Positions 1-63,022 of a stretch of DNA of 63,022 bases are shown in pieces; the first letter of the stretch is position 1; every line of letters begins with the position of its first letter. The notes beneath the pieces are model-generated. The model saw nothing but the letters and a program-made list of their open reading frames with translations. It was not told the origin of the DNA and did not search any database. The stretch comes from a virus (taxonomy: Duplodnaviria > Caudoviricetes), in the IMG/VR virus record IMGVR_UViG_3300037504_000243, positions 1 to 63,022 of that record. One strand, given 5' to 3'. The translations under genes and the position numbers were made by a program.

Positions 1-127
1 ATACTGATACTGATACTGATACTGATACTGATACTGATACTGATACTGATACTGATACTGATACTGATACTGATACTGATACTGATACTGATACTGATAC
101 TGATACTGATACTGATACTGATACTGA
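1..127 (+). repeat. (ATACTG)n hexamer microsatellite, left contig end
   Basis: 21 perfect ATACTG units plus A; the same repeat ends the window. Confidence 0.98.
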
Positions 128-149
128 GGGTGGCAGTAACAATGGCTAG
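1..149 (+). CDS. terS: 3' end of terminase small subunit (poly-DT tail), continuing across the contig join
   Basis: GAT ACT repeats read DTDT...EGGSNNG* (TAG 147-149), overlapping the TerL ATG at 142. Confidence 0.7.
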   Translation, partial: TDTDTDTDTDTDTDTDTDTDTDTDTDTDTDTDTDTDTDTDTEGGSNNG

Positions 150-1458
150 TACCACTCTTATCCCAACCTCCTCATACCCTTTCCGCCTCAAGCACTACAT
201 CCACCCATATCAACGGCGGTTCATTGCCGACCAATCAAGGTTTCGTATATGGGTTGCCGCCCGTCAAGTCGGCAAGACCACTACCGTTGCCCTCGACGCT
301 ACCGAGGCTTGCTTGACTAAATCCAACAACTCAGTGATACTAGTATCCGCCTCCCAACCCCAGTCAAACGAACTGATAGACCGAGTGAAATTCTGGGTGC
401 GGGTCATGGAGGCGGCACTTGGCCAGGACCTCACCGTCCGAGAGAACATGAGCGAGGTAGTATTCCTGAACGGTAACCGGATCAAGGCCCTACCTGCCAA
501 CCCTAGAACCATCCGTGGTTACACTGCCAATGTAGTACTAGATGAGTTTGCCCAGCTCCATGGTCGGTTATCTCGCAAAATATGGGCGGCGGCTAGCTAC
601 ATCGCATCCAAGGGCGGTTACCGTATCACAATCACTTCCACCCCTCTAGGTAAATCAAACATCTTCTACGACATGTGGTTGAAAGATACTTGGTCAAAAC
701 ACCATACCGATATATACCAAGCAGTGGCAGAGGGACACGACGTAGACATTGACTCTCTCAAATCCATCAACCCCGATCCGCTCATCTGGTCTCAAGAGTT
801 TGAATGTCAATTCATTGACGAGGCCCATGCCCTCCTACCATACGACCTTATCACTAGCGCTGTTGACAACGACGCTGGCAACCCTCAACTATCAACAGGC
901 GGTGAGTACTACGTTGGAGTTGATGTCGGTCGACGCCATGACCTAACAGTAATCTGGGTATTAGAATCTCTCTCTCGTGGAGGCGTTCTAGCAACCCGCT
1001 CTATTACCACTCTCCGTGACACTCCCTTTCCGCAACAGCGCAAAGTGCTAGAATCAACCATCAGACGTTTCGACCCTGTTCGAGTGTGCATTGACCAGAC
1101 AGGGTTAGGTGAGGGACTAGTCGACGACATGGTTCAACTATTCGGTAGCACTATCGAAGGTGTCACCTTTACCAACAAGTCTAAGTCTAGCATGGCCATG
1201 GGGTTACGTCGTGTGTTCGATGAGAAGCGGATCACTATACCTAATGACCGAGATGTATTCACAGACTTGCACTCTATAGCCAAGACCACTACCTCAGCCG
1301 GTAACATCCGGTTTGACGCTGAGCGAAACGAGGACGGCCACGCTGACAGATTCTGGGCGCTGGCTCTCAGTGTTCATGCTACTGACAATGCCGCACCCAA
1401 CCCAGTAGTTGACACCGCCCAACCTCGGTCTATGTATAGAGAGCTGGCAGGGTACTAG
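130..1458 (+). CDS. terL: Terminase large subunit, Mu gp28-like (probable start ATG 142)
   Basis: Walker A RQVGKTT, PANPRTIRGY, Walker B VVLDEFA, STPLG, nuclease GVDVGRRHD and HADRFWALAL; GAGGG SD at 126-130. Confidence 0.93.
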   Translation: MAVTMASTTLIPTSSYPFRLKHYIHPYQRRFIADQSRFRIWVAARQVGKTTTVALDATEACLTKSNNSVILVSASQPQSNELIDRVKFWVRVMEAALGQDLTVRENMSEVVFLNGNRIKALPANPRTIRGYTANVVLDEFAQLHGRLSRKIWAAASYIASKGGYRITITSTPLGKSNIFYDMWLKDTWSKHHTDIYQAVAEGHDVDIDSLKSINPDPLIWSQEFECQFIDEAHALLPYDLITSAVDNDAGNPQLSTGGEYYVGVDVGRRHDLTVIWVLESLSRGGVLATRSITTLRDTPFPQQRKVLESTIRRFDPVRVCIDQTGLGEGLVDDMVQLFGSTIEGVTFTNKSKSSMAMGLRRVFDEKRITIPNDRDVFTDLHSIAKTTTSAGNIRFDAERNEDGHADRFWALALSVHATDNAAPNPVVDTAQPRSMYRELAGY

Positions 1459-1530
1459 AGCTATAGCAACGATAACGATAACGACACCAATACCAATACC
1501 AATAACAATAACGATAACGACGAGGGTTGC
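1459..1530 (+). repeat. Period-6 low-complexity spacer (AACGAT/ACCAAT/AACAAT units)
   Basis: Tandem hexamers between the TerL stop and the portal start. Confidence 0.8.
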
Positions 1531-3132
1531 ATGGCCAAGAAAAAACAAACTGAACCAGACATAGTCACCACCCCAGATAACGAGTTTGACATCACGGTCC
1601 ACGACAGCGCCGACACCTCCTCCTTGTCCCGCCCTGACTTATACGAGATGGATGGAGTGTTGGCCCAGTTCTCTGTGTCATTGAACAGAGCTGTTAGTCA
1701 AAGTGGTGGTGACGGGGTTGACCGCCCTGTATTACAAGAGATTGCTACTTACGACACCTCGCAAGACTACTATGACAACAACATTCTCCTGCCCGACCCC
1801 GACCAGGTCTGCAGCAAAGCTGGGTATGTTACCTATGACTGGATGACGGTGCTGCGGTTCCTCCTGACCGACCCCCATGTTTGGGCTTGCTATCAATCCC
1901 GCAAAGCCGCGACGTTAGGGCGTGAGTGGGAGATAGTCGAAGGCAGGTACGGGACTAAGCCTGACCAGTTCAAACTGATCAAATCCTGGTTCGAGTCTCT
2001 CGATGTCCGACAGGTAATCTCTGACATATTAGACGCGCCGTTCTTTGGTCACTCCCCTCTCGAAGTCATCTGGGCAGTCGACGATCTGTACTGGTGGCCA
2101 GAGTCAATCGTAGGTCGTCCGCCTGAGTGGTTCGCCTATGACTATCAAGGCAACCTCCGATACCTCTCTCGCGCCGCACTGATTAACGGGGAACTACTGC
2201 CACCTAAGAAATTCCTACTAGCTCGTCACCACGCCAACTACTACAACCCTTTTGGCGAACGACTACTCTCCCGCTGCTTCTGGCCTATCACATTCAAACG
2301 AGCGAGCCTCAAGTTCTGGGCCATATTTATCGAGAAATACGGTATGCCCTGGGCGGTGGGGAAGGTCAGTCGGGGGACACCACAGAAGGAACGAGAGGCG
2401 TTACTGTCAGAGCTGGCCAAGATGGTCCAAGACGCGGTAGGTGTGATCAACGACGACGAGTCGGTAGAGTTCATGAACGACAAAATTGGTGGGCGAGGTG
2501 ACGTTACTCGTTCTTATGAGGGGTTGACTAAACAGGCTGACACTCAGATTTCTAAAGCCATACTCGGACAGTCCCTCACTACTGATAGTGGGCAAGACGG
2601 GTCCGGGTCGTACGCACTAGGGAAAGTTCATTCGGATGTTCGAGCCGACCTGGTCGAGAGTGACGCCCGGATAGTGGAGTATGTAATGAATACTCTACTG
2701 GCCTGGGTAACGTCTCTCAATTTCAACACCAATGCCCCGGAGTTCAGGTTCTATGAGGAGGAGGCGGTACAGCGGGACCTAGCTGAACGAGATGAGAAAC
2801 TGGTCAACACCGGTTTAAGGTTTACCAGGGAGTACTACGAGGACAAATACAACCTTGACCCTAGTTGGGTAGCCGGAGTGGTTGATCCAAAGAGCGGTGA
2901 AGGTGGCGGTCAGAGTGTCACGGTTCCGGGTGGACCTAGTACCGCGCCTTATAAACTATCACCGCCTATCGACTTGTTACCAGCACCAAACGAAAGCGGG
3001 GGTCGCGGGTCCGGTGCGGTGGCCAACCCTGAGACCAACGACGACGACAGCAACCCTGGTCAATTTGCTGAACAGGGTTTAAAAAAAAATCGTGGGTCTC
3101 GACTCAGGCGGCTCAAGTCAGTCAGATGGTAA
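1531..3132 (+). CDS. Portal protein, Mu gp29/DUF935-like
   Basis: FWAIFIEKYGMPWAVGK, ISKAILGQSLTT, GSYALGKVHSDVR motifs; follows TerL. Confidence 0.9.
   Translation: MAKKKQTEPDIVTTPDNEFDITVHDSADTSSLSRPDLYEMDGVLAQFSVSLNRAVSQSGGDGVDRPVLQEIATYDTSQDYYDNNILLPDPDQVCSKAGYVTYDWMTVLRFLLTDPHVWACYQSRKAATLGREWEIVEGRYGTKPDQFKLIKSWFESLDVRQVISDILDAPFFGHSPLEVIWAVDDLYWWPESIVGRPPEWFAYDYQGNLRYLSRAALINGELLPPKKFLLARHHANYYNPFGERLLSRCFWPITFKRASLKFWAIFIEKYGMPWAVGKVSRGTPQKEREALLSELAKMVQDAVGVINDDESVEFMNDKIGGRGDVTRSYEGLTKQADTQISKAILGQSLTTDSGQDGSGSYALGKVHSDVRADLVESDARIVEYVMNTLLAWVTSLNFNTNAPEFRFYEEEAVQRDLAERDEKLVNTGLRFTREYYEDKYNLDPSWVAGVVDPKSGEGGGQSVTVPGGPSTAPYKLSPPIDLLPAPNESGGRGSGAVANPETNDDDSNPGQFAEQGLKKNRGSRLRRLKSVRW
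3075..3090 (+). other. Candidate -1 ribosomal frameshift site GGGTTTAAAAAAAAAT (portal to MuF)
   Basis: Four overlapping X_XXY_YYZ heptamers in the portal frame; the -1 frame is open from 3072 into ORF 3126. Confidence 0.6.
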
Positions 3133-6100
3133 CTAGTATGGTCAATGCCTCACGTACTACCATGACCAATATGCTATTACCGATTACTATGTTGGCCGGT
3201 AGCGTTGACGGGTATGATGCGTTTGATGATGGTATCAATGAGCTTGACCTGTCTGGTAGTGTGATCGAGATGTCTAGGGTGTTAGTGTCCGGGTTGATCA
3301 ATACGGCCCTGGTTGGGTATGTCCAAATTGAACGAGAGAGGTTAGGTGAGGGGAAAGAGTTCGATGACTGGGCAGGGAGTGTTTGGTACTTGGAGTTTGC
3401 AGACGACGCCGATTCTGGTCCAGGTGATCCTTACGATTTTAGAGAGACGGTAGGAAAACTTAGAAAAAGGTGGAAAAAGATATTTGGCGAAGGGTCTGCC
3501 GTTATGTTCGATAAGGATTTTAAATTGACTGGTCACACAAAGGAGCTTAACCCAGATCAACCCGAGTGGGTAGCGGGACCAGTGAAATACCGAGACGACT
3601 CCGAGAACTACACTAAGGTTAAGGGTATAGTAAGTATGCTAGAAGATTTGGTTTCTAGTTACGAGGACCACGAGTTGTCTCGACCCGGTTTCCATAAACT
3701 TAGGCAGTCGTACACGTTACCCGCTAAATTGGTTTTAGAGGATGAGGGGAGGGTTGAGTATGAGGACGTCATGGCTCTATCGGACGACGACAAACCCGTA
3801 ATGCGGAAAGCTCACGGGTACTTCAACCCTCTGACCGGTAAGGTTCATATAGCTGCAGACCCAAACCAGTCACCGATTTTTGGACGTGGATACAAATCAA
3901 AATACAACCGGAACGCTAGAGGACCAGATGAAGTTTGGACGGTTGATGAATCAGTATATGGCACTCTCTCTCACGAACTTTCACACCACCTTTATCACGG
4001 GATGGGAAACGGTACTGCAAGTGTGTGGAGAAAGATAAATGAGAACTTGCCGAAGGATAAAAAAATAATCAGTGGGTACGGTGACCAGAGCGTGTACGAT
4101 GGTTTACGTAGTGAGACAGAACTCTGGGCTGAGTGCTTCGCGGCCTACCAGCACCCTGATTATAAGCCTGGTACCTTACCTCCTGCGATAGAAGAGTTTG
4201 CTGCAGAAGTGGCCCAACACGGGGGGATAATTTCAGATGAACAGATTGTACGTAGGGACCAACTTTCCTTTGCTTCGAAGTCAAGCCGTAAACATCTAGG
4301 GGGGTACATCAGTCTCCTGGACTATATTGATTCCGGGAAAACAGCCGACGACGTACCTGTACCAGATAAGGCCTACGAGCACTCTATAGCTATAGAGGAT
4401 GAAGCTGTAAGGTTAGGAAAAAAGACCCGGTTGATAGATGCAGAGGGTGAGGGTAGTAAATGGTACTATGTCCTACCTAACGACGAAATGGAAGCTATCA
4501 ACTCTACGTCACTTGAACCTTTATTAGGCGGTGACGAGGTCGACAACAGTGTTACAGGTCAGTTACGCAGGGAATACGGCAAAGCTTATATGATGGAGGT
4601 CGAGACTACTATACCTGAGATTAGCAAATTATGGGAGGAGTACCACCACGAGGAGGACGTGACAGCTATTAGCAATAAGGCTGGCTTTGACCCTTTGGAC
4701 TCTTTTGCGGAGTCGTTCAACGCTTTCACTCACCCTAATTACAAACCTGGTACTTTACCTGCCAGAATGGAAAACTTTATCGATGAAGTTTTATCATCAG
4801 ACGACCCTTACGATACCGAGCTTGTAGATAGGATTAGAGAACGGGGTGAAGGTAGGGCGGACAGGTTGAAATCTCTCCCTGAAAAATACGTCACAGTCGA
4901 AAGCGGTGATGATGAGGTTGTGGTCAGTGATAGTGGGGAGGAGGTTGTGGATGACCCGCCGGAAGTAGATAGTAAGAGTAGGGCAAGGAGGCGCGTGGAC
5001 GATGGAGAAGAGGAGGACGGTGGTACCGAGGATGAAGGTGGTACCGAGGATGGAGGCGATGGTGACGACGACACCGACGGCGGTGATGACTTCAAAGTCC
5101 AACTAGGATTCAATACCCCTTTCAAGGACGCGATGACTTGGGCCAAGGCCCGAACCACAACTATCAACCCGGGGTCTTGGAAGGAGCTTAGTGCCGACGC
5201 GTACAGTCGTGCATTCTCAGTTGCCCACGTTACTAGCCAACAAGTACTAGACGACGTTAGAGAATGGTCGGAGAAAGCTCATACCGAGGGGTTGACGTTC
5301 AAGAAATTCCAGAACGAACTGGTGCCCAAACTCAAAGAGCGAGGGTGGTGGGCCACCGCCGGTGAAAGTGCCGTAGTGGAGCTTGAGGACGGGACCCTTA
5401 GAAAACGACTCAACATGTCTAGACTCGGTATCATCTATGACACTAACATTGCCGTGGCTAACGCGGTAGGTAGGTGGCAGAACATCGAAGAGAACCAGGA
5501 CCTCTGGCCTTATGTGCAGTATGAAGGTATTGACGATGAGATGACTAGACCTACACACCGGGTTTTGTTCGGCCGGGTGTTTAGGGTTGGGTCAGAGATA
5601 TTGGATTCGATAGCGCCGCCGAATGGTTTCAGGTGTAGGTGTAGTCTGACGCAGGTTGACGACGACGAACTATTTGAGATACTTAGTGAGACAGGGTTTG
5701 AGTTGGACCAGTTACCTAGCGACGCGGCCCCGGATGAAGGGTGGAATCACAACCCTGGCAAGGCCGGGATGTTGGGCGGTTGGGAACCAGAAGAGGATGT
5801 ACCAGAGTTGCCAGGGAAGTTAAAGGATGATCTGAGTGACCTTATGGATAGTCTAGGTGATACCGATGATACTGATGTTGTTGCTAAGACAGGCGACACT
5901 GACACGGAACTATATTTAGGCGACCTGGTACCAGACCTTGATGTAGACGATCTGGACTTAGGTGACTTGGTATTCGACTCCGAGGACGGAGATGATACTG
6001 ACGCGGTCAACTTAGACGATACTGACACGGTTAGTTTAGGTGATACAGATAACGTTGATGTTGACACGGTGACAGGTAGTGAGAGTGACCAGAGCGGCCT

Positions 6101-6932
6101 CGGTGGCGATGATGACGTCATTGAAACTTCTCCCCTTGTTACACCTTTTATTCCTCACGACTGGGATGATGATTTCGTCACGTATGAAAAAACCCCGGAC
6201 CGCCCTGGTGTGACTGAGACCTATTACATTGAGACCGCCGATGGTAAATCTGGGTTATTCAAACCAAGAGGTAATAAAGGGGCCTTGCAAAAAGATGGGT
6301 TATTTGCGTCGGAACGCGAGGTCGCAACCAGCGCTATAAACGACTACCTAGGTTTTGATGTAGTACCACGTACTAGAATGGTTAAGCATCCTAAACACGG
6401 AGTAGGTTCATTTCAAGAGTGGGTCAAAGACGGTAGATTACAAGGTCAGGAGCCAACTGACAATATCAATCCTGAGGACTTTTATCAGGCGGCAATAATA
6501 GAGCAACTTATAGACAATCGGGATAGGCACAGCGGCAACTTTCTTATGACTGGTGCATACGATTCATCTAGTGGTAAGACGCGTCTACACTTGATAGATA
6601 ACGGAATGTCTTTTCTAGATCGTATGGGTTCAATACTTCCTCCACCTTACCTAGTTGAAGATGATTATAACATTGATGATGGTAAAGAGTTTGAGAAGGG
6701 TCTAGACGATGAGTACAAAAGGGATTTAATAGCCAAGGTCAAAGCTATTAAAATTGACGACTACTTGTCTGATTTAGTCGACGAGGAGGTCTATGGTCCG
6801 GACGCAGACAATGCTAAGACGAACGTGCGCGATCTGTTTGAAAAACGTAAGGAGGTACTCATCGAACGTATTGAAGCAGGAGCAGTTATTGAAGAGTCTA
6901 ACCCAGATAGGTGGTCGAGGTACACGAGATAG
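3126..6932 (+). CDS. MuF (Mu gp30/SPP1 gp7-like) head protein with zincin-like repeats and C-terminal HipA/PI3-PI4K-like kinase domain
   Basis: MuF motifs DDEMTRPTH...PPNGFRCRC and DEGWNHNPG; HELSH at 3972; kinase motifs GLFKP, EREV, GSFQEWV, DRHSGN, LIDNG. Confidence 0.82.
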   Translation: MVTSMVNASRTTMTNMLLPITMLAGSVDGYDAFDDGINELDLSGSVIEMSRVLVSGLINTALVGYVQIERERLGEGKEFDDWAGSVWYLEFADDADSGPGDPYDFRETVGKLRKRWKKIFGEGSAVMFDKDFKLTGHTKELNPDQPEWVAGPVKYRDDSENYTKVKGIVSMLEDLVSSYEDHELSRPGFHKLRQSYTLPAKLVLEDEGRVEYEDVMALSDDDKPVMRKAHGYFNPLTGKVHIAADPNQSPIFGRGYKSKYNRNARGPDEVWTVDESVYGTLSHELSHHLYHGMGNGTASVWRKINENLPKDKKIISGYGDQSVYDGLRSETELWAECFAAYQHPDYKPGTLPPAIEEFAAEVAQHGGIISDEQIVRRDQLSFASKSSRKHLGGYISLLDYIDSGKTADDVPVPDKAYEHSIAIEDEAVRLGKKTRLIDAEGEGSKWYYVLPNDEMEAINSTSLEPLLGGDEVDNSVTGQLRREYGKAYMMEVETTIPEISKLWEEYHHEEDVTAISNKAGFDPLDSFAESFNAFTHPNYKPGTLPARMENFIDEVLSSDDPYDTELVDRIRERGEGRADRLKSLPEKYVTVESGDDEVVVSDSGEEVVDDPPEVDSKSRARRRVDDGEEEDGGTEDEGGTEDGGDGDDDTDGGDDFKVQLGFNTPFKDAMTWAKARTTTINPGSWKELSADAYSRAFSVAHVTSQQVLDDVREWSEKAHTEGLTFKKFQNELVPKLKERGWWATAGESAVVELEDGTLRKRLNMSRLGIIYDTNIAVANAVGRWQNIEENQDLWPYVQYEGIDDEMTRPTHRVLFGRVFRVGSEILDSIAPPNGFRCRCSLTQVDDDELFEILSETGFELDQLPSDAAPDEGWNHNPGKAGMLGGWEPEEDVPELPGKLKDDLSDLMDSLGDTDDTDVVAKTGDTDTELYLGDLVPDLDVDDLDLGDLVFDSEDGDDTDAVNLDDTDTVSLGDTDNVDVDTVTGSESDQSGLGGDDDVIETSPLVTPFIPHDWDDDFVTYEKTPDRPGVTETYYIETADGKSGLFKPRGNKGALQKDGLFASEREVATSAINDYLGFDVVPRTRMVKHPKHGVGSFQEWVKDGRLQGQEPTDNINPEDFYQAAIIEQLIDNRDRHSGNFLMTGAYDSSSGKTRLHLIDNGMSFLDRMGSILPPPYLVEDDYNIDDGKEFEKGLDDEYKRDLIAKVKAIKIDDYLSDLVDEEVYGPDADNAKTNVRDLFEKRKEVLIERIEAGAVIEESNPDRWSRYTR

Positions 6933-6977
6933 AGGTAGATACTGTGATTATTTATCTACAAGGAGACACTAACGATT

Positions 6978-7259
6978 ATGGTTATAGAGTTTTACAGGTG
7001 GGTTGCAAGGGGTAATGAACTTCTTGGGTCGATAACGTTAAACCCGGATAGCACTTTTAGTGTGTCAGGTGAAATCATAAAGTCTATGTTCGACCAATGG
7101 TCTGAGGAGGGTTTTGTTGACCTAGACTACTTCACAGCTAACCAGGTTATTATACCAGAAGAGGACCCTCTGGAGTTTATGCAAGCTGTATTAAAGCGGT
7201 TTCCGGGTGGTATGTTTTGGGCGGTTGAAGTCGATAACGAGAACAGGAGACCGAGTTAG
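6978..7259 (+). CDS. Small acidic protein, candidate immunity protein
   Basis: AGGAG SD; directly follows the MuF-kinase gene. Confidence 0.55.
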   Translation: MVIEFYRWVARGNELLGSITLNPDSTFSVSGEIIKSMFDQWSEEGFVDLDYFTANQVIIPEEDPLEFMQAVLKRFPGGMFWAVEVDNENRRPS

Positions 7260-7465
7260 TGCTACCAGAACCTAGATGTTTCCGTAGACGTTGCCGACAC
7301 TTTGTCGGTGTCTGGCAACCAGACGGGACTGAGATGTCAGAGAGAGTTGTGTGTAAAGCGTTCCCTGAACGGATACCGGATGAGATAGCCTACGGGGACA
7401 ACCTTCACCTTGAACCGTTCAAAGGCGACAACGGTATACAGTATGAGCCGCAAGAAGGGCAGTAA
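7259..7465 (+). CDS. Small Cys/His protein (C..C.H, CKAFPERIP, H.EP..GDNGIQY), candidate immunity protein
   Basis: Motif pattern I associate with small ORFs next to MuF-metallopeptidase genes; coupled to the upstream ORF. Confidence 0.6.
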   Translation: MLPEPRCFRRRCRHFVGVWQPDGTEMSERVVCKAFPERIPDEIAYGDNLHLEPFKGDNGIQYEPQEGQ

Positions 7466-7485
7466 GGTGGTAGGTATAAGGTACA

Positions 7486-8046
7486 ATGGCTGAGCCGTTT
7501 ATTAGAGTTGACGTAGAGACTAAGGGTGTTAACAAATACCTGCGACGTATCGAGTCTCGCTTTCCTAGCCAGGTTAAAAAAGCGCTGTCAGCTATCGGGA
7601 CAATTCTAGTTAAGTCCATCAAACGCAACTTCAAAGTTGGCGGTAGGCCGGTTAAGTGGAAACCCTTATCCCCGGTCACATGGGAGATAAGACAAAAAAA
7701 GGGTTGGACCACACCTACCCCGCTTACCGCTAGAGGTGACCTCAAGAATAGTATTAATTTCAACGTCACTAAGGACACGGTTACGGTTAGTCCTAACAAA
7801 GAGTATGCGGCGGTGCAGCACTTCGGGGCTAAGAAAGGGTCGTTGTTTAAAGGTAGTGTTACAGTCGGTCCGTATACTAGAAGGGTACCGGGTGGTGGTA
7901 AGACTACAGTGCGTAAACACGAGAGGCGAATGGTTGCTCCTTGGGGTGACATACCAGCTAGGCCTTTTATGTTAGTACAACGTGAGGACTTTGTCAAGAT
8001 TCGAAGAGTGCTAGGAAAAATAGTTGAAAACTCTACCAGAAAATAG
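7486..8046 (+). CDS. Virion morphogenesis protein, Mu gpG/gp31-like
   Basis: KWKPLS, GDLKNSI, YAAVQHFG, IPARPFM motifs. Confidence 0.88.
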   Translation: MAEPFIRVDVETKGVNKYLRRIESRFPSQVKKALSAIGTILVKSIKRNFKVGGRPVKWKPLSPVTWEIRQKKGWTTPTPLTARGDLKNSINFNVTKDTVTVSPNKEYAAVQHFGAKKGSLFKGSVTVGPYTRRVPGGGKTTVRKHERRMVAPWGDIPARPFMLVQREDFVKIRRVLGKIVENSTRK

Positions 8047-8123
8047 TACTATTTGGTTGACAGTATTTGTGGTAACAGTGTTTGTAGTACCAGGTACTGA
8101 GATGTGATTAACAAGGTGACAGT

Positions 8124-9446
8124 ATGCCGTTAAAGAGATGTGAGGTTGGTGGGGTTAGAGGTTGGAAATACGGCGACCAAGGGAAGTGCTATACTGGCCC
8201 GGGTTCTAAAGATAAAGCACTCGCTCAAGCATTGGCTATAGGTGAGGGTAAACTACCTAAAGATTTTTCGGGAGGCGACGTTATGAGAAACAGTAGAAAA
8301 AAAGGTACTGTGGATTTCAAAGGGTTCGAGGATTGGGTGGAAATTTTCGCAGGAGGGAAACAGACTGACTCGTATGGTCGAGAGTGGGATGGTGACAAAC
8401 TAGTCGACCAGGCGGTGTCCACTTTTAACGCCGACGACTTTGAACCGCCCGCCGTAATCGGCCACCCCCAAGAGAATGCCCCGGCTTATGCTTGGGTTGA
8501 GGGAGTTAGGCAGAGGATGCGCGATGGTAAGAAGGTGCTAGAGGCGAAGTTCAAGCAAGTGGTACCCGAGTTCGCGCAAATGGTGGAGAAAGGATTGTTC
8601 AAGAAACGTTCAGCAAGCTTTTACCCAGACGGTAGGTTACGGCACGTCGGGTACTTAGGAGCGGCCCCGCCCGCTGTTAAGGGGCTGAAGGATATAGCGT
8701 TTGATGATGGTAACGGGGACGTAGCCAATTTTGAAGAAGAGATCAACAGGAGTAGTATTATGGATAAGGGTAAGGACAAAGACGGGATCGTCCAGGCGCT
8801 GCTTAAGATCGGGCGCAAGGACGTGGCGGATCTGGTTCGCGGCTCGCAGTTTAACGAGGAGGATAATGGTCAAACCGCTAGCAACCAGGCAGGGGTTGAT
8901 GCAGAGGCGCTGGCCGATGCTTTGATTAAAAAACTCGGACTTCAAGCACAGCACAGCTCTGACCCGGTTGGTGACCAAGGCGATGAAGGTAACGGTACCA
9001 ATGCTGGTGTTGGTACTGCTACCCCGGCATTTAACGAGAGGGAAATCAGGCAGGATGAGAGGCGCAAGGCGGAAGAACGGTTGATGGGTGAGATAGGTCA
9101 GATCAAGGCTGAGGCCAGGTCCAAAGAACTCCACGCTCTGGTCAACGACAAAATTCGAGACGGTATTATCCCGCCGGTTTTCAAAGACAGCGGGTTAGTG
9201 GAGTTCCTGGAAAGCATCGACAACCAGAACCAACCGATCGAGTTCACCGAAGGTGCCCAGGTTAAACAAGTCGACCCGGTGTCCATGTTCATCGGGTTCA
9301 TGGAAAAGGCCAGCGCAAACAAACTGTTTAGCGAGTTTGCTCAATTTGCTACGGCGGACGCGGGAAAGAACGACAAGGACGACCAGCTAGGTAAGACCAT
9401 TGCCAGCTTTTCTCCTTTGTCCAAAGACAAACAACAGAGTCACTAG
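8124..9446 (+). CDS. Prohead protease/scaffold, Mu gpI-like
   Basis: PAVIGHP, PAYAWVE, FKKRSASFY, LRHVGYLGAAPPAVKGL; charged helical C-terminal half. Confidence 0.85.
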   Translation: MPLKRCEVGGVRGWKYGDQGKCYTGPGSKDKALAQALAIGEGKLPKDFSGGDVMRNSRKKGTVDFKGFEDWVEIFAGGKQTDSYGREWDGDKLVDQAVSTFNADDFEPPAVIGHPQENAPAYAWVEGVRQRMRDGKKVLEAKFKQVVPEFAQMVEKGLFKKRSASFYPDGRLRHVGYLGAAPPAVKGLKDIAFDDGNGDVANFEEEINRSSIMDKGKDKDGIVQALLKIGRKDVADLVRGSQFNEEDNGQTASNQAGVDAEALADALIKKLGLQAQHSSDPVGDQGDEGNGTNAGVGTATPAFNEREIRQDERRKAEERLMGEIGQIKAEARSKELHALVNDKIRDGIIPPVFKDSGLVEFLESIDNQNQPIEFTEGAQVKQVDPVSMFIGFMEKASANKLFSEFAQFATADAGKNDKDDQLGKTIASFSPLSKDKQQSH

Positions 9447-9519
9447 CACTAACGTGTTAGATTGGTAACACAGTACTAACGTGTTAGATCGTTAACATGT
9501 TTGCAAAGGAGAAAACGAT

Positions 9520-9987
9520 ATGGCGACTTATGGAGTGACTAAAACGGCTGACACTGCAGCAATTAGTCAGTTGGTAGCCTCTGAAAACTGTCAGATGAAA
9601 CAGGTTACCATGAAGGGAAGCTGCGGTGATCTGGACAGAGGGACGGTTCTCGAGTTAGCTAGCGAGAGCACCGGCCTTTGGCAGCAACTTACAGCCGGCA
9701 CGTCCGTTGAGACACTGGCTATCCTGGCTAAGGATGTAGACGACCAGACAGCAACCCAGCTAGCTTGGGTTTACATTACTGGTAAATACCGTGAGACAGA
9801 CTTGATCTGGCCTGCGAGTATCACCACGCTGCAGAAGTACGCGGCTATTTACAAAATGCAACGGGCCGGGATATTGATTGACGAGGCGGTATTGAGTGTC
9901 TCGACCACAACCACGACCACGACTAGTACTACGACCAGCACTACTAGTTCAACCACTACCACCACGTCCACGACTACGGCTCCGTAG
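9520..9987 (+). CDS. Head decoration protein (lambda gpD-like) with Thr/Ser tail ending TTTAP
   Basis: Between scaffold and capsid; GTVL, AILAKDVD, VYITGKY...LIWP pattern; 26-residue S/T tract. Confidence 0.78.
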   Translation: MATYGVTKTADTAAISQLVASENCQMKQVTMKGSCGDLDRGTVLELASESTGLWQQLTAGTSVETLAILAKDVDDQTATQLAWVYITGKYRETDLIWPASITTLQKYAAIYKMQRAGILIDEAVLSVSTTTTTTTSTTTSTTSSTTTTTSTTTAP

Positions 9988-10018
9988 TAGTTGGTAGATA
10001 ACCGAGAGGAGATTAGTT

Positions 10019-11020
10019 ATGGACAATCTTTTTAAAAGTAGAGTATTAACGGCCGCAATCAACGAAATGTTTTCGCCCTCCATGATGATTTACCGTACCT
10101 TGTTTGCTGGTAAAGAACACATGGAGGCGACTGACCGCCTGGCCTTTGACGTTATCACCGGAAGCGAGGACGTGCTAGGTGAGATTGCGGTGGAGGCCCC
10201 GGCTACTGTAACCGATCACAATAGCCGTAAGACTGTGACCGTGACCGCGCCTAGGTTGGCTCAGAAGCGCTTCATCTCTAGTGCTAGTCTCAATGCGCTG
10301 AGGGGGTACGGGGAACCGGTAGCTACTGCCCAGATGCAGCAAACCGTTGCCCGCGAACTGCAGGACATGAGGCTCAAACATGATCGCACCTTGGAGATGT
10401 GGGCGGCGGACGCGATGAAGGGTCAGATCTACGACAATGATCGGTCCACTGTGTTGGTGGACTACAACATGTCAGATAGTCACAAACCTACTCTGTCTGG
10501 TACCGAGTTGTGGACCAACGCGTCTAGCGACCCGATCGAGAACCTCCGAACTTGGAAGCGTATGATTGAGGATGACAGCGGCACCGGTATTGACTCGTTC
10601 CTTGCTTTTGTCGGGTTCAATGCTATGACTGCACTACTCGATCATGACAACATCAGAGACTATTTCAAGTACACTGAGGGTAGCCGGATTGCCCAGATGG
10701 GCCGGATCAGCAACGTTGCTGAGGTGGACATGAAAGAGTATAACGGGAGTTACAAAGACAAGAATAGTACCAGGCGTCGGTTTATCCCGGAGGACTACAT
10801 TATGTTGGTCGGGGTAACCCCGGACATAACTGATATGCCGTACGCGCCGGTTGTGGACGACGACGCGCCCGGCGGGGTTGGTAACTCCGGTGCGGGCCGG
10901 GTCTTTTTCAGCAAGTCCTGGAAAGAGAAGGACCCGAGTGGGCGATGGATCAAAACCGAATCTCGACCTTTACCGGTGCTGCAACGTCCTGGCTGCGTTG
11001 TCTACGCTAAAGTGGTCTAG
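10019..11020 (+). CDS. Major capsid protein, lambda gpE-like
   Basis: LTAAIN, RTLEMWAADAMKG, W....SDPI..L..W, FSKSW...DPSG...ESRPLP. Confidence 0.9.
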   Translation: MDNLFKSRVLTAAINEMFSPSMMIYRTLFAGKEHMEATDRLAFDVITGSEDVLGEIAVEAPATVTDHNSRKTVTVTAPRLAQKRFISSASLNALRGYGEPVATAQMQQTVARELQDMRLKHDRTLEMWAADAMKGQIYDNDRSTVLVDYNMSDSHKPTLSGTELWTNASSDPIENLRTWKRMIEDDSGTGIDSFLAFVGFNAMTALLDHDNIRDYFKYTEGSRIAQMGRISNVAEVDMKEYNGSYKDKNSTRRRFIPEDYIMLVGVTPDITDMPYAPVVDDDAPGGVGNSGAGRVFFSKSWKEKDPSGRWIKTESRPLPVLQRPGCVVYAKVV

Positions 11021-11090
11021 TAGTACTAGGCAGGTGCAAGATGTTGCACTGGGTCATTGGTATTAATAGCTATAGATAAGGAGCGCACCT

Positions 11091-11516
11091 ATGGCTTACT
11101 GTAGTTACTCGGATGTGTTAGACGTTATACCAGAGTCCAAGTTGATCGAGCTAACAGACGACGCTGGCTCTGGTAGCGTCGACACGGATATTGTCAACGC
11201 GGCCATATCCAAAGCGGCGGATTTAATTGATGGGTATCTTGGCCAGATTGTCACTCTCCCTCTAACTACTACTCCTGCACCGCTCAAGGGTTTAAACGAG
11301 GACCTAGCCGTATGTGAATTGTGGCATAGATATCATGCTAGTATGCCTAAGCAATGGGAAAGCCGATGCGAGAGAGCACACGGTATGTTGTTAGATTTGG
11401 CTGCTGGAAAAATCAGCCTATACCCCAACCCGGAAGCGGACGGTGAAGGTCCTGGTTCTTTCCAGACTGAGACCAGGGATAAGCAGTTTACTGTAAAAGA
11501 GTTGACTAAGTTTTAA
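11091..11516 (+). CDS. Head-tail adaptor, Mu gp36/DUF1320-like
   Basis: MAYCS..D, LIELTD, AADLIDGYL, LPL...P, L..LAAGKISL. Confidence 0.88.
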   Translation: MAYCSYSDVLDVIPESKLIELTDDAGSGSVDTDIVNAAISKAADLIDGYLGQIVTLPLTTTPAPLKGLNEDLAVCELWHRYHASMPKQWESRCERAHGMLLDLAAGKISLYPNPEADGEGPGSFQTETRDKQFTVKELTKF

Positions 11517-11529
11517 CAGGTGGTGAGAC

Positions 11530-12006
11530 GTGAGTGATAAGCATCCATTCGAGCTGATAGAGGACGGAGTACTAGACGTATTAGCACCTTTAACTGATGA
11601 AGGGGTGAGGAGCCTAGAGCAGTATGCTGGACAACTAACCCCGGATGTTGGTGAGATACGGATACAATACCCTTTTGTCCTAGTCGCAGTTTGGTCAATG
11701 GATGCTGAGATACGAAACGAGTTGCGAATTGAGCAGTACGATGTGTTTCTGTATGTGGGGTCTCGTCACCAACAGTCTATAAAAAAAGCTACCAGAGGTA
11801 GCCAGGCCCAACCTATGGGAATATGGGATTTGCTCAGGAGGATTAGACAGTTGATGGACTACCAGACCGTGATTAAGGGGAAGGGGTTTACTCCGGCCCA
11901 ACTAGTAGCAGAGAACGGGGTGGTGGTTGACCCGGACCAGTCGCTAGTTATATATGAGGCCCAATACAGGCTTTGGTATAAAGTAGCTAGGTCGGGGTCT
12001 AGATAA
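11530..12006 (+). CDS. Tail terminator, Mu gp37-like
   Basis: IED..L..L, YAGQL, PFVLV pattern; synteny. Confidence 0.7.
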   Translation: MSDKHPFELIEDGVLDVLAPLTDEGVRSLEQYAGQLTPDVGEIRIQYPFVLVAVWSMDAEIRNELRIEQYDVFLYVGSRHQQSIKKATRGSQAQPMGIWDLLRRIRQLMDYQTVIKGKGFTPAQLVAENGVVVDPDQSLVIYEAQYRLWYKVARSGSR

Positions 12007-12045
12007 CGATAACGTTACCGTTACCGATAGATAGGAGTTTATCAT

Positions 12046-12624
12046 ATGCACTCAACCGAATTAATCAGGCGAGGTCGAGGTAAGGTTGCAATTGCTTTAC
12101 GGACAGGGGACGTGATAGGGACATACAAATACACCGGTATTTGTTCTGACTTCACGGTTGAACCGTCGATTGAAACGCAAGAGCATTTTGACCGCACTAA
12201 GCACAACACGCCTAGGACCAAGATTGTGGTTACGTCTAGCTCTCTCACTATATCGTTCAGTCATGATGAAGTATGGGTTGAAAACCTCGAAAGGTTTTTG
12301 ATGGGTAGTATGACAGGAGACGACGTCATCAATATTCTACAAGGTACAAGTAAGAGGTACGCCGTAGAGTTTAAAGAGACTCCAGAAGAGGGGACGACTG
12401 AGTATGATATTTGGTTGTTTCCCAAGGTCCAACTGTTACCCGGCGGTGCACACAGTTTGATCGCCGACGATTTCAGAACTATCCCTATGACCGGGGAGGT
12501 TGAAGAAGATGAAACCAATTACCCTGATTCGCCGTACGGTACCGTAACGAAAGTGCGGGGAGTGACGACCACGTCCAGTACAACCAGTACGACTACCACC
12601 ACGTCAACCACTACCGCACCGTAA
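12046..12624 (+). CDS. Major tail tube protein with Thr/Ser tail ending TTTAP
   Basis: GRGKV, ENLERFL.G, FPKVQL.P.G...LIADDF, PYG pattern; synteny; 17-residue S/T tract. Confidence 0.78.
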   Translation: MHSTELIRRGRGKVAIALRTGDVIGTYKYTGICSDFTVEPSIETQEHFDRTKHNTPRTKIVVTSSSLTISFSHDEVWVENLERFLMGSMTGDDVINILQGTSKRYAVEFKETPEEGTTEYDIWLFPKVQLLPGGAHSLIADDFRTIPMTGEVEEDETNYPDSPYGTVTKVRGVTTTSSTTSTTTTTSTTTAP

Positions 12625-12639
12625 ACCGGAGGGCGGGCA

Positions 12640-13845
12640 TTGTCCCGCCTTTCAATTTCTGTTATTGAGGTTTTTATGGCACAAAAATCAGTCCAGGAAA
12701 TTCTTAACAAGGTGTACCGGGACGAAAACGGGGATATCCGCGTAGTTCAAGGGACTGTACAAGAATTGTTGAATCTGGTTTATGATGTGGACAACGCAGC
12801 CTTGAGAGTTTCAAGCACGGGAGGTGGGACGACAGAAAATTTCGGTGTCGAACACAACGCTGACGGCACACATGCGGACGTTACGCTTAGTAATTCGACA
12901 GCCTTTACAAATGAGCACAACGCTAATGGTAGCCATAAAACCTTCGACCTCGATCTATCAGGTAACACAAATTTTACGGAGCAGCATACTGCCTCAGGAC
13001 TACACATTCTGAAAGGTTTTATTAGTGGGCTTGATTTGTCTGTCAAAGATGCTGATGAATTTTATATCGATGGCGGTGCTATCGATCTAAGCGGTGTGAT
13101 GTATAAAGTTTCTTCGCAGCTAACCAAGTCACTCTCGACGCCCTCAGCATCCACAGTATATCACGTATACATCAAACCGCCGGCTTCGGGGGATACGCTT
13201 TCAGCGTCTGAAATAGAATATAACACTACGGCCCCGACGTTAGATAGTGATAAAGGTGCAGGGTATCACGGGTCAAATACAACATGGCGATGGATCGGTT
13301 GGTTAGAAACGGACGGAAGCAGCAATATTGATAAAATAGAAAGCGTGCACGCTTTCAACGCTAAAACCGTGGGAGATCTTGAATACTACTTAGTGGCCGA
13401 GTCTGCACCGTACGGACGGGTAGAGCTTGACGGGTCGGCTATCAGCCGCACTACTTATGCCGATCTTTATCAATATGGGATTAAAAGCTTTGGAGTCGCA
13501 TTCGGAGACGGCGACGGCTCGACCACGTTCGACTTGCCCGACCTACGCGGCCGCTTTTTCAGAGTCTGGGACCACGGCGCCGGGATCGACCCGGACGCGG
13601 CCAGCCGCACCGATAGAGGTGATACAACTACAGGTGATAATGTAGGAACTAAGCAAGCGGATGATTTCGCGTCCCATAATCATGACCTCAAGTGGACTTC
13701 CGATCGCTATAGTTTGGGGAGTGCGTCTGGTGTCGGTAGCACCAGCTCAACGCTTGGTTCATTGATCATTGATACCGGCGGCAACGAAACCCGGCCGAAA
13801 AATATCAATATCGCGGTATACGCCAAATATATCGGGAGGCTTTAG
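12640..13845 (+). CDS. Fibre protein with tail collar domain (probable start 12676)
   Basis: LDGSAISRTTYADLY, GDGSTTFDLPDLRGRF, ETRPKNI; GAGG SD before ATG 12676. Confidence 0.85.
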   Translation: MSRLSISVIEVFMAQKSVQEILNKVYRDENGDIRVVQGTVQELLNLVYDVDNAALRVSSTGGGTTENFGVEHNADGTHADVTLSNSTAFTNEHNANGSHKTFDLDLSGNTNFTEQHTASGLHILKGFISGLDLSVKDADEFYIDGGAIDLSGVMYKVSSQLTKSLSTPSASTVYHVYIKPPASGDTLSASEIEYNTTAPTLDSDKGAGYHGSNTTWRWIGWLETDGSSNIDKIESVHAFNAKTVGDLEYYLVAESAPYGRVELDGSAISRTTYADLYQYGIKSFGVAFGDGDGSTTFDLPDLRGRFFRVWDHGAGIDPDAASRTDRGDTTTGDNVGTKQADDFASHNHDLKWTSDRYSLGSASGVGSTSSTLGSLIIDTGGNETRPKNINIAVYAKYIGRL

Positions 13846-13847
13846 GT

Positions 13848-14417
13848 ATGCAGATTTATCATTATAACCCGGAAACCGGCGAACCAACCGGTCAAAGACA
13901 GGCGAAGCTGGACCCGGCCGAAGCCGCTTTGGGCAATACTCGCTATCTGATCCCCAAAAACGCGACCGACCAGGCCCCGCCCAAGGCTGGTGCAAACGAG
14001 GCGGCCGTCTGGAACGGCCAGGCCTGGGAACTTGTCGCCGACTATCGCGGGACCACACACTACGACCCGGCCACGGGCGAAGAAATGACTATCGCCACAC
14101 TGGGAGAATCCCCGGACGTAACAGACCCGCCCCCGACCGAGCTATATCAACCGACGCGGAACGGGGCCGCCTGGGTTGAAACTCTGACCGAGGCCGAAAT
14201 CGCACAGCGAGAACTGTCGAAAACAGACATGGATTTAACTAGGGTGGTAGAAGAAGTATTTGAGTTGTTGTTTCAAGATCAGATCATTAAAAAAAGTGCG
14301 CTATCAGCAAGCACAAGAAGTTTGCTCAAGAAAAGAACAGCCTTAAGAAAAAAGCTTGAACCTACAGCAAAAGTCAGTTTTTTAAGTCGACTAAACCCGT
14401 TTAAACGAAGAGCGTGA
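13848..14417 (+). CDS. Tail fibre assembly protein (Tfa-like)
   Basis: IYHYNPETGE, LIPKNAT...PP, W.LV.DYRG motifs. Confidence 0.8.
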   Translation: MQIYHYNPETGEPTGQRQAKLDPAEAALGNTRYLIPKNATDQAPPKAGANEAAVWNGQAWELVADYRGTTHYDPATGEEMTIATLGESPDVTDPPPTELYQPTRNGAAWVETLTEAEIAQRELSKTDMDLTRVVEEVFELLFQDQIIKKSALSASTRSLLKKRTALRKKLEPTAKVSFLSRLNPFKRRA

Positions 14418-14438
14418 TTGAATACTGGAGGTGATTAA

Positions 14439-15680
14439 GTGGTACACCGCACCGAGCAAGACATATTAAACCAGGTTTATCGAGAGTCGGATGGCAGCTT
14501 GGCGACCACGACCAAGAGCGGTCAAGAGATTTTAAATCTTGTATTTGACCCCGACACCAACTCCCTCAAAGTCAGCGAAGGAGCCACGTCGACCAGAAGT
14601 GTTGTTCATGTTACCGGAGATACTACTCTGTCTAGCGTTTCGCCGGGTGCAGTGTATCATGTTGAAGCAGCTGTAAGTGATGAGGTGGATTTAGTACTGC
14701 CGGACGCTAGTGGCAACACCGAGGGGGTGTATGCTACTGTAGTACTCTATACAGGTAGTCAGATCAACATCACTACATCTGGTGGGCAAGGTATTAACGG
14801 TGAGACTACGCAGATTATTAGCGAATCTGGAAAGTCTATCACGGTATTAGATCTGGGTGATCATTACACGATTATCCAAGATAACCGGTTGGGTAATATC
14901 TACGTGCCGTATGACGGTATGGTCGATGATATCAAAACCGATCGCTGGTTTGATAATGACACCAACACGTTTTTAGGTGTTGGTGTTGTTGGTGCTGGAG
15001 CGCTTCAGAGCCCTAATAATACATTTATAGGTTATAACGCTGGGTATTCAATCACAACCGGATCTCAGAACATGGGAATCGGGGCCAGCGCTTTATACGG
15101 TGTCACGTCTGGGTATTCGAATGTTGCTGTTGGTTGGAAAGCTCTGTTCAACGTCAGTGACGGACATGACAATATTGCGCTCGGACCGGGTGCAGGTGAG
15201 AATCTGACAACTGCAGATTACTGTATTATAATCGGACAACAAATCGACGCACAGACAGCGACGACAAACGGTCAGATGTCTATCGCCAACGCGATATTCG
15301 GAACCGGTAATACTGCTACGGGGACCACAATTAGTTCTGGTAACCTCGGGTTATTTGCTACATCATGGGGAACGAGCGCGGCTAGGGTTCTCGCTGTCGG
15401 CAACGGCACTGCCCCGACTACCCAACCAGCGGACACCTTTCAAATGTGGAGCGCTGACCAGGCCGCTGGGAACGCCTGCCCACACTTCATGACTGAGGGC
15501 GGGGCGACCATCAAACTATACCAACAAGCCCACGTAGCCAACGCCACCACGTCTCACGATATGACCGGGTCAGACTCAGTCGACCAGACAAATTTGGAGT
15601 CCGCACTTGATGCACTGGGGACCACGTTGAACACAATACTATCCTACCTGGAAAACCTTGGGTTCAACGCGACCTCATAA
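14439..15680 (+). CDS. Second fibre/adhesin with N-x-x-(I/V)-G solenoid repeats
   Basis: NTFIGYNAG, NMGIGASAL, NVAVGWKAL, NIALGPGAG; N-terminus resembles fibre 12676. Confidence 0.7.
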   Translation: MVHRTEQDILNQVYRESDGSLATTTKSGQEILNLVFDPDTNSLKVSEGATSTRSVVHVTGDTTLSSVSPGAVYHVEAAVSDEVDLVLPDASGNTEGVYATVVLYTGSQINITTSGGQGINGETTQIISESGKSITVLDLGDHYTIIQDNRLGNIYVPYDGMVDDIKTDRWFDNDTNTFLGVGVVGAGALQSPNNTFIGYNAGYSITTGSQNMGIGASALYGVTSGYSNVAVGWKALFNVSDGHDNIALGPGAGENLTTADYCIIIGQQIDAQTATTNGQMSIANAIFGTGNTATGTTISSGNLGLFATSWGTSAARVLAVGNGTAPTTQPADTFQMWSADQAAGNACPHFMTEGGATIKLYQQAHVANATTSHDMTGSDSVDQTNLESALDALGTTLNTILSYLENLGFNATS

Positions 15681-15704
15681 TCGATAACTAGAGGAGATAT
15701 CAAC

Positions 15705-15986
15705 ATGGCATTACAAAAAACACTTGAATATGACACCGGGGTAAGCGGTGATTATTGGCAGCTTTATCAAGTCAGGTTTGATCGGGCCGGGATGCAAATG
15801 TCGATTGAGTTTCGGCATTTTCTCAGTGCCACGGCCGCCACTGAAGGCAAGCAGCCAATTGGGTCTATGACTATCTGGACCACATTTACCGCTCAAGAAA
15901 TCACGACCGTTGACGCGGTAACTCTGGCGTATCAAAAAGCCAAAGCCGCCGAGGATTCATTTTTCGCCGACGCGGTAGACGTGTAG
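15705..15986 (+). CDS. Probable fibre chaperone
   Basis: Follows the fibre; MALQK...GV...YW, AY...K...F.DA.DV pattern; GAGGAG SD. Confidence 0.55.
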   Translation: MALQKTLEYDTGVSGDYWQLYQVRFDRAGMQMSIEFRHFLSATAATEGKQPIGSMTIWTTFTAQEITTVDAVTLAYQKAKAAEDSFFADAVDV

Positions 15987-15994
15987 ATCTAGAC

Positions 15995-16276
15995 GTGTGT
16001 GAATATAGTCGAGAGACCAGAGAACTGCGAGCAGAACTAGATTCTGTTTCGTCCACTGTCCAAGAATTGAACCAACAACTAGAGCGGACTGAGCAAGACC
16101 TAGCCTCACTATTACAAGCTCTAGATCTCCCAGTAGTCAGGTTGATAGACGACCTGGTCAAATTGTTAGTCGACAAACACGTAATTACTGAAGGTGAGAT
16201 TGACAAGACAGCATTAAAGAGGTTGAAAACAAGGGCGGTAGTAAGAGAGTTGTTAAAACAAGTGAGGGGTGGTTGA
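15995..16276 (+). CDS. Coiled-coil protein resembling the C-terminus of the Tfa-like protein
   Basis: D..VVRLIDDLVKLLVDKHVI versus D.DLTRVVEEVFELLFQDQII. Confidence 0.55.
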   Translation: MCEYSRETRELRAELDSVSSTVQELNQQLERTEQDLASLLQALDLPVVRLIDDLVKLLVDKHVITEGEIDKTALKRLKTRAVVRELLKQVRGG

Positions 16277-16670
16277 TATGTCTAGTAACGAGTTGAGGTT
16301 GTTTCTGGTTATTGTTGGAATCGTTTTGACTATCGCGTCGTCTCTAATCACGCGGTGGTTGGTGGGCAGGAGTAAAACTAGTTCAGATGTTTGTGAGGCA
16401 AAGCATAAACTGATCTGTGTGAAAGAGGGGGAGTTAGAGAGGAAAGGTGAAGTGTTGGAGAAGGAGATAGCCGAAGTTGAAGATAAGCTAGTGCAGGGTC
16501 TAAAAGAGTTGCAGGCCAACAACAACAAAAACTTTACTGATATGAGAACAGATTTCAGTAACCAGTTCAACCAGATGCACACACGACTATCAGAAATGAG
16601 GGAGGCCCTGTCAAACCTTAACTCTAGACTGTCGGTTATTGAAGACAGGTGGGATCGGTCGGTGAGGTAA
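16269..16670 (+). CDS. Membrane protein (1 TM plus coiled coil), holin/antiholin-like
   Basis: N-terminal hydrophobic helix; immediately precedes the endolysin. Confidence 0.6.
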   Translation: MVDMSSNELRLFLVIVGIVLTIASSLITRWLVGRSKTSSDVCEAKHKLICVKEGELERKGEVLEKEIAEVEDKLVQGLKELQANNNKNFTDMRTDFSNQFNQMHTRLSEMREALSNLNSRLSVIEDRWDRSVR

Positions 16671-16699
16671 CAACACTAGTAATACTAACGAGGTGACGT

Positions 16700-17206
16700 A
16701 TGAGAAATAACCCAGAATATATTATAGTCCACTGTTCTGCTAGCCCGGACACCGCCGGTAAGGACTGGGATGGTATTAGGCGGTACCATATGGATAGTCG
16801 AGGGTGGTCGGACATTGGTTACCACCGAGGTATTGAACTGGTCGGTGGTAAGTATGAAGTGTTACAAGGGCGGCCAGTGTCGGTACCTGGAGCACATTGT
16901 AAAGAACAAAGGATGAACTACCGGTCTATTGGGGTCTGTCTGGTCGGGGGTGATCCGTGGGTAGGGTTTGACGACGTGAAGTACCCATTACCAAAAGAAC
17001 AGTATGAGGTGCTAGTCAAACAGTGTATCAACGACTGTCTCGACTACAACATACCTGTCATAAACATAGGCCTGCACAGGGACTACGTGCCTAAACCCTG
17101 CCCTGGTTACGCCGTGGACCGAGACAAACTACAACATGATGTTAGCGTAGGGTTGGGTAAGATTGAAGGCGATACTGCAACGGACAACCTCGACTACACT
17201 GAATAA
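16700..17206 (+). CDS. Endolysin, N-acetylmuramoyl-L-alanine amidase (T7 lysozyme-like)
   Basis: IIVHCSA, DIGYH, GAHC, N..SIGVCLVG, HRD...KPCPG. Confidence 0.92.
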   Translation: MRNNPEYIIVHCSASPDTAGKDWDGIRRYHMDSRGWSDIGYHRGIELVGGKYEVLQGRPVSVPGAHCKEQRMNYRSIGVCLVGGDPWVGFDDVKYPLPKEQYEVLVKQCINDCLDYNIPVINIGLHRDYVPKPCPGYAVDRDKLQHDVSVGLGKIEGDTATDNLDYTE

Positions 17207-17410
17207 CTTAAACCCACCATTAGCCAAGGCGATACAGGCGTGTCGGTGGTGTGGCTGCAGCATTATTTAGGTGTCAACGTTACAGGTGTATTTGACGATA
17301 ACACTGTTAACGCGGTTCAGGACTACCAGACCTCAAACGGTTTGTTGATTGACGGTATAGTGGGTCCTCAAACTTGGGGTCATATTTTTAACAACCACCT
17401 GTCAAGGTGA
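17207..17410 (+). pseudogene. Peptidoglycan-binding domain in frame after the endolysin TAA
   Basis: Reads LKPTISQGDTGVSVVWLQHYLG...TVNAVQDYQTSNGLLIDGIVGPQTW, a PG_binding_1 pattern; no SD seen. Confidence 0.8.
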
Positions 17411-17428
17411 GAGAGGAGGTACTATACA

Positions 17429-17632
17429 GTGTCTAGGACTAAACCGTTTTGGTTATCCAAAACTGTCTGGGCGGCGGTAATAACTCTAGTGGTTGTGATC
17501 GCCAAAATGATGGGAGTCGAGATAGCCGAAACTACCCAAGCAGATATGCTGACCGTAGTAATGTTGATTGCTACGATTATTAGTCGTTGGGTTGCCAAGG
17601 ACCAGATTGGTCTTGGTACCCGCGACGGTTGA
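17429..17632 (+). CDS. Holin-like protein (2 TM)
   Basis: KPFWLSKTVW plus two hydrophobic helices; GAGGAGG SD. Confidence 0.72.
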   Translation: MSRTKPFWLSKTVWAAVITLVVVIAKMMGVEIAETTQADMLTVVMLIATIISRWVAKDQIGLGTRDG

Positions 17633-17642
17633 CCTAACTACT

Positions 17643-17675
17643 GGTCGAGGTAGTAGCACAACTATTACCTCGACC
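17643..17675 (+). terminator. Stem-loop between holin and spanins
   Basis: GGTCGAGGTAGTAG-cacaa-CTATTACCTCGACC; no U tract. Confidence 0.45.
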
Positions 17676-17705
17676 TAACCACCCTGATAACAACGAGGTG
17701 TTGAT

Positions 17706-17921
17706 GTGACAGAATCTATACTAGGAATCATTGCGGGTATACTGTCGGTGGCGGTATTAGTACTCAGGCGATACAGGAAAACAAACGATGAGAAACTGGT
17801 TGACGCCTACGAGAACGCGGTAAGGCAGAGGGACGAGCAAGAGAGAGAAGGGAGAAAGGCTAGAGACACGACAAAGGATATGGGGGAGTGGACAGATGAG
17901 ATACGCCGCAAGGGGTTCTAA
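17706..17921 (+). CDS. i-spanin (Rz-like)
   Basis: N-terminal TM plus charged helix; overlaps the lipoprotein gene. Confidence 0.65.
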   Translation: MTESILGIIAGILSVAVLVLRRYRKTNDEKLVDAYENAVRQRDEQEREGRKARDTTKDMGEWTDEIRRKGF

Positions 17922-18159
17922 GGTATTGGTATGTTTGGTGTTGGTGTTAACGTTGACAGTAACGTTGTCGTCTTGTGGCCACGACACAGCACCTCAGATA
18001 GCCTGTCCCGCACCTAACATCGTGGACTACAACCAGGAGTTTAACGATAACTTGGCTGACCAGATTGACCGTGTGTGCGGGTCCGGTGAGAACAGGGAAC
18101 TATGTCAAGCACTGAGAGACGCCTATGTGGTGAGACGTAAGATTAAAGCCTGTAATTAG
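17896..18159 (+). CDS. o-spanin lipoprotein (Rz1-like)
   Basis: Signal peptide with lipobox LSSC; Cys/Pro-containing mature part. Confidence 0.7.
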   Translation: MRYAARGSKVLVCLVLVLTLTVTLSSCGHDTAPQIACPAPNIVDYNQEFNDNLADQIDRVCGSGENRELCQALRDAYVVRRKIKACN

Positions 18160-18189
18160 TGTGTGCAATTAATAATTAAGTAGTAGATA

Positions 18190-18645
18190 ATGATAGGTAG
18201 GAGGAGCGCAATGCAGAAAACAGAAAGTGTGAAATTGTCAGGACAGAAAACGGACAAGGTCAAGGTGGGAAGTAAGAACAAGAAAGGTAAACAGCGCGAG
18301 GTCATGGTTAAGGAGTTATCAGCCGGTGACATTGCAGACGCTTGGGATGTATTGAATAGCGATGACGACGGCGACACTGTTGAACTATTTATCACCCTGT
18401 GGAAGAAGTGCACTGGCATGTCGGCTCACGAGGTAAGGACGTTTTACCCTAGCGAACTGAAGGAAATATACGAGGGTATTGTTAGAGTGAACTCGGCTTT
18501 TTTCGGCCTCCCCCAGGCGCTGGGGATAGAAGATCTAGTAGGGGAACTGAAACGGGTAGTCGTCGCCAGTATTGTCAGAGGTTGGCAGAAGTATGTGGGC
18601 GGCATGGATCAGGAGCCCTCAACTACGGATTCGAGTTCTTCCTAA
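18190..18645 (+). CDS. Tail assembly chaperone (probable start 18211)
   Basis: YPSEL, VNSAFF; AGGAGG SD; upstream of tape measure. Confidence 0.75.
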   Translation: MIGRRSAMQKTESVKLSGQKTDKVKVGSKNKKGKQREVMVKELSAGDIADAWDVLNSDDDGDTVELFITLWKKCTGMSAHEVRTFYPSELKEIYEGIVRVNSAFFGLPQALGIEDLVGELKRVVVASIVRGWQKYVGGMDQEPSTTDSSSS

Positions 18646-19022
18646 TATGTCTAGATGAGTTGGATAATGAGAGGGACGAGAGGTACCTTGATATGGCCCA
18701 GGCTGTAAGCCTAGGGGCATGGGGGGATAAGAAAGCCTGGAAGAATGTCGAGAACCAGATAAAAAGTATTAAGAAGGCTAGAGACTTGAAGTGGAAAGAA
18801 CCGGTTATGCCTAGTGAGAGCAGTAGTGACGGTGGTAGTAATGCTGACAGTAGCGGCACTAACCGAGGGAGTGATAAAAAGACGACCAAAGCACCGCCTC
18901 ATGTTATACGCAAACAAGGGTTTGGATATAACGAGGTAAGGGTGAAGATAAGACGCGGCAAGATGGATGAGGTACCAGGGCGGGTAGAGCCGCTAGGTGG
19001 TCCACCGGATAAACAGGAGTAA
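18582..19022 (+). CDS. Tail assembly chaperone -1 frame extension (gpGT-like)
   Basis: -1 frame open from T TTT TTC (18498-18504) to 19022. Confidence 0.6.
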   Translation: MAEVCGRHGSGALNYGFEFFLICLDELDNERDERYLDMAQAVSLGAWGDKKAWKNVENQIKSIKKARDLKWKEPVMPSESSSDGGSNADSSGTNRGSDKKTTKAPPHVIRKQGFGYNEVRVKIRRGKMDEVPGRVEPLGGPPDKQE

Positions 19023-21534
19023 TGTTGTGGCTGGTAATGCACAGGTTGACGATGTTGTTATAAATTTTACCACCCAAACAAAAGGGGTGAAAGCAGCGCT
19101 ACAGCGAGTAGCGAGAAACATCAAGAAAGTGGGGGATGCTAGTAAGAAGGTTACTAGAGATGTTGACTCCCTAAACGATTTTATTACAGGTCTATCTGGC
19201 CGGTTACAAAGTTATTACTCCGTAGCACAGATCGCAGTCGGTGCCCTTCAAAAAGCGGTAGGTGGCCTAGCGTCTGAGTTTGTCAACGTCGCGGATCAAC
19301 AAGACCGGTTTGTTAATAAGCTGAATGCGTTGACTGACGGTAAAGGTGTTGAGACGTTTGAACGGTTGAATGACTGGGCGCTGGAAATGCCGGTCAATAC
19401 AGCCGAAGCAATCAACGCCTTTACCACTATGAAAGCTTACGGCCTAGACCCCACCCTCGAACAAATGGAAAGCCTGGTTGATGTTAGTGCGGTTTTCGGG
19501 GAGGAGGCTATACCTAGTGTGGCAAGGGCGCTTGGTCAAATGGCGTCGCTTGGGAAGGTGAGTGCCGAGGAGATTAATCAATTAGCTGAGGTAGGTATTA
19601 ACGCTCGAAAAATACTGAGTGATGCCTTTGGCATGACAGTCGAGGAGATACAAAAAAGCAACATCGCTATTGACGAAGTTATACAAGCTATCTGGAATGG
19701 GCTTAAGAGAGATTTTGGAGGTGCGGCTAAAGGTGCAATGGACCAGTGGGGGTCGTTGATAGCCGTGGGCGTTTCGTATTGGAAGGAGTTCGTTAGACTA
19801 GTGGCCAATACGGGCTTATGGGATATGATAAAAGAAAGATTCCGTAGTTTCATCGATTCCATAAGCGAGTTTGTTTCGGGCGGCGGTGCGGCTAAATACG
19901 CTAGAGCTATAGGTGGAGAGCTCATGCGTATAGTCGATATTATCAATATTACGATAGCGGGTATTACGGGTAAAGACGGGATAGCGGGAGCGCTTGATTT
20001 AGTACTAGTTGGAGTAAAAGCCTTGGCCGCTCCGGTAGCGGCGGTGGGTAGATTCTTTTTGAGATGGAAGGTTATTTGGGCGGCGCTGAAGGTTGCGTGG
20101 GGTGAGGTGACCACGTTCATTGCAGATAAGTTGTCATCCGTTGCAGGCTTCTTTTCCGATCTCTCGGAGAGTGTTGGGCTAGAGGGGACTAGTGAAAAGT
20201 TTGACAAGGTGTCTGAGAGCTTGTCAAAGTGGGCGGAGGAGCAAGAGAAAATTAACCCCAGTCGTATGGCTGAGTACGATCACGCTATCGAACAAATAGT
20301 GGCCCTAGAAAATAAGATGACTGAGACGATTGATACTAGAGGTAAGCTTGTTAAAGCTCAAGAGGAAGAGCGGCAGGTAGCGGAAGAGCTAGCCAAAGCT
20401 CTCGAAAAACAAGAAGCGGCACAACAAAAACTAAACCAGACACAGTCAGGGGACCAGTATATAAAAAACGCGGAGGCAGCGAAACAGGCACAAGCTGAAG
20501 TGGTTGACTTACAGGAGAAACACAATAAAGCACTTGCAGAGGTTAAGAAATCAAGAGGTGTGCAAGGTGTAGGTGAGGATCTAGTTAAGGAGGCAGCAAC
20601 CTTTAAGGCCGCTTTGAATATTGAAGAAGAGGCTTACAAAAATCTGGTCGCGGTGCAGCAAGACAAGGCTGCGACCGATGAACAGCTGGCCACTGCCCAG
20701 TTAAAGTTTCAGAAAGCACAAGAGCAAACAGTAGCACTAAGAGAGAAACAGTTTGCACAACAGGTGAAGGAGTCAGAGGCGGCAAAGAAAGAGGCACAAG
20801 CTAAAGCTAAGGCGGCAGAGGCTACACGTAAACAGGCGGAAACTAGTGGTAAAGCCGCTACTAAACAAAGCGAGTTTGGCAACGCCGCCATCCAAGCAGC
20901 TGACAGCGTTGACAACCTCAGTAAGGTGTTAGGTGGTCAAACTGGAGTAGCGCAACAATTATCAGGGGTGATTGAGAGTCTAGTGGTTAAGTACCGAGAC
21001 CTAGCTACAGCGGCTAAGGAGGCGGCGGCAAACGGTATTAGTGGAGGTGGGGGTGATAGCGCTACTGTCAGCGTTCAAGGCAAGGCAAGAGGAGGGATTC
21101 TCAGCATGGCCGAGGGCGGCGCGCTCCCTGGCAGTAGCCCCACCCCCACCTCCGACAACTTGTTGTTTGCTGGTACCGCTGGTGAATATGTACACCCAGT
21201 ATCGTCTGTTAAGTACTACGGCGAACAGTTCATGGACGCGGTGAGAAAAAAGCTGATACCTAGACCTAAAGGGTATGCTTTCGGCGGGTTAATGAGAGCA
21301 CAACGCGGGACTGGTAAAGAGGTTATGTGGTCTGCATTACAAGGCGACCTCAGAAAAAACTGGGGTGGTTGGGGTGCAATGCAGGACTTTGGCCGGGTGG
21401 ATATTAATATGGGTGGTCAGGAAATACCGGTGTGGACTACTAGTGACTATAGCGAGTTACTGAAACAGGCAGTGAAGGACGGTCAGAGTCGAGGAAATAA
21501 ATGGTTTGGCATGTTACCGGACGCGGCTGGGTAA
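18997..21534 (+). CDS. Tape measure protein (probable start GTG 19027)
   Basis: ARALGQMASLGKVSAEEINQLAE tape-measure domain; Ala-rich coiled coil. Confidence 0.92.
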   Translation: MVHRINRSNVVAGNAQVDDVVINFTTQTKGVKAALQRVARNIKKVGDASKKVTRDVDSLNDFITGLSGRLQSYYSVAQIAVGALQKAVGGLASEFVNVADQQDRFVNKLNALTDGKGVETFERLNDWALEMPVNTAEAINAFTTMKAYGLDPTLEQMESLVDVSAVFGEEAIPSVARALGQMASLGKVSAEEINQLAEVGINARKILSDAFGMTVEEIQKSNIAIDEVIQAIWNGLKRDFGGAAKGAMDQWGSLIAVGVSYWKEFVRLVANTGLWDMIKERFRSFIDSISEFVSGGGAAKYARAIGGELMRIVDIINITIAGITGKDGIAGALDLVLVGVKALAAPVAAVGRFFLRWKVIWAALKVAWGEVTTFIADKLSSVAGFFSDLSESVGLEGTSEKFDKVSESLSKWAEEQEKINPSRMAEYDHAIEQIVALENKMTETIDTRGKLVKAQEEERQVAEELAKALEKQEAAQQKLNQTQSGDQYIKNAEAAKQAQAEVVDLQEKHNKALAEVKKSRGVQGVGEDLVKEAATFKAALNIEEEAYKNLVAVQQDKAATDEQLATAQLKFQKAQEQTVALREKQFAQQVKESEAAKKEAQAKAKAAEATRKQAETSGKAATKQSEFGNAAIQAADSVDNLSKVLGGQTGVAQQLSGVIESLVVKYRDLATAAKEAAANGISGGGGDSATVSVQGKARGGILSMAEGGALPGSSPTPTSDNLLFAGTAGEYVHPVSSVKYYGEQFMDAVRKKLIPRPKGYAFGGLMRAQRGTGKEVMWSALQGDLRKNWGGWGAMQDFGRVDINMGGQEIPVWTTSDYSELLKQAVKDGQSRGNKWFGMLPDAAG

Positions 21535-21546
21535 GGCGGTGATGGT

Positions 21547-22041
21547 ATGTCAGTAGTACTAGGTGGGGTTACGTTAGCCGGGTTGGTGTGGTGGGACGAG
21601 TTTAAACCCCACGTTGATACCCGGATACAACCGTCGTTAGGTGGTGGAATCAATATATGGGAGCAAGTGTTACAAAGTAGGCCTATCGATCTGGTTGGCG
21701 GTGGCGATTATGGTTGGCAGAGTAAGTCGACGCTACAGAGTTTATACACTCTAGCTACATCACTTAACACAACGTATGAGTTGAACTATGAAGGGACTAA
21801 GTACCAGGTTAGGTTCAGGCACGAGGACGGAGCTATATCTGCTGAACCTGTAGTGCCGCGACCTAATACAGGGAACACTGACGATTATAGGAACGTTGTG
21901 GTTAGGTTGATGATTATTAGTACTACGGGGACAACCACCACAACCACGACCAGCACTAGTACCACGTCAACGACGACGTCCAGTACAACATCGACCAGCA
22001 CTAGTACCAGCACTAGTACTACAACAACGACCGCACCTTAA
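21547..22041 (+). CDS. Distal tail-like protein with 38-residue Thr/Ser tail ending TTTAP
   Basis: First gene after TMP; W.DE, SLGG, RPIDL, VRFRHE pattern. Confidence 0.72.
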   Translation: MSVVLGGVTLAGLVWWDEFKPHVDTRIQPSLGGGINIWEQVLQSRPIDLVGGGDYGWQSKSTLQSLYTLATSLNTTYELNYEGTKYQVRFRHEDGAISAEPVVPRPNTGNTDDYRNVVVRLMIISTTGTTTTTTTSTSTTSTTTSSTTSTSTSTSTSTTTTTAP

Positions 22042-22057
22042 TCAAGGAGATGACAAT

Positions 22058-23500
22058 ATGGCTATAGTAGCAAGTGATATTAAGTTCAGGAAATCCGCTG
22101 TTGTATCCGACGGTAACAGTAACGGAGGTCGAGCTAGTTACGTTGAGGTGCAGTCAGGAGTACGGCATTCGTTATTCCCTCGTGTGACTAAGGCGCAACG
22201 CACCGACGGAGTGACTAGGTATAGAAAACAATTCTGGTCTAACGAGGATACAGGGGATGAGACGGCATATTCTACCTTGATCTGGTTGGAGCACCCTAGC
22301 AACGGTGGGGATAGGTTCTATTTAGGTAAGGGGTCGCAAGTAGATATCCAGAGTGCGTTGACTGCATATGGTCCAGCTTGGTTAGGGTGCGGATTGTTGA
22401 ACGCAAATCTCACCGCCGGGGTTAGTACTACTGTGGCGGTAGATATGTCTAGCAATGACTATGTGTTTCCGCAAGGCGGGTATATACATATCAGTGACAA
22501 GTTCAGTACTAGCCAAACAATCGCAAGCGGGGTCGATATTGGTGACTCGGTGGAGTGGAGTTCGGGCGCTAGTGAGTGGCAGCTTATAGCGTCAACCGAC
22601 GACATCACGTACCCAAAAGGTCTGTATATTGGTAACAATACCGTGATGACGATTCAGGGTACTAGTAACGAGGAGTGGCTGGAGTTGGCTACCAACCAGT
22701 ATTCGGATGAAGATATCGGAGACGGGGACGGGAGTGACACTAGCCCCACTCTATCTACCTTGACTAACAACACGAACGGTATCAGTACGCAACCAGACTA
22801 CCTCCCAGTTGTTACCGCTACCTGTGGCGGGGTGAGTAGGACTGTTAATGTGGCGGCCGACGGGACGTGTTCAGGTTATTGTTCAACCGGCGAACTCAAC
22901 ATGGCGACCGGAGCCTGGACAACCGATATTACTTGGACTACTGCTCCCGATAACGGTACTGACATCACCATCACGTACTACGAAAACAACTTCTCATACT
23001 CCGGTAATACAGCCACTGTCGAGCTTGCTAGCGGGGTTACCCCGGATAACAGTTACACCGCGTCTAATACTTATGCTAGTGGGTGTGTTAACGCGGGTGA
23101 TGTTGAGGCGTCAACGTCCGACTGGTCAGAAAGCGCAGCCGGGTCTGGGACCTACGACGAATCAACTTATCCACTAACACTTTATAACGACGGCACTGTA
23201 TATGATACCTGGACTATCATGTTCACAGGGGCCGGAGTGTTCTCTATCTCTGGTACTAACGAGGGGGCGGTGGCCACGGGTCAATCCACAGGAGAGGATG
23301 TTAGTCCGACCAACAGTAACACTGGTCAACCATATTTCACTATACTGTCAGCGGGTTGGTCCGGGACCTGGACAACCGGGGATACAATTACATTCACCAC
23401 GTCACCGGCTAAACAACCGCTGTGGTTAAAGCAAGTGGTACCGGCTAGTACTAACTCCGCCGCGAACAACTTATTCACGTTAGGATGGTATACTTCATAA
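22058..23500 (+). CDS. Tail/baseplate structural protein
   Basis: DIKF.KS...NGGR...LFP.V...R..G..RYRK N-terminus; T/S/G-rich beta content. Confidence 0.7.
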   Translation: MAIVASDIKFRKSAVVSDGNSNGGRASYVEVQSGVRHSLFPRVTKAQRTDGVTRYRKQFWSNEDTGDETAYSTLIWLEHPSNGGDRFYLGKGSQVDIQSALTAYGPAWLGCGLLNANLTAGVSTTVAVDMSSNDYVFPQGGYIHISDKFSTSQTIASGVDIGDSVEWSSGASEWQLIASTDDITYPKGLYIGNNTVMTIQGTSNEEWLELATNQYSDEDIGDGDGSDTSPTLSTLTNNTNGISTQPDYLPVVTATCGGVSRTVNVAADGTCSGYCSTGELNMATGAWTTDITWTTAPDNGTDITITYYENNFSYSGNTATVELASGVTPDNSYTASNTYASGCVNAGDVEASTSDWSESAAGSGTYDESTYPLTLYNDGTVYDTWTIMFTGAGVFSISGTNEGAVATGQSTGEDVSPTNSNTGQPYFTILSAGWSGTWTTGDTITFTTSPAKQPLWLKQVVPASTNSAANNLFTLGWYTS

Positions 23501-24129
23501 TGACTCAGCCAAAGATATTGATAACTGGGTGCGGAGCTAGTGGTACTAAGTTCACCACTGAACTACTACGTCAAGCGGGAGTGATGGTGTCTCATGAACG
23601 TATAGGTCCCCGCGGTATGGTGTCCTGGTATGCCGCGCCTGGGTACAAGGTGTGCGGTCGTATTCCGTTTAACGGTCACGCACTGGGGGATTTCTACCCG
23701 GACCCGTACGTAATACTACATCAAACACGCCACCCTCTAGGAGTTATATCGAGTGCTAGTCAAGCCTGGAGCCCTAAAAGCTGGTTGTTTATTTCGCAAA
23801 ATATAGACGTATCCTGGACCCGTAATATGACTCACGCGGCTATGGTGTACTGGCTGAACTGGAACCAGTTGGCTGAAGGTATTTCCCAGCATACTTACCA
23901 GTTGGAGTCACTGTCACAACCAGATATTTGGGCTGAGTTCTGTAAGTGGATTAGACACCCGGAACTAGTTGACAAACGAGAGGAGTTGTTTGGGAGGGTG
24001 AACCGTAATACCAATAGCCGCAAAGACCACTATAAGAAATTGACCTGGCGGGACTTGAAGTTTACAGACCCAAGGTTGGCTGAGGCTGTACAAGCCCAGG
24101 CGGTGAAGTACGGGTATGAGATTGAATAA
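23485..24129 (+). CDS. Sulfotransferase-family protein (probable start 23500)
   Basis: ITGCGASGTKF 5'-PSB-like loop, HE, HQTRHPL.VISS 3'-PB-like motif, YWLNWN; TAATG overlap with the upstream tail gene. Confidence 0.7.
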   Translation: MVYFIMTQPKILITGCGASGTKFTTELLRQAGVMVSHERIGPRGMVSWYAAPGYKVCGRIPFNGHALGDFYPDPYVILHQTRHPLGVISSASQAWSPKSWLFISQNIDVSWTRNMTHAAMVYWLNWNQLAEGISQHTYQLESLSQPDIWAEFCKWIRHPELVDKREELFGRVNRNTNSRKDHYKKLTWRDLKFTDPRLAEAVQAQAVKYGYEIE

Positions 24130-24157
24130 CGTTGCAATGACAGGGTTAGGTTGACCT

Positions 24158-26863
24158 ATGGCTAATGATTTCTCAGGTGACAGTAATTGTGTAGCACTTT
24201 ACAGGTTTGAGAGTGGAGCGTTATTAACCGATAGTCAAGGGTCAAATGATCTATCAAACTCAGGTACTACTCTCTATGCTGATACTGGAAACTACAAAGA
24301 GGGCAGTGCAAGCGGTGACTTTAGCGGCTGTGAGTGTCAGGTTTCGGACGCATTTTTATCTTCAGACTTTCCGATGAAATCAGGAGGTAGTGAACGATCT
24401 TTCACTATTTGTGCTTGGTTCAACCACGACGCTATAGGTGAAGGGACTATCGTTGACTACCTGATACAAAAAACCAACTCGATATCCGCAAACCTACATA
24501 CTAACGCGGGGAGTCCACCACCTTTCACTTTCTATTTCTACCTTTCCGGCGGCGGCAACCAGAGTGTAGCACTAGGTGATTTCACTACTGGTCAGTGGTA
24601 CCACATCGCTGTTACTTACGATAGCTCAGATTATAGTTATAGGATTAGAGTTTACGACGATAACGCAGGGACACAGAAGTTCACTGACAAAACCGGGACC
24701 CTGTCGAGCGCGTTAGCCATTGACTCCACACCGTGGTATATCGGGGCTGGGTCCGCAGCTTACGGCGCGTGGCAAGGGTTGATAGATGAGGTTGTAGTAT
24801 TCAATAGTGTTTTGTCAGCCGATGATATAGACCTTATCAGAGACGGTAGCTATCCCCCTACCTATGACTATGTCCTGTTTGCCGACCACTTAGCGGTCAG
24901 TGGTATGTCAAATCCACCATTGTCGACTAATAGCAAGTTCTTCGCCGACCACTTAGCCGTCCCCAATCTAGCACTCCCACACCTAAACAATCCCTTACAC
25001 TTTTTCGGTGACCATCTAGCCGCGTCAAAAACATACGCCGGGGAAATGATCCAACCTATCCACGTTGACAACCAGACAGTATCGCAACTCTCCAACCCTG
25101 CACTCTACACTAACACACAGTTTTTTGCTGACCATCTAGCGACAAGTTTACTACCGAGTGCGTTGGCTAGCACTGTCTGGTCAGTAGGAGTGCAGAGGTT
25201 GTTAAATCAATTAGGCGACCAAGGGGAGCAGCTAGTAACTGGGGACTTAGGGGTACAGGAGGTCCAACGCTATTTACTGTCACTAGGTATACATGCTCAA
25301 TCAATCCAGCGTGTCCTAGCCACTATTATCGAAGACACCGCACAGTCAATACAACGAGTCCTAGCTACAATCGAGGACACCAATGTGGTCCAGTCTATTC
25401 AGCGCCACTTGCTAACCATACTACCTACCGAGGTTGTATACCGTGAGGTAGAGTATGATATATATCTAGACGGGGTGTCAGTTAAGGATTATTTGACAGG
25501 GGCAGTGGTGGAGTACGACGAGGACTCGATACATAACAAAGTTACCCTGAATGTCAACCCATTAAAATCCGAATACTCACCTCGACACAATATGTGGGAT
25601 AGTGCGGACCCGGACGTGAACAGTGGGGAGTCTAGGATAGAGATACATGTTGGCTCCCGTGTGCTGTATTTTCTAGTCGAGAAAAGGCAAGGGAGCGAGA
25701 GAGGGTTTACTATTGTTGGTCGTAGTCTTACCGCACAAGACGATCAACCGTATAGTGAGTACCAGACCACCACTATCAATACCCCTGAAACAGCGTCGTC
25801 TCTAGCCGGCACCTTGGCCACAAGTCGAGCAGTGGACTGGCAAGCTAACGATTGGGTACTACCTGTTGATACGTTCGAGGCTGAGGGATACCCGGCTAGG
25901 ATTATTAGAGAGATAGCCGAACAAGTCGGGGCCGTGGTCAGGTCCGATGACGCGGGAGATTTTGTAGTTAGGCAAGCGTTACCAGTAAGGCCGATTGACA
26001 TGCAAGGGACTACGGCGGAAGTGAGTTATGATCGAGAAGTGACTCTACTTGAACTCAGCGTCCAAGAGGCTAGAGGGACAGGTCACAACAAGATTACAGT
26101 TGACGGGTATAGTCCAGACGTTGATCTGCCTAAGATCGAGACAGAGGCTGACCCGGACGGGGCGAGAATAGAGGGGGATACAACTTATGTGCGAGTGTAC
26201 TGGTACGACGCAATCCCGTCTAGCGCCCCTAGTAAATATACAACGGATGGGTATTCACAGTACTTGGGTCAGTATACCGAGACGGTTAAAGAGGTGGTGG
26301 AGTTTAGGGACGGGGTGGCTAATCTCTCGTACCCACTGACCTCTCTGATCTACTGCTCATGGATTGGTGATACTAGCACTCTCAATAGTGCTGAAAAGTA
26401 CCAGGGGGAGTTGACGTTAGATGTTGATGACGACGCGTCAATGAGTGATAGGTATCGGGTGGCCGAGGTGAAATATACTACCACGTATTGGAGGTATAAA
26501 CTTTACGGCCATGATGTTGAAAGGCTACTGTTAGTGTTGGACTTAGGGGGTGGTGAGGACGTTACCGTGGATGTGACTATGGGTGACGGGGATAGCGAGG
26601 CCGACAGCGTAGGCGCAGACTGGTTGACCAACGAGTCTGTAGCGGTAGTGAGGGGTAAGTATGAACTAGACCGGACCAGGTATGACAGAAAGGTTATGAC
26701 ACTTAGAGTGCCGTATAACGACGCGGCCAAAGACGGGGTGGTTGTTTCGGTAGATAATGGTGAGCTTAGTGTGAATGGTAGGTGCCATGTGACTAGGTCG
26801 AGGATTATATTTGACGGCCCTATGGTTTTGAATGAACTGGAAGTGGTCAGGTTTTTAGTATAG
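24158..26863 (+). CDS. Tail protein: N-terminal LamG/ConA-like domain, internal repeats, hub-like C-terminus
   Basis: FTICAWF, GQWYHIAVTYD, GLIDEVVVFNSVLS; FADHLA and QSIQR repeats. Confidence 0.75.
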   Translation: MANDFSGDSNCVALYRFESGALLTDSQGSNDLSNSGTTLYADTGNYKEGSASGDFSGCECQVSDAFLSSDFPMKSGGSERSFTICAWFNHDAIGEGTIVDYLIQKTNSISANLHTNAGSPPPFTFYFYLSGGGNQSVALGDFTTGQWYHIAVTYDSSDYSYRIRVYDDNAGTQKFTDKTGTLSSALAIDSTPWYIGAGSAAYGAWQGLIDEVVVFNSVLSADDIDLIRDGSYPPTYDYVLFADHLAVSGMSNPPLSTNSKFFADHLAVPNLALPHLNNPLHFFGDHLAASKTYAGEMIQPIHVDNQTVSQLSNPALYTNTQFFADHLATSLLPSALASTVWSVGVQRLLNQLGDQGEQLVTGDLGVQEVQRYLLSLGIHAQSIQRVLATIIEDTAQSIQRVLATIEDTNVVQSIQRHLLTILPTEVVYREVEYDIYLDGVSVKDYLTGAVVEYDEDSIHNKVTLNVNPLKSEYSPRHNMWDSADPDVNSGESRIEIHVGSRVLYFLVEKRQGSERGFTIVGRSLTAQDDQPYSEYQTTTINTPETASSLAGTLATSRAVDWQANDWVLPVDTFEAEGYPARIIREIAEQVGAVVRSDDAGDFVVRQALPVRPIDMQGTTAEVSYDREVTLLELSVQEARGTGHNKITVDGYSPDVDLPKIETEADPDGARIEGDTTYVRVYWYDAIPSSAPSKYTTDGYSQYLGQYTETVKEVVEFRDGVANLSYPLTSLIYCSWIGDTSTLNSAEKYQGELTLDVDDDASMSDRYRVAEVKYTTTYWRYKLYGHDVERLLLVLDLGGGEDVTVDVTMGDGDSEADSVGADWLTNESVAVVRGKYELDRTRYDRKVMTLRVPYNDAAKDGVVVSVDNGELSVNGRCHVTRSRIIFDGPMVLNELEVVRFLV

Positions 26864-26894
26864 GTTAGGTATAGGTATAGATCATGTTTGGTAG

Positions 26895-27116
26895 GTGGTT
26901 ATGGCTGACATTATGAGTGGGGTTGTGACTAGAGCACTGTCAGGCGGTAGGTATAAAGTCCGTTCGCGTGGTAAGGTTTATACTGTTAAAGGACAAGGGC
27001 ACAGCCTCAATGTTGGTTCGTCCTGTATCGTTAACCGGTCAGGTAATGGCTGGGTAGTGGTAGGGTCGGGCAAAACTAAACGGCGGAGTACCACCACGGT
27101 AACAGTTACAGGTTAG
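26895..27116 (+). CDS. Small basic beta-rich tail protein
   Basis: ORF in the tail operon. Confidence 0.55.
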   Translation: MVMADIMSGVVTRALSGGRYKVRSRGKVYTVKGQGHSLNVGSSCIVNRSGNGWVVVGSGKTKRRSTTTVTVTG

Positions 27117-27125
27117 GTTAGGTTA

Positions 27126-27896
27126 ATGAGCGAGCAAGTACAAAGTATTAGTTTCTCAGGTGCGGGAAGTAACACTGCTATCAAGGCGGAACTCGACAGT
27201 GTATTCAACGACTCAGCCTCCCAGTTTGCCTACAAGGAGTCGGCTTATTTCCGTGTCTACCCCTACCCCGACAACCTCGCTATCACTATCACCCCCTCTG
27301 CCGGTGAGGTTTACGGGGCCGGGGATGGGAGTTACACTGTCACAGAGACAGTTACATTCGACGACACCAACCTAGCCGCAACCACATATCCGATACAGAG
27401 TATTGTCAGTACGTCGTGGTACGGCAACGACCTAGGCGGGGTTGTCAGTAAGGGTAACACCACTATTCAATCCTCCAAGTCTGGGATAGGGGTGTTGTCC
27501 ATCACATACACCTCATACTTTAAACGCTTCCGAGTTAGATTAGATACGCAAAGTGAATCAACCTTCCCAGTACTGTTGTCGATACAAGGCGGGACTGACA
27601 GTGACGATGACAGACCTAGTACCTCCCTCACTGTCACGTTTTACCAAACCTCAACAACAACCACGGACTATTTGTTTACCGTGCAAAACTACTGTACTGA
27701 CACCGCTATCAGCGGGGTGGGTGTTTACATTGACGGGGTTAAGGTTGGTACCACTGACAGCAACGGCCAGGTAACCTTGAGTGACGCCGTGGTTGGTGAA
27801 AGCTATACCGCGTATGTGAGTGAGGGCGGGTATAGAGTTTTTGAGGCAACGTTTACGGTGCCCACCCCCTCAACCGACGATAGCGAGGCGTGTTAG
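27126..27896 (+). CDS. Tail protein with C-terminal Ig/PEGA-like domain
   Basis: ISGVGVYIDG...GTTDSNGQVTL. Confidence 0.6.
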   Translation: MSEQVQSISFSGAGSNTAIKAELDSVFNDSASQFAYKESAYFRVYPYPDNLAITITPSAGEVYGAGDGSYTVTETVTFDDTNLAATTYPIQSIVSTSWYGNDLGGVVSKGNTTIQSSKSGIGVLSITYTSYFKRFRVRLDTQSESTFPVLLSIQGGTDSDDDRPSTSLTVTFYQTSTTTTDYLFTVQNYCTDTAISGVGVYIDGVKVGTTDSNGQVTLSDAVVGESYTAYVSEGGYRVFEATFTVPTPSTDDSEAC

Positions 27897-30552
27897 TATG
27901 GCGACTGTAGAAGGAACTATATATCTATGTCCTCGGTCGTGCTCTCAACTGGTCGACTCCACACCAACAAGTGAGAGGGATAGTGTTACTATTACCGCAC
28001 CTGAGGACGGGGTGGAGTATGGAACCGCTATCATCGTCCTCAAACCGTATGCCGTCACCAACCTCACCCCCTATTCAGCCGGCACAATAAAACTACGGAC
28101 CATTACCGGACCGACCTGTGGTGATATATTAAGTTGGCAACGCACAGACAGAGGTATTGTCACTGTCACCTACGCGGCCCCGGATGACTGTAACTGGGAG
28201 TACTCGGAGCTAGGACCACGTAAACCACCTAACTTGACTATCGGCGCTGGTTGGCCTTTGTGGTCATGGTTACTTGAACCAGAACAAGCGGTAGTGCAAC
28301 CGGCCAACGACGACACCAAGGCCGACGCCTACACGTTACTAGGAGATAGTAACACCACTAACCTCACTGTACTATCCATGGTACCAGGGACCTACGTTGC
28401 CGCGTACGAGTACCACCTTAACCTCGCGGGTAACCGTATCGGGACCTTGATACTTAGCGAGTGGGGGACGCCTAATGTAACAGGCGGGTATATCACTAAC
28501 ATTGGCGGGGTCAATGACCTTGACCTGACCGTTACCGTGTTCGGTGAGAGTGTTAACGCTAAAGCCTCTGACCATAGAAGCTGGTCGGTTGACGACTGGG
28601 TAGTGCTAGTACAAAACTGCTGCCAGGATAACAACGGCAACCTCCCTAATTGCTCACCTTACGTAGGCGGCGCACCCGCTGAGTTCCAAGAGTTTGGACC
28701 TGATAATATTCTGACCAACCCCGATAACGACTACATAACACTGCCAGTCGGGTATAGTCTATATGAGCCAGTGAGTGAGGCGATACATAGGTATAGTAGT
28801 ACCGAGTGGGCCGCGTCACTAGACCTGTCAGTTCATCGCGGTGAGGTGACAGCGGTAGACACTGGCAACGACACTTGTACGGTGGCTTTTGAAAATGACT
28901 TCGGGACCATCGCCGACATCCCGGTCAAATATATAGCGCAAGGAGAAAGCAGTTATACAGGCGGGGCCGGGTCGATAGGTGTTGGCGCTAACGTTCTAGT
29001 CCTTAACAAATCAGGTACTAGTACCCCTGTGGCCGGGGACCTGATTGTGTTCTCGGTATGCGATCGGTACGTGCTGTACTTCTATAACGAGGACTATTAT
29101 GATGTTGGTGATGGGTATAGTAAGTATTGTTTTTTCTGGGATAAGGGGACGGACAATTACCTCCAGGGTGTTACCTATAACAACGGGGACCCTGTGCTTG
29201 ACGCGGATTGGCCGGTGTTAGAAAGTGATATCAGTGATTGGATACTGGCCAACTTCCAGGAGTCGCAATACCCGGAGTATTTTTTTGAAGTAGTCAACCA
29301 GCAAGGTACTCATCATCTAAACGAATCGACAGACAGTGTTACCAACTATTGTATCCCAGACTTGGACAACCGATGCACGGAGGACGAATACATCACAAAC
29401 AATATCGGAACTGTTTTTGTCGACCAGTTTTTCACGCCTCATATAAACTACTTTGTTGGGGAAGACGAATACGACCCATACGACGTGTTTCCTTTTGATA
29501 TGACTGGGTACCGAAACGACACTGAGGTATCGGCTGAGGTGGCGGCAAGGATAGTGGTGGTGGAAGGGGAGTTTTATAAAAGTTCATTTATCCCAGAATA
29601 CCGCTACGACAGGTACGTCAACGATATCTACGCGGAGGTCTCAGATGCTACAGACCCCACAAAAACATACCGCGAATACGACGGACCCTACCAAACAGAA
29701 CTAAACCCCACCGCCCCACATGGCCACGACCAGACCCACGATTGGAAATTTCGAGCAGTCATTAAACAACGGCACGGAGATGATTATAGAACTGCCTGGA
29801 CTCACATCCAACTAAACCGCACTGGTACTTCCGACGGTATAGGTGAGATTAAAGGGGCTGGTGCCGGTAACCAAACCGCCGAGCTTGATATTGATATTAC
29901 CGGGACAATGTCGCTGACGATCCCAGGTCTCGGTATCGAGGAGAGCTTCGACTATCTGTGGAGTCAAACTAACTGCACATGGGATGACAGCGACAAAGAG
30001 AATCCAACTGGAGGGTCATACGGATATACAACGGGCGGGATTGGAACTGGTATGAGAAACGGGAAGTGGACAGACGAGGAAGTAGCGATAACCTACCTTG
30101 CCATATTCAAACACACTGAAACCGTCTATGGCACCTACACCAACACTAACGACACACCCGAGAATTTCGATGTTAATACTAACAACCTCGACATCTACGC
30201 GTGGCAAGCGGACGGGAGTGAATATGTAGGTGAAGAGGTGGAAGTGTATGATCGTTTTTTTGTAGCGGATAACAGGTCAAGTAACCTCGAAGCGGCAATC
30301 AAAAAGATGGTGTTGACGTACCAACAACCTGTATCGTTCGCCACCACAAACGCGGGAGGGATTGTTGAATATGACTATCTGGTTGACTCGGACCCAGTCC
30401 AAGGTATCCCAGGTAATCACTATGCTTGCGGTATCCACCTACCAGACAATCTCCCACATTGGGATTTTACAGTTAGCCAATCTGTCTGGGAGAAGTCCTG
30501 GATTTGGGGCGCAAGGATATACGTACCAGAATGTCTACTTGTAAAAATATAA
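27820..30552 (+). CDS. Large tail tip/receptor-binding protein (probable start 27898)
   Basis: 910-aa acidic, aromatic-rich ORF at the end of the tail operon. Confidence 0.6.
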   Translation: MRAGIEFLRQRLRCPPPQPTIARRVSMATVEGTIYLCPRSCSQLVDSTPTSERDSVTITAPEDGVEYGTAIIVLKPYAVTNLTPYSAGTIKLRTITGPTCGDILSWQRTDRGIVTVTYAAPDDCNWEYSELGPRKPPNLTIGAGWPLWSWLLEPEQAVVQPANDDTKADAYTLLGDSNTTNLTVLSMVPGTYVAAYEYHLNLAGNRIGTLILSEWGTPNVTGGYITNIGGVNDLDLTVTVFGESVNAKASDHRSWSVDDWVVLVQNCCQDNNGNLPNCSPYVGGAPAEFQEFGPDNILTNPDNDYITLPVGYSLYEPVSEAIHRYSSTEWAASLDLSVHRGEVTAVDTGNDTCTVAFENDFGTIADIPVKYIAQGESSYTGGAGSIGVGANVLVLNKSGTSTPVAGDLIVFSVCDRYVLYFYNEDYYDVGDGYSKYCFFWDKGTDNYLQGVTYNNGDPVLDADWPVLESDISDWILANFQESQYPEYFFEVVNQQGTHHLNESTDSVTNYCIPDLDNRCTEDEYITNNIGTVFVDQFFTPHINYFVGEDEYDPYDVFPFDMTGYRNDTEVSAEVAARIVVVEGEFYKSSFIPEYRYDRYVNDIYAEVSDATDPTKTYREYDGPYQTELNPTAPHGHDQTHDWKFRAVIKQRHGDDYRTAWTHIQLNRTGTSDGIGEIKGAGAGNQTAELDIDITGTMSLTIPGLGIEESFDYLWSQTNCTWDDSDKENPTGGSYGYTTGGIGTGMRNGKWTDEEVAITYLAIFKHTETVYGTYTNTNDTPENFDVNTNNLDIYAWQADGSEYVGEEVEVYDRFFVADNRSSNLEAAIKKMVLTYQQPVSFATTNAGGIVEYDYLVDSDPVQGIPGNHYACGIHLPDNLPHWDFTVSQSVWEKSWIWGARIYVPECLLVKI

Positions 30553-30591
30553 CCTAGTACAGTAATATCAATACTAGTAAGGAGAATAACC

Positions 30592-31713
30592 GTGGGCAGC
30601 TTATCAGACTATTTAGAGAACGCAATACTAAAACACCTGGTCGACGAAGAGTCATACACTCCACCGACCATCTACGTTGGGTTGTCAACAGCTGACCCGA
30701 CCGACGACGCTAGCGGACTAAGTGAACCGAGCGGTGACGGGTATGCCCGTGTCGCCCATAGTAGTTGGACCACCGCCGCTAGCCGAGGTACCGCCAACAA
30801 CGGTCAAATCACCTTCCCTACAGCTACCGGATCGTGGGGGACTGTCACCCACGTTGCGTTGTTTGACGCTTCAAGCGGTGGTAACATGTTGGCCCACTCA
30901 GCCCTTGACGCTTCAAGGTCTATCGTATCAGGTAATACTTTTGCTATAGCCGACGGTGAGATAACGATAGACTTCAAAGTCTGGAAGTTGTACTACACCA
31001 GCGGCGGGACGTATGAGATACAAGATGATGACACTATAGAAGGCGACACTGGAGGCGCCACTGCCACTGTTCATGACGTTATACTACAGTCTGGTACCTG
31101 GGCTGGAGGTGACGCGGCCGGGTATATCTGGATTAAATCTGTAACTGGTACTTTCCAAAGTGAGACTATTTCGGTAGGTGCTAACAGTAACGTTGCAACA
31201 ATAGACGGTGATTTGGTCGGTGGTATCTCTGACTACCTAGCTCACAAAATGTTAGACCTGATATTCTCCGGGACGGGATACACCGCGCCGTCAATATACG
31301 TGGGGTTTTCCACAGCCAACCCAGAGGACGACGGTGGTGGTACTAGTGAGCCTGTCGGTAACAACTACAGCCGAACTCAGGTCAGCTCGTGGCGGTCGGT
31401 TGCTAACAGTGTAGTTGACAACGCGGCGGAAGTGACGTTACCGACCCCGTCTGGTTCTTGGGGGACGTTGACTCATGAGATACTGATGGACGCGGCGACA
31501 AGCGGTAACCTTCTATACTATGGCAAGCTACGATACACACAAAGCCCCAACAACGGGGACGGGTTAACAATCCCTGTTGGGGCTTTGAACATTGGAGTGG
31601 ACAGGACGTTACCGGTTACTACGACCACGACGACTAGCACTAGCACTACCACGACGTCAACCACTAGTACCACGTCAACGTCAACCACAACCACAACGAC
31701 GACAGCACCTTAA
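30592..31713 (+). CDS. Virion protein with duplicated SDYL...IYVG.STA.P domain and Thr/Ser tail ending TTTAP
   Basis: Two copies of a phage structural domain around a central beta domain; 29-residue S/T tract. Confidence 0.72.
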   Translation: MGSLSDYLENAILKHLVDEESYTPPTIYVGLSTADPTDDASGLSEPSGDGYARVAHSSWTTAASRGTANNGQITFPTATGSWGTVTHVALFDASSGGNMLAHSALDASRSIVSGNTFAIADGEITIDFKVWKLYYTSGGTYEIQDDDTIEGDTGGATATVHDVILQSGTWAGGDAAGYIWIKSVTGTFQSETISVGANSNVATIDGDLVGGISDYLAHKMLDLIFSGTGYTAPSIYVGFSTANPEDDGGGTSEPVGNNYSRTQVSSWRSVANSVVDNAAEVTLPTPSGSWGTLTHEILMDAATSGNLLYYGKLRYTQSPNNGDGLTIPVGALNIGVDRTLPVTTTTTTSTSTTTTSTTSTTSTSTTTTTTTAP

Positions 31714-31913
31714 CCCTTGCCGCTGGTCGATGACTTCTTGACAACCTCGGGGTCTGGTTCCCAGACCCCTTTCCAGTAGTTCCACAGAGCGGCCATGATA
31801 ATCTTTCCTATACTGTAACCCTCAGCCTTGGCTCTCGCTTTAGCCCCGTCCCAGGTTTTCTGGTTCTTGTTTGTGCCTGCGATGATCAAAGTTTTTTTTA
31901 AATGCACACTCAC
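31710..31913 (-). CDS. Small basic protein, possibly ribbon-helix-helix
   Basis: W..AKARAKAEG.SI..II..AL pattern. Confidence 0.5.
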   Translation of the reverse strand: MSVHLKKTLIIAGTNKNQKTWDGAKARAKAEGYSIGKIIMAALWNYWKGVWEPDPEVVKKSSTSGKG

Positions 31914-32185
31914 TATCTGTCCCCTTCGTCCTTATCGTAATAATCACCCATATCGTACGGTTTACTAAACTGAGACTGCATCGCCCGTAGAACAACTATT
32001 TGCTTCAAACCTTCTGAAATATTGTTGTTAGTTTTGTTTAACTTGTCTAGCAACTGGGAGACTCTGCCGAGGTACACGAAGCTAGCTAGTCCCAACAAGA
32101 ACAGTCCAAACAACGGACGGTCTGTAGCCGCGTAGTAAGACGACAACACTACGATAATCAGTTCATACAACAACTGTCCCATCAC
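31913..32185 (-). CDS. Small membrane protein (2 TM)
   Basis: Hydrophobic N-terminal half; coupled to the GT2 gene. Confidence 0.55.
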   Translation of the reverse strand: MMGQLLYELIIVVLSSYYAATDRPLFGLFLLGLASFVYLGRVSQLLDKLNKTNNNISEGLKQIVVLRAMQSQFSKPYDMGDYYDKDEGDR

Positions 32186-33195
32186 TCATCCTCCTTTAAC
32201 CATTTACTAACCCACTCCTGTATATCCACCACAGTCCTATCCTTCACCTTATCTCTCCAGGGTTGGCAATGTTCAACCACCTGTGTTATCATTTCCTTTT
32301 GCTTGTCCGGCCTCACTCCTCCACCTGTCTCAACGTACCTAATCAACATATCCTCACCACCCCAAACATATACTGCGGCAGCTCTATTCCAAGCCATACC
32401 CCAATGGGTGTAATGATAATCACGCTTGTCTCCTTGATGCCTCAAAAACCCATGTAACCAAAGCCAATGCTTATACCCCATTACTACCGGGGCAAAGTTC
32501 ATGAAGTGCTCACCGCCGGAGTATGAGTACCGTTGCGGCCACAGGTCCCCGGTCTGGTCGTTCTTCAAGTCGTTGACTATCTCCCTTGACAGCATCATCC
32601 CGCAAGAGCTAGCACACGGAACCTCGATAACACCAACCCGTTTCGACCAGTTGCGAGACAGGGTGTAACCTAGAAACCCTTTCTCGTCCATCTCGTCTAC
32701 CAGCTTATACCCTAACCCGTGACCTTCGAGTAGTTTATAACTGTTGGCGAAGTGTATTATCCCACCTAAAGTATGGTAGTTGTGACGGTAGAAGTCGAAC
32801 ATTCTGTACAACTGCCCGCGCTGGACTACACAATGCGCGTCACAGAACCAGAGGTAGTCGCTATCGGTTGCCTTGACCCCGACGTTCTTAGCCTGCCAAT
32901 GGCTCAACCTCTCGCTATACGTCAACACTTGTAACCAAGGTTCGTGTTTGGCGACGGCTGACAGGGCAATGTTACTCCGGCTCCTGTTCTCCTTGACATC
33001 TATCTGGTTGACAAACGCGTCGGACTCAGGAGCCGCGTTAATTTCTAGTTGCGATCGCCACTCAGGGCAGTCGTTGTCGATACAGATAATCTGGTACTCA
33101 ATCCCCCGGTCCCGTAGTTCCTCGTGGATTGACGCGACCGTGTATAGTATTTGCGGGTACTCTCCGGCAAATGGTATTATGATTGACAGGTCCAT
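32182..33195 (-). CDS. Glycosyltransferase, GT2/GT-A fold
   Basis: LSIIIP, IICIDN, AKNVG, FCDAH (DxH), SGGE, H.GD. Confidence 0.85.
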   Translation of the reverse strand: MDLSIIIPFAGEYPQILYTVASIHEELRDRGIEYQIICIDNDCPEWRSQLEINAAPESDAFVNQIDVKENRSRSNIALSAVAKHEPWLQVLTYSERLSHWQAKNVGVKATDSDYLWFCDAHCVVQRGQLYRMFDFYRHNYHTLGGIIHFANSYKLLEGHGLGYKLVDEMDEKGFLGYTLSRNWSKRVGVIEVPCASSCGMMLSREIVNDLKNDQTGDLWPQRYSYSGGEHFMNFAPVVMGYKHWLWLHGFLRHQGDKRDYHYTHWGMAWNRAAAVYVWGGEDMLIRYVETGGGVRPDKQKEMITQVVEHCQPWRDKVKDRTVVDIQEWVSKWLKEDE

Positions 33196-33247
33196 TTAAT
33201 TCTCCTCTCTCTTTTCTAACAATACTCACTAAACTGATACTCATAAC

Positions 33248-34021
33248 CTAGCCCTCCTCCTTCTCGTACCACTCTGTAAAAAAGGCCTTCACCCCTTTCT
33301 TTCTGTACCCATTCTCCACCATCCACTCCCGACCAATATCCTTAACCGTCTTACCACCACCTCTCTCACACCATATACACCACCGGTTACTCTCCACCAT
33401 CTCGACCAGTTCCGACAGATCCCCTCGGTGAAACTGTTTCTCAGGGTTGGACTCCGGGTTGATATACTTTGCCGCCTTACTAACAAAGCTACTCCTCAAT
33501 ACTTGTGGGTGGCCGCAAAAACCGAACGTTAACCTTTGATAATCTGGTACTTCGAAACAACCAAGCTCGTCGTTGTACGGCATGAACCGGTTAAACGTTT
33601 TGATATCCTTTTCACCCGCTGGCTTGTCATTCAACCTTACCGACACCACATCCGGGTGGTCGTCCATAAACCTCATTATCTCTTTGAACCTAACCGACCT
33701 CAACAACTCCCAGTCATCCTCCAAATAAATCACATACGGGTACTGGTTCTCGTAGTCCCCTACCGAATACCAGACTGTTCTGAAAGCGTAACCGAACCCA
33801 GGCGACATCGGAAGGTAAACCCTTGTACCGCCAGTCCCCCAACTCTCAACCACACGTACAACCTCCTGTATATCGTCTGGTCCAACGGGGTCAACATTGG
33901 CAATGATAAACGGCGACAGGTATGGTAGGTCCGAGAATGTATGGAAAGTTTGGTATGTCCGGTTTAACAACTCCGCTCGCTTTGTAGCCGTAGTGATGAT
34001 TATAATACTGTCAGTTGACAT
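33248..34021 (-). CDS. Glycosyltransferase, GT-A fold
   Basis: TT...R.ELL..T, YVIYLEDDW, F..HP pattern. Confidence 0.72.
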   Translation of the reverse strand: MSTDSIIIITTATKRAELLNRTYQTFHTFSDLPYLSPFIIANVDPVGPDDIQEVVRVVESWGTGGTRVYLPMSPGFGYAFRTVWYSVGDYENQYPYVIYLEDDWELLRSVRFKEIMRFMDDHPDVVSVRLNDKPAGEKDIKTFNRFMPYNDELGCFEVPDYQRLTFGFCGHPQVLRSSFVSKAAKYINPESNPEKQFHRGDLSELVEMVESNRWCIWCERGGGKTVKDIGREWMVENGYRKKGVKAFFTEWYEKEEG

Positions 34022-34031
34022 AACGACTCCC

Positions 34032-34622
34032 TCATACCTCCCTTACAAAATACAACAAGTTGTCGTAGTACGCTTTGATCCCCGGTTTATTTTTCCACGG
34101 TTTCCAATGCTCTTTGATCCTGTCACAAATACTGGGTCTGTATACGTAGCCAAATACCTTGAGCGATTCAACCCAGTATTCTGGTGGTTGGCAATTGACA
34201 TGGTGATGACCGTCTTGTCCAGGGGGGGCCGCACTACAGAGAATCTGGTCAGACAGGTCTGTAAGGTTTCTAACAAAGACAGACTTGCTCTCCGGCTCTA
34301 TGTGTTCTAACACCTCAAAACATGTGACAAGGTGATACCTCCCAGTCACCAAATTAAGCCTTTGAATGACACGGAAATCTAGATACCAAATACCATTAGT
34401 TTCTGCGTATTCCTTGGCGGCGGTGGACCCCTCGACACCAATGGCGTTTATACCCCGACACTGCCACTCTTTGACCAGATCACCAGTAGCACACCCCACA
34501 TCGACCACGTTAACAGGGTCTATCACTTCTTGTATTGCACCCACAACAATGGGAGCACGCCACCTCAACTTATGTCTCCTGGCAAAAAACCTTTTCCCGT
34601 ATATCTCTTCAAGTGGCTTCAC
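34032..34622 (-). CDS. Class I SAM-dependent methyltransferase (glycan-cluster type)
   Basis: VDVGCATG, CFEVLEHI, SAAPPGQDG.HHVNCQ..EYW. Confidence 0.88.
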   Translation of the reverse strand: MKPLEEIYGKRFFARRHKLRWRAPIVVGAIQEVIDPVNVVDVGCATGDLVKEWQCRGINAIGVEGSTAAKEYAETNGIWYLDFRVIQRLNLVTGRYHLVTCFEVLEHIEPESKSVFVRNLTDLSDQILCSAAPPGQDGHHHVNCQPPEYWVESLKVFGYVYRPSICDRIKEHWKPWKNKPGIKAYYDNLLYFVREV

Positions 34623-34626
34623 TCAC

Positions 34627-35766
34627 CTACCTCCTCTCGGTATAGTAGTGTGCATACTTTAATATGTTGTTCACCTCCACCATTAAGGCACCCCCTCTCG
34701 ACCCCCGTCTTAACCCAGGTACCAGCTTTAAAAACAACGGACCAGACCATCTACTGACCCCACGTTGCTGATCGGTCCATACTGCTGTCTCTTCTCTCCA
34801 CGTTATCTCTCTCTCGTAATAATCATCATCCAGATCCGACAACACCGATGCAACCTGTAACGCTACTGTATGAGGATCATCTGTCGACGCCGCAATCATA
34901 TTCACCCCACCCACTTCATACGTTACAGGTTCGTGGTACTGTGGGTAGCGTATCAGTGCGGGGCAACCGCAAGCATTGGCCTCTAGTAGCGACCGGTCAT
35001 TCTGGCCCGACCCCAAATGTAAAAACAACCTCGTCTTGTTGAACAACCTAGCCAGCTCGTTTCTAGGTAACTCACCTGTCAACTCCACATCCACCTTGCC
35101 CCGTTCAATTTTCTCCATAGCTTTAACCGTATTAATACCCCCACCCCGCAGTTTACCGGGCATTACCGCTCTAAGCTTTTTCTTAAACACCCGCTCGTAT
35201 TCTTCGACCACTTCCACTCCAAACCACTGACCCTTTTTGTCATGGATGTTACTAGCTCCTAGACACACGTCATACTCTTGAACGTAGTCATCAATCATGT
35301 AAAACACATTGTCTTTGATGGGTTTACGGTAAGGGACCACTACAGTATTGTTGCTAGTAGTATAACTCAACTTGATATCCTGCAAGTCATCCAGCACTAC
35401 ATCCCAAAAACCCCACCGCTCCCGGCCGGTATTAGCACCGTAAAAAATCATGGGTATACCCGACTGTTTACAGTGTTCATAAAAATCCGTAGGCTTATAC
35501 CCTCCCCGTACAAACACAACATCATTCGGCTCCAACCAAGGTATGAGTTGGGTGGAGTCCGGCAAACACAACCACTCGATATTCCACCCTATCGACGTCT
35601 TATAGTTAGGCATTGCAGTATTGACCACCAACACCTCAGTAACAACCCCGCTATGTGTCAACCATTCCATTAGATCGAACAACCCATCTTGTCTAAAGTG
35701 TTGGACGTCGGTGCGGTTGTGGGCATAGTGCAGGATTAGCTTACCTCGATTACCATCATCACTCAT
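34627..35766 (-). CDS. Glycosyltransferase, GT4/GT-B-like
   Basis: KKGQ, ELARLFNKTRLFL, DRSLLEANACGCP. Confidence 0.75.
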   Translation of the reverse strand: MSDDGNRGKLILHYAHNRTDVQHFRQDGLFDLMEWLTHSGVVTEVLVVNTAMPNYKTSIGWNIEWLCLPDSTQLIPWLEPNDVVFVRGGYKPTDFYEHCKQSGIPMIFYGANTGRERWGFWDVVLDDLQDIKLSYTTSNNTVVVPYRKPIKDNVFYMIDDYVQEYDVCLGASNIHDKKGQWFGVEVVEEYERVFKKKLRAVMPGKLRGGGINTVKAMEKIERGKVDVELTGELPRNELARLFNKTRLFLHLGSGQNDRSLLEANACGCPALIRYPQYHEPVTYEVGGVNMIAASTDDPHTVALQVASVLSDLDDDYYEREITWREETAVWTDQQRGVSRWSGPLFLKLVPGLRRGSRGGALMVEVNNILKYAHYYTERR

Positions 35767-35779
35767 TGTTTCTCGCTTC

Positions 35780-36124
35780 TCACTTTCTAGGTCTAGGCAC
35801 TTTCATTTTGTTTGACCAACATATGTTACAGTATCCGTTTCTACCCTTCTTGAACTTGCGGCCACAGTGTTTACATATGGTGGATGTATTGGACATACTA
35901 CCGTCCAACTTCCCCACCTTGACATTACGTTTGTATTTGGGGCAATCCTTACAGCCAACCCAACGGCCGTGAGCTAGACCAGTGTAGAACGTTGACACGT
36001 ACGCTCCGAGTTCATGACTCCTGGCCAACTCTTGGTTACGTTTACACGCGGTTCTCGTCAATCTGGCTTTCATTAGTTTACACTCAATTAAACTAAGCCC
36101 CCTGTAGCGCTCGTCGTCACTCAT
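35780..36124 (-). CDS. Cys-rich (zinc-finger-like) hypothetical protein
   Basis: CKDC, CKHC, CNIC. Confidence 0.55.
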   Translation of the reverse strand: MSDDERYRGLSLIECKLMKARLTRTACKRNQELARSHELGAYVSTFYTGLAHGRWVGCKDCPKYKRNVKVGKLDGSMSNTSTICKHCGRKFKKGRNGYCNICWSNKMKVPRPRK

Positions 36125-36129
36125 AACCG

Positions 36130-36489
36130 TTACCTATCTCGACCACTCATCTTCTCAGGGCCCTTGACGATCTTGTATTTTTTATTCAACTCAAACAACA
36201 CGTGCTCTGTTACCTTTTTCAACTGCGCGTCGTAAAGACTATCCACCCAGTCTTTAAACGCCTCTGGTCCTAACCCCCAGATGCTCTCTTTAACTTCGAC
36301 TCCTTCGCGCTCTATCAACTCCACCTCGACACCCCTGTTTTCACACTGGTCCAGCAACGTCTTGACCCGGACCGCTTCACGTATTGGAATATTGGGTGTA
36401 CGTTTATCTCTGTCCTGACTCATTGTTTCTCCCTTTCCTATTGTGTATAATACCCTTAGCCGCTTTTCTCCCGCGCCTAAAAGCCTCAT
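36130..36489 (-). CDS. Hypothetical protein (probable start 36423)
   Basis: GGGAG SD before MSQDRD. Confidence 0.5.
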   Translation of the reverse strand: MRLLGAGEKRLRVLYTIGKGETMSQDRDKRTPNIPIREAVRVKTLLDQCENRGVEVELIEREGVEVKESIWGLGPEAFKDWVDSLYDAQLKKVTEHVLFELNKKYKIVKGPEKMSGRDR

Positions 36490-37570
36490 CCATGTTTAAG
36501 TACTCGTACTGAGCTAGCCTCCCCACTAATGTATGACTAGTCCCTACCTCTTCCTTTCTGTAGTCCCTCGCTCTGATATATTCCGGGTGACCTTCTCGGT
36601 ACGGTATCGGGTAAAACCTACCTTCGTCACCATCTCTCACACTGGACCAGTCTCTAGGGTACTCCTCGACAACTACCGTGCCGTGACACCGTTGTCCTGT
36701 AACGTGTTTGATTTCCACCTGTCTAGTAAAATCGTAGTCGTTAGGGTAGTTAATCTGGACACACGGAAGGGCGGTATCTTGAATGTAGTCCATCGCCTTA
36801 AACATAAAGTCCACAGTGCGGTAATTGAGTTCACCATACTTGTACCCGTGGTACTCATCTAATGGTCCAGTGTAAACAACGTCACTGAATTGTCCCCAGT
36901 CCAGTTCCCTCGCATCGGTCTGTAACAACACACGTATATTGCCGTGGTCCAGTATCCGCTTGAACATAGCAGTGTAGCCGTCGTGCGGCATTTGCTGGTA
37001 CCTGTCAACAAAATACCGGGGGTCGTCAACTCCCCTAAGTGGAATCCGACTAACTAACAAATCTATATCAAGCCCACTAATCGCACCCCACTGTTTGAGA
37101 GTGTACCCCTGGTAGTACTCTTTACCAATTTTACGACCTAGATATTGAACGTGATCGTTTACAAGGATGTCATCATACCCAAACAACATCCCGTCTATTA
37201 TATGTTTTCTGTCCACAATATCGATGTCCTGTTGCCCCTTTATTGTAGGCCCATTTGATACGGACCAAGGGTTTAACGGCAGTGTCCGTAGTTGCCCAAA
37301 CACAAACGTTTTTACATGGTACGGCGGGTTGTATATCCATTCGGTGAACCGGCTCAACCACTTGACTAGCTCACTATCATTAGTATGGAAATAGTGAGGG
37401 CCATACCGATGAGTCAGTACCCCGCCGTGGTAATAATCATAACAGTTACCCGCAACCTGATTCCGCCTATCCACCACTAGTACTTTTAACCCACCGTCAG
37501 CTAACTCCCTAGCGGCAGCTGCCCCTGTCGGACCAGCACCTACCACCAACGCGTCACAGTCATTGAACAT
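36404..37570 (-). CDS. glf: UDP-galactopyranose mutase
   Basis: VVGAGPTG, AGNCYD, HRYGPHYFHT, YTLKQWG, YQQMP..GYT, YTGPLDEY, YPIP, GRLAQYEYLNMD. Confidence 0.93.
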   Translation of the reverse strand: MFNDCDALVVGAGPTGAAAARELADGGLKVLVVDRRNQVAGNCYDYYHGGVLTHRYGPHYFHTNDSELVKWLSRFTEWIYNPPYHVKTFVFGQLRTLPLNPWSVSNGPTIKGQQDIDIVDRKHIIDGMLFGYDDILVNDHVQYLGRKIGKEYYQGYTLKQWGAISGLDIDLLVSRIPLRGVDDPRYFVDRYQQMPHDGYTAMFKRILDHGNIRVLLQTDARELDWGQFSDVVYTGPLDEYHGYKYGELNYRTVDFMFKAMDYIQDTALPCVQINYPNDYDFTRQVEIKHVTGQRCHGTVVVEEYPRDWSSVRDGDEGRFYPIPYREGHPEYIRARDYRKEEVGTSHTLVGRLAQYEYLNMDEAFRRGRKAAKGIIHNRKGRNNESGQR

Positions 37571-37575
37571 AACCC

Positions 37576-37965
37576 TTACCCCTTGTCAAACTCGTTAGCC
37601 ATAAGCTTACTGCTCCAGTCATCAAAAACACCTTGTGCCCTTAACGCCATCTCAAAATACTCAACAACTCTTGTGCTTGTAATAAAACCGTAACTCGAAG
37701 CTAACACGGGTCTACTACCGTCTAACACAGCTTTCAACACACCGTCTCCGTACTGTGCTATGTGATCACGCTTGAAACCAGAGACCTCCTCCCCGTCAAG
37801 CTCTATAACCTTATCCTCCCTATCCCACCACCGATCGGCTCTCATTAATGCTAGAGCTCGCTTTGACAAATCGTCCTGACCCACTACCAACAACATCGCT
37901 TTACTCTTGCTCACACACCACCTCCGTCTCCACCATGTTATCGTTAACCTCAACCACTTGTTCAT
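37576..37965 (-). CDS. Hypothetical protein
   Basis: ORF in the operon; true start probably downstream. Confidence 0.45.
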   Translation of the reverse strand: MNKWLRLTITWWRRRWCVSKSKAMLLVVGQDDLSKRALALMRADRWWDREDKVIELDGEEVSGFKRDHIAQYGDGVLKAVLDGSRPVLASSYGFITSTRVVEYFEMALRAQGVFDDWSSKLMANEFDKG

Positions 37966-38425
37966 AGACCTGTAGACAGTTACTACAAATCAGATTACCC
38001 GACCCCTCTATTATGAACTCACTGTATTCATCAACACTGTCATCATACTCATCCGTGTTGATCTCATAACACAATGGGCAAATCAACCTAGTAGAAAATG
38101 TGTAGTCTCTCTCCGGGTAGTTAGTAGTAATCCCCCATTGCCCTTTCATTTTCCATACACGGGAGTTAACCTCGTCCTCTTCGTGATCGTTTCCACAGTT
38201 AGTGCCGCGGTACTCATACCCCACCATAACCGCCGCTATCTCCTCGAACCTGGCCTTAGCGTCCGTCTCACTCTTGCACACGGTACTCAGGACCTCGTCA
38301 TCCTTGAACACTACCTCCACGTAATAGTGTGGACTGACCAGAGCCGCTTTCCTATAACCGTAATGCGCTGACTTAAAATCATTTTTATCAAATACGAAAC
38401 CACCCGCCTTAACAATCATCCTCAC
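37901..38425 (-). CDS. Hypothetical protein with C-terminal zinc ribbon
   Basis: CPLC...CSNC. Confidence 0.55.
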   Translation of the reverse strand: MRMIVKAGGFVFDKNDFKSAHYGYRKAALVSPHYYVEVVFKDDEVLSTVCKSETDAKARFEEIAAVMVGYEYRGTNCGNDHEEDEVNSRVWKMKGQWGITTNYPERDYTFSTRLICPLCYEINTDEYDDSVDEYSEFIIEGSGNLICSNCLQVYEQVVEVNDNMVETEVVCEQE

Positions 38426-38658
38426 ACCAACCCTTTCTCAATTGCTAACCACTCGGGTACCTCAATCATAACATCCTCATGTGGTTCAACAATATTGTAG
38501 TCCCCATACGTACAGTCCCCACACAGTAAATGTATTTGACTTTTCGGTAACCACACCGGGTTACCACTACCTTCGTCTATCAATACTGCTACTGCATCTA
38601 AGGTGTGAGTAATGAACACCAAGTCGAGCAGTATATAACCATCCTCAATGACTCCCAT
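38422..38658 (-). CDS. Small phage protein (WLPKSQ...PEWLA.EKGL type)
   Basis: Recognisable small phage motif; coupled genes. Confidence 0.65.
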   Translation of the reverse strand: MGVIEDGYILLDLVFITHTLDAVAVLIDEGSGNPVWLPKSQIHLLCGDCTYGDYNIVEPHEDVMIEVPEWLAIEKGLV

Positions 38659-39589
38659 AACTACCTCCTTCTAAATCCCACCTGATCCGTTGCGCCAACG
38701 CCTTGGCCCTGGCTCTACTACTATGCCTATGAACCGCCAACCTTTGACCGCGCTTTGCAATACTAACCCGCCTCACGGTATTACTCAGACATCCGTCAAT
38801 CAACGACAATAGTTGGTCGATATTATCCCAGTAAACCAAATGGTCCTCGTCCACAAAACCATAACCTTGGGCGAAGTCTAACCCCTTATCATTGAAGGGT
38901 CGTTGCGCCAACACTACACACCCGGACGCCATAGCCTCTAAGTACTTAGGGCTTACGTTTCTGTATTCCGAATTGGCCACTACGAAAATCTTTGACCGCC
39001 TCAGTGTCTCGATATATTCCGGTCCTCTGACGACCCCCGTGACTAGCCTAACACCATCACCCACCCCTTTCTCTAACTCCTCCATTACCACCTTTCTGTA
39101 TTTGAATATACTTGCTTGGTTACTACCTAAACATGCAACGTCAATAACCCGTTCACCGTTTACCTCAACCATTTTAAACCGCTCCAGGTCCACGTCAAAC
39201 GGCATGAATGATACTGGTTCCTCGCGTCTCTTTGCAGCTTCCATACACTCATACCACCCCCTAGCAAATATGTGATCAAATCTCACCGTGTCTAGGTAGT
39301 TGTCGTGGTGTTGTTGTTGTCGTTTGTACGGGAAGTAGTCACCTAGTATATGATACCTGAGCTTGGCATGGACAACAGCATCCAATCCCAACCACCCACT
39401 CCACTTGTAATCATACCCTACAACCGCGTCACAAGAGATACCAGGGTGGCGGTGGTCCCAACTACTCCATCCTCTACCTAGGTAGGTGACATCAACATCC
39501 TCCACGTTTGCCAGCTCTTTCAATACACCCCATTGATAAGCTAGGTCCAACCGGTCCACGTTATTATCCCAAGCCACTACCACTTTCAT
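38645..39589 (-). CDS. Glycosyltransferase, GT-B (CgeB/Glyco_trans_1_2-like)
   Basis: YIETLRRSKIFV, PKYLEAMASG, IAKRGQ...H...RA. Confidence 0.8.
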   Translation of the reverse strand: MKVVVAWDNNVDRLDLAYQWGVLKELANVEDVDVTYLGRGWSSWDHRHPGISCDAVVGYDYKWSGWLGLDAVVHAKLRYHILGDYFPYKRQQQHHDNYLDTVRFDHIFARGWYECMEAAKRREEPVSFMPFDVDLERFKMVEVNGERVIDVACLGSNQASIFKYRKVVMEELEKGVGDGVRLVTGVVRGPEYIETLRRSKIFVVANSEYRNVSPKYLEAMASGCVVLAQRPFNDKGLDFAQGYGFVDEDHLVYWDNIDQLLSLIDGCLSNTVRRVSIAKRGQRLAVHRHSSRARAKALAQRIRWDLEGGSYGSH

Positions 39590-39643
39590 TATCTATTCAT
39601 CCTTTCGTATTTTACTTACTTCATATTTGACCATTCAAAACTA

Positions 39644-40147
39644 CTACTTCGGAAGCGATCGATCTTTTTTCCCTGACTTTTCTTGTAGCTCGGATAGAAT
39701 TTTGTCCCTTATTTGCGAACCGTCTACGTATTGCTGAGTAGTAGTTATGATACCATAGCCAAACACCCGCTTAAGCATCTCATCGTAGATCCCCACAAAA
39801 ATATGAACGTGGGCCGGTACAGCTCTTAGACTCATCTCACAAATAGTGATGGCCACTTCAGCCGCTGTTCCTGGCCTGGTATCCGCACTTTTAAGCACAC
39901 GGTTTAACAGCTCGCGACAATGGGGCTTGTAAAGTTTGCGATACTTTGTTTCCATGCGATGTGTCGGAGTTAACAAAGCAAAAGCATTACGCAGCGTTTG
40001 TGCTTGCTCCGGGCAGTCCGCTTGATAATCCCGGATCATACCCTGGGCAAGTTCCATGCACTCCAACGTTCCAGTTAAAGTGTCACATGTTGATCCTTGA
40101 CCGAGTAAGTTGAACGCTCGCTGTGCGTCAAATTCAAGTTTAGTCAT
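39644..40147 (-). CDS. Hypothetical protein (HCRELL.RV...DTRPGTAAEV)
   Basis: AGGAGGAGG SD; inserted between GT genes. Confidence 0.65.
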   Translation of the reverse strand: MTKLEFDAQRAFNLLGQGSTCDTLTGTLECMELAQGMIRDYQADCPEQAQTLRNAFALLTPTHRMETKYRKLYKPHCRELLNRVLKSADTRPGTAAEVAITICEMSLRAVPAHVHIFVGIYDEMLKRVFGYGIITTTQQYVDGSQIRDKILSELQEKSGKKDRSLPK

Positions 40148-40380
40148 GTCAAAACCTCCTCCTTTTTATTGTGTGTGTGAAGGTGAGGACGTTGACCGAT
40201 TGGGGCTATACGACGATCAAACATCCTCACAGGATTGGAACTACAAACCCACTCGAAACCAATCCCCACACACACATTTGGTCCGTTTATCATCTGACTG
40301 GTCGACCTCACCTTTCCAAGGAGGTAACGAGGCAGGTATACCCCACCTCATGACCTAGCTATGCTTTGACCTTTAACTTA

Positions 40381-41754
40381 TTAAGGTTCAGTGGTGGACC
40401 TCACAGACTTAATAACGGACGTATCAAACCTCTCACCGCTCATATCCCTACCGTCAACCATCAACGGCTCATAATACTTTCTGTATATCCGGTCCCAGTT
40501 ATACATCTGTCTGCACCAAGTCTTAGCCACTACCGCCGACTCCTTAGTGGTTAGCTGTTGTATAATTCTAGCCGCCACCGCATCTAAGTACTCCGACTTA
40601 TCAGCGGGGATAAAATGCTGCCACACTGAGCCGAATTCAAAGTACAACGCGTTACCGCCACTGATCTCGATTTGTTGTTGCAACGACTTATTCAACACCA
40701 ACAAGTTCCCACCCAGCGCCGCCTCCGGGACTACCAACCCGAACGACTCGTGGTGAGTAGGGAAGATGAACAGGTTAGTCAATCCAAAAAACTCTCTCAC
40801 CGTGTAGTCAGGTATCCCGCTTTTAAACTGCTCCTCAAACCTAGTCCCTTCACCTACCCCCCTGGTAAACTCGAAGTCCTTACCCCGCTCTAGTCCAAAC
40901 AACTCTGCTAGGTGATAGTACTCATCCATCTCTCGCAAGTGGGTGGTCGCCGTTGCCCACTGGTTAGCCACGACCAGAAAAACATTGAGTCCCCGACGTT
41001 TCATACACCCAAATATCTCCATGACCTCCGGGACTCTTTTGAAAGTCAACCTGTCCTGGCCGGCCGGTAAACACTGGGTTATATCCGCTTGTAAAAAGTC
41101 CGGGTACCTCTGCAGGAAATCTCGCATTTCCAAACTGACCCCGCCACCCCACGACCTTGGGTCCTTTATGTGCGGGACTACCACCACTCGATACGGCATC
41201 GTCTGGTACTTCTCGACAACGTTCATGGCATCGCTTCTGTTGGGGTATACAAGGTAATGACGGTGGGTGAACCGGTCAAACTCCCACCAGTCTTTACGAG
41301 GGTCGCCGGGGATAGAGTGAATCCAATGATACCAAGCTTTAGGACCTGGATCGTTGCCGTCTGAACAAAACTGTTTGTCCAACCCCTCTAACATCTTGAA
41401 GTGCGGGAGGTTCCAACCAGTCAAGCACAGGTCGTGAGTGAAGACTATGTCAACCTCCTTTAGTTCCTCCTTCATTAGCTCAACAGTAGTACCCACCCAA
41501 TCCATATGTTCTTGAGTTAGACCACCTTCCCGTTCATAATCAATCAGGTTTGTTTTCGGTATCACGTCTCGCAACCGCCACCCGTAACTAGCCGCGTCTC
41601 TAGCTGGGTAATGCTTCATGTCTGCACCCTCTTGACAATACACAACCACCTCGTGACTATAAGTACTGAGCATCCTAGCCTGGTCAAACACAATACCAGT
41701 CAGTGAGTATTTACTATCGAAGTAGCTGAAGTTTGTCAGTATCGCAACCCTCAC
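40381..41754 (-). CDS. Glycosyltransferase, GT4/GT-B
   Basis: MRVAILT, FIFPTHHESFGLVVPEA, YNWD.IY. Confidence 0.85.
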   Translation of the reverse strand: MRVAILTNFSYFDSKYSLTGIVFDQARMLSTYSHEVVVYCQEGADMKHYPARDAASYGWRLRDVIPKTNLIDYEREGGLTQEHMDWVGTTVELMKEELKEVDIVFTHDLCLTGWNLPHFKMLEGLDKQFCSDGNDPGPKAWYHWIHSIPGDPRKDWWEFDRFTHRHYLVYPNRSDAMNVVEKYQTMPYRVVVVPHIKDPRSWGGGVSLEMRDFLQRYPDFLQADITQCLPAGQDRLTFKRVPEVMEIFGCMKRRGLNVFLVVANQWATATTHLREMDEYYHLAELFGLERGKDFEFTRGVGEGTRFEEQFKSGIPDYTVREFFGLTNLFIFPTHHESFGLVVPEAALGGNLLVLNKSLQQQIEISGGNALYFEFGSVWQHFIPADKSEYLDAVAARIIQQLTTKESAVVAKTWCRQMYNWDRIYRKYYEPLMVDGRDMSGERFDTSVIKSVRSTTEP

Positions 41755-41811
41755 ATCACACCTCCACCGTAAAATTGGGAGGCAGGTATATTGTATACCC
41801 GCCTCAAGTTA

Positions 41812-42249
41812 TCAATCAAACAACATGATTTCAGCTATCCAAAACCACAAGTCAGACCTACCCACAGGGGAAACTTTAACCAGACCCGCGTCTCTGTCCA
41901 CTTCTATCACCACCACCTTGGCTACAGGCTCAAGCACTATAACCTTTTTAGCCATGATCATCATAGCCAAACTATCAGTCTCACCCTGTAGCGCCAACGC
42001 GTTAGCCAATGCGACCATGCTTTTATTCGGGCCAATGATCGCGTTCTCTCGCGTAAACCTGTAGCTTTGAGCGCTGACAATCGATACCGTCGTGATCATC
42101 AACATCACAGCAACTATACTTAATAACCGTAACTTTATTAAACTCTTCATTATTGTTACCTCCTTATTGTCTGTTTGGTGGAGGTGGCTACAGTAACAAC
42201 AACGCCACTGTAACCACCTCCGGTACGGGGAAAGTGGAAGCCGAGTCAA
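41812..42249 (-). CDS. Secreted/periplasmic protein (probable start 42150)
   Basis: AAGGAGG SD; signal peptide ending VSA-Q. Confidence 0.6.
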   Translation of the reverse strand: MTRLPLSPYRRWLQWRCCYCSHLHQTDNKEVTIMKSLIKLRLLSIVAVMLMITTVSIVSAQSYRFTRENAIIGPNKSMVALANALALQGETDSLAMMIMAKKVIVLEPVAKVVVIEVDRDAGLVKVSPVGRSDLWFWIAEIMLFD

Positions 42250-42295
42250 CAGCTGTTATCGGTAAGGCTACCGTGTCCGTTGACCCACACTATCT

Positions 42296-42324
42296 ATATT
42301 AACAGTATACTATGATCCTGTCAA
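42296..42324 (-). promoter_or_regulatory. Sigma70-like promoter TTGACA-17-TAATAT
   Basis: Perfect -35 and 17-nt spacer; weaker -10. Confidence 0.5.
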
Positions 42325-42650
42325 GCACCTTTTGAGATTTTATCTCGTAACCTCTGTAGAACGTCGTCCACTGCATCCTCATCGCCGACCACTTTTACGA
42401 CTCCCCGGTCATAATCGAGTCGACAAGTCTTGTCTTTCAACTCCGGGTGAGACTGATAGATCAACCCCCATATCAACTCCTTTAACTGGTTTATTTGTTC
42501 GGTTTTTTCCAGTGTCTCGATTCTGAGCTGGTGTAGTTTATTGACTGTAGGTAGTAGCGATTTGAACAAACCTTCGTCCAACGCCACCTCACCCTGTTTT
42601 TCATCTGTCAACAACGCCACCTCACCCTCATCGACATTACAATCACACAT
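42321..42650 (-). CDS. Hypothetical protein
   Basis: AGGAG SD; operon context. Confidence 0.55.
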   Translation of the reverse strand: MCDCNVDEGEVALLTDEKQGEVALDEGLFKSLLPTVNKLHQLRIETLEKTEQINQLKELIWGLIYQSHPELKDKTCRLDYDRGVVKVVGDEDAVDDVLQRLRDKISKGA

Positions 42651-42651
42651 C

Positions 42652-43395
42652 TCATACGCTCCTTTTCGTAAGGTTAAATCCTTCAGTTATTTCTCTAACA
42701 CGTTTTCTCACTCGATCACTGAGCGGTGTGTCGCCGTTGACCATCCTGTGAACACTCGACTTTGACACACCCAACACCTCACCCACTCTCTGGTACGACT
42801 CGTGAAAGATATAGAAATCTCTCAACCTCTCCAGGTCCTCATCCACCTTTACAACCCCGTTCACCACCTCCATTATCTTGGCCTTGATCTCATCCGTTAC
42901 CTCCATACTACCAAGCAAGATACTTCTAGCGTCCTGCCAACTAATCCCCATTAACCACCCCAGTTTTTGTAACGATAGCTTATTCCGGGAAACATAACCC
43001 CGTAACAGGTGGGCTTCATTGGGAGTCGAGTCAACAGGTGTTGAACTCGTTACCTCTACACCTCTATCATCCAACCCCACCATCTCTGATACCTTGCTGT
43101 ACCGTATCAACGCTAAGCAATGCCAAACCACATGGGCCAAATGATGACACCCGCTCTCGCTATCAACATCCACACCTTTCCGCCACTCGACCAGGTGTCG
43201 TTGCATAGCGCCGTAACATTTCAGCCACGGCATTCCCTTCTCCCATTGTCTGGGCTGGTACTTCCCACTCCCAAACTGATACACCTTAACTACTTCCTCC
43301 ATCGCGTCCACTGGTACTAGCTCGTAAGGCAGTTTACCTTCTGTATCTTTGTCAGCGGTACCTATACCTCCACTGTCATTACCATACGTACCCAC
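42652..43395 (-). CDS. dATP/dGTP diphosphohydrolase-like (DUF5664) domain fused to two HTH-like units
   Basis: GKLPYELVP, FG..KY...WEKG, AMQRHL, DSESG.HHLAH; SYQRVGEVLGVSKSSVHR. Confidence 0.8.
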   Translation of the reverse strand: MGTYGNDSGGIGTADKDTEGKLPYELVPVDAMEEVVKVYQFGSGKYQPRQWEKGMPWLKCYGAMQRHLVEWRKGVDVDSESGCHHLAHVVWHCLALIRYSKVSEMVGLDDRGVEVTSSTPVDSTPNEAHLLRGYVSRNKLSLQKLGWLMGISWQDARSILLGSMEVTDEIKAKIMEVVNGVVKVDEDLERLRDFYIFHESYQRVGEVLGVSKSSVHRMVNGDTPLSDRVRKRVREITEGFNLTKRSV

Positions 43396-43406
43396 ACTTA
43401 CACCTC

Positions 43407-44000
43407 TTACTTATCACACGTCCCCACATTACGCCGCCTCTCAATATCCTTGGCCGCGTTAACAATCATCACCCAGTTACTCTCTAGTTCCTCCTCGCTA
43501 AACTCAATCTCATACTCTCTGTAACAAGGACGCTCAGTCTTGTAATCACCATTGATATACAACACGTGGAGCACCGCCTTACTAGCACCGAGCATGTAGC
43601 AGTACGACTTTAACTGGGTTAGATAGTACCAGGCATTGTCATTGTCAATCGGCCTGCGCGCACTCTTCCAAGTAAATTTATACTCATGCACCACCCACTC
43701 ACCATCAACAACTCTAACCCCGTCTGGGCTACCAACCACCTCATCAAGCTCTACCTCACCCGGTCTTATCAACTCACCACCATACCGCTTTGACAACGCT
43801 TCCTCTATCACCTCCTCCCACATAAACCCGCACTCGAACATCAACACTCTCTGCCATACACCATCATCCCTGTACCCCTTCCCGGTCATGGACTCAATGT
43901 ACTTAATTACCTCTGTGAGGTGTGGTCGGTGGTCTCTCGACCTCTCCACCCCACTACCAACCACCTCACCTAGTTCTGTTTTAGTTGTTGTTATCTTCAT
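43407..44000 (-). CDS. PD-(D/E)XK / Cas4-like exonuclease
   Basis: GSPDG, HEYKFT, QLKSY. Confidence 0.75.
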   Translation of the reverse strand: MKITTTKTELGEVVGSGVERSRDHRPHLTEVIKYIESMTGKGYRDDGVWQRVLMFECGFMWEEVIEEALSKRYGGELIRPGEVELDEVVGSPDGVRVVDGEWVVHEYKFTWKSARRPIDNDNAWYYLTQLKSYCYMLGASKAVLHVLYINGDYKTERPCYREYEIEFSEEELESNWVMIVNAAKDIERRRNVGTCDK

Positions 44001-44469
44001 ACTTTATACGCAGTACTATGTTAACCCCGGTTACAGAGTATGACTTGCCAACAGGTTCAATATGCCCCACTGGTTTCCCCAACCTTCTAGCCACCTCAAC
44101 CTCTCGGTTAACACCTTTCGACTCCTCCCAGCCATTGATCCTCAACACCATCAAACAATCTGCCACACCAATCATCAACTCATCCAGTTCCACCCAGTGC
44201 TCGTAACTCTGACCCGTCCTAGTGTCTGCCTGGTATATCCCGTGACTGTGACTAATGGGGCTGAACACCTGGCCATACCCGTTCAACATCAACCACGCCG
44301 CACACCGGCAAGCTTCATAGTACCTGGTCTCTCTCACTGCCTTGTCCGGGTGGGTGTATGGGCTAGCCAAATATATCAGACTCATACTCACACCTCCTCT
44401 ACCTAAGCTGTCGTTGTTCATTGATCTGTGTCGCCTCGCTGAACGCGGCTTCAACAACACTGAACTCAA
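43981..44469 (-). CDS. Nucleoside deoxyribosyltransferase-like (DUF1937) protein (probable start 44385)
   Basis: IYLASPY, FSPISHSH, GWEESKGV..E. Confidence 0.8.
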   Translation of the reverse strand: MSSVLLKPRSARRHRSMNNDSLGRGGVSMSLIYLASPYTHPDKAVRETRYYEACRCAAWLMLNGYGQVFSPISHSHGIYQADTRTGQSYEHWVELDELMIGVADCLMVLRINGWEESKGVNREVEVARRLGKPVGHIEPVGKSYSVTGVNIVLRIKYEDNNN

Positions 44470-44701
44470 CGCCTCGCTTCAACAACACATCCCGCAACGT
44501 ATCCTTGTTCAACGACTCTCGTTCAAACTCGACCAGCTTACGGCCGTCACACTCAGCCACACCTAATCGGTCCATCTCCTCCATCACGTCGTTACGGAGT
44601 GCTTTCTTTTTTTTCTCCAACAACTTGAACGACTTGTCCACCTTGTTGTACTGGTCGACCAACTCCCTCAACCTCTCTGTGTTTTTGCTCACCTTATCCA
44701 T
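44399..44701 (-). CDS. Coiled-coil hypothetical protein
   Basis: GGAGG SD; charged helical sequence. Confidence 0.55.
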   Translation of the reverse strand: MDKVSKNTERLRELVDQYNKVDKSFKLLEKKKKALRNDVMEEMDRLGVAECDGRKLVEFERESLNKDTLRDVLLKRGVEFSVVEAAFSEATQINEQRQLR

Positions 44702-44735
44702 ACCTCCATCTGCCTATGTTAACGTTACGTTACTT

Positions 44736-46838
44736 CTAACAAGAACTATACCCACATTGCTCACACAAATTACAACCACCTACCCTCCTCAAACTCCCCG
44801 TCCCGCACTTAGGGCATATGTCCAACCATCCACCATCGTTACTCTCATCTACTTCTTGATCTAGTAAGTATGCTACCGCATCCGGGATAGATTTAAACAT
44901 CCTGTCAACTCCTGGTATCCTGAACGTTGACCCACAGTCAATACCTCGCAACGTCCTAGCCACTGCTTGGTACAACTCCGGGGTTTGCTGCAACAACAAA
45001 CTCACCACCCGGCCAAGCGCTTCAAAGCTTGAATGCAGTAAACTCCCGCCCTTGCCTGCGATAATAAACAGATCGTAGTCGGTCAGGATAGTGTGGCAGT
45101 TGATCAGCCCTTCAATAGTGACAACCACTCCATCACGTCTAGTAGGTAACGTGTGATTGTTATCTTCGGTCCTCACAACTATCTCCTCACTATCATTGCT
45201 TACACTACCTTTCCCCGCACTAACCACCTGGCCCCGCTCTCCTCTGCACCCGTCTCGGAAAACTGTGACCGCCTTCAACCCTAGTTGATACGCCTCGTCC
45301 AACACACACTGAATATCTTCAACAGTACTCCCCTTGACCATGTTAACCGTCTTACTAATAGCACTATGACAACACTCTTGCATTGCCGCCATCACCTCAA
45401 GCTGTCTATACGGAGACATCTCTAGCGCCGTGTCATCATCACTCACCCCGTCAACCTCAATCTCTACCACCTGGTCCATCTCCCCGCTCTCACCTCGGTA
45501 CCTCCGTTGCACCTTTCGACTGTACAACGGTTCAATCCCAGTGGACCAACACCCGACTAACTGACTAATGCTCCCGGCTGGGGCCTGTACTGTCGTTACA
45601 CTATTAACAACACCGTATTCCCAATACAAATCTATCGCCTTCTCTACCTTTGTCTGCTCCAGCATCTCCTTGAACCTGGTTGTATCATAGTGATGTGATA
45701 CAGCTGACATCGTTGAGAAGTTTTCCTTGGCTATTTCCGCACTCCCCGCAACTGACCCCGCTAGTACCAACCGTTGCACCTCTCTTGCATACTCTACCCC
45801 CTCGCTACTATTATACTTCACCCCGTCCTTGATCATCCTCATATGCAACCCGGTCACACCTACCCCTACTGGTCTGTATAACCTTGTCCTCCTAGCTATC
45901 TCTTTGTCCGGGTATAACCCAAGGTCCAACACTTGATTAGCAAAGTGACATGCCCGCCTCGACTCTTCATATATCTGGTCAAGCTCTACAACATCCAGAT
46001 TCACCGACACTAGGTTACAACTGGTCATCGCCGGAGCCATATACTCTGCACACGGGTTGACCCAGAACGGAGAATCATTTGTGACGGCGACCAAAGGTAC
46101 CGACTCCCGCCTCCCATACTGGTACTCTTCATACAAACCATCTGTCATCAACGGACTACTCTCAGCTTGGTTGTCAACAAACAACAACCCAGGATCCCCG
46201 CACTCCCAAAGAGATTGACAAAGCCATCTATACTTATCCTTGTCCTGCCTTAACGACCACCAGTCATAGACCATAACCGCAATGTTCATATTCTCCCACA
46301 CCCCTGGCTGCCGTTTCCGTTCCACAAACTCCCTGATATCCGGGTGGTCTTGGTCTAACGTCACCATTAACGCACCACGCCTCCTACCGCCTTGACTAAT
46401 ACCTCCGGCTACCGCGTCAAAAATACCAATAAAACTATTCGGACCACCACTGCATCCGTGGCCGTCGCGTATCAACGACCCTCTACTTCTCAACCTTGAC
46501 AAGTCAACACCTACCCCGCCGCCATGTTGAAAGATTTTCCAGGCCAGGTTAACTGCTGACATAATACTTTCGGTCGAGTCATCTACAGGGCCTAAAGGAA
46601 AACAACTGAAATGAGTAGCCTTGCTTTTCTGGCCGGCATTCATTAACACCGGGGACGCGGGGACAATACGTCGGTCCCTCAAACTACCCACCAGGTCACC
46701 ACCACACACAAACGTACTGATAACCCTCTCTATAACCTCATCATAACTAGTCTCCACAGGTCGCCCTTGCCGATCCCGTTTCGCATACCTCTCTCTGATC
46801 AACTCTTCCTGCCACACCTTAACCCCGTTACCGTCCAT
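44736..46838 (-). CDS. nrdJ: Class II (B12-dependent) ribonucleotide reductase
   Basis: SP.LMNAG, SCF, QGGRRRGA, NPCAE, SCNL, SAISKTVN, C-terminal Cys ribbon; no beta subunit seen. Confidence 0.88.
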   Translation of the reverse strand: MDGNGVKVWQEELIRERYAKRDRQGRPVETSYDEVIERVISTFVCGGDLVGSLRDRRIVPASPVLMNAGQKSKATHFSCFPLGPVDDSTESIMSAVNLAWKIFQHGGGVGVDLSRLRSRGSLIRDGHGCSGGPNSFIGIFDAVAGGISQGGRRRGALMVTLDQDHPDIREFVERKRQPGVWENMNIAVMVYDWWSLRQDKDKYRWLCQSLWECGDPGLLFVDNQAESSPLMTDGLYEEYQYGRRESVPLVAVTNDSPFWVNPCAEYMAPAMTSCNLVSVNLDVVELDQIYEESRRACHFANQVLDLGLYPDKEIARRTRLYRPVGVGVTGLHMRMIKDGVKYNSSEGVEYAREVQRLVLAGSVAGSAEIAKENFSTMSAVSHHYDTTRFKEMLEQTKVEKAIDLYWEYGVVNSVTTVQAPAGSISQLVGCWSTGIEPLYSRKVQRRYRGESGEMDQVVEIEVDGVSDDDTALEMSPYRQLEVMAAMQECCHSAISKTVNMVKGSTVEDIQCVLDEAYQLGLKAVTVFRDGCRGERGQVVSAGKGSVSNDSEEIVVRTEDNNHTLPTRRDGVVVTIEGLINCHTILTDYDLFIIAGKGGSLLHSSFEALGRVVSLLLQQTPELYQAVARTLRGIDCGSTFRIPGVDRMFKSIPDAVAYLLDQEVDESNDGGWLDICPKCGTGSLRRVGGCNLCEQCGYSSC

Positions 46839-47556
46839 GTAATACTCTCCTTATACTCTCACTTAAAGTCTTGCCTATCCCGTCAACCTTTTGTATATCC
46901 TTAGAGCTGGCCCTCACTAGCTCTCGCATTGTTTTAAACTCCTTCTCTATCGCCACCGCCTTTAACCAACCAATCCCAGGTAACTGGGCGATCATCCTTA
47001 ACGTATAACTAGGCCGCTTCAACAACACAGTATTACCACCATAACTTCCACTACCTATCACCCTGTACGCAGTATGTTTATCCCAGTCTTTCTGCCACCA
47101 CTCGACCACACTCTCCAACCACCCAGCGGTGTCCTCTAAACTACTACACCTCACCACAAACACCCCGGCACAAACAGCTATACTATTAATAGCTCTGTCC
47201 AAGTACTTCCGGTTAAACGTCCTAGTCCCTTGCTTCAACAATTTCCTGTGATGTACCACCATCCCCGCTTTGTTATAGTACCAACCACCTTCCACGACCA
47301 GGTATAGAAAGTGGTAATGGCATTGCATATCAAGTAGTTGATTCGTCAACCTCCCACTCTCAACACTGTTGATAAAATCTCTCAACCTCTTCCGCTCTAC
47401 CCCCACCATCACCGGACCCTCCGGTCCTTGTCCTTCCCAACAAAAGTCTCCACTCTTCAGCCTCATGACAACCGGGTCCGATAAATACTCCGCAACTTCC
47501 ACACTACCAACCCGATCGTCAACGTAAATAGTACCGCCACCAACGCTACCGCTCAT
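46828..47556 (-). CDS. ERCC4/XPF-type nuclease with HhH motifs
   Basis: VDDR, GDF, VERK..D, LVVEG, LPGIG, VDGIGK. Confidence 0.85.
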   Translation of the reverse strand: MSGSVGGGTIYVDDRVGSVEVAEYLSDPVVMRLKSGDFCWEGQGPEGPVMVGVERKRLRDFINSVESGRLTNQLLDMQCHYHFLYLVVEGGWYYNKAGMVVHHRKLLKQGTRTFNRKYLDRAINSIAVCAGVFVVRCSSLEDTAGWLESVVEWWQKDWDKHTAYRVIGSGSYGGNTVLLKRPSYTLRMIAQLPGIGWLKAVAIEKEFKTMRELVRASSKDIQKVDGIGKTLSESIRRVLHGR

Positions 47557-47572
47557 ATCACCACCTAGACCG

Positions 47573-48250
47573 TTACCCGTATATCAGACTGTTAACCGTT
47601 TCATAATCAATCATCTCGTTGTACAACTCGGTGTCCGCCAACCCCATGTCTTGGCGACAATTCAAGATCACCGCCTTGAAATCACCGTCGTCTCTAGCCA
47701 CCTCGATATTAACCTGGACTAGGAAAGGTATCTCGCTAAACCCTGACATCTGATACTTGTTAGTCCTGTCACCATTGACATAGAGTGGTTTCATTTTGTG
47801 TAGCAGTACTAAGTTTTTGTCACTCTCAAAGAACCGCCTCACCAACTCTCGGTACTCTGCATTAACTGGCCCGTAGTGATGAGGCATTACCTGTGTGAGC
47901 TTCCCAAACCGGGCCATTCTCAATAACTCCCACAACTCTGTGGCCGTATCAATCACAACCGTCCTCACCTGTTTACTATCAAGCGCCCTTTGTATAGCCA
48001 GCTTGACATCCTGCCAAATCGTTTGAGCCTGAACCGGGTCATGGAAATCACCAACACTTTTAACTAGTACCTCCTTCTTGTTCTTATCCACCACCCCCTC
48101 GGTTCCAACATCAATGTCAATCATCGCTATGGGGTCCGGGAATGTTAAAGCAAAGTGAGTCTTGCCACATTTCTCTAACCCCTGGACGTTGACAATCAAC
48201 CTCTGCTTCTTTTCACTAACCGCCTCGAACCCTGTCAGTTTAACACCCAC
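47573..48250 (-). CDS. AAA ATPase (Sak4/AAA_24-like)
   Basis: GLEKCGKTHFA, VVIDT. Confidence 0.78.
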   Translation of the reverse strand: MGVKLTGFEAVSEKKQRLIVNVQGLEKCGKTHFALTFPDPIAMIDIDVGTEGVVDKNKKEVLVKSVGDFHDPVQAQTIWQDVKLAIQRALDSKQVRTVVIDTATELWELLRMARFGKLTQVMPHHYGPVNAEYRELVRRFFESDKNLVLLHKMKPLYVNGDRTNKYQMSGFSEIPFLVQVNIEVARDDGDFKAVILNCRQDMGLADTELYNEMIDYETVNSLIYG

Positions 48251-48456
48251 TCGACCCTCTCCTTATTTGGTTACGGGGCCGTAGCCTGGACAGTTTGACT
48301 ACGACCCCTGGTTGATAAACGTTGTTACTTGTTACCACGTTACCCGAACAATAAACCGAACAATAACCGGTGTTAATATTAATACTATTTACCTATATAA
48401 TAAAACTACGTCGCAATCATAGGCATCACCTCACCTTCAGTCGGCACCTGTAGGGT

Positions 48457-49239
48457 TTACATTTTAAGGGTCTCTCCGTCGTAGTCCCACGGCCCCTCTT
48501 TCAACCAGTCCTCGCTCAGCAAGAACTTGTTGACCGCTTTCTTGTCACCTTTCTTGAAGTGTTTGATGCTGGCAACGGCCAAGTCTTTCTTGGTAACCTC
48601 ACCGTCGTTATTGCTAATGGTCTCGATGACAAACTCGGTCACGTCGTTTTCGATGTCTGAGTCACTGCCCTTGTCTTTGTCTTTACCCTTGTCCTTGCCT
48701 TTGTCCTTGTCTCTGCCCTTACCCTTGTCCTGACCATCACTTTCTAGCAACGAGTCGACAACCAGAATCGTCTTATCCTGGCTACCTTGGGTAACCAACC
48801 CCGACCGTTTCGGTGCGGGTACCTGGATCATGTGAGCCCGGATACCGTCAAGGTCACTGACATCATCGGTAATCTCGTCTTGGTCATAGCCGGCATTAAT
48901 CAAGCTACTCAATAGCAACGACACGTTGCTGTTCTGATTCAACGCCTTAGCCTTGCCAACCGCCTCCAGAGTCTTACCACCATCGTCGGGGTTAGGAGCC
49001 CAGTCCTTAGCAGCACCAGCACTATAGAACTGCTTGTACTCCTTGCCGTCGTCGTCCTCCATAGTGATCATCAACCCGGGTGCAGGTTGCGGCGATTTGC
49101 CGTCGTAATCGTACATGACAAACCGGCACTCCGTCCAGGTCACATCCACATCATCAAGGACACCCTGAGTAAAGGTGTCAGGCTTTAGTGATACTCCCAT
49201 AAATATCTCTCCTTGTTTGTTTTTGTGCTGCACTATCAC
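48457..49239 (-). CDS. Probable ssDNA-binding protein with DK/GK repeat linker (probable start 49200)
   Basis: Acidic; adjacent to the Sak4-like gene; own promoter; SSB function inferred from synteny only. Confidence 0.5.
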   Translation of the reverse strand: MIVQHKNKQGEIFMGVSLKPDTFTQGVLDDVDVTWTECRFVMYDYDGKSPQPAPGLMITMEDDDGKEYKQFYSAGAAKDWAPNPDDGGKTLEAVGKAKALNQNSNVSLLLSSLINAGYDQDEITDDVSDLDGIRAHMIQVPAPKRSGLVTQGSQDKTILVVDSLLESDGQDKGKGRDKDKGKDKGKDKDKGSDSDIENDVTEFVIETISNNDGEVTKKDLAVASIKHFKKGDKKAVNKFLLSEDWLKEGPWDYDGETLKM

Positions 49240-49284
49240 AGCTGTTGTGTTTCCTAAATTAAACTCTCCACCACCACACTGATA

Positions 49285-49313
49285 ACTCTAACACACCCGT
49301 TAGTGTCTGTCAA
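49285..49313 (-). promoter_or_regulatory. Sigma70-like promoter TTGACA-17-TAGAGT
   Basis: Consensus match in an intergenic gap. Confidence 0.65.
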
Positions 49314-49316
49314 GCA

Positions 49317-50225
49317 CTATTTATAATTACACCACAACACCTCCGTTCGCTTGTCCGTTGCTCTACCACCGCTACTTGCCCGACCAGTACCCACGGTAGT
49401 CCCCACAGACCAACACACCGCGTCACTCTCACTGCTGTACCAGTCGCTCAAAAACTCTTTATACAACTTGCTCGGATACCCACTTAATAACACCTTACCT
49501 TCAACCGCTCGAAGTGTTGTCAACAATCTGATATGCTCCTCCTCTGTCATATCAAACCGATACCTCGTTTTTGTTCTACTACTCGGTAGGTGTGGCGGGT
49601 CCAAGTAAAAGAAAGTGTTGGGCCTGTCACACCGTGATAATATCGTTTCAAAGTTCTGGTTCTCAATCTGCACTCTTGTTACTCGTTGATGGAACCACGG
49701 CAAAGCTTTGATGGTGTTTAGATATTTATGTGTAGTGCTAGACATGCCCCTCTCGTACGAGGTAATGCTAGTGCTTAAACTTGCGCTTGCTCTCCCTCCC
49801 CCTGAGAAACACAACCTACTCACGTACCAAAACCAAAACGCCCTCTCTACATCATCCTCAAAACTCCCAAGCTTCAACCCGTTAACCGCGTTATAGAACT
49901 CTTCTCGACTATACGGAGTCAGTGACGCCAACCTCGCCATACGTTTATATTTCTTAGGGTCCCTAAGCACCCTGAAAAAATTGACCAGGTCGCTGTCAAC
50001 ATCATTGTATATTTCAACCTTGCTAGGTTCCTTGGCGAACAACAACGCCGCAGACCCACCAAACACTTCAACGTATGTTGTATGGCTTGGTATCAACTCC
50101 AATAACCTCTTAACTAAAAACCCCTTGCCCCCGTACCAAGGGAAAGGTTTTTTAATTCGAGGCTTGACCAAACCATCACCATTACCCTTGCCGCCACCAC
50201 CACTACTACCTAGTCTCCTACTCAT
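49317..50225 (-). CDS. Dam-like (D12 class) DNA adenine methyltransferase
   Basis: PWYGGK, YVEVFGGSAA, IYND, YLDPPH, RTEVLW.NY. Confidence 0.9.
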   Translation of the reverse strand: MSRRLGSSGGGGKGNGDGLVKPRIKKPFPWYGGKGFLVKRLLELIPSHTTYVEVFGGSAALLFAKEPSKVEIYNDVDSDLVNFFRVLRDPKKYKRMARLASLTPYSREEFYNAVNGLKLGSFEDDVERAFWFWYVSRLCFSGGGRASASLSTSITSYERGMSSTTHKYLNTIKALPWFHQRVTRVQIENQNFETILSRCDRPNTFFYLDPPHLPSSRTKTRYRFDMTEEEHIRLLTTLRAVEGKVLLSGYPSKLYKEFLSDWYSSESDAVCWSVGTTVGTGRASSGGRATDKRTEVLWCNYK

Positions 50226-50236
50226 ACTACCAACTC

Positions 50237-51751
50237 CTATCCTTGTATCTCCTCAACCACCTTACCCAATTCGAACGGTTTTACAAACTCCACCGCTTGC
50301 TTAAACCATCCTGGTAAAAACTTACTCTTGACAAACCATTGAGCATTCAAATCAGGTATAACATTCACACACCAATCAGCCTCACTTCTAATGCCTCTAC
50401 CACAGGTCTGGACCAGATTTACCGCCGCTACATACTCACTCCATCCTTTGTTCTCCTTGGCCAACCTCTTAGCACTCTCAGTACCAGTATGGGGAAACGG
50501 CACCTTGCACACAATCTGGAACCGACACTCCTCAAAAGGGAAATCATACCCAGTCATAACCACCGGACTCACCAACACCGCGTTGCTCTCGCTTTCTCTC
50601 CACCGCCTAACAACAACATCAACATTACTCCGGTTATGGGTAACCAGTCGATCGTTGTCTATGTTATCCATGATCAAGTCCCGCCGGCTATACGAGATAG
50701 TATGTATCACACCCTTCAATCCTTGTAGTTTATTCAACGTCTGCCTGATCGCGTTCAACCACAACATCAACTCCGACTCACTGGACCGGTAACTCACTCT
50801 TGCCCCTGGTACTATAAACAACCGTCTATTTTTGCGCGGGAAAGTATTAGCCATCTGTATATACGTACTCTCTATCCCCAACATTTCAAGCGCCGCCTCA
50901 CTGACAGTGGCCGACGTAACCACCAACTTAGTCACACTCTCACCAAATACCTCCTCTCGTTTAATCATCTGGTTATACTTGGCCACCTTAGTCGGTACAA
51001 TATCCAACCTCTTACCTACCTTCTCCTTGACCCAGCTATGGTCCACACGTTCTAACTTAGCCAGCTTGAGGTCTAGCTTTTTATGGTCGAGGTTATGTTT
51101 ACTGAGTGTCGCCCGTATCGCCTTTGCTTTCATAGAGACCTCACTAACCCCAACACTCTCCAACTCTCTCGCTACCTCCCCTTCAATCGCTTTGTCATAA
51201 CTTAACGACACCGTCAACGCATTCACCATCTGACCAAACAAATCATGGCCTTCATCACACACCACTACATCCCGGTCCCCCAACTCCACCCCGGTAAACC
51301 AGAAAGCGTAGTTAGTCACAACAATCTGGGCAGCTTGCGCCTCACGCAACTTGTCAAAGTACTCACACCCTCCATCGACAAACTCACACTTTTTACCTAC
51401 GATACAAGGACCGTCACTACAACTCTTCCCTTTGACCAACCTACACATATAGTTACTCCGCCCTTTAATAACCACCACCTGGTCACCAAAGTCCTTCAAT
51501 ATCTGGTCTTGTAGCAGTTTGGTAGTAGTCAACACGACACCCCGCTTATCAGCCAACACTAGATACCCTATATACAACAACGACTTACCGAACCCAGTCG
51601 GGCAATTCAACGTCAAGTTACTCCACTTATTCTCCAGCATCCAGTTCAACAACCGCGCTTGTTCACATCTCCACTTTTTAAAGTTCAACCCGACAAACTC
51701 AGGATCAGGTAACGACACCGGTCTATCTGGTACTACACAAACTGCACACAT
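50237..51751 (-). CDS. DinG/Rad3-like SF2 helicase
   Basis: PTGFGKS, KGRSNY.C, Cys cluster, CDEGH, SAT, KVPFP, Q..GRGIRS..D. Confidence 0.88.
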   Translation of the reverse strand: MCAVCVVPDRPVSLPDPEFVGLNFKKWRCEQARLLNWMLENKWSNLTLNCPTGFGKSLLYIGYLVLADKRGVVLTTTKLLQDQILKDFGDQVVVIKGRSNYMCRLVKGKSCSDGPCIVGKKCEFVDGGCEYFDKLREAQAAQIVVTNYAFWFTGVELGDRDVVVCDEGHDLFGQMVNALTVSLSYDKAIEGEVARELESVGVSEVSMKAKAIRATLSKHNLDHKKLDLKLAKLERVDHSWVKEKVGKRLDIVPTKVAKYNQMIKREEVFGESVTKLVVTSATVSEAALEMLGIESTYIQMANTFPRKNRRLFIVPGARVSYRSSESELMLWLNAIRQTLNKLQGLKGVIHTISYSRRDLIMDNIDNDRLVTHNRSNVDVVVRRWRESESNAVLVSPVVMTGYDFPFEECRFQIVCKVPFPHTGTESAKRLAKENKGWSEYVAAVNLVQTCGRGIRSEADWCVNVIPDLNAQWFVKSKFLPGWFKQAVEFVKPFELGKVVEEIQG

Positions 51752-51792
51752 AATTACTACTACCTCTCTACTACCTATTGATCACATGTTGA

Positions 51793-54465
51793 TTATTGAT
51801 AGTCAACCAACTCACCCCAACTAGGCCCCACTTTGGCGTCGACCAACAACGGCACCGACAACCTCACAGCCGACTCCATGACACTGGTCTGTAACAACAC
51901 CCAGTCATCCAACATCTCCTCTCTCACCTCGAAAACCAGATCGTCATGTATCTGAATCAACGGCCTGGCCCACTCACCCCAAACATCTCTTAACCCCCAT
52001 AGCTGCCCCATCGCCTCCTTAATAATCCCCGCCGCTCCCATCTGTATCTGAGCATTCCCGGCTTGCCTTTCCGCCGCCTCTCGGACATTATCAATACAAC
52101 TCCTAACTCCTGGTAAAAACCTGCACCGACCAAACATATCCTTGACATACCCGTACCTCCTCGCTTGCCTCACCCCCTCTTTCATATACCTGGCCACCCC
52201 ATAGTAAACTTTAAACCACCGGTCAATTAAATCCTGACACCTGTCCACCGGCCAGTCTTTCTCACTAGCACCCCCTTCAACCATCGTATCTCTCAACCCA
52301 ACCCCGCTAATACCATACAGTATCCCGAACCCAACCCGTTTAGCCGGGTACCTATGTTCCTTGTCGTCTACCTGGTCTAGTGGTATCTCAAACATCCTGG
52401 CCGCTGTCTCCTTGTGTATGTCCAGGTTATCCAAAAAAACTTTTAACATCACCTCGTCTTGACTACAATGTGCCGCCACCCTCATCTCCACTTGACTGTA
52501 ATCAGCTGACACCATTACCCAACCATCCGTTGCCACAAACCCTTTACGGATCAACTTACTGTGACTGGTCCTGGTTGGTATCGCCATTAGGTTGGGACTA
52601 CTACAACTCAACCTCCCAGTGTCGACCTTGGTCACTCTCCAAGTACTCCGCACCCGACCATCACTGTCCGCTTTGTCTGCCAGTTTCAAACAGAAATCGC
52701 TATTCAGTTTGTTCAAGTGTCTCCACTTGGTAATCATACCCACCACCGGATTACTACCCTCTAACCGACTCAACACTTTTGAACTAGTACTGCTCTCACC
52801 GCCCTTTGTCTTCTTATACACTGGCAACCTCAACCTCTTATACAACAACTCCCCCACTTGCTGCGTTGACTGAGGGTTAACCACACCCATGCCCAACCCC
52901 TCGGTCACCTTATCTATATCCTTCTTGACACTCTCAATCTCTTTGACCAACTCTCTACTACTCTCCTCCATCCTAGTCCTACTAACTCTCACCCCGTCTC
53001 TCATCATCTGGGCAACCATACCCATGATCCCCATATCTCGCTTAAACGTTCCCACCATACCCACATCATCAACTTTCCCCCTTAGTATGGGATATAACCG
53101 TATTGTCATATCAGCATCCTGAGCCGCGTAATGCACCGCCTCACCCCTATCGACATCACACAACTCTCCCTCGGCCATCTCACCTAGCACCTCCTCAACC
53201 ACCTCTACCCCAGTCATCGCCCTCCACTTACCTCTAACATCCACTTCCTCGCCCTCATCGACCCACTTCTGCCACTGATTACTCAATAACCTAGCCACTT
53301 TTTTCTTGATGTTCTGAGGTTGACTCACCTTACCGCTCGGACCAACCACTGGTTCAGGGTCCTTCCACTCCCTCTCCACAACACTTGCTAGGTAACTCAT
53401 TGCTAACGTGTGACTAGCCCCACCAACTACATCGCTGTAGTCTCTCATCAATACCTTCAAGTGCCGGTATGCTAGGTCTTTCAACCCCTGTGGTTCAGAC
53501 TGTAGTAGATACGCTATAACCATAGTATCCTCCGGGTTAGCCACCTGCACCCCCATGATATCCAGGACATTCAAATCGTACAACACATTGTGAATAACAG
53601 TGACAACACTTTCCCTACTAGTAACTTCCCCGACAGCCTTAACCGCCTCGACATCCTCAGCCATAACCACAGTGGCAGTACCAGGATTAACACTGTAACT
53701 CAGACACCATGGCCCGCCTCTAGCCCACTCGGTATCCACCGCCACCACCTTACATCCACTTAACTCGTCTCTCACTTCCTCCGCTGTCCTGACCACCCGG
53801 TAATCACCTTTCACTCTAACTGGATTGACAACTTCAACCTCACCCTTGACCAACCCTTTCAATACTTGATAGTCGTCTTGTATCTTGTGCATGTTCGCGT
53901 TATTATGTAACCCCGCCGCCGGATGTATCGTAGGCAAAACCCATACCTTGCCAACCTCCCCGCTCCCACACAAACTACAACCATCTCCCGCGTTATTCAA
54001 CCACCTACACACCGGGCAGTCAACCTCCCTTACCACTCCATGCTCTCGACCTAGATCAACCTTACCCCCACATAACCACTCACTAGCCGGTTTACCCACA
54101 CCAACCAGACACAACGGCGGGGTACTGAACTCAGTTAACTCCAGCACCAACCTCATCACACACTGTTGTATTTCACTTTGCTTAGGGTCTCGGTTACCTG
54201 GAGGTTGACATTTGACCAGGTTAGTGACATAGCAATCTTCCCGTTGAAGCCTGGCTATCTGCAGGTACCGGTCCAGCTCCATCCCCGCCGCACCTACAAA
54301 CGGACGGCCTAACATATCCTCAGTCTTACCCGGCGCTTCACCCACCAACACCACTACAGGGTTATCGCTTCCTTCACCTTTAACCACGCTACCACTAAGT
54401 CCACAACCCTTACTATTACCGCAAACTCTCACGCTTACCTCCATGACAATACACTGACAGCACAC
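51793..54465 (-). CDS. polA: Family A DNA polymerase with N-terminal family-4 uracil-DNA glycosylase domain (SPO1-like) and 3'-5' exonuclease
   Basis: GEAPG, GRPFVG, HPAA; VDTE, HN..YD, YAAQD; TGRLS, ADYSQVEMR, AKRVGFGILYG, QIHDDL. Confidence 0.93.
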   Translation of the reverse strand: MCCQCIVMEVSVRVCGNSKGCGLSGSVVKGEGSDNPVVVLVGEAPGKTEDMLGRPFVGAAGMELDRYLQIARLQREDCYVTNLVKCQPPGNRDPKQSEIQQCVMRLVLELTEFSTPPLCLVGVGKPASEWLCGGKVDLGREHGVVREVDCPVCRWLNNAGDGCSLCGSGEVGKVWVLPTIHPAAGLHNNANMHKIQDDYQVLKGLVKGEVEVVNPVRVKGDYRVVRTAEEVRDELSGCKVVAVDTEWARGGPWCLSYSVNPGTATVVMAEDVEAVKAVGEVTSRESVVTVIHNVLYDLNVLDIMGVQVANPEDTMVIAYLLQSEPQGLKDLAYRHLKVLMRDYSDVVGGASHTLAMSYLASVVEREWKDPEPVVGPSGKVSQPQNIKKKVARLLSNQWQKWVDEGEEVDVRGKWRAMTGVEVVEEVLGEMAEGELCDVDRGEAVHYAAQDADMTIRLYPILRGKVDDVGMVGTFKRDMGIMGMVAQMMRDGVRVSRTRMEESSRELVKEIESVKKDIDKVTEGLGMGVVNPQSTQQVGELLYKRLRLPVYKKTKGGESSTSSKVLSRLEGSNPVVGMITKWRHLNKLNSDFCLKLADKADSDGRVRSTWRVTKVDTGRLSCSSPNLMAIPTRTSHSKLIRKGFVATDGWVMVSADYSQVEMRVAAHCSQDEVMLKVFLDNLDIHKETAARMFEIPLDQVDDKEHRYPAKRVGFGILYGISGVGLRDTMVEGGASEKDWPVDRCQDLIDRWFKVYYGVARYMKEGVRQARRYGYVKDMFGRCRFLPGVRSCIDNVREAAERQAGNAQIQMGAAGIIKEAMGQLWGLRDVWGEWARPLIQIHDDLVFEVREEMLDDWVLLQTSVMESAVRLSVPLLVDAKVGPSWGELVDYQ

Positions 54466-54542
54466 TATACAGTATACTGCATAACTATTACCAGCACCTC
54501 ACATAAACAACCACCACTCCAACTACATCATTACCAGTACTA

Positions 54543-55103
54543 CTACCCCTCCTCCTTCAACAAATACCCATACCTCGAATACACTGCTTGCCGACACGAC
54601 TCCCGCCAGTACCCCTCCGGCATATTATTGATCTGGTTCAACACTGTCACCACCAACCGCTTAGCCTCCTGACTAGCACCTCTAGACAGAAACATTGACA
54701 CGGTATCACTCATCCGGTTAACCACGTCCTCAGTCTCTCTCTTACTCTGTTCTTCTCTAAGTATCTCATTAATAACATCCACCTCAGCCATCACGCTCTT
54801 AATCCTCACCCCCTCTTGTGAGTCCAGCCATTTCAAATGCCGTATCAACGCATGTCTAATCAAGTCCCCGCGTGTTCTATACGGGAAAACCTTGCTAGAC
54901 ATCACTCTCTCGATCTGACCTAGTACTTGCGGCTGACACCTTACCCACAACCTCTCACTGTGTCCCTTCGCGTCACTAGCCGGGACGTTAAAACCATCTC
55001 CATTTACCTCATTCTCATCACTCATTGACATACCCCGTACTGATATGAGTGTTAACGTTTCACGCTCCAAACAATTACAACAACTAGTCACTAATGACAG
55101 CAC
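54543..55103 (-). CDS. Hypothetical protein, possibly RHH-type DNA binding (probable start about 55031)
   Basis: YRTRGDLIRHAL pattern. Confidence 0.55.
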   Translation of the reverse strand: MLSLVTSCCNCLERETLTLISVRGMSMSDENEVNGDGFNVPASDAKGHSERLWVRCQPQVLGQIERVMSSKVFPYRTRGDLIRHALIRHLKWLDSQEGVRIKSVMAEVDVINEILREEQSKRETEDVVNRMSDTVSMFLSRGASQEAKRLVVTVLNQINNMPEGYWRESCRQAVYSRYGYLLKEEG

Positions 55104-55115
55104 TAGTGATAGTAA

Positions 55116-55313
55116 CTAGTTCAACTTGATAAACTTTTTCACGAACTCATCCAGGCTCATACCCAGAGACTTTGCCAACCGTACAGCTATAGGTAGACTA
55201 GGAACTCTCTTCCCTCCTAATATCCTCCCCACATACGTACGGTTAATCTTCGTATCTCTAGCCACCTGTGAAATATTAATCTCGCTCAGTTTCGTTTTGA
55301 CCATCCTCATCAC
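55116..55313 (-). CDS. Cro/XRE-type HTH protein
   Basis: ISQVARDTKINRTYVGRILGGKRVPSL. Confidence 0.85.
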   Translation of the reverse strand: MMRMVKTKLSEINISQVARDTKINRTYVGRILGGKRVPSLPIAVRLAKSLGMSLDEFVKKFIKLN

Positions 55314-55620
55314 CTACCTCTCTCATTACCGGAGGGGGGCCACCTTTACCGCCACCTGTTCTACAAGGAGGTCGGTCCTTCGCAGTCCCATTTGCCTTGG
55401 CCACTGCATCTAAAGCCTTAATGCGTTCCTCCTGCCTCTCCAGCTTTTTCAACAACAAGTCCAACAACACCACACTATTGGGGACAAAGGTCAGGTCCTG
55501 GTTCACGTCGTCCGTTGTCTCAGCCTGGTAGTCCCTCCAGAACTTCACCATCCTATCCCTGAGATTCTCGATGTCAACCGACTCCTCGTGTGGGTTACGA
55601 CGCCCATCATCTTCACTCAT
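55276..55620 (-). CDS. Hypothetical protein
   Basis: AAGGAG SD; first gene after the promoter. Confidence 0.6.
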   Translation of the reverse strand: MSEDDGRRNPHEESVDIENLRDRMVKFWRDYQAETTDDVNQDLTFVPNSVVLLDLLLKKLERQEERIKALDAVAKANGTAKDRPPCRTGGGKGGPPPVMREVGDEDGQNETERD

Positions 55621-55653
55621 AATACCGCTCCTTTATTTTTTATTTCTCCAATT

Positions 55654-55682
55654 ATTCTACTACTACTGAACGTGCCTGTCAA
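55654..55682 (-). promoter_or_regulatory. Sigma70 promoter TTGACA-17-TAGAAT for the replication operon
   Basis: Near-perfect consensus. Confidence 0.75.
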
Positions 55683-55782
55683 GTCATAAAATATTCTGAC
55701 TTCAAACAACACCACATCACAACACCCACTCTCACTTATACCCCCAACACCACCACACCACCACCGACCATACCACTACCGA

Positions 55783-55798
55783 CCACAACATATTGTGG
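55783..55798. promoter_or_regulatory. NrdR-box-like palindrome CCACAACATATTGTGG
   Basis: Matches the acaCwAtATaTwGtgt consensus; upstream of the nrdJ-containing operon. Confidence 0.5.
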
Positions 55799-55917
55799 TC
55801 ACCTCGATATTTAACTCTCAATCTGTAACTCTGGTACTGTATTTTACACAATAACAGTAAACCGGAGTAACTGACAGACACATAGTTTTACTCTCTATTC
55901 GTAACCCCGATTGAATT

Positions 55918-56189
55918 ATATCAACCACTTATCTCAATTTTGTCACTTGTCACACTGTCACTTGTCACTTGTCACAGCCTCAACGCCCGCAAACATGCAT
56001 GGTTGACACCTTGTCACCTTGTCACTTGTCACACCTCAAGCTGTGACAAGTGACAAAAATCGAAACTTTGTTTCGAATCCCCACATATCAACCACTTATC
56101 TCAATTTTGTCACTTGTCACACTGTCACTTGTCACACTGTCACTTGTCACAGCAAGTGCTGTGCTACATGTACTCTTATATATATATAA
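55918..56189. repeat. Iteron array, probable replication origin
   Basis: 14 TGTCAC plus 2 inverted copies; 51-bp direct repeat (55918-55968 = 56085-56135); AT-only tract 56176-56189. Confidence 0.7.
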
Positions 56190-56434
56190 TGGTACTACTT
56201 TGACTCGACTAAATAGACACACTAATTGAAGCACAACATATAGCCAATGTCTGTACCTCCATCACTATCCCCATCTCAATCATAAACACCTCAACATCTT
56301 ACCCCTGAAATCCAGTACCGCCCACCACAATCGCCTCTATAAACAATCAGGCGGTCAACCTATACAATCATATAGGTCAACCGCCTAATGTCTCTCTCAG
56401 GCGACCACAGCGCCTCGGTTAGTTTATATTACTG

Positions 56435-57379
56435 TTACATCTTGACCGGCATCACTACCAGCTCGATCTCAGCAAAAGACCCATGCTCACCTACTGGGGT
56501 TTCCTCTAGGTTAGCGATAACCATAGGCCCGCCTTTGTCGTCGAACCACAACCCGACCTCGCTTTCTGTCTGGTCCATCGCTTTCAACCCCGGTAACAGA
56601 TATTTTTGCTGCACCCCAAACGGACCACTAGGTAGCCAACTACCCAACTCCGACAGTTGAACTGTCTCATAATACTTGACCGCTTGTTTGGGGTCGTCCG
56701 GTCTGGACTCTTGTATCTTGACTGCCACCGCTAACGGTTTCTCACTTCCCCTATCCACCACTGCGTACTTGTCACTGAAATCAAACACGGTCAGGTAACC
56801 GGCCGGGTGTTTCGGTTTGATCTCTTTCACTCGATCGACCACATTCAACAACGACGACAACAGGCATACATTGGGTCTTTTACCTTCACGCGGCGGTATT
56901 ACAAGGTCTAGGTCTGGGAACCTACCCGACTCTCTACCGGCATCAACATACACCTGACACCCGTCCCCGTACATAACCTCAATCACACCAACTCCCCCGG
57001 CATAACCTGGTTCGTATATCGTTACAATCCGTGAGTCATTCTTTTTACCCTTACCCGGCGCCTTCAACAACCTGAACACCTTGTCCACCTGTGTCGGTGT
57101 CACTACCACTGAACACTTGGAACCCTTAGTGTTATCATAATCGCGGGGTAAGTACTCACCTAACTTCAACCTCACACGACTTGCCGCGTGGCCATTAGTC
57201 GCCTCAAACCTCACCATGTTACCCTCTCTAGTAACCTGGATAACGTTTAGGTTGTACCTCGTTTCCTCTTTTGCAGTATAGTCAACCACCGGGGTTATCG
57301 CTCCTACAAACTCATCCCCCGACAGGGTAACTACACTGTCACCAAACAGTTCCGGCTTATTATCCATAGTCATATTCAT
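56435..57379 (-). CDS. Sliding clamp (DNA Pol III beta-like)
   Basis: ETRYNLN, ATNGH, GRFPD...VIP, terminal VMPVK. Confidence 0.8.
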   Translation of the reverse strand: MNMTMDNKPELFGDSVVTLSGDEFVGAITPVVDYTAKEETRYNLNVIQVTREGNMVRFEATNGHAASRVRLKLGEYLPRDYDNTKGSKCSVVVTPTQVDKVFRLLKAPGKGKKNDSRIVTIYEPGYAGGVGVIEVMYGDGCQVYVDAGRESGRFPDLDLVIPPREGKRPNVCLLSSLLNVVDRVKEIKPKHPAGYLTVFDFSDKYAVVDRGSEKPLAVAVKIQESRPDDPKQAVKYYETVQLSELGSWLPSGPFGVQQKYLLPGLKAMDQTESEVGLWFDDKGGPMVIANLEETPVGEHGSFAEIELVVMPVKM

Positions 57380-57413
57380 TACCTCCTATTGTTTAATTGT
57401 ATCTATACCGTAT

Positions 57414-57743
57414 CTACACTGTATACCTTGACAACAACTCTCCAGTTAGGGTAAAGTGGTCTAGTACTGCTTGCGGCAACTTCTCCACCACGTCATCCCA
57501 TAACCACTTCATCCTAGTCCTTACGCTTTCAGGTAGGCACACAACCAGTAAGTCATCGCTGTCATCCCATACATGTTCAAACTCCGGGTCGTCTCCCGGC
57601 CAGCACTCTCTGGGGTCACCACTTACCCTACCTCTAGTCCCTGGCTCTACAGTATACTCCACGGTAACCACCCTGTGATACATAATCTCTGTGTCCTCAT
57701 CTTGTTCTATGAACACAACATCCAAGCTACCATACAACACCAT
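57414..57743 (-). CDS. Hypothetical protein
   Basis: Coupled ORF in the early region. Confidence 0.55.
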   Translation of the reverse strand: MVLYGSLDVVFIEQDEDTEIMYHRVVTVEYTVEPGTRGRVSGDPRECWPGDDPEFEHVWDDSDDLLVVCLPESVRTRMKWLWDDVVEKLPQAVLDHFTLTGELLSRYTV

Positions 57744-57991
57744 TACACCCCTTCACTCTCAGGTACCATAATCTCTATCCAGTGGGTGATAGTATTAGCC
57801 ACGTCATCAAACGGCCTCACACTCCCACACACCTCACAGTCATGGCTAAAGTTCCATTGTTCGTTAACATCATCCCAGTATATCAACGCAAGGAACGAGT
57901 AATACCCAGTAGTATATCCCACTAGGTACTCGTCTCCGTCTTTGGGTGGTTCGCCTTCAATCCATATCAAAGGGATTGTATTGTCAGTCAT
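57743..57991 (-). CDS. DUF551-like protein, paralog 1
   Basis: WIEGEPPKDGDEYLV...ITHW. Confidence 0.7.
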   Translation of the reverse strand: MTDNTIPLIWIEGEPPKDGDEYLVGYTTGYYSFLALIYWDDVNEQWNFSHDCEVCGSVRPFDDVANTITHWIEIMVPESEGV

Positions 57992-58064
57992 ACTACTGCC
58001 TCCTTACTGACTCTGTTTAGTGTGCTTGTTCCAATCCTCGTAAACCCACCGGGTCCAATTGGCG

Positions 58065-58202
58065 TCAACCAGGTCCGCAAGCCTCGATTAATTCACGATC
58101 CGGGTTTGGGCCCATGATAATCTTGCCGATGTTGCCCGCGTAATCGATGGTCCCGCTATAGAAGTCTGTGCCGTTCGGTCTCGTTAGTTTGTATAAAACC
58201 AT
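58065..58202 (-). pseudogene. Short, probably truncated phage gene (YKLTRPNGTDFYSGTIDY)
   Basis: GGAGG SD; stops after about 45 codons. Confidence 0.35.
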
Positions 58203-58444
58203 TAGTCGTCCTCCGGCATGGGCACGGGGCTCCAGTGAGTTATATTCCATTGAGAATCAAGTTGAGTAGTTTCAAGCAGTTTTCCCTCGGAATGCATCCA
58301 ATATTTGAAAGAATCAGACCAATAAACCACAGATAGAAATGATCCCGATACATTATAAAGAGGGTTTGTTACACCCACAACCTTATAAGAAATCAAATAT
58401 TCCCTACCATCTTTGGGCGGCTCTCCCTTGCGCCATGTAAACAT
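58202..58444 (-). CDS. DUF551-like protein, paralog 2
   Basis: WRKGEPPKDGREYLI...ITHWSP.P.P. Confidence 0.7.
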   Translation of the reverse strand: MFTWRKGEPPKDGREYLISYKVVGVTNPLYNVSGSFLSVVYWSDSFKYWMHSEGKLLETTQLDSQWNITHWSPVPMPEDD

Positions 58445-58498
58445 TTTTCGTTCTCTTTGTTAAAGTGTTATGTGAAGGGGCCTTGCGGCCCCATAAAG

Positions 58499-58786
58499 TT
58501 AGTTGTTTAATAAATCGGCCACGGCCTGATAACCCGGATCGTCCTCGTTCCAGTTTTCAAAATTTTCGATATCGGTCTTGTTGATTATAACTGCGTAGTC
58601 ACGATTACGATCAGACCAGGAAACGTCATCCATCCAGGGGCCGGGAATAACCTCGATTTCTCCTGTATCCTGAAATATAATCAGGGTGGGGTCCATGACT
58701 CGGCTGTGGATCAGGTTTTCGATATGATCGGCCGATACCAGTTCGGGTTCGTCGTTGATTTTTTCTTCGCTGGTGATCTCCCGCAT
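58499..58786 (-). CDS. Hypothetical acidic protein
   Basis: AGGAGG SD; upstream promoter; downstream hairpin GGGGCC-ttgc-GGCCCC. Confidence 0.6.
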   Translation of the reverse strand: MREITSEEKINDEPELVSADHIENLIHSRVMDPTLIIFQDTGEIEVIPGPWMDDVSWSDRNRDYAVIINKTDIENFENWNEDDPGYQAVADLLNN

Positions 58787-58811
58787 TTCATTACCTCCTC
58801 ACTACTCAATC

Positions 58812-58840
58812 ACTTTAACGTAACCCGGTGTGTCTGTCAA
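58812..58840 (-). promoter_or_regulatory. Sigma70-like promoter TTGACA-17-TAAAGT
   Basis: Consensus match in an intergenic gap. Confidence 0.65.
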
Positions 58841-58863
58841 GCACAAACACACCGGCAACTTAT

Positions 58864-59076
58864 TTACTCCTCTTTGTCAGTGAACCACCCAGACCAATCC
58901 TTGTCACTGCCACCTGTCAACACACAGACCACAATCATTCGCACCATCTCATCGGGAGTCTCACACCGGCCAAGAGATAAAAACCCGGACTGACCATTGA
59001 ACCAGTACAACCCTGGCCCATACCAGGTAGCTTTGACCTGTTTCAGTTGCTCACCCATCCACTCAGTGTCCACCAC
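58864..59076 (-). CDS. Hypothetical protein
   Basis: Early-region ORF. Confidence 0.45.
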   Translation of the reverse strand: MVDTEWMGEQLKQVKATWYGPGLYWFNGQSGFLSLGRCETPDEMVRMIVVCVLTGGSDKDWSGWFTDKEE

Positions 59077-59080
59077 ACTG

Positions 59081-59296
59081 TTATCGACTTTGATTATACT
59101 TCGTCACCTCCTTTACTAAACCCTCAGTTATCATTTCAATCCCTCGCAGTTGTCGGACTACAGGAACCACCTCTTCTTTCATTAGTTGCGCTGCTTCTTG
59201 TCGGTCCAGACAATACATGTAGATCAACGTATCTTTAAGTATATGTGCCGCCGCGTTTAACCTACCCTCTAACCACGTACTGACATTTTTTCTCAT
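59081..59296 (-). CDS. Hypothetical protein
   Basis: AGGAG SD. Confidence 0.55.
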   Translation of the reverse strand: MRKNVSTWLEGRLNAAAHILKDTLIYMYCLDRQEAAQLMKEEVVPVVRQLRGIEMITEGLVKEVTKYNQSR

Positions 59297-59307
59297 CTTG
59301 TGTCCTC

Positions 59308-59592
59308 CTAAATATCACCTAGTGATATTGCTCTTTGATGTAAATCTTCCAACCTATCCAGGTCCGTATAACACTCGTTTGCCTCTTCCCAAATCGCTTC
59401 AATTGCAATGAGATTCTGTTTACCCTGGTCTAGTCTCTTCTTCTCCCTGACTAAATCGTACTCTATAACTTCACGGTTCTCATACGACCAATCACCGGTT
59501 TTCATCCCGTGCTCTAGCCGCGCCTTATTTCTCTCGATGTTACGTTCAACGTGTTCTATACGTTCCTTTAATCTATTAACGTAAACCTTCAT
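59308..59592 (-). CDS. Hypothetical coiled-coil protein
   Basis: AGGAGGTAACGAAATG start cassette. Confidence 0.6.
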   Translation of the reverse strand: MKVYVNRLKERIEHVERNIERNKARLEHGMKTGDWSYENREVIEYDLVREKKRLDQGKQNLIAIEAIWEEANECYTDLDRLEDLHQRAISLGDI

Positions 59593-59605
59593 TTCGTTAC
59601 CTCCT

Positions 59606-59848
59606 TTACTCACACAATTCTCTTGCAGCGTTATACCTTACCCACCCGTCGTATGGGTTATACGGCAATGCTAAGTAGTCGTCTCGATCTATATTGACAA
59701 CACAGTCAGAACCATTTTCTCTCTTTTGCACCACTCCGTTGGCGTCTTCCAAACTTAACACTAGGTAGTAAACAGCATCGTAAACAGCTACACCTAACCC
59801 GTTTACAAACATGTCTCCAGACCACTCGATAAACTTCTTTTCTGTCAT
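59606..59848 (-). CDS. Hypothetical protein
   Basis: AGGAGGTAATGAGATG start cassette. Confidence 0.6.
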   Translation of the reverse strand: MTEKKFIEWSGDMFVNGLGVAVYDAVYYLVLSLEDANGVVQKRENGSDCVVNIDRDDYLALPYNPYDGWVRYNAARELCE

Positions 59849-59934
59849 CTCATTACCTCCTATTGTTATCATTTACACACTACCAGGTTGGCGCTCTACA
59901 ACCTCAATCGTAGAGCGCCCAACTAGTACTACCA

Positions 59935-60225
59935 TTATCTACCCACCACTAACACGCCCAACTCCCAGAGATATCGAGCGTAATCGTTAAACTCAACAAA
60001 CTCGTTCTTGATATCGGCGGGTATAGTGGTGGTATGCCACCACCCACTAAGCTCAACCACGAGTTCGTTGTAGGTTATCGGCGAGTGCTTCTTATATTTG
60101 TGGTATACTACCACATGTATAATCTTCTTATCAGTAGAGTTGCATTGATCGATACACCATTCATACAGCCTCTTGATATACTGCAGCTTCTCATTACAGG
60201 CCAGGTCCATATTATTACTACACAT
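59935..60225 (-). CDS. Hypothetical protein
   Basis: GAGG SD. Confidence 0.5.
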   Translation of the reverse strand: MCSNNMDLACNEKLQYIKRLYEWCIDQCNSTDKKIIHVVVYHKYKKHSPITYNELVVELSGWWHTTTIPADIKNEFVEFNDYARYLWELGVLVVGR

Positions 60226-60236
60226 TCTAGTACCTC

Positions 60237-60602
60237 CTATCTGGTAAGGTCAAAGTATATCCAGCCACCCAGATATACCGATTCCTGCCCGCCGTCTTTG
60301 ACAAACTCTATCTGACACCGGGCCTTGTTAGTATACCGTGAAGTGGTTTTATGCTGACCACCGGTCACTTCGACATTGATAGCTAACTTCATTAACCCAT
60401 CCCCGGCTAACACTCTGAACTCACAACCTGGGAACTCATTATCTCTATAGTCATCACCACTCTCTAAAGTGGCTCCAGCAATCCAACCATCTGGTAACAG
60501 ATAGTTCCCCACTTTTGGGGTATGCCTTACCCTACTAACCAACATAATACGTACCTCCTCGTTACTGATTAATTCAAACTCCGGCCTAGTGACTCTCACC
60601 AA
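60237..60602 (-). CDS. Hypothetical protein
   Basis: Early-region ORF; start uncertain. Confidence 0.5.
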   Translation of the reverse strand: MVRVTRPEFELISNEEVRIMLVSRVRHTPKVGNYLLPDGWIAGATLESGDDYRDNEFPGCEFRVLAGDGLMKLAINVEVTGGQHKTTSRYTNKARCQIEFVKDGGQESVYLGGWIYFDLTR

Positions 60603-60635
60603 TAGGCCGACGGTTGAACCAACCTATACCTGACT

Positions 60636-60914
60636 CTACTGTTCGTCGTGACTCCTGATAATGTCCAAGTAGTTAACCTCCTCTAAAGCGGCGGTCAACA
60701 TGTCACTTGCTAAACAGGCACCCATCTCACCACTCTGGGACTCAACCATCTCTTCGACAAAATACTTAAGCTCATCCACCTTTTCATAAACCTCCTTGCT
60801 GTCATCATTAGCCAGCTCATACAACTACTCGTTCGAGTAGGGCTCATTGTCCAGCCACAGAGATACTAACCAGGTCTCATAGTTGGTATACCCATTATAA
60901 GTATTATCAGTCAT
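60636..60914 (-). pseudogene. YNG.TNYETW-type phage protein interrupted by an in-frame TAG (60825-60827)
   Basis: MTDNTYNGYTNYETWLVSLWLDNEPYSNE*LYELAN...DMLTAALEEVNY; strong SD at the 5' start. Confidence 0.7.
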
Positions 60915-60961
60915 CTCATTACCTCCTATTGTTATTGTTATTGTTATTGTTACTGTTTTCC

Positions 60962-61025
60962 AGTAACTTCAACAACAGGGCAGTGGTAGTGATATCACTA
61001 CCACTGCCCTGTTGTTGAAGTTACT
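60962..61025. repeat. Perfect 64-bp palindrome with no spacer
   Basis: 32-bp arm AGTAACTTCAACAACAGGGCAGTGGTAGTGAT followed by its exact reverse complement. Confidence 0.95.
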
Positions 61026-61236
61026 CGTTAGTGACACGGTCCGCGGTTATCAATGCCCGCTCTTCGTCAACACCCTCCCCCTTAAACAGAGGGTTACCGT
61101 GTTTATCCTCCCCTAAATGCAGTTGGTTAAGCTCATCAATAAGCCCCATCAACCGGTCCGGGGTTTCGACTAATCCATCATCCCACAGCGTCTTAGCCGT
61201 GAGAATATCGCTCACTAACTTGGTAATCTTGTCCAT
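61021..61236 (-). CDS. Hypothetical protein, first early gene
   Basis: AGGAGGTAACGAGATG start cassette. Confidence 0.6.
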   Translation of the reverse strand: MDKITKLVSDILTAKTLWDDGLVETPDRLMGLIDELNQLHLGEDKHGNPLFKGEGVDEERALITADRVTNE

Positions 61237-61390
61237 CTCGTTACCTCCTATTGTATATACTCTATATATTATTTCTCTCCCTCTCTCTCTCTCACTGCCC
61301 CTGAGTTCCTTCGCTCGCTGTCTCACCGGAATCCCTGCCGTCCATTGGCTGCCCATCCTTCGAGCTTTCACTGATCGGGCTCTCTATTCT

Positions 61391-61404
61391 ATTTTCAAAG
61401 ATCA
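61391..61404 (-). promoter_or_regulatory. boxA-like antitermination element TGATCTTTGAAAAT
   Basis: Resembles rRNA/nut boxA; lies in the leader downstream of the sigma54 motif. Confidence 0.4.
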
Positions 61405-61452
61405 TGTTGAGTGTTTGCTGTGTGTTTCTGTTTCGCTCTTGCCTGTATAATA

Positions 61453-61470
61453 TTGCAACCCCTGTGCCAA
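61453..61470 (-). promoter_or_regulatory. Sigma54 (-24/-12) promoter TTGGCACAGGGGTTGCAA
   Basis: TGGCAC-N5-TTGCA with exact GG-N10-GC spacing, at the head of the early operon. Confidence 0.7.
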
Positions 61471-61872
61471 CTTGGCACACCTTACACCACACCCCCACCT
61501 ACATACCACGCAACTATTTGTTATCACTGCAATAATACCCATATAAAAATCTTCTACGCCAGTACCTTCACTCCCTCAAACCCAATCTCGATTGTTCAAA
61601 ATTCTGTACCCGCACTTACGGAATGAAACATAATTCTGCACTCACCTACCTCTCACCCTCTGTGCCCGTAAGGCCCGTGCCAGTCCGTCACATGTTCACA
61701 ATCTATACAAAAATTTGGACCCTGTACAAAAACCTGTACCCCCCACACCACCTCGGTAAACTCTTAACCATTAGCAAATATTTACGGTCATCACCCTCCC
61801 CCTCGCTCGACAATGTTTCAACCGTTTCACCACCCCACCTCACCGCCACAACCCTACTCTATTCCTACCATA

Positions 61873-61901
61873 TTGACATCCACTCCATGCTAGTTTATAT
61901 T
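61873..61901 (+). promoter_or_regulatory. Sigma70-like promoter TTGACA-17-TATATT upstream of the morphogenesis operon
   Basis: Consensus match about 315 bp before terS. Confidence 0.6.
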
Positions 61902-62215
61902 TGACTAGTACAAACACTTAGTGTATTACAGTGATATGAAACAATTCTGAAACAGTGAAACAGTGAGTGATCGTTTGAGTGAAACAACCTCCACATACCT
62001 CGACAACCACCGCACCCCGCAGCGCTCCGGGGGGACTACCTCCATTACCCTCCGGAGCGCCACCCCCTACCGCTCTCACCTGACCCCACCCTACACCTCT
62101 AAGAGAGTTTCACATGAAACATACGTCCACACTCTGCTAATGTCTCTACCACCAAAGAGTATCTCCTTATTGTTACCCTGTGTCGAGCAGTGGTATGGTG
62201 ACGTGGGAGGTTTCA

Positions 62216-63022
62216 ATGACACTCAAACGGCCTGACTCATTCTGGGAGCACATACGCGCCCGCTATGAGGCCGGGGGACCGCGCAACACCCAGTCCGCTC
62301 TGGCCCGTGAGTTTGGCGTCTCACATACCGCCATCAGAAAACACCGTGTCCAAGAGAACTGGGTGGACCCCATCAGAGACGAGGTCAAACACACCGCCGA
62401 CGCCATGCTCAACGGTCTGTGTGGCTACTCCCCCGACCTTCACGACACCGACATTGGTACTGGCGACCTCAATATAGTAGGTCTGACCGAGAAGGACATC
62501 GAGGCAGTGTTACCTATGCCTTCATCCGACCCCGCCCTTAACCCTGACCAACCCTTGACCCAAGCTGAACGAGACCGTCAAGGTGTGATACAACGAGAGG
62601 CTAGGAAACGAGCATTAATAAAACTACGGCATCGTAAGGAGTGGAGGATACCGCTTCAACTCTTCCATGCCGCTAAGAAAGATTTCGATACCGGCGACCT
62701 TATCGACGCTGGAAAAAAAATGGACGGAGCGAAACGAGCGGCCGAGACTTTGGCTCTCATTCAGTCAAATGAAGGCCGGCTTTGGGACCTTAACCGAGCT
62801 AGCGACGACTTTGTCCAGGATATGACAGTAGCCGCCCGAGACCTGTTGAGGGATAGTGGTTTTACTCTTAATCTACCAAGCAGTAGTATTGAGAATGATA
62901 CTGATACTGATACTGATACTGATACTGATACTGATACTGATACTGATACTGATACTGATACTGATACTGATACTGATACTGATACTGATACTGATACTGA
63001 TACTGATACTGATACTGATACT
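62216..63022 (+). CDS. terS: Terminase small subunit (absent from the ORF track; runs off the end)
   Basis: GGAGG SD and ATG 62216; HTH W..IRARYEAG...QSALAREFGVSHTAIRKH....NW; HRKEW, AKRAAETL; open into (DT)n; precedes terL if circular. Confidence 0.8.
   Translation, partial: MTLKRPDSFWEHIRARYEAGGPRNTQSALAREFGVSHTAIRKHRVQENWVDPIRDEVKHTADAMLNGLCGYSPDLHDTDIGTGDLNIVGLTEKDIEAVLPMPSSDPALNPDQPLTQAERDRQGVIQREARKRALIKLRHRKEWRIPLQLFHAAKKDFDTGDLIDAGKKMDGAKRAAETLALIQSNEGRLWDLNRASDDFVQDMTVAARDLLRDSGFTLNLPSSSIENDTDTDTDTDTDTDTDTDTDTDTDTDTDTDTDTDTDTDTDTDT
62896..63022 (+). repeat. (GATACT)n microsatellite, right contig end
   Basis: T plus 21 perfect GATACT units. Confidence 0.98.

Follow-up and report, generated by a model that had tools for sequence, protein, structure and literature searches.

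Probable slippage at a nine-adenine run between the portal and MuF-cargo genes of an uncultured phage

The stretch of DNA considered here, hereafter called the window, is the complete viral record of 63,022 bp of an uncultured phage, the sequence of which was found in one tidal-flat metagenome run, probably the source sample, and in no RNA run. At its left end, on the + strand, Pfam and PHROG matches delineate a Mu-like head module, and genes for a DNA polymerase, a helicase and a ribonucleotide reductase are carried by the opposite strand. The genes of the head module are the following:

130-1458, + strand: large terminase
1531-3132, + strand: portal ORF of 533 aa (P0001), with codon starts at 3n+1, assigned with Pfam PF06074 and hhalign
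3126-6932, + strand: MuF-containing ORF (P0002), 1,268 aa long from ATG 3126, in the -1 frame relative to the portal
7486-8046, + strand: Neck1-like protein
8124-9446, + strand: head maturation protease (phrog_976, E 2e-54)
between the protease and the major head protein in the gene list, + strand: decoration protein
10019-11020, + strand: major head protein
18997-21534, + strand: tape measure protein

A megablast search of positions 1531-7000 against phage records returned zero matches, and when single proteins were scanned against viral and metagenome contigs, nothing closer than portals at 29-38% identity came up. In the same line, the N-terminal 420 aa of ORF 3126, used as a query, recovered the self-match alone, and a scan with ORF 3126 gave no match.

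The end of the portal ORF, where it meets the MuF-containing ORF, carries the following features:

3064-3072, + strand: 'FAE' motif (TTT GCT GAA), three codons 5' of the A run, recognised from the C-termini of relatives and the consensus of an 81-sequence HMM
3069-3071, + strand: TGA closing the -1 frame upstream, from sequence reading
3072-3125, + strand: -1 frame, open and without start codon, overlapping the end of the portal ORF, from frame reading
3075-3090, + strand: four overlapping X XXY YYZ heptamers in portal phase, from sequence reading
3081-3089, + strand: A9 run, proposed slip site, the sole homopolymer of at least nine in the 63,022 bases
3130-3132, + strand: portal stop TAA, 14 codons past the run, ending the portal frame before MuF

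The portal-frame text at 3076-3090 reads GGT TTA AAA AAA AAT. The original prediction, made from the letters of the sequence, held that four overlapping slippery heptamers lie in the portal frame here, and all four are indeed in the correct phase: G GGT TTA (3075-3081), T TTA AAA (3078-3084), A AAA AAA (3081-3087) and A AAA AAT (3084-3090). Such a succession of four in-frame heptamers is unique among the 16,519 codon positions of 49 ORFs, for which a genome-wide count gives 57 in-frame heptamers and, apart from this run of four, three runs of two. As for the A9 itself, its presence in the genome is unremarkable, at least one A9 being also found in 32 of 100 genome shuffles. Its position, by contrast, is surprising, since the sites at which a -1 shift would fuse neighbouring genes make up 318 nt, that is 0.5% of the genome. 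Besides, lysine is encoded nearly equally by AAA (420 codons) and AAG (438 codons) in this genome, so that codon usage does not impose the run.

Because the -1 frame is closed by the TGA at 3069-3071, a productive shift is confined to the interval from 3072 to the portal stop. From 3072, this frame is uninterrupted through ATG 3126 down to 6932, exactly the stop-free passage into ORF 3126 that had been foreseen, and the +1 frame hits a stop immediately. Portal and MuF do not form a single ORF, the TAA at 3130-3132 separating the portal frame from the MuF of the -1 frame; ATG 3126 sits 4 nt ahead of this stop (ATGGTAA). ORF 3126 had also been described as lacking a clear SD, which agrees with the finding of an SD-like motif upstream of none of its five in-frame ATGs at 3126, 3138, 3162, 3171 and 3189, for comparison with 38 of the 58 naive ORF starts of the genome. 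No promoter- or terminator-like site was found within 2700-3500. A -1 shift inside the run gives 519 + 1,281 = 1,800 residues, matching the product of about 1800 aa that had been announced.

In the portal ORF, the Portal_Mu domain PF06074 is matched in full (339 bits versus a cutoff of 23.9; residues 107-442, model positions 3-336 of 336), and this core is followed by a Gly/Ser/Pro-rich linker. In stand-alone portals, FAE precedes a helical C-terminal segment of about 80 residues, with examples in phiE255, in a Pasteurella phage and in some 80 portals from metagenomes (470-530 aa); in the solved portals 8rka and 9khx, a helical C-terminal segment lies inside the matched range. This segment is in frame in 108 of 170 related portal entries. 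It is not in the portal frame of the window, which stops 18 codons past FAE, in a basic and unconserved tail. A candidate counterpart is found in the other frame:

3096-3335, + strand: putative portal C-terminal helical segment, in the -1 frame, P0002 residues 9-88, from HMMER, hhalign and comparison with the related locus L010

More precisely, against an hhalign profile of 30 stand-alone portals with 509 columns, the portal ORF covers columns 19-395 and the -1 product columns 433-504 (E 0.011 for a single comparison, probability 3.7%); once the L010 homologue is added, columns 448-504 are covered with an E of 5.6e-4. With HMMER, a segment HMM built from 81 sequences gives 15.5 bits for the 120 residues that open the -1 product. 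When 45 short portals were read in their three frames, the -1 frames of the window and of L010 reached 11.9 and 19.1 bits, respectively, for four genuine segments at 60-78 bits, and the other 129 frames stayed at or below 4.1 bits or gave no match. The -1 segment was picked up by these targeted tests alone, and was missed when the full-length HMM was searched at database thresholds. The match, weak but collinear, fills the gap left by the portal frame in the profile, and suggests that the canonical C-terminal segment of the portal is the head of ORF 3126. The original prediction had noticed that the start of this ORF resembles the helical C-terminus of DUF935 portals and had proposed an HMM alignment across the junction; this alignment passes from the portal frame to the -1 frame in collinear order and places the resemblance outside the columns of the portal frame. 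Furthermore, in a search with the MuF ORF of L010, the MuF domain already starts within the first 20 residues in 137 of the best 150 of 3,842 matches, so that a normal MuF N-terminus does not comprise the segment.

Downstream of this segment, ORF 3126 can be divided into three parts:

3372-5096, + strand: insert of about 575 aa separating MuF from the portal tail, absent from L010
5097-5783, + strand: MuF domain (Mu gpF / SPP1 gp7-like), from Pfam PF04233 and phrog_220
6093-6929, + strand: C-terminal domain, putatively PI3/PI4-kinase-like, with DRHSGN at 6522-6539, from Pfam PF00454 and Atlas

The insert contains one HExxH motif at 3972-3986 and a duplicated '...YKPGTLP' module at 4164-4181 and 4743-4760. 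Pfam gave nothing usable on it, and Atlas gave weak leads to metallopeptidase families (0.91-0.93); it may be a metallopeptidase, which is put forward as a lead. The assignment of the MuF domain is firm, with 47 bits for PF04233 versus a cutoff of 29.6, an E of 5e-48 for phrog_220 and 43% identity to the MuF of L010. The PF00454 match covers the catalytic-loop region with DRHSGN, at an E of 0.024 and 15 bits, under the cutoff of 27.1 bits. For this kinase-like domain, Atlas gives 0.96 with 196-202 shared features, and the ten best family-bearing matches all share the family; among PDB sequences, no match was found for the kinase-like part.

Portals joined to MuF in one ORF are found among the relatives. 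All nine matches of a search for longer proteins carry PF06074 and PF04233 in a single ORF, eight of them at 35-48% portal identity, the whole fused proteins measuring 945-1,196 aa. A search for near relatives contains 10 fusions among the 120 matches listed, and portal-MuF fusions are present in 12 of the 170 locus entries. Single-ORF portal-MuF fusions have also been described in the Microbacterium phage clusters EA3/EA5/EA8 and EB (PMC7302621).

Among the 160 loci with a family alignment, one shows the -1 layout of the window, namely L010, a viral contig of 4,368 nt and 59% GC whose portal is 50% identical to that of the window. An A10 at 1315-1324 directly follows 'EFAY', and the portal stop comes 10 codons further on. 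The -1 frame of L010 is open from within the run to 2495 and encodes a portal tail (29% identity to that of the window) and then MuF. Its first start codon, GTG 1422, lies 35 codons in, within the conserved segment, and the database gene model (P0136) begins even later. In terms of overlap between split portal and MuF ORFs, a homopolymer of at least nine is seen in the window and L010 only, out of 109 split loci. At the DNA level, one out-of-frame relative, L010, was examined beside the window. P0019, a portal 55% identical to that of the window which ends 12 residues after 'DFAEKK', may be a third case, and P0016, P0242 and P0248 are possible further ones. P0032 (L091), which ends soon after 'FAE..KK', was rejected as a parallel, being without A run, MuF or tail segment in any frame.

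Long A runs in frame directly after an FAE-like motif recur in the following relatives:

L017: A10 in frame; fused, 741 aa
L018/L019: A9 in frame; fused, 913-914 aa
L014: A9 in frame; fused, 734 aa
L062/L074: A9 in frame; stand-alone
L089: A8 in frame; stand-alone

To count these runs, the 170 entries were dereplicated at 80% identity into 119 clusters, in 84 of which the motif could be placed. An A8 or longer within 60 nt past FAE occurs in 6 of these 84 lineages, compared to 0.39 expected from the background of each locus (p 4e-6), and an A9 or longer in 4 of 84, compared to 0.077 expected; the site was set by hand for the window and L010, and leaving out the window, which had been selected for its run, these numbers drop to 5 and 3. 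In L010, L014, L017, L018/19, L074 and L095, the run exceeds in length every other homopolymer of the locus, and such runs are kept in genomes of 46-59% GC. The original prediction had proposed to look for the slippery motif in relatives, and this look revealed A9 or A10 runs at the same site, in both in-frame and out-of-frame states.

From this arrangement we infer that the run is probably a slippage site, transcriptional and/or -1 ribosomal, where expression would mostly deliver the short portal and, as a minority, a portal-MuF-cargo fusion of 1,800 aa. The portal gene and the MuF-cargo gene would then constitute one recoded unit. Standard decoding would produce the 533-aa short portal, in which core and linker are followed by a tail of 14 out-of-frame residues, and a fraction of the expression events would move to the -1 frame at the A9, either through an RNA polymerase adding one A or through a ribosome moving back by one base on A AAA AAA or the neighbouring heptamers. 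Both routes would lead to the same 1,800-aa product, in which the portal core would be followed by the helical segment, the peptidase-like insert, MuF and the PI3/PI4-kinase-like domain.

Of these two routes, transcriptional slippage is favoured, possibly accompanied by ribosomal slippage, since the recurring feature is a run of 9-10 A and not a bare heptamer, and since the downstream folds are no better than shuffles. Runs of about 9-10 A are known to make RNA polymerase slip, as in Thermus dnaX and insertion sequences. Two features expected of a transcriptional slippage site are present, namely an A/T run of about nine or more (A9 in the window, A10 in L010) and its retention in diverged relatives beyond coding need. 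Regarding -1 ribosomal frameshifting, a heptamer and an open -1 frame are found, whereas a stimulatory element, be it a downstream fold or an upstream SD-like sequence, is not. Downstream folds have z values of +0.88, -0.07 and +0.04 versus shuffles, and no SD-like element lies about 10-14 nt upstream of the run, where the only G-rich stretch is CAGGG at 3073-3077, 3-4 nt before the run. Rfam gave no match at threshold and one sub-threshold chance match. Upstream of the run, the following fold is predicted:

3052-3079, + strand: hairpin with a 7-bp outer stem, ending one base 5' of the A run (-12.4 kcal/mol with a z of -2.41, reached by 6 of 200 shuffles)

A comparable hairpin was seen in one of the five relatives folded (L014, z -2.14) and is not conserved; that of the window is a possible slippage stimulator, offered as a lead.

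If slippage occurs as proposed, mixed dodecamers would bring a small number of cargo chains to the crown of the portal, within the head, in agreement with SPP1, for which one to two copies of MuF per capsid have been reported. To yield such a number, the slip rate would have to be near 10-15%. Release of the cargo, for ejection together with the DNA, may in turn be achieved by the head protease (8124-9446) or by the HExxH module.

The same layout could also arise from a plain in-frame portal-MuF fusion gene whose A run was miscounted by one in the assembly, or from a gene of this kind that had naturally lost one base, an explanation that we regard as rather unlikely. In-frame fusions with an A9 or A10 at the same site do exist (L014, L017 and L018/19), in addition to the fusions P0004-P0011; with stand-alone portals included, four in-frame lineages have such a run. 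One extra A would make the window match L018 codon for codon (V/L-K-K-N/K-S), so that a plain fusion gene with a single base miscounted, gained or lost would look identical. Long homopolymers are a classic site of indel errors and mutations, and portal loci broken elsewhere are also encountered, with a +1 break inside the portal core in 2 of the 170 entries (L132 and L147). Nevertheless, the length of the run, as read from assembled contigs, is A9 for two assemblers, the second assembly, which was probably made from the same reads, showing zero indels at about 30x word depth. Moreover, the same -1 state is displayed by L010, an independent contig from another sample. A miscount would also leave unexplained why runs of 9-10 A are kept at 46-59% GC with AAA about as frequent as AAG. 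Finally, an in-frame run would slip too, and two products would therefore still be expected.

It is improbable, in our view, that the window contains two independent genes, derived from an ancestral fusion split 5' of the portal tail. ORF 3126 would then be expressed by termination-reinitiation at ATGGTAA, the tail segment would dock in trans, and the A9 would be incidental Lys-Lys coding. Since ATG 3126 overlaps the portal stop, a free ORF 3126 product could indeed come from reinitiation, and an overlap between portal and MuF ORFs is the usual situation (77 of the 109 split loci); in the same line, many lineages have truly short portals, for which the tail segment is undetectable in the frame test. 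However, the absence of an SD does not fit with such independence, nor does L010, which is without start codon for 35 codons past its run although the conserved sequence starts earlier. Two independent genes would, in addition, have to accommodate the fall of the longest homopolymer of the genome within a stretch of 54 nt, and the enrichment of runs at this site across the family. As to DNA-level phase variation, in which the run would flip between A9 and A10 in the population and lineages would make either the short portal only or the fusion only, relatives with the same run do show both in-frame and out-of-frame states, but the contigs show a single state (minor variants could escape) and a virion needs a working portal at every infection, which makes this explanation very improbable.

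Slippage at the A9, the reading retained here, can be compared with known cases of recoding. Programmed transcriptional slippage takes place on runs of nine or more A/T, as in the tau/gamma dnaX of Thermus thermophilus. Like dnaX, the window has a coding run of 9-10 A, a length corresponding to that of the RNA-DNA hybrid, two predicted proteins with a common N-terminus and no elaborate downstream structure; unlike in dnaX, the longer product of the presumed slippage would link two virion proteins, the portal and MuF, together with an enzyme cargo. In phages, the lambda G/GT tail chaperone frameshift was reportedly described by Xu et al. in 2004, and the T7 capsid 10A/10B pair includes a frameshift product. 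In both, as proposed for the window, recoding fixes a minority of a C-terminally extended structural protein, but their sites are ribosomal heptamers in tail-chaperone and capsid genes, whereas that of the window would lead from the portal to MuF.

With the constitutive fusions, whether those of Microbacterium phages (PMC7302621) or P0004-P0011 and L014-L019, the window shares the order of portal core, FAE, C-terminal segment, MuF and optional extra domain. These fusions are nevertheless single ORFs, with MuF on every subunit, whereas the join in the window requires a -1 shift, and the cargo of the window is far larger, with about 1,281 residues past the slip site compared to 945-1,196 aa for whole fused proteins. 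A further parallel is given by the MuF polymorphic toxins of temperate phages, for which muf lies directly downstream of the portal gene and MuF bears a variable C-terminal enzyme domain (Jamet et al. 2017, PMC5576092). The window shares the first of these traits, muf directly after the portal gene, with the MuF toxins and SPP1 gp7, and its putative kinase-like C-terminus may correspond to the second. It differs from the toxins by the HExxH insert N-terminal of MuF and the PI3/PI4-kinase-like C-terminus, the word 'kinase' appearing 0 times in the main text of PMC5576092, and, set beside these temperate phages, that of the window has genes for a DNA polymerase, a helicase and a ribonucleotide reductase. 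The main text of PMC5576092 likewise contains 0 occurrences of 'frameshift'. In the literature covered, in-frame fusions were found and a portal-to-MuF slip site was not.

A broader and tentative proposal, which we hold to be open to more doubt than belief, is that the poly-A after FAE acts as a family-wide dial in Mu-like portals, setting the ratio of plain to extended subunits in either polarity. Should this be the case, in-frame versions would give mostly full-length or fused portals with a truncated minority, and out-of-frame versions, as in the window and L010, mostly short portals with few subunits bearing MuF and enzyme. A peptidase/kinase-like cargo of 140 kDa would in this way be placed, in one to three copies, at the portal vertex for delivery to the host, and the dial would represent a covalent, recoding-based answer to the question of how MuF reaches one or two copies per head.

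In the window and in L010, gene callers truncate the portal, begin the MuF ORF at an internal Met and leave conserved coding sequence unannotated. The analysis also flags the PI3/PI4-kinase-like domain as a candidate virion cargo. More generally, little is understood of how the numbers of minor head proteins and injected effectors in a capsid are set. If true, a covalent tie of MuF and its cargo to some of the portal subunits, made through a slip site, would give a simple rule of stoichiometry, and the portal would thereby join the short list of phage structural genes with recoding.

The reading frame that carries the MuF domain, ORF 3126 (3126-6932, + strand), contains an insert at about 3372-5096, to which no family could be assigned by comparison with Pfam and the Atlas. 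The following features, the first two of which come from motif reading, are listed with this insert:

3972-3986, + strand: single HExxH motif
4164-4181 and 4743-4760, + strand: duplicated '...YKPGTLP' module
5010-5056 and 5990-6046, + strand: acidic repeat linkers

Tandem repeats are found both at the ends of the window and between its first genes. Positions 1-127 and 62896-63022 are occupied by identical, perfect (ATACTG)x21 hexamer arrays, each of 127 nt as assembled, and from the sequence the record looks like a circular assembly that was closed within this hexamer repeat, just upstream of the terminase gene. In addition, an (AACGAT)x8.8 tandem repeat lies at 1468-1520, in the interval that separates the end of the terminase gene from the beginning of the portal gene. 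Among the relatives' portal loci, L091 has a portal that is truly short, and a repeat array follows it at 5215-5560, where three near-identical copies of a unit starting ATGAAGGGGTTC... are spaced by about 170 nt; the locus contains no MuF gene.

In two relatives whose portal and MuF are separate genes, a second A9 run is located where the MuF gene begins (L020, 5475; L093, 5448), and reads '...DHFKKKVKLP...'. In L132 and L147, a +1 frame change within the core domain breaks the portal gene, and these two genes may be pseudogenes or assembly errors. Finally, the first 35 residues or so of the MuF proteins P0248 and P0242 resemble the final helix in the tail of the portal, the helical segment following the 'FAE' motif. 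P0019 and P0016 are short portals ending directly after '..EKK'. Judging from their sequences, all four proteins may represent additional examples of a split or a slip.

Follow-up and report, generated by a model that had tools for sequence, protein, structure and literature searches.

Four virion proteins of a single phage end in almost uninterrupted runs of threonine and serine, which raises the question of whether selection on the protein maintains these runs or slippage of the DNA generates them, and, if they are selected, what they are for. They lie in a stretch of 63,022 nt (the window) from an uncultured tailed phage (Caudoviricetes), which comprises positions 1 to 63,022 of the IMG/VR record IMGVR_UViG_3300037504_000243.

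Four Ser/Thr tails on virion proteins

Translations and codon listings reveal that four virion open reading frames on the plus strand terminate in 17–34 Ser/Thr residues followed by Ala-Pro and a stop codon (Table 1), with the positions and lengths (26, 17, 34 after an STTG, and 29 residues) that an earlier note on this DNA had read from the letters. Summed over the four tails, the 106 codons comprise 80 Thr and 26 Ser and nothing else. The note's account of the coding also stands. Every tail contains all four ACN codons (ACA 11, ACC 27, ACG 25 and ACT 17 times overall) and both TCN and AGY codons, with five of the six possible Ser codons in use and the synonymous codons scrambled, and the AP end is spelled in three ways (GCT CCG TAG once, GCA CCG TAA once and GCA CCT TAA twice). 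A six-frame scan of the whole window found no further Ser/Thr run of more than 8 residues, and a comparable tail is found on none of 17 other virion-module proteins, among them the major capsid protein, which as the note had stated is untailed (C-terminus ...CVVYAKVV). The other frames and the opposite strand of the tails were rejected as coding, being mostly stops or Val/Arg/Pro-rich nonsense. A chance origin is excluded because just 1 of 80 terminase-centred control loci from related phages (1.20 Mb) has a C-terminal S/T tail of at least 10 residues.

Table 1. Features of the window, by position in the 63,022 nt
Feature	Position	Strand	Basis or composition
Hexamer array (ATACTG)21	1-127		Tandem Repeats Finder
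Head decoration protein, lambda gpD-like, 155 aa	9520-9987	+	PF02924, phrog_49
Tag of decoration protein	9901-9987	+	26 S/T at 9901-9978, then AP, stop
Major capsid protein, lambda E-like, untagged	10019-11020	+	PF03864, E 3.2e-59
Major tail (tube) protein, 192 aa	12046-12624	+	phrog_807, E 7.8e-18
Tag of tube protein	12565-12624	+	17 S/T at 12565-12615, then AP, stop
Tape measure gene	18997-21534		Profile matches
Small protein right after the tape measure gene, 164 aa	21547-22041	+	phrog_4408, E 3.5e-21
Tag of post-tape-measure protein	21919-22041	+	STTG, 34 S/T at 21931-22032, then AP, stop
Gp80-like fibre protein, two PF23140 repeats, 373 aa	30592-31713	+	PF23140, E 2e-70, two stretches
Tag of fibre protein	31618-31713	+	29 S/T at 31618-31704, then AP, stop
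GT2, family 2 (GT-A) glycosyltransferase, 337 aa, conserved module	32182-33195	-	PF00535, E 1.7e-11, 44.7 bits (cut-off 23.3)
257-aa protein without Pfam family, probably GT-A (GT2-like) fold, conserved module	33248-34021	-	Atlas structure lead
SAM-dependent methyltransferase, 196 aa, conserved module	34032-34622	-	PF13489, E 1.4e-7, 31.9 bits (cut-off 27)
GT379, probable GT-B-type glycosyltransferase, 379 aa, conserved module	34627-35766	-	Sub-cut-off Pfam matches
UDP-galactopyranose mutase (Glf)	36404-37570	-	PF03275, E 2e-49
GT314, GT-B-type glycosyltransferase, 314 aa	38645-39589	-	PF13524, E 6.1e-13, 49.4 bits (cut-off 25)
GT457, predicted soluble GT-B (GT4-like) glycosyltransferase, 457 aa	40381-41754	-	phrog_2170, E 1.1e-7; fold
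Hexamer array (ATACTG)21	62896-63022		Tandem Repeats Finder

The decoration protein matches PF02924 at 34.0 bits (cut-off 29.1) and phrog_49 with an E value of 1.2e-12, and both this match and the position of its gene directly before the capsid gene place it in the gpD-like family. A profile of the decoration family aligns with lambda gpD (PDB 1c5e, E 1.5e-3), the core reaching to near the gpD C-terminus. For the tube protein, the AlphaFold model (pLDDT 82.3) predicts a siphophage tail-tube fold, residues 10-171 superposing on two known tube chains, JBD30 8rk3_q (VIA-align Z 15.6, rmsd 3.3, 162 residues aligned) and YSD1 6xgr_A (Z 15.3, rmsd 2.5, 154 aligned). The fold stops at residue 171, past which there is no predicted secondary structure, and the pLDDT of the tail segment is 63-68, consistent with the exterior position presumed in the earlier note. 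A Thr-rich tail is present in 17 of 18 tube homologues from related loci. The post-tape-measure protein probably forms part of the tail tip; its Atlas matches are unnamed phage clusters only (~125 aa), and PDB sequence searches with its core and with that of the tube protein gave nothing usable.

The other two tagged proteins differ from the decoration and tube proteins in two respects. The earlier note had linked the tails to high-copy proteins, which holds for the decoration and tube proteins and fails for the post-tape-measure and fibre proteins. The closest homologues of these latter two are also mostly untailed: all three database homologues of the post-tape-measure protein (41-49% identical, 126 aa) lack a tail, and among the matches listed for the fibre protein just 2 of 119 other homologues have one. 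Since homologues of two tagged proteins mostly manage without it, the tail is dispensable for assembly.

A glycosylation cassette and its coupling with poly-Thr tails

Starting 469 bases past the end of the last tagged gene, seven genes on the minus strand (32182-41754) form a cassette of five glycosyltransferase-type genes, a UDP-galactopyranose mutase gene and a methyltransferase gene; the earlier note does not mention it. Profile searches found no kinase or phosphotransferase among these genes. GT457 belongs to no Pfam family. Its AlphaFold model (pLDDT 88.3, pTM 0.87) has retaining GT4 enzymes as its best Foldseek matches (MshA, 3c48, E 3.2e-12, then GlgM and BshA), and a stretch ...PTxxESFGLVxPEAA... 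is conserved in the family; its residues E336 and E344 do not vary in any of 52 sequences. This stretch coincides with weak GlgA matches, and we take it to be the C-terminal E-x7-E type motif of GT-B (GT4-like) retaining glycosyltransferases. On the model, GT457 thus combines the two-Rossmann-domain fold and the C-terminal motif of a GT-B (GT4-like) enzyme, and we regard it as the marker gene of the cassette and a candidate for the enzyme that acts on the tails.

The remaining cassette genes differ in how often they accompany GT457 in the 80 GT457 loci described below. Homologues were found of GT2 in 36 loci, of GT379 in 33, of the 257-aa protein in 32 and of the methyltransferase in 30, as opposed to 6 for GT314 and none for Glf, and the conserved module, as read from sequence, would comprise four glycosyltransferase-type genes and the methyltransferase gene. 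The only Pfam matches of GT379 lie under the cut-off (PF13524, 20.5 bits; PF13692, 20.3 bits). An Atlas structure search with the 257-aa protein, which serves as a lead only, gave TM scores of 0.70-0.76 against GT2-named clusters, and a PDB sequence search with it returned nothing usable. Glf scores 236.6 bits (E 4.3e-70) against TIGR00031, under the equivalog cut-off of 303.75.

Relatives of GT457 occur on at least 99 uncultured-phage contigs in IMG/VR, of which 80 loci (1.30 Mb) were kept for counting alongside the 80 terminase-centred control loci. C-terminal S/T tails at least 10 residues long were observed on one or more open reading frames in 50 of the 80 GT457 loci (70 tails) versus 1 of the 80 controls (Fisher P = 7e-19, a value that overstates the count of independent events because the GT457 loci are phylogenetically non-independent). 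The tails are ordered relative to the enzyme gene, 69 of the 70 lying on the GT457 strand and 67 upstream of it, and in 19 of the 80 loci no more than 300 nt separate the end of a tailed reading frame from the GT457 start. Poly-Thr is statistically coupled with GT457 beyond the immediate loci too: among 30 GT457 records without a nearby tail, 19 have an (ACN)6 run elsewhere, and these 19 include all 7 records with a completeness of 90% or more. Among control records the count is just 1 of 46. Not every tract is C-terminal, as some GT457 phages have theirs inside the protein, with 119-1272 residues to go before the stop. Sequence comparison sorts the cores of 102 tailed proteins into 34 families, which points to modularity.

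Isolated phages contribute little to these comparisons. A megablast search with positions 8000-32000 found no close relative among them, the major capsid protein matches 78 isolated-phage records, all below 60% identity, and tblastn with GT457 and GT2 against 50,697 phage records, mycobacteriophages included, gave no match at E <= 1e-3. Relatives of the tailed proteins were reached via alignments and not by single-protein scans of IMG/VR, in which the tube core found no relative and the post-tape-measure core gave a single 23-residue match that we rejected as spurious. Related contigs are binned with Desulfobacteraceae genomes. One of 71.6 kb (G018:C79), whose capsid protein is 60% identical to that of the window, has tails on its decoration, tube and post-tape-measure proteins and on a fourth protein, and encodes homologues of four cassette genes, among them GT379, GT2 and the 257-aa protein. 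Within the capsid clade (44 records) the decoration protein is tailed in all 6 records with GT457, and in the 9 records whose decoration protein has no tail GT457 is never found. Most of these relatives are fragments (4-68% complete); in records at least 45% complete GT457 is found in 4 of 7 tailed versus 0 of 4 untailed, a co-occurrence that is no more than suggestive. Scans of the relatives' records for Pfam GT2 and PF13524 were uninformative because the records are fragmentary and GT457 has no Pfam family.

We also compared the last residues of the tails, as the earlier note had named a lack of conservation of the AP end in relatives as evidence that would refute its reading. Such a lack is what we observed, the ends there reading TA, GG, SP, TS, AA and others; the end is common to the tails of one genome and is not conserved across relatives. 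Of 57 pairs of tails from one genome 24 share their final two residues, versus 533 of 5403 between-genome pairs, and all ends agree in 10 of 28 multi-tail genomes (permutation mean 1.8, maximum 6 in 5000). Recent gene conversion was rejected as the source of the shared ends because codons at same-residue sites match in just 33-36% of cases within one genome, versus 25-26% between genomes.

From sequence and association we propose, with a probability of roughly 0.72, that the phage O-glycosylates its virion with enzymes of its own, the four disordered C-terminal tails being the acceptor tags; the attachment of sugar itself is what we infer. Late in infection, soluble glycosyltransferases from the cassette would act on the Ser/Thr hydroxyls of the tails, where GT457, two further GT-B-like and two GT-A-like enzymes would build methylated oligosaccharides, the methyltransferase tailoring the glycan. 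UDP-galactopyranose mutase is the source of UDP-galactofuranose, and Glf would supply it here, so the oligosaccharides would probably contain galactofuranose. Because the tags are carried by decoration, tube, tail-tip and fibre proteins, the assembled particle would be covered, on head, tail and tip alike, by a mucin-like brush of glycans. The chain-starting enzyme, the identity of the glycan and the role of the coat, which may be shielding, prevention of sticking or adhesion, are the parts of the proposal that we infer.

The tails could instead be unmodified hydrophilic bristles, disordered and acting as an entropic brush against aggregation or sticking or as a weak adhesin, with the cassette serving, for example, the modification of the host surface or of phage DNA. 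Their predicted disorder and exposure would suit this reading, as would the untailed homologues of the post-tape-measure and fibre proteins and a defective or GTA-like prophage (G019:C94) that has a poly-Thr tail and no glycosyltransferase in the element. We consider it unlikely, however, for it leaves unexplained why tails and (ACN)6 runs travel with GT457, why a tailed gene so often stands directly before the enzyme gene, and why hydroxyl residues only are tolerated. A slightly less probable alternative retains modification of the Ser/Thr residues but assigns it to another chemistry (phosphorylation or a phosphate-linked polymer) or to glycosylation by host enzymes, the phage cassette at most extending or tailoring a chain that the host has started. 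The GT4 enzymes that GT457 resembles have small molecules and lipids, besides proteins, as their substrates, and the same prophage tail has no phage glycosyltransferase nearby, both of which would accord with this reading; the absence of a kinase or phosphotransferase from the cassette and the glycosyltransferase-rich composition of the conserved module argue against it.

Selection on the protein and slippage-type events in the tails

The cassette supplies a likely reason for selection on the tails, and the codons carry the signature of purifying selection. Every one of the 26 non-Thr tail residues is Ser, and as just 26% of the non-synonymous single-base changes open to the Thr codons in use lead to Ser, the probability of this outcome is ~5e-16. 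In the decoration protein an S/T tail of ~13 to ~50 residues is present in 16 of 16 database homologues at 47-55% identity, so that the presence of tails in relatives, which the earlier note had proposed to check, was confirmed for this protein. Between two close relatives, all four substitutions within the tail are synonymous, alongside one 6-nt in-frame indel. Over 105 unique tails from related phages, identical adjacent codons number 294 of 3179 as opposed to 459 ± 17 expected from synonymous shuffling, and none of 1000 shuffles was as low as the observed count; for the tails of the window alone the deficit (11 of 102 pairs versus 14.3 ± 3.1) is not significant (P = 0.19).

The repeats of the genome proper look different. 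Its true microsatellites are perfect hexamers, as the earlier note had recognised, with a Tandem Repeats Finder score of 254 for the (ATACTG)21 array versus scores of 32-52 over 16-26 nt within the tails, which lack the perfect or near-perfect short tandem unit of a coding microsatellite or slippage contingency tract. One match in the third tail stands apart from the other, short and weak ones, for at 21994-22019 a 12-nt unit is repeated perfectly 2.2 times, and the note's statement that the tails have no fixed period is therefore nearly, and not entirely, correct. Its central claim, selection at the protein level, is supported by the Ser-only replacements, the conserved tails, the synonymous changes and the avoidance of homocodons; its corollary that slippage plays no part holds for neutral slippage and not for slippage-type events as such, which occur (the 6-nt indel and the 12-nt duplication). 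That the tails are neutral slippage products without a selected protein function is strongly disfavoured and by far the least probable of the readings considered here, for although in-frame length changes in a repeat context, the duplication and the variable length of the decoration-family tails would fit it, it is contradicted by the scrambled codons, the exclusive use of Ser as replacement, the depletion of homocodon neighbours, the retention of the tail in homologues whose cores have diverged to ~50% identity and the perfect hexamers of the real microsatellites. Under our proposal, selection would keep the Ser/Thr composition, the closing Thr run and the short genome-shared end (AP here); synonymous sites would drift, identical neighbouring codons would be disfavoured and length would be altered by in-frame codon indels.

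Known glycosylation systems and significance

A few mycobacteriophages are, to our knowledge, the only phages whose own enzymes have been shown chemically to glycosylate the virion, a modification that affects antibody recognition in them. A study by Freeman et al. (2023, Cell Host Microbe 31:1216) is said to describe virion O-glycosylation in Che8, Corndog and Myrna. According to PMC12619734, which cites Freeman et al. 2023, glycans of Mycobacterium phages are located at the C-termini of capsid and tail tube subunits. The likeness to the present phage lies in the acceptors, C-terminal Ser/Thr sites on abundant subunits of the head and the tail tube, which here are predicted sites on the decoration and tube proteins; in phage-encoded glycosyltransferases, represented here by the PF00535 and PF13524 matches and the predicted fold of GT457; in a methyltransferase, noted there also for related actinobacteriophages and here predicted from sequence; and in a sugar coat on the assembled particle, here a proposed one (PMC12619734 and PMC13313380). 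Unlike in that system, four proteins here carry the putative acceptors, poly-Thr/Ser tails that are 17-34 residues long, the tag in the head is on the decoration protein and not on the major capsid protein, GT457 and GT2 have no detectable sequence relative in the 50,697 isolated phage records, and the related contigs are binned with Desulfobacteraceae and not with actinobacteria. Mycobacteriophage virion glycosylation would be the closest known system by analogy, and the analogy is functional only because GT457 and GT2 lack detectable relatives among isolated phages. The limited literature searched contained no relevant paper on phage poly-Thr tails or O-linked virion glycans.

More distant parallels exist outside phages. 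In the serine-rich repeat glycoproteins of Gram-positive cocci, O-glycosylation is begun by the O-GlcNAc transferase GtfA/GtfB. That system shares with the one proposed here a soluble cytoplasmic starter of GT-B/GT4 type, long disordered Ser/Thr-rich tracts and adjoining glycosyltransferases that extend the chain, and differs in that its substrates are bacterial adhesins with Ser-rich dipeptide repeats exported by an accessory Sec pathway; GtfA is not among the Foldseek matches listed for GT457, for which at least 500 chains matched. Eukaryotic mucins similarly carry clustered O-glycans on dense Thr/Ser tracts as an extended brush, but their starters are GT-A enzymes of family GT27 in the Golgi, whereas the marker here is a predicted GT-B enzyme in the bacterial cytoplasm. 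The positions of the tags have precedents in lambda gpD display and in the Ig-like domains of siphophage tubes, where the same C-termini carry exposed additions; those are engineered fusions or folded domains, in contrast to the low-complexity tags described here.

More tentatively, and at somewhat less than even odds, we suggest that an undescribed large group of uncultured phages (at least 99 contigs) builds a mucin-like glycan coat, using tags attached to virion proteins of at least 34 unrelated families. The dedicated soluble GT-B family GT457 may read the poly-Thr tracts, with the short genome-shared end (AP here) as a recognition tag. The tag would have been gained and lost repeatedly by different virion proteins, its DNA being kept deliberately non-repetitive in a way that stabilises the low-complexity tract. 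If the tails are glycosylated, virion glycosylation would be a trait widespread in environmental phages, relying on a different enzyme family and on a simple, portable acceptor tag. Being readable from sequence, the trait would offer a genomic marker for sugar-coated phages and a natural peptide tag that, together with its matching set of enzymes, could be used to glyco-engineer phage particles. It would also provide a clean example of a low-complexity coding tract kept stable by selection through codon scrambling.

Four Ser/Thr tails and selection on the peptide

The window phage is a siphophage, and its record is complete, with direct terminal repeats and an estimated completeness of 100 (IMG/VR, 63,022 bases); no close relative was found among 50,697 isolated phage records. 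A six-frame scan of the window for Ser/Thr runs of more than 8 residues returned none besides the tails of the decoration, tube, post-tape-measure and Gp80-like fibre proteins. An earlier note on this sequence, which had located these tails and proposed that they are selected at protein level rather than generated by DNA slippage, had every coordinate and count right. As it had also stated, the codons are mixed (of 106, 80 encode Thr, through all four of its codons, and 26 encode Ser, through five of the six, TCN and AGY types included), Ala-Pro-stop is encoded in three ways across the four tails (codon listing), and the capsid protein is untailed, a property common to all 17 of the other virion-module proteins checked, capsid included. 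The true microsatellites are perfect hexamers, in (ATACTG)21 arrays at both genome ends. The claim that the tails have no fixed period held with one exception, Tandem Repeats Finder giving only short, weak matches apart from a perfect 12-nt × 2.2 repeat at 21994-22019 in the third tail. The database gene calls for the decoration and fibre proteins start at internal Met residues (130 and 275 aa, versus 155 and 373 aa according to homologue alignments).

Features of the window phage
Feature	Position	Strand	Content
Direct terminal repeat	1-127 and 62896-63022		Nothing but a perfect hexamer array, (ATACTG) × 21.2, at both ends; possibly a true terminal repeat, or else a microsatellite on which the assembly closed
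Structural arm	1-31.7 kb	plus	Terminase, Mu-type portal, MuF-like protein, protease
Structural arm, head genes		plus	Lambda gpD-like decoration protein, lambda E-like capsid protein, adaptors
Structural arm, tail genes		plus	Tube protein, fibres, amidase, tape measure, tail-tip genes
Decoration protein	9520-9987	plus	C-terminal 26 Ser/Thr, Ala-Pro-stop
Tube protein	12046-12624	plus	C-terminal 17 Ser/Thr, Ala-Pro-stop
Post-tape-measure protein	21547-22041	plus	STTG, 34 Ser/Thr, Ala-Pro-stop
Gp80-like fibre	30592-31713	plus	C-terminal 29 Ser/Thr, Ala-Pro-stop
Other arm		minus	Glycosylation cassette, then nucleotide metabolism and replication genes
GT2	cassette (32182-41754), first by coordinate	minus	PF00535, 44.7 bits
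257-aa protein	cassette, second	minus	GT2-like folds in Atlas structure search, a lead only
SAM methyltransferase	cassette, third	minus	
379-aa protein	cassette, fourth	minus	GT-B matches below cut-off
UDP-galactopyranose mutase (Glf)	cassette, fifth	minus	
314-aa GT-B enzyme	cassette, sixth	minus	PF13524, 49.4 bits
GT457, 457 aa	cassette, last (40381..41754)	minus	No Pfam family
Genes hinting at nucleotide-pool or DNA-base handling	42652-44469 and 51793-54465	minus	MazZ-type dATP/dGTP diphosphohydrolase domain (PF18909); DUF1937/nucleoside deoxyribosyltransferase-like protein; family A DNA polymerase whose N-terminal domain is of the uracil-DNA-glycosylase superfamily; a PurZ-like gene was not seen
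Intergenic repeats between divergent genes	55740-56150		Iteron-like tandem heptamers TTGTCAC, two arrays of ~5-6 copies each, beside an ACC-rich array; possibly an origin or regulatory region

Composition, retention in homologues, synonymous changes and homocodon depletion all agree that the tails are selected at protein level. All 26 non-Thr tail residues are Ser, and since Ser makes up only 26% of the single-base non-synonymous neighbours of the Thr codons used, this outcome has P ~ 5e-16. A Ser/Thr tail of ~13 to 50 residues is present in 16/16 database homologues of the decoration protein (core 47-55% identical), and among 18 tube homologues from related loci 14 have tails of at least 10 residues, two a short T5 end, one acidic/TTTT blocks and one no tail. 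The tails of two close relatives differ by one 6-nt in-frame indel and four substitutions, every one synonymous. When synonymous codons were shuffled within each tail of 105 unique tailed proteins, 459 ± 17 adjacent identical codons were obtained, versus 294 of 3179 observed (0/1000 shuffles as low); the window's tails by themselves gave 11 of 102 versus 14.3 ± 3.1, a difference of the same sign that is not significant. Combined, this evidence indicates that the tail DNA is kept non-repetitive and the peptide repetitive. Tail length is still adjusted by slippage-like indels. The earlier interpretation as a whole was supported in part, and is extended here.

The tailed decoration and tube proteins had been presumed exterior. 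In an AlphaFold model of the tube protein (pLDDT 82.3), residues 10-171 match siphophage tube proteins (JBD30: Z 15.6, r.m.s.d. 3.3, 162 aligned; YSD1: Z 15.3, r.m.s.d. 2.5, 154 aligned), and no secondary structure was predicted past residue 171. The YSD1 tube chain has 381 residues, 275 of them in the compared chain, and the rest of its C-terminal part we take to be an outer domain. The decoration core aligned to lambda gpD as far as residue 102 of 110; the C-terminus of gpD is exposed, and fusions there are tolerated. Because the tube fold ends at residue 171 and the decoration core reaches near the gpD C-terminus, we infer that the tails probably face outward.

A glycosylation cassette and its association with poly-Thr tracts

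The earlier note missed the glycosylation cassette, which lies on the opposite strand and starts 469 bases beyond the last tagged gene. Transcription of the cassette follows the minus strand, so the 457-aa predicted glycosyltransferase GT457 is the first gene to be transcribed. Its AlphaFold model, for which 52 homologues were used (pLDDT 88.3, pTM 0.87), predicts a GT-B fold; Foldseek matched it best to retaining GT4 enzymes, with MshA first (E 3.2e-12) and GlgM and BshA next. No sequence relatives of GT457 or GT2 were found in isolated phages (50,697 records, E ≤ 1e-3), a result that counts against the glycosylation reading set out below.

A GT457 profile search of IMG/VR matched 99 contigs, of which 80 were kept, and loci extending up to 10 kb to either side of the match (1.30 Mb in total) were compared with 80 loci centred on terminase relatives from related phages (1.20 Mb) for ORFs of at least 60 aa ending in a Ser/Thr tail of at least 10 residues. 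At least one tailed ORF was present in 50/80 GT457 loci (70 tails) versus 1/80 control loci, the lone control ORF being 65 aa and on the reverse strand (Fisher P = 7e-19, for loci that are not phylogenetically independent). All but one of the 70 tails lie on the GT457 strand (69/70) and 67/70 lie upstream of GT457; in 19/80 loci a tailed ORF ends no more than 300 nt from the GT457 start. Where the locus had no tail, runs of at least six ACN codons occurred elsewhere in 19/30 GT457 records, including 7/7 that are at least 90% complete, versus 1/46 control records (the 46 longer of the 80) and 0/12 of those at least 90% complete. The ACN runs inside GT457 loci encode in-frame Thr tracts that are internal, with 119-1272 residues between tract and stop; GT457 is thus associated with poly-Thr tracts generally, most commonly as C-terminal tails. 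Of the other cassette genes, those for the 379-aa protein (33/80 loci), the methyltransferase (30), the 257-aa protein (32) and GT2 (36) have homologues downstream of GT457, as does the 314-aa enzyme in six loci and Glf in none. The tag is portable: by core sequence, 102 tailed proteins group into 34 families. On one GT457-bearing contig (L065, ~780-7650), a very large protein looks mucin-like, with poly-Thr/Ser stretches at many internal sites.

Related phages and the ends of the tails

Contigs with decoration proteins 51-55% identical are binned with Desulfobacteraceae genomes. The 71.6-kb contig G018:C79, whose capsid protein is 60% identical to the window's, has three tails, plus a fourth tailed protein in the shared-end dataset, and homologues of four cassette genes. 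Within the capsid clade (44 records, all fragments), GT457 is present in six, all six with a tailed decoration protein, and in 0/9 records with an untailed one; its absence means little because the records are all fragments. Three homologues of the post-tape-measure protein are 126 aa and untailed, and Gp80-family homologues are tailed in 2/119 others among the matches listed; on these sequence comparisons, the tags on the two proteins are recent additions. Counting against the glycosylation reading is a post-tape-measure protein ending in ~20 Thr (L035 10488-11189, from contig G019:C94 of a Pseudomonadota genome bin), which belongs to a defective or GTA-like prophage with host genes on both sides and no glycosyltransferase within the element. 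Separately, the peptide VETG[FL]KPVST recurs in frame within unrelated genes, MuF-like and tape measure, of two related contigs (L004 4997-6277 and 11733-14336; L003 6797-8092) and reads identically in opposite-strand ORFs; its appearance suggests that a small palindromic element has entered coding DNA.

The Ala-Pro terminus, which the earlier note expected to be conserved in relatives, is not: decoration homologues differ in their last residues, with TA commonest and GG, SP, TS, AA, AG and others also found. Across 105 tails, the final residue is most often A (29), followed by T and P (18 each), S (16), V (nine) and G (seven), and a Thr run of median length 5 precedes the end. The end is common to the proteins of one genome rather than conserved between relatives; the last two residues agree in 24/57 same-genome pairs versus 533/5403 different-genome pairs, and all ends are identical in 10/28 multi-tail genomes (permutation mean 1.8, maximum 6; 5000 permutations). 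Codon identity at same-residue positions is 33-36% within genomes versus 25-26% between them, and a within-genome value this low rules out recent gene conversion as the source. The shared ends may instead reflect recognition by a common partner, or copying within the genome long ago with later selection on the peptide. On provirus record G014 of IMG/VR, which carries a GT457 homologue, the decoration and tube proteins (L021 9992-10489 and 12455-13069) carry terminal blocks in which TTTT comes after three or four acidic residues, instead of plain poly-Thr.

Proposed glycosylation of the virion

From sequence evidence, we consider it probable (about 0.7) that the virion tails are O-glycosylated by the phage's own enzymes. 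The nearest described system is mycobacteriophage virion glycosylation, which likewise relies on enzymes from the phage and on acceptors at the C-termini of head and tube subunits (PMC12619734, PMC13313380). The window phage differs in several respects: its tags are long poly-Thr/Ser tracts, four proteins carry them, the decoration protein is tagged rather than the capsid protein, the enzyme family is unrelated, and the hosts belong to another group. Among the papers searched, none was found to describe phage proteins with poly-Thr tails.

In the cytoplasm, soluble phage enzymes would attach O-glycans to the tails; Glf would supply galactofuranose for the glycan and the methyltransferase would tailor it. 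The finished particle would bear a brush of glycans over head, tail and tip, a coat for which shielding, anti-adhesion or attachment are possible roles.
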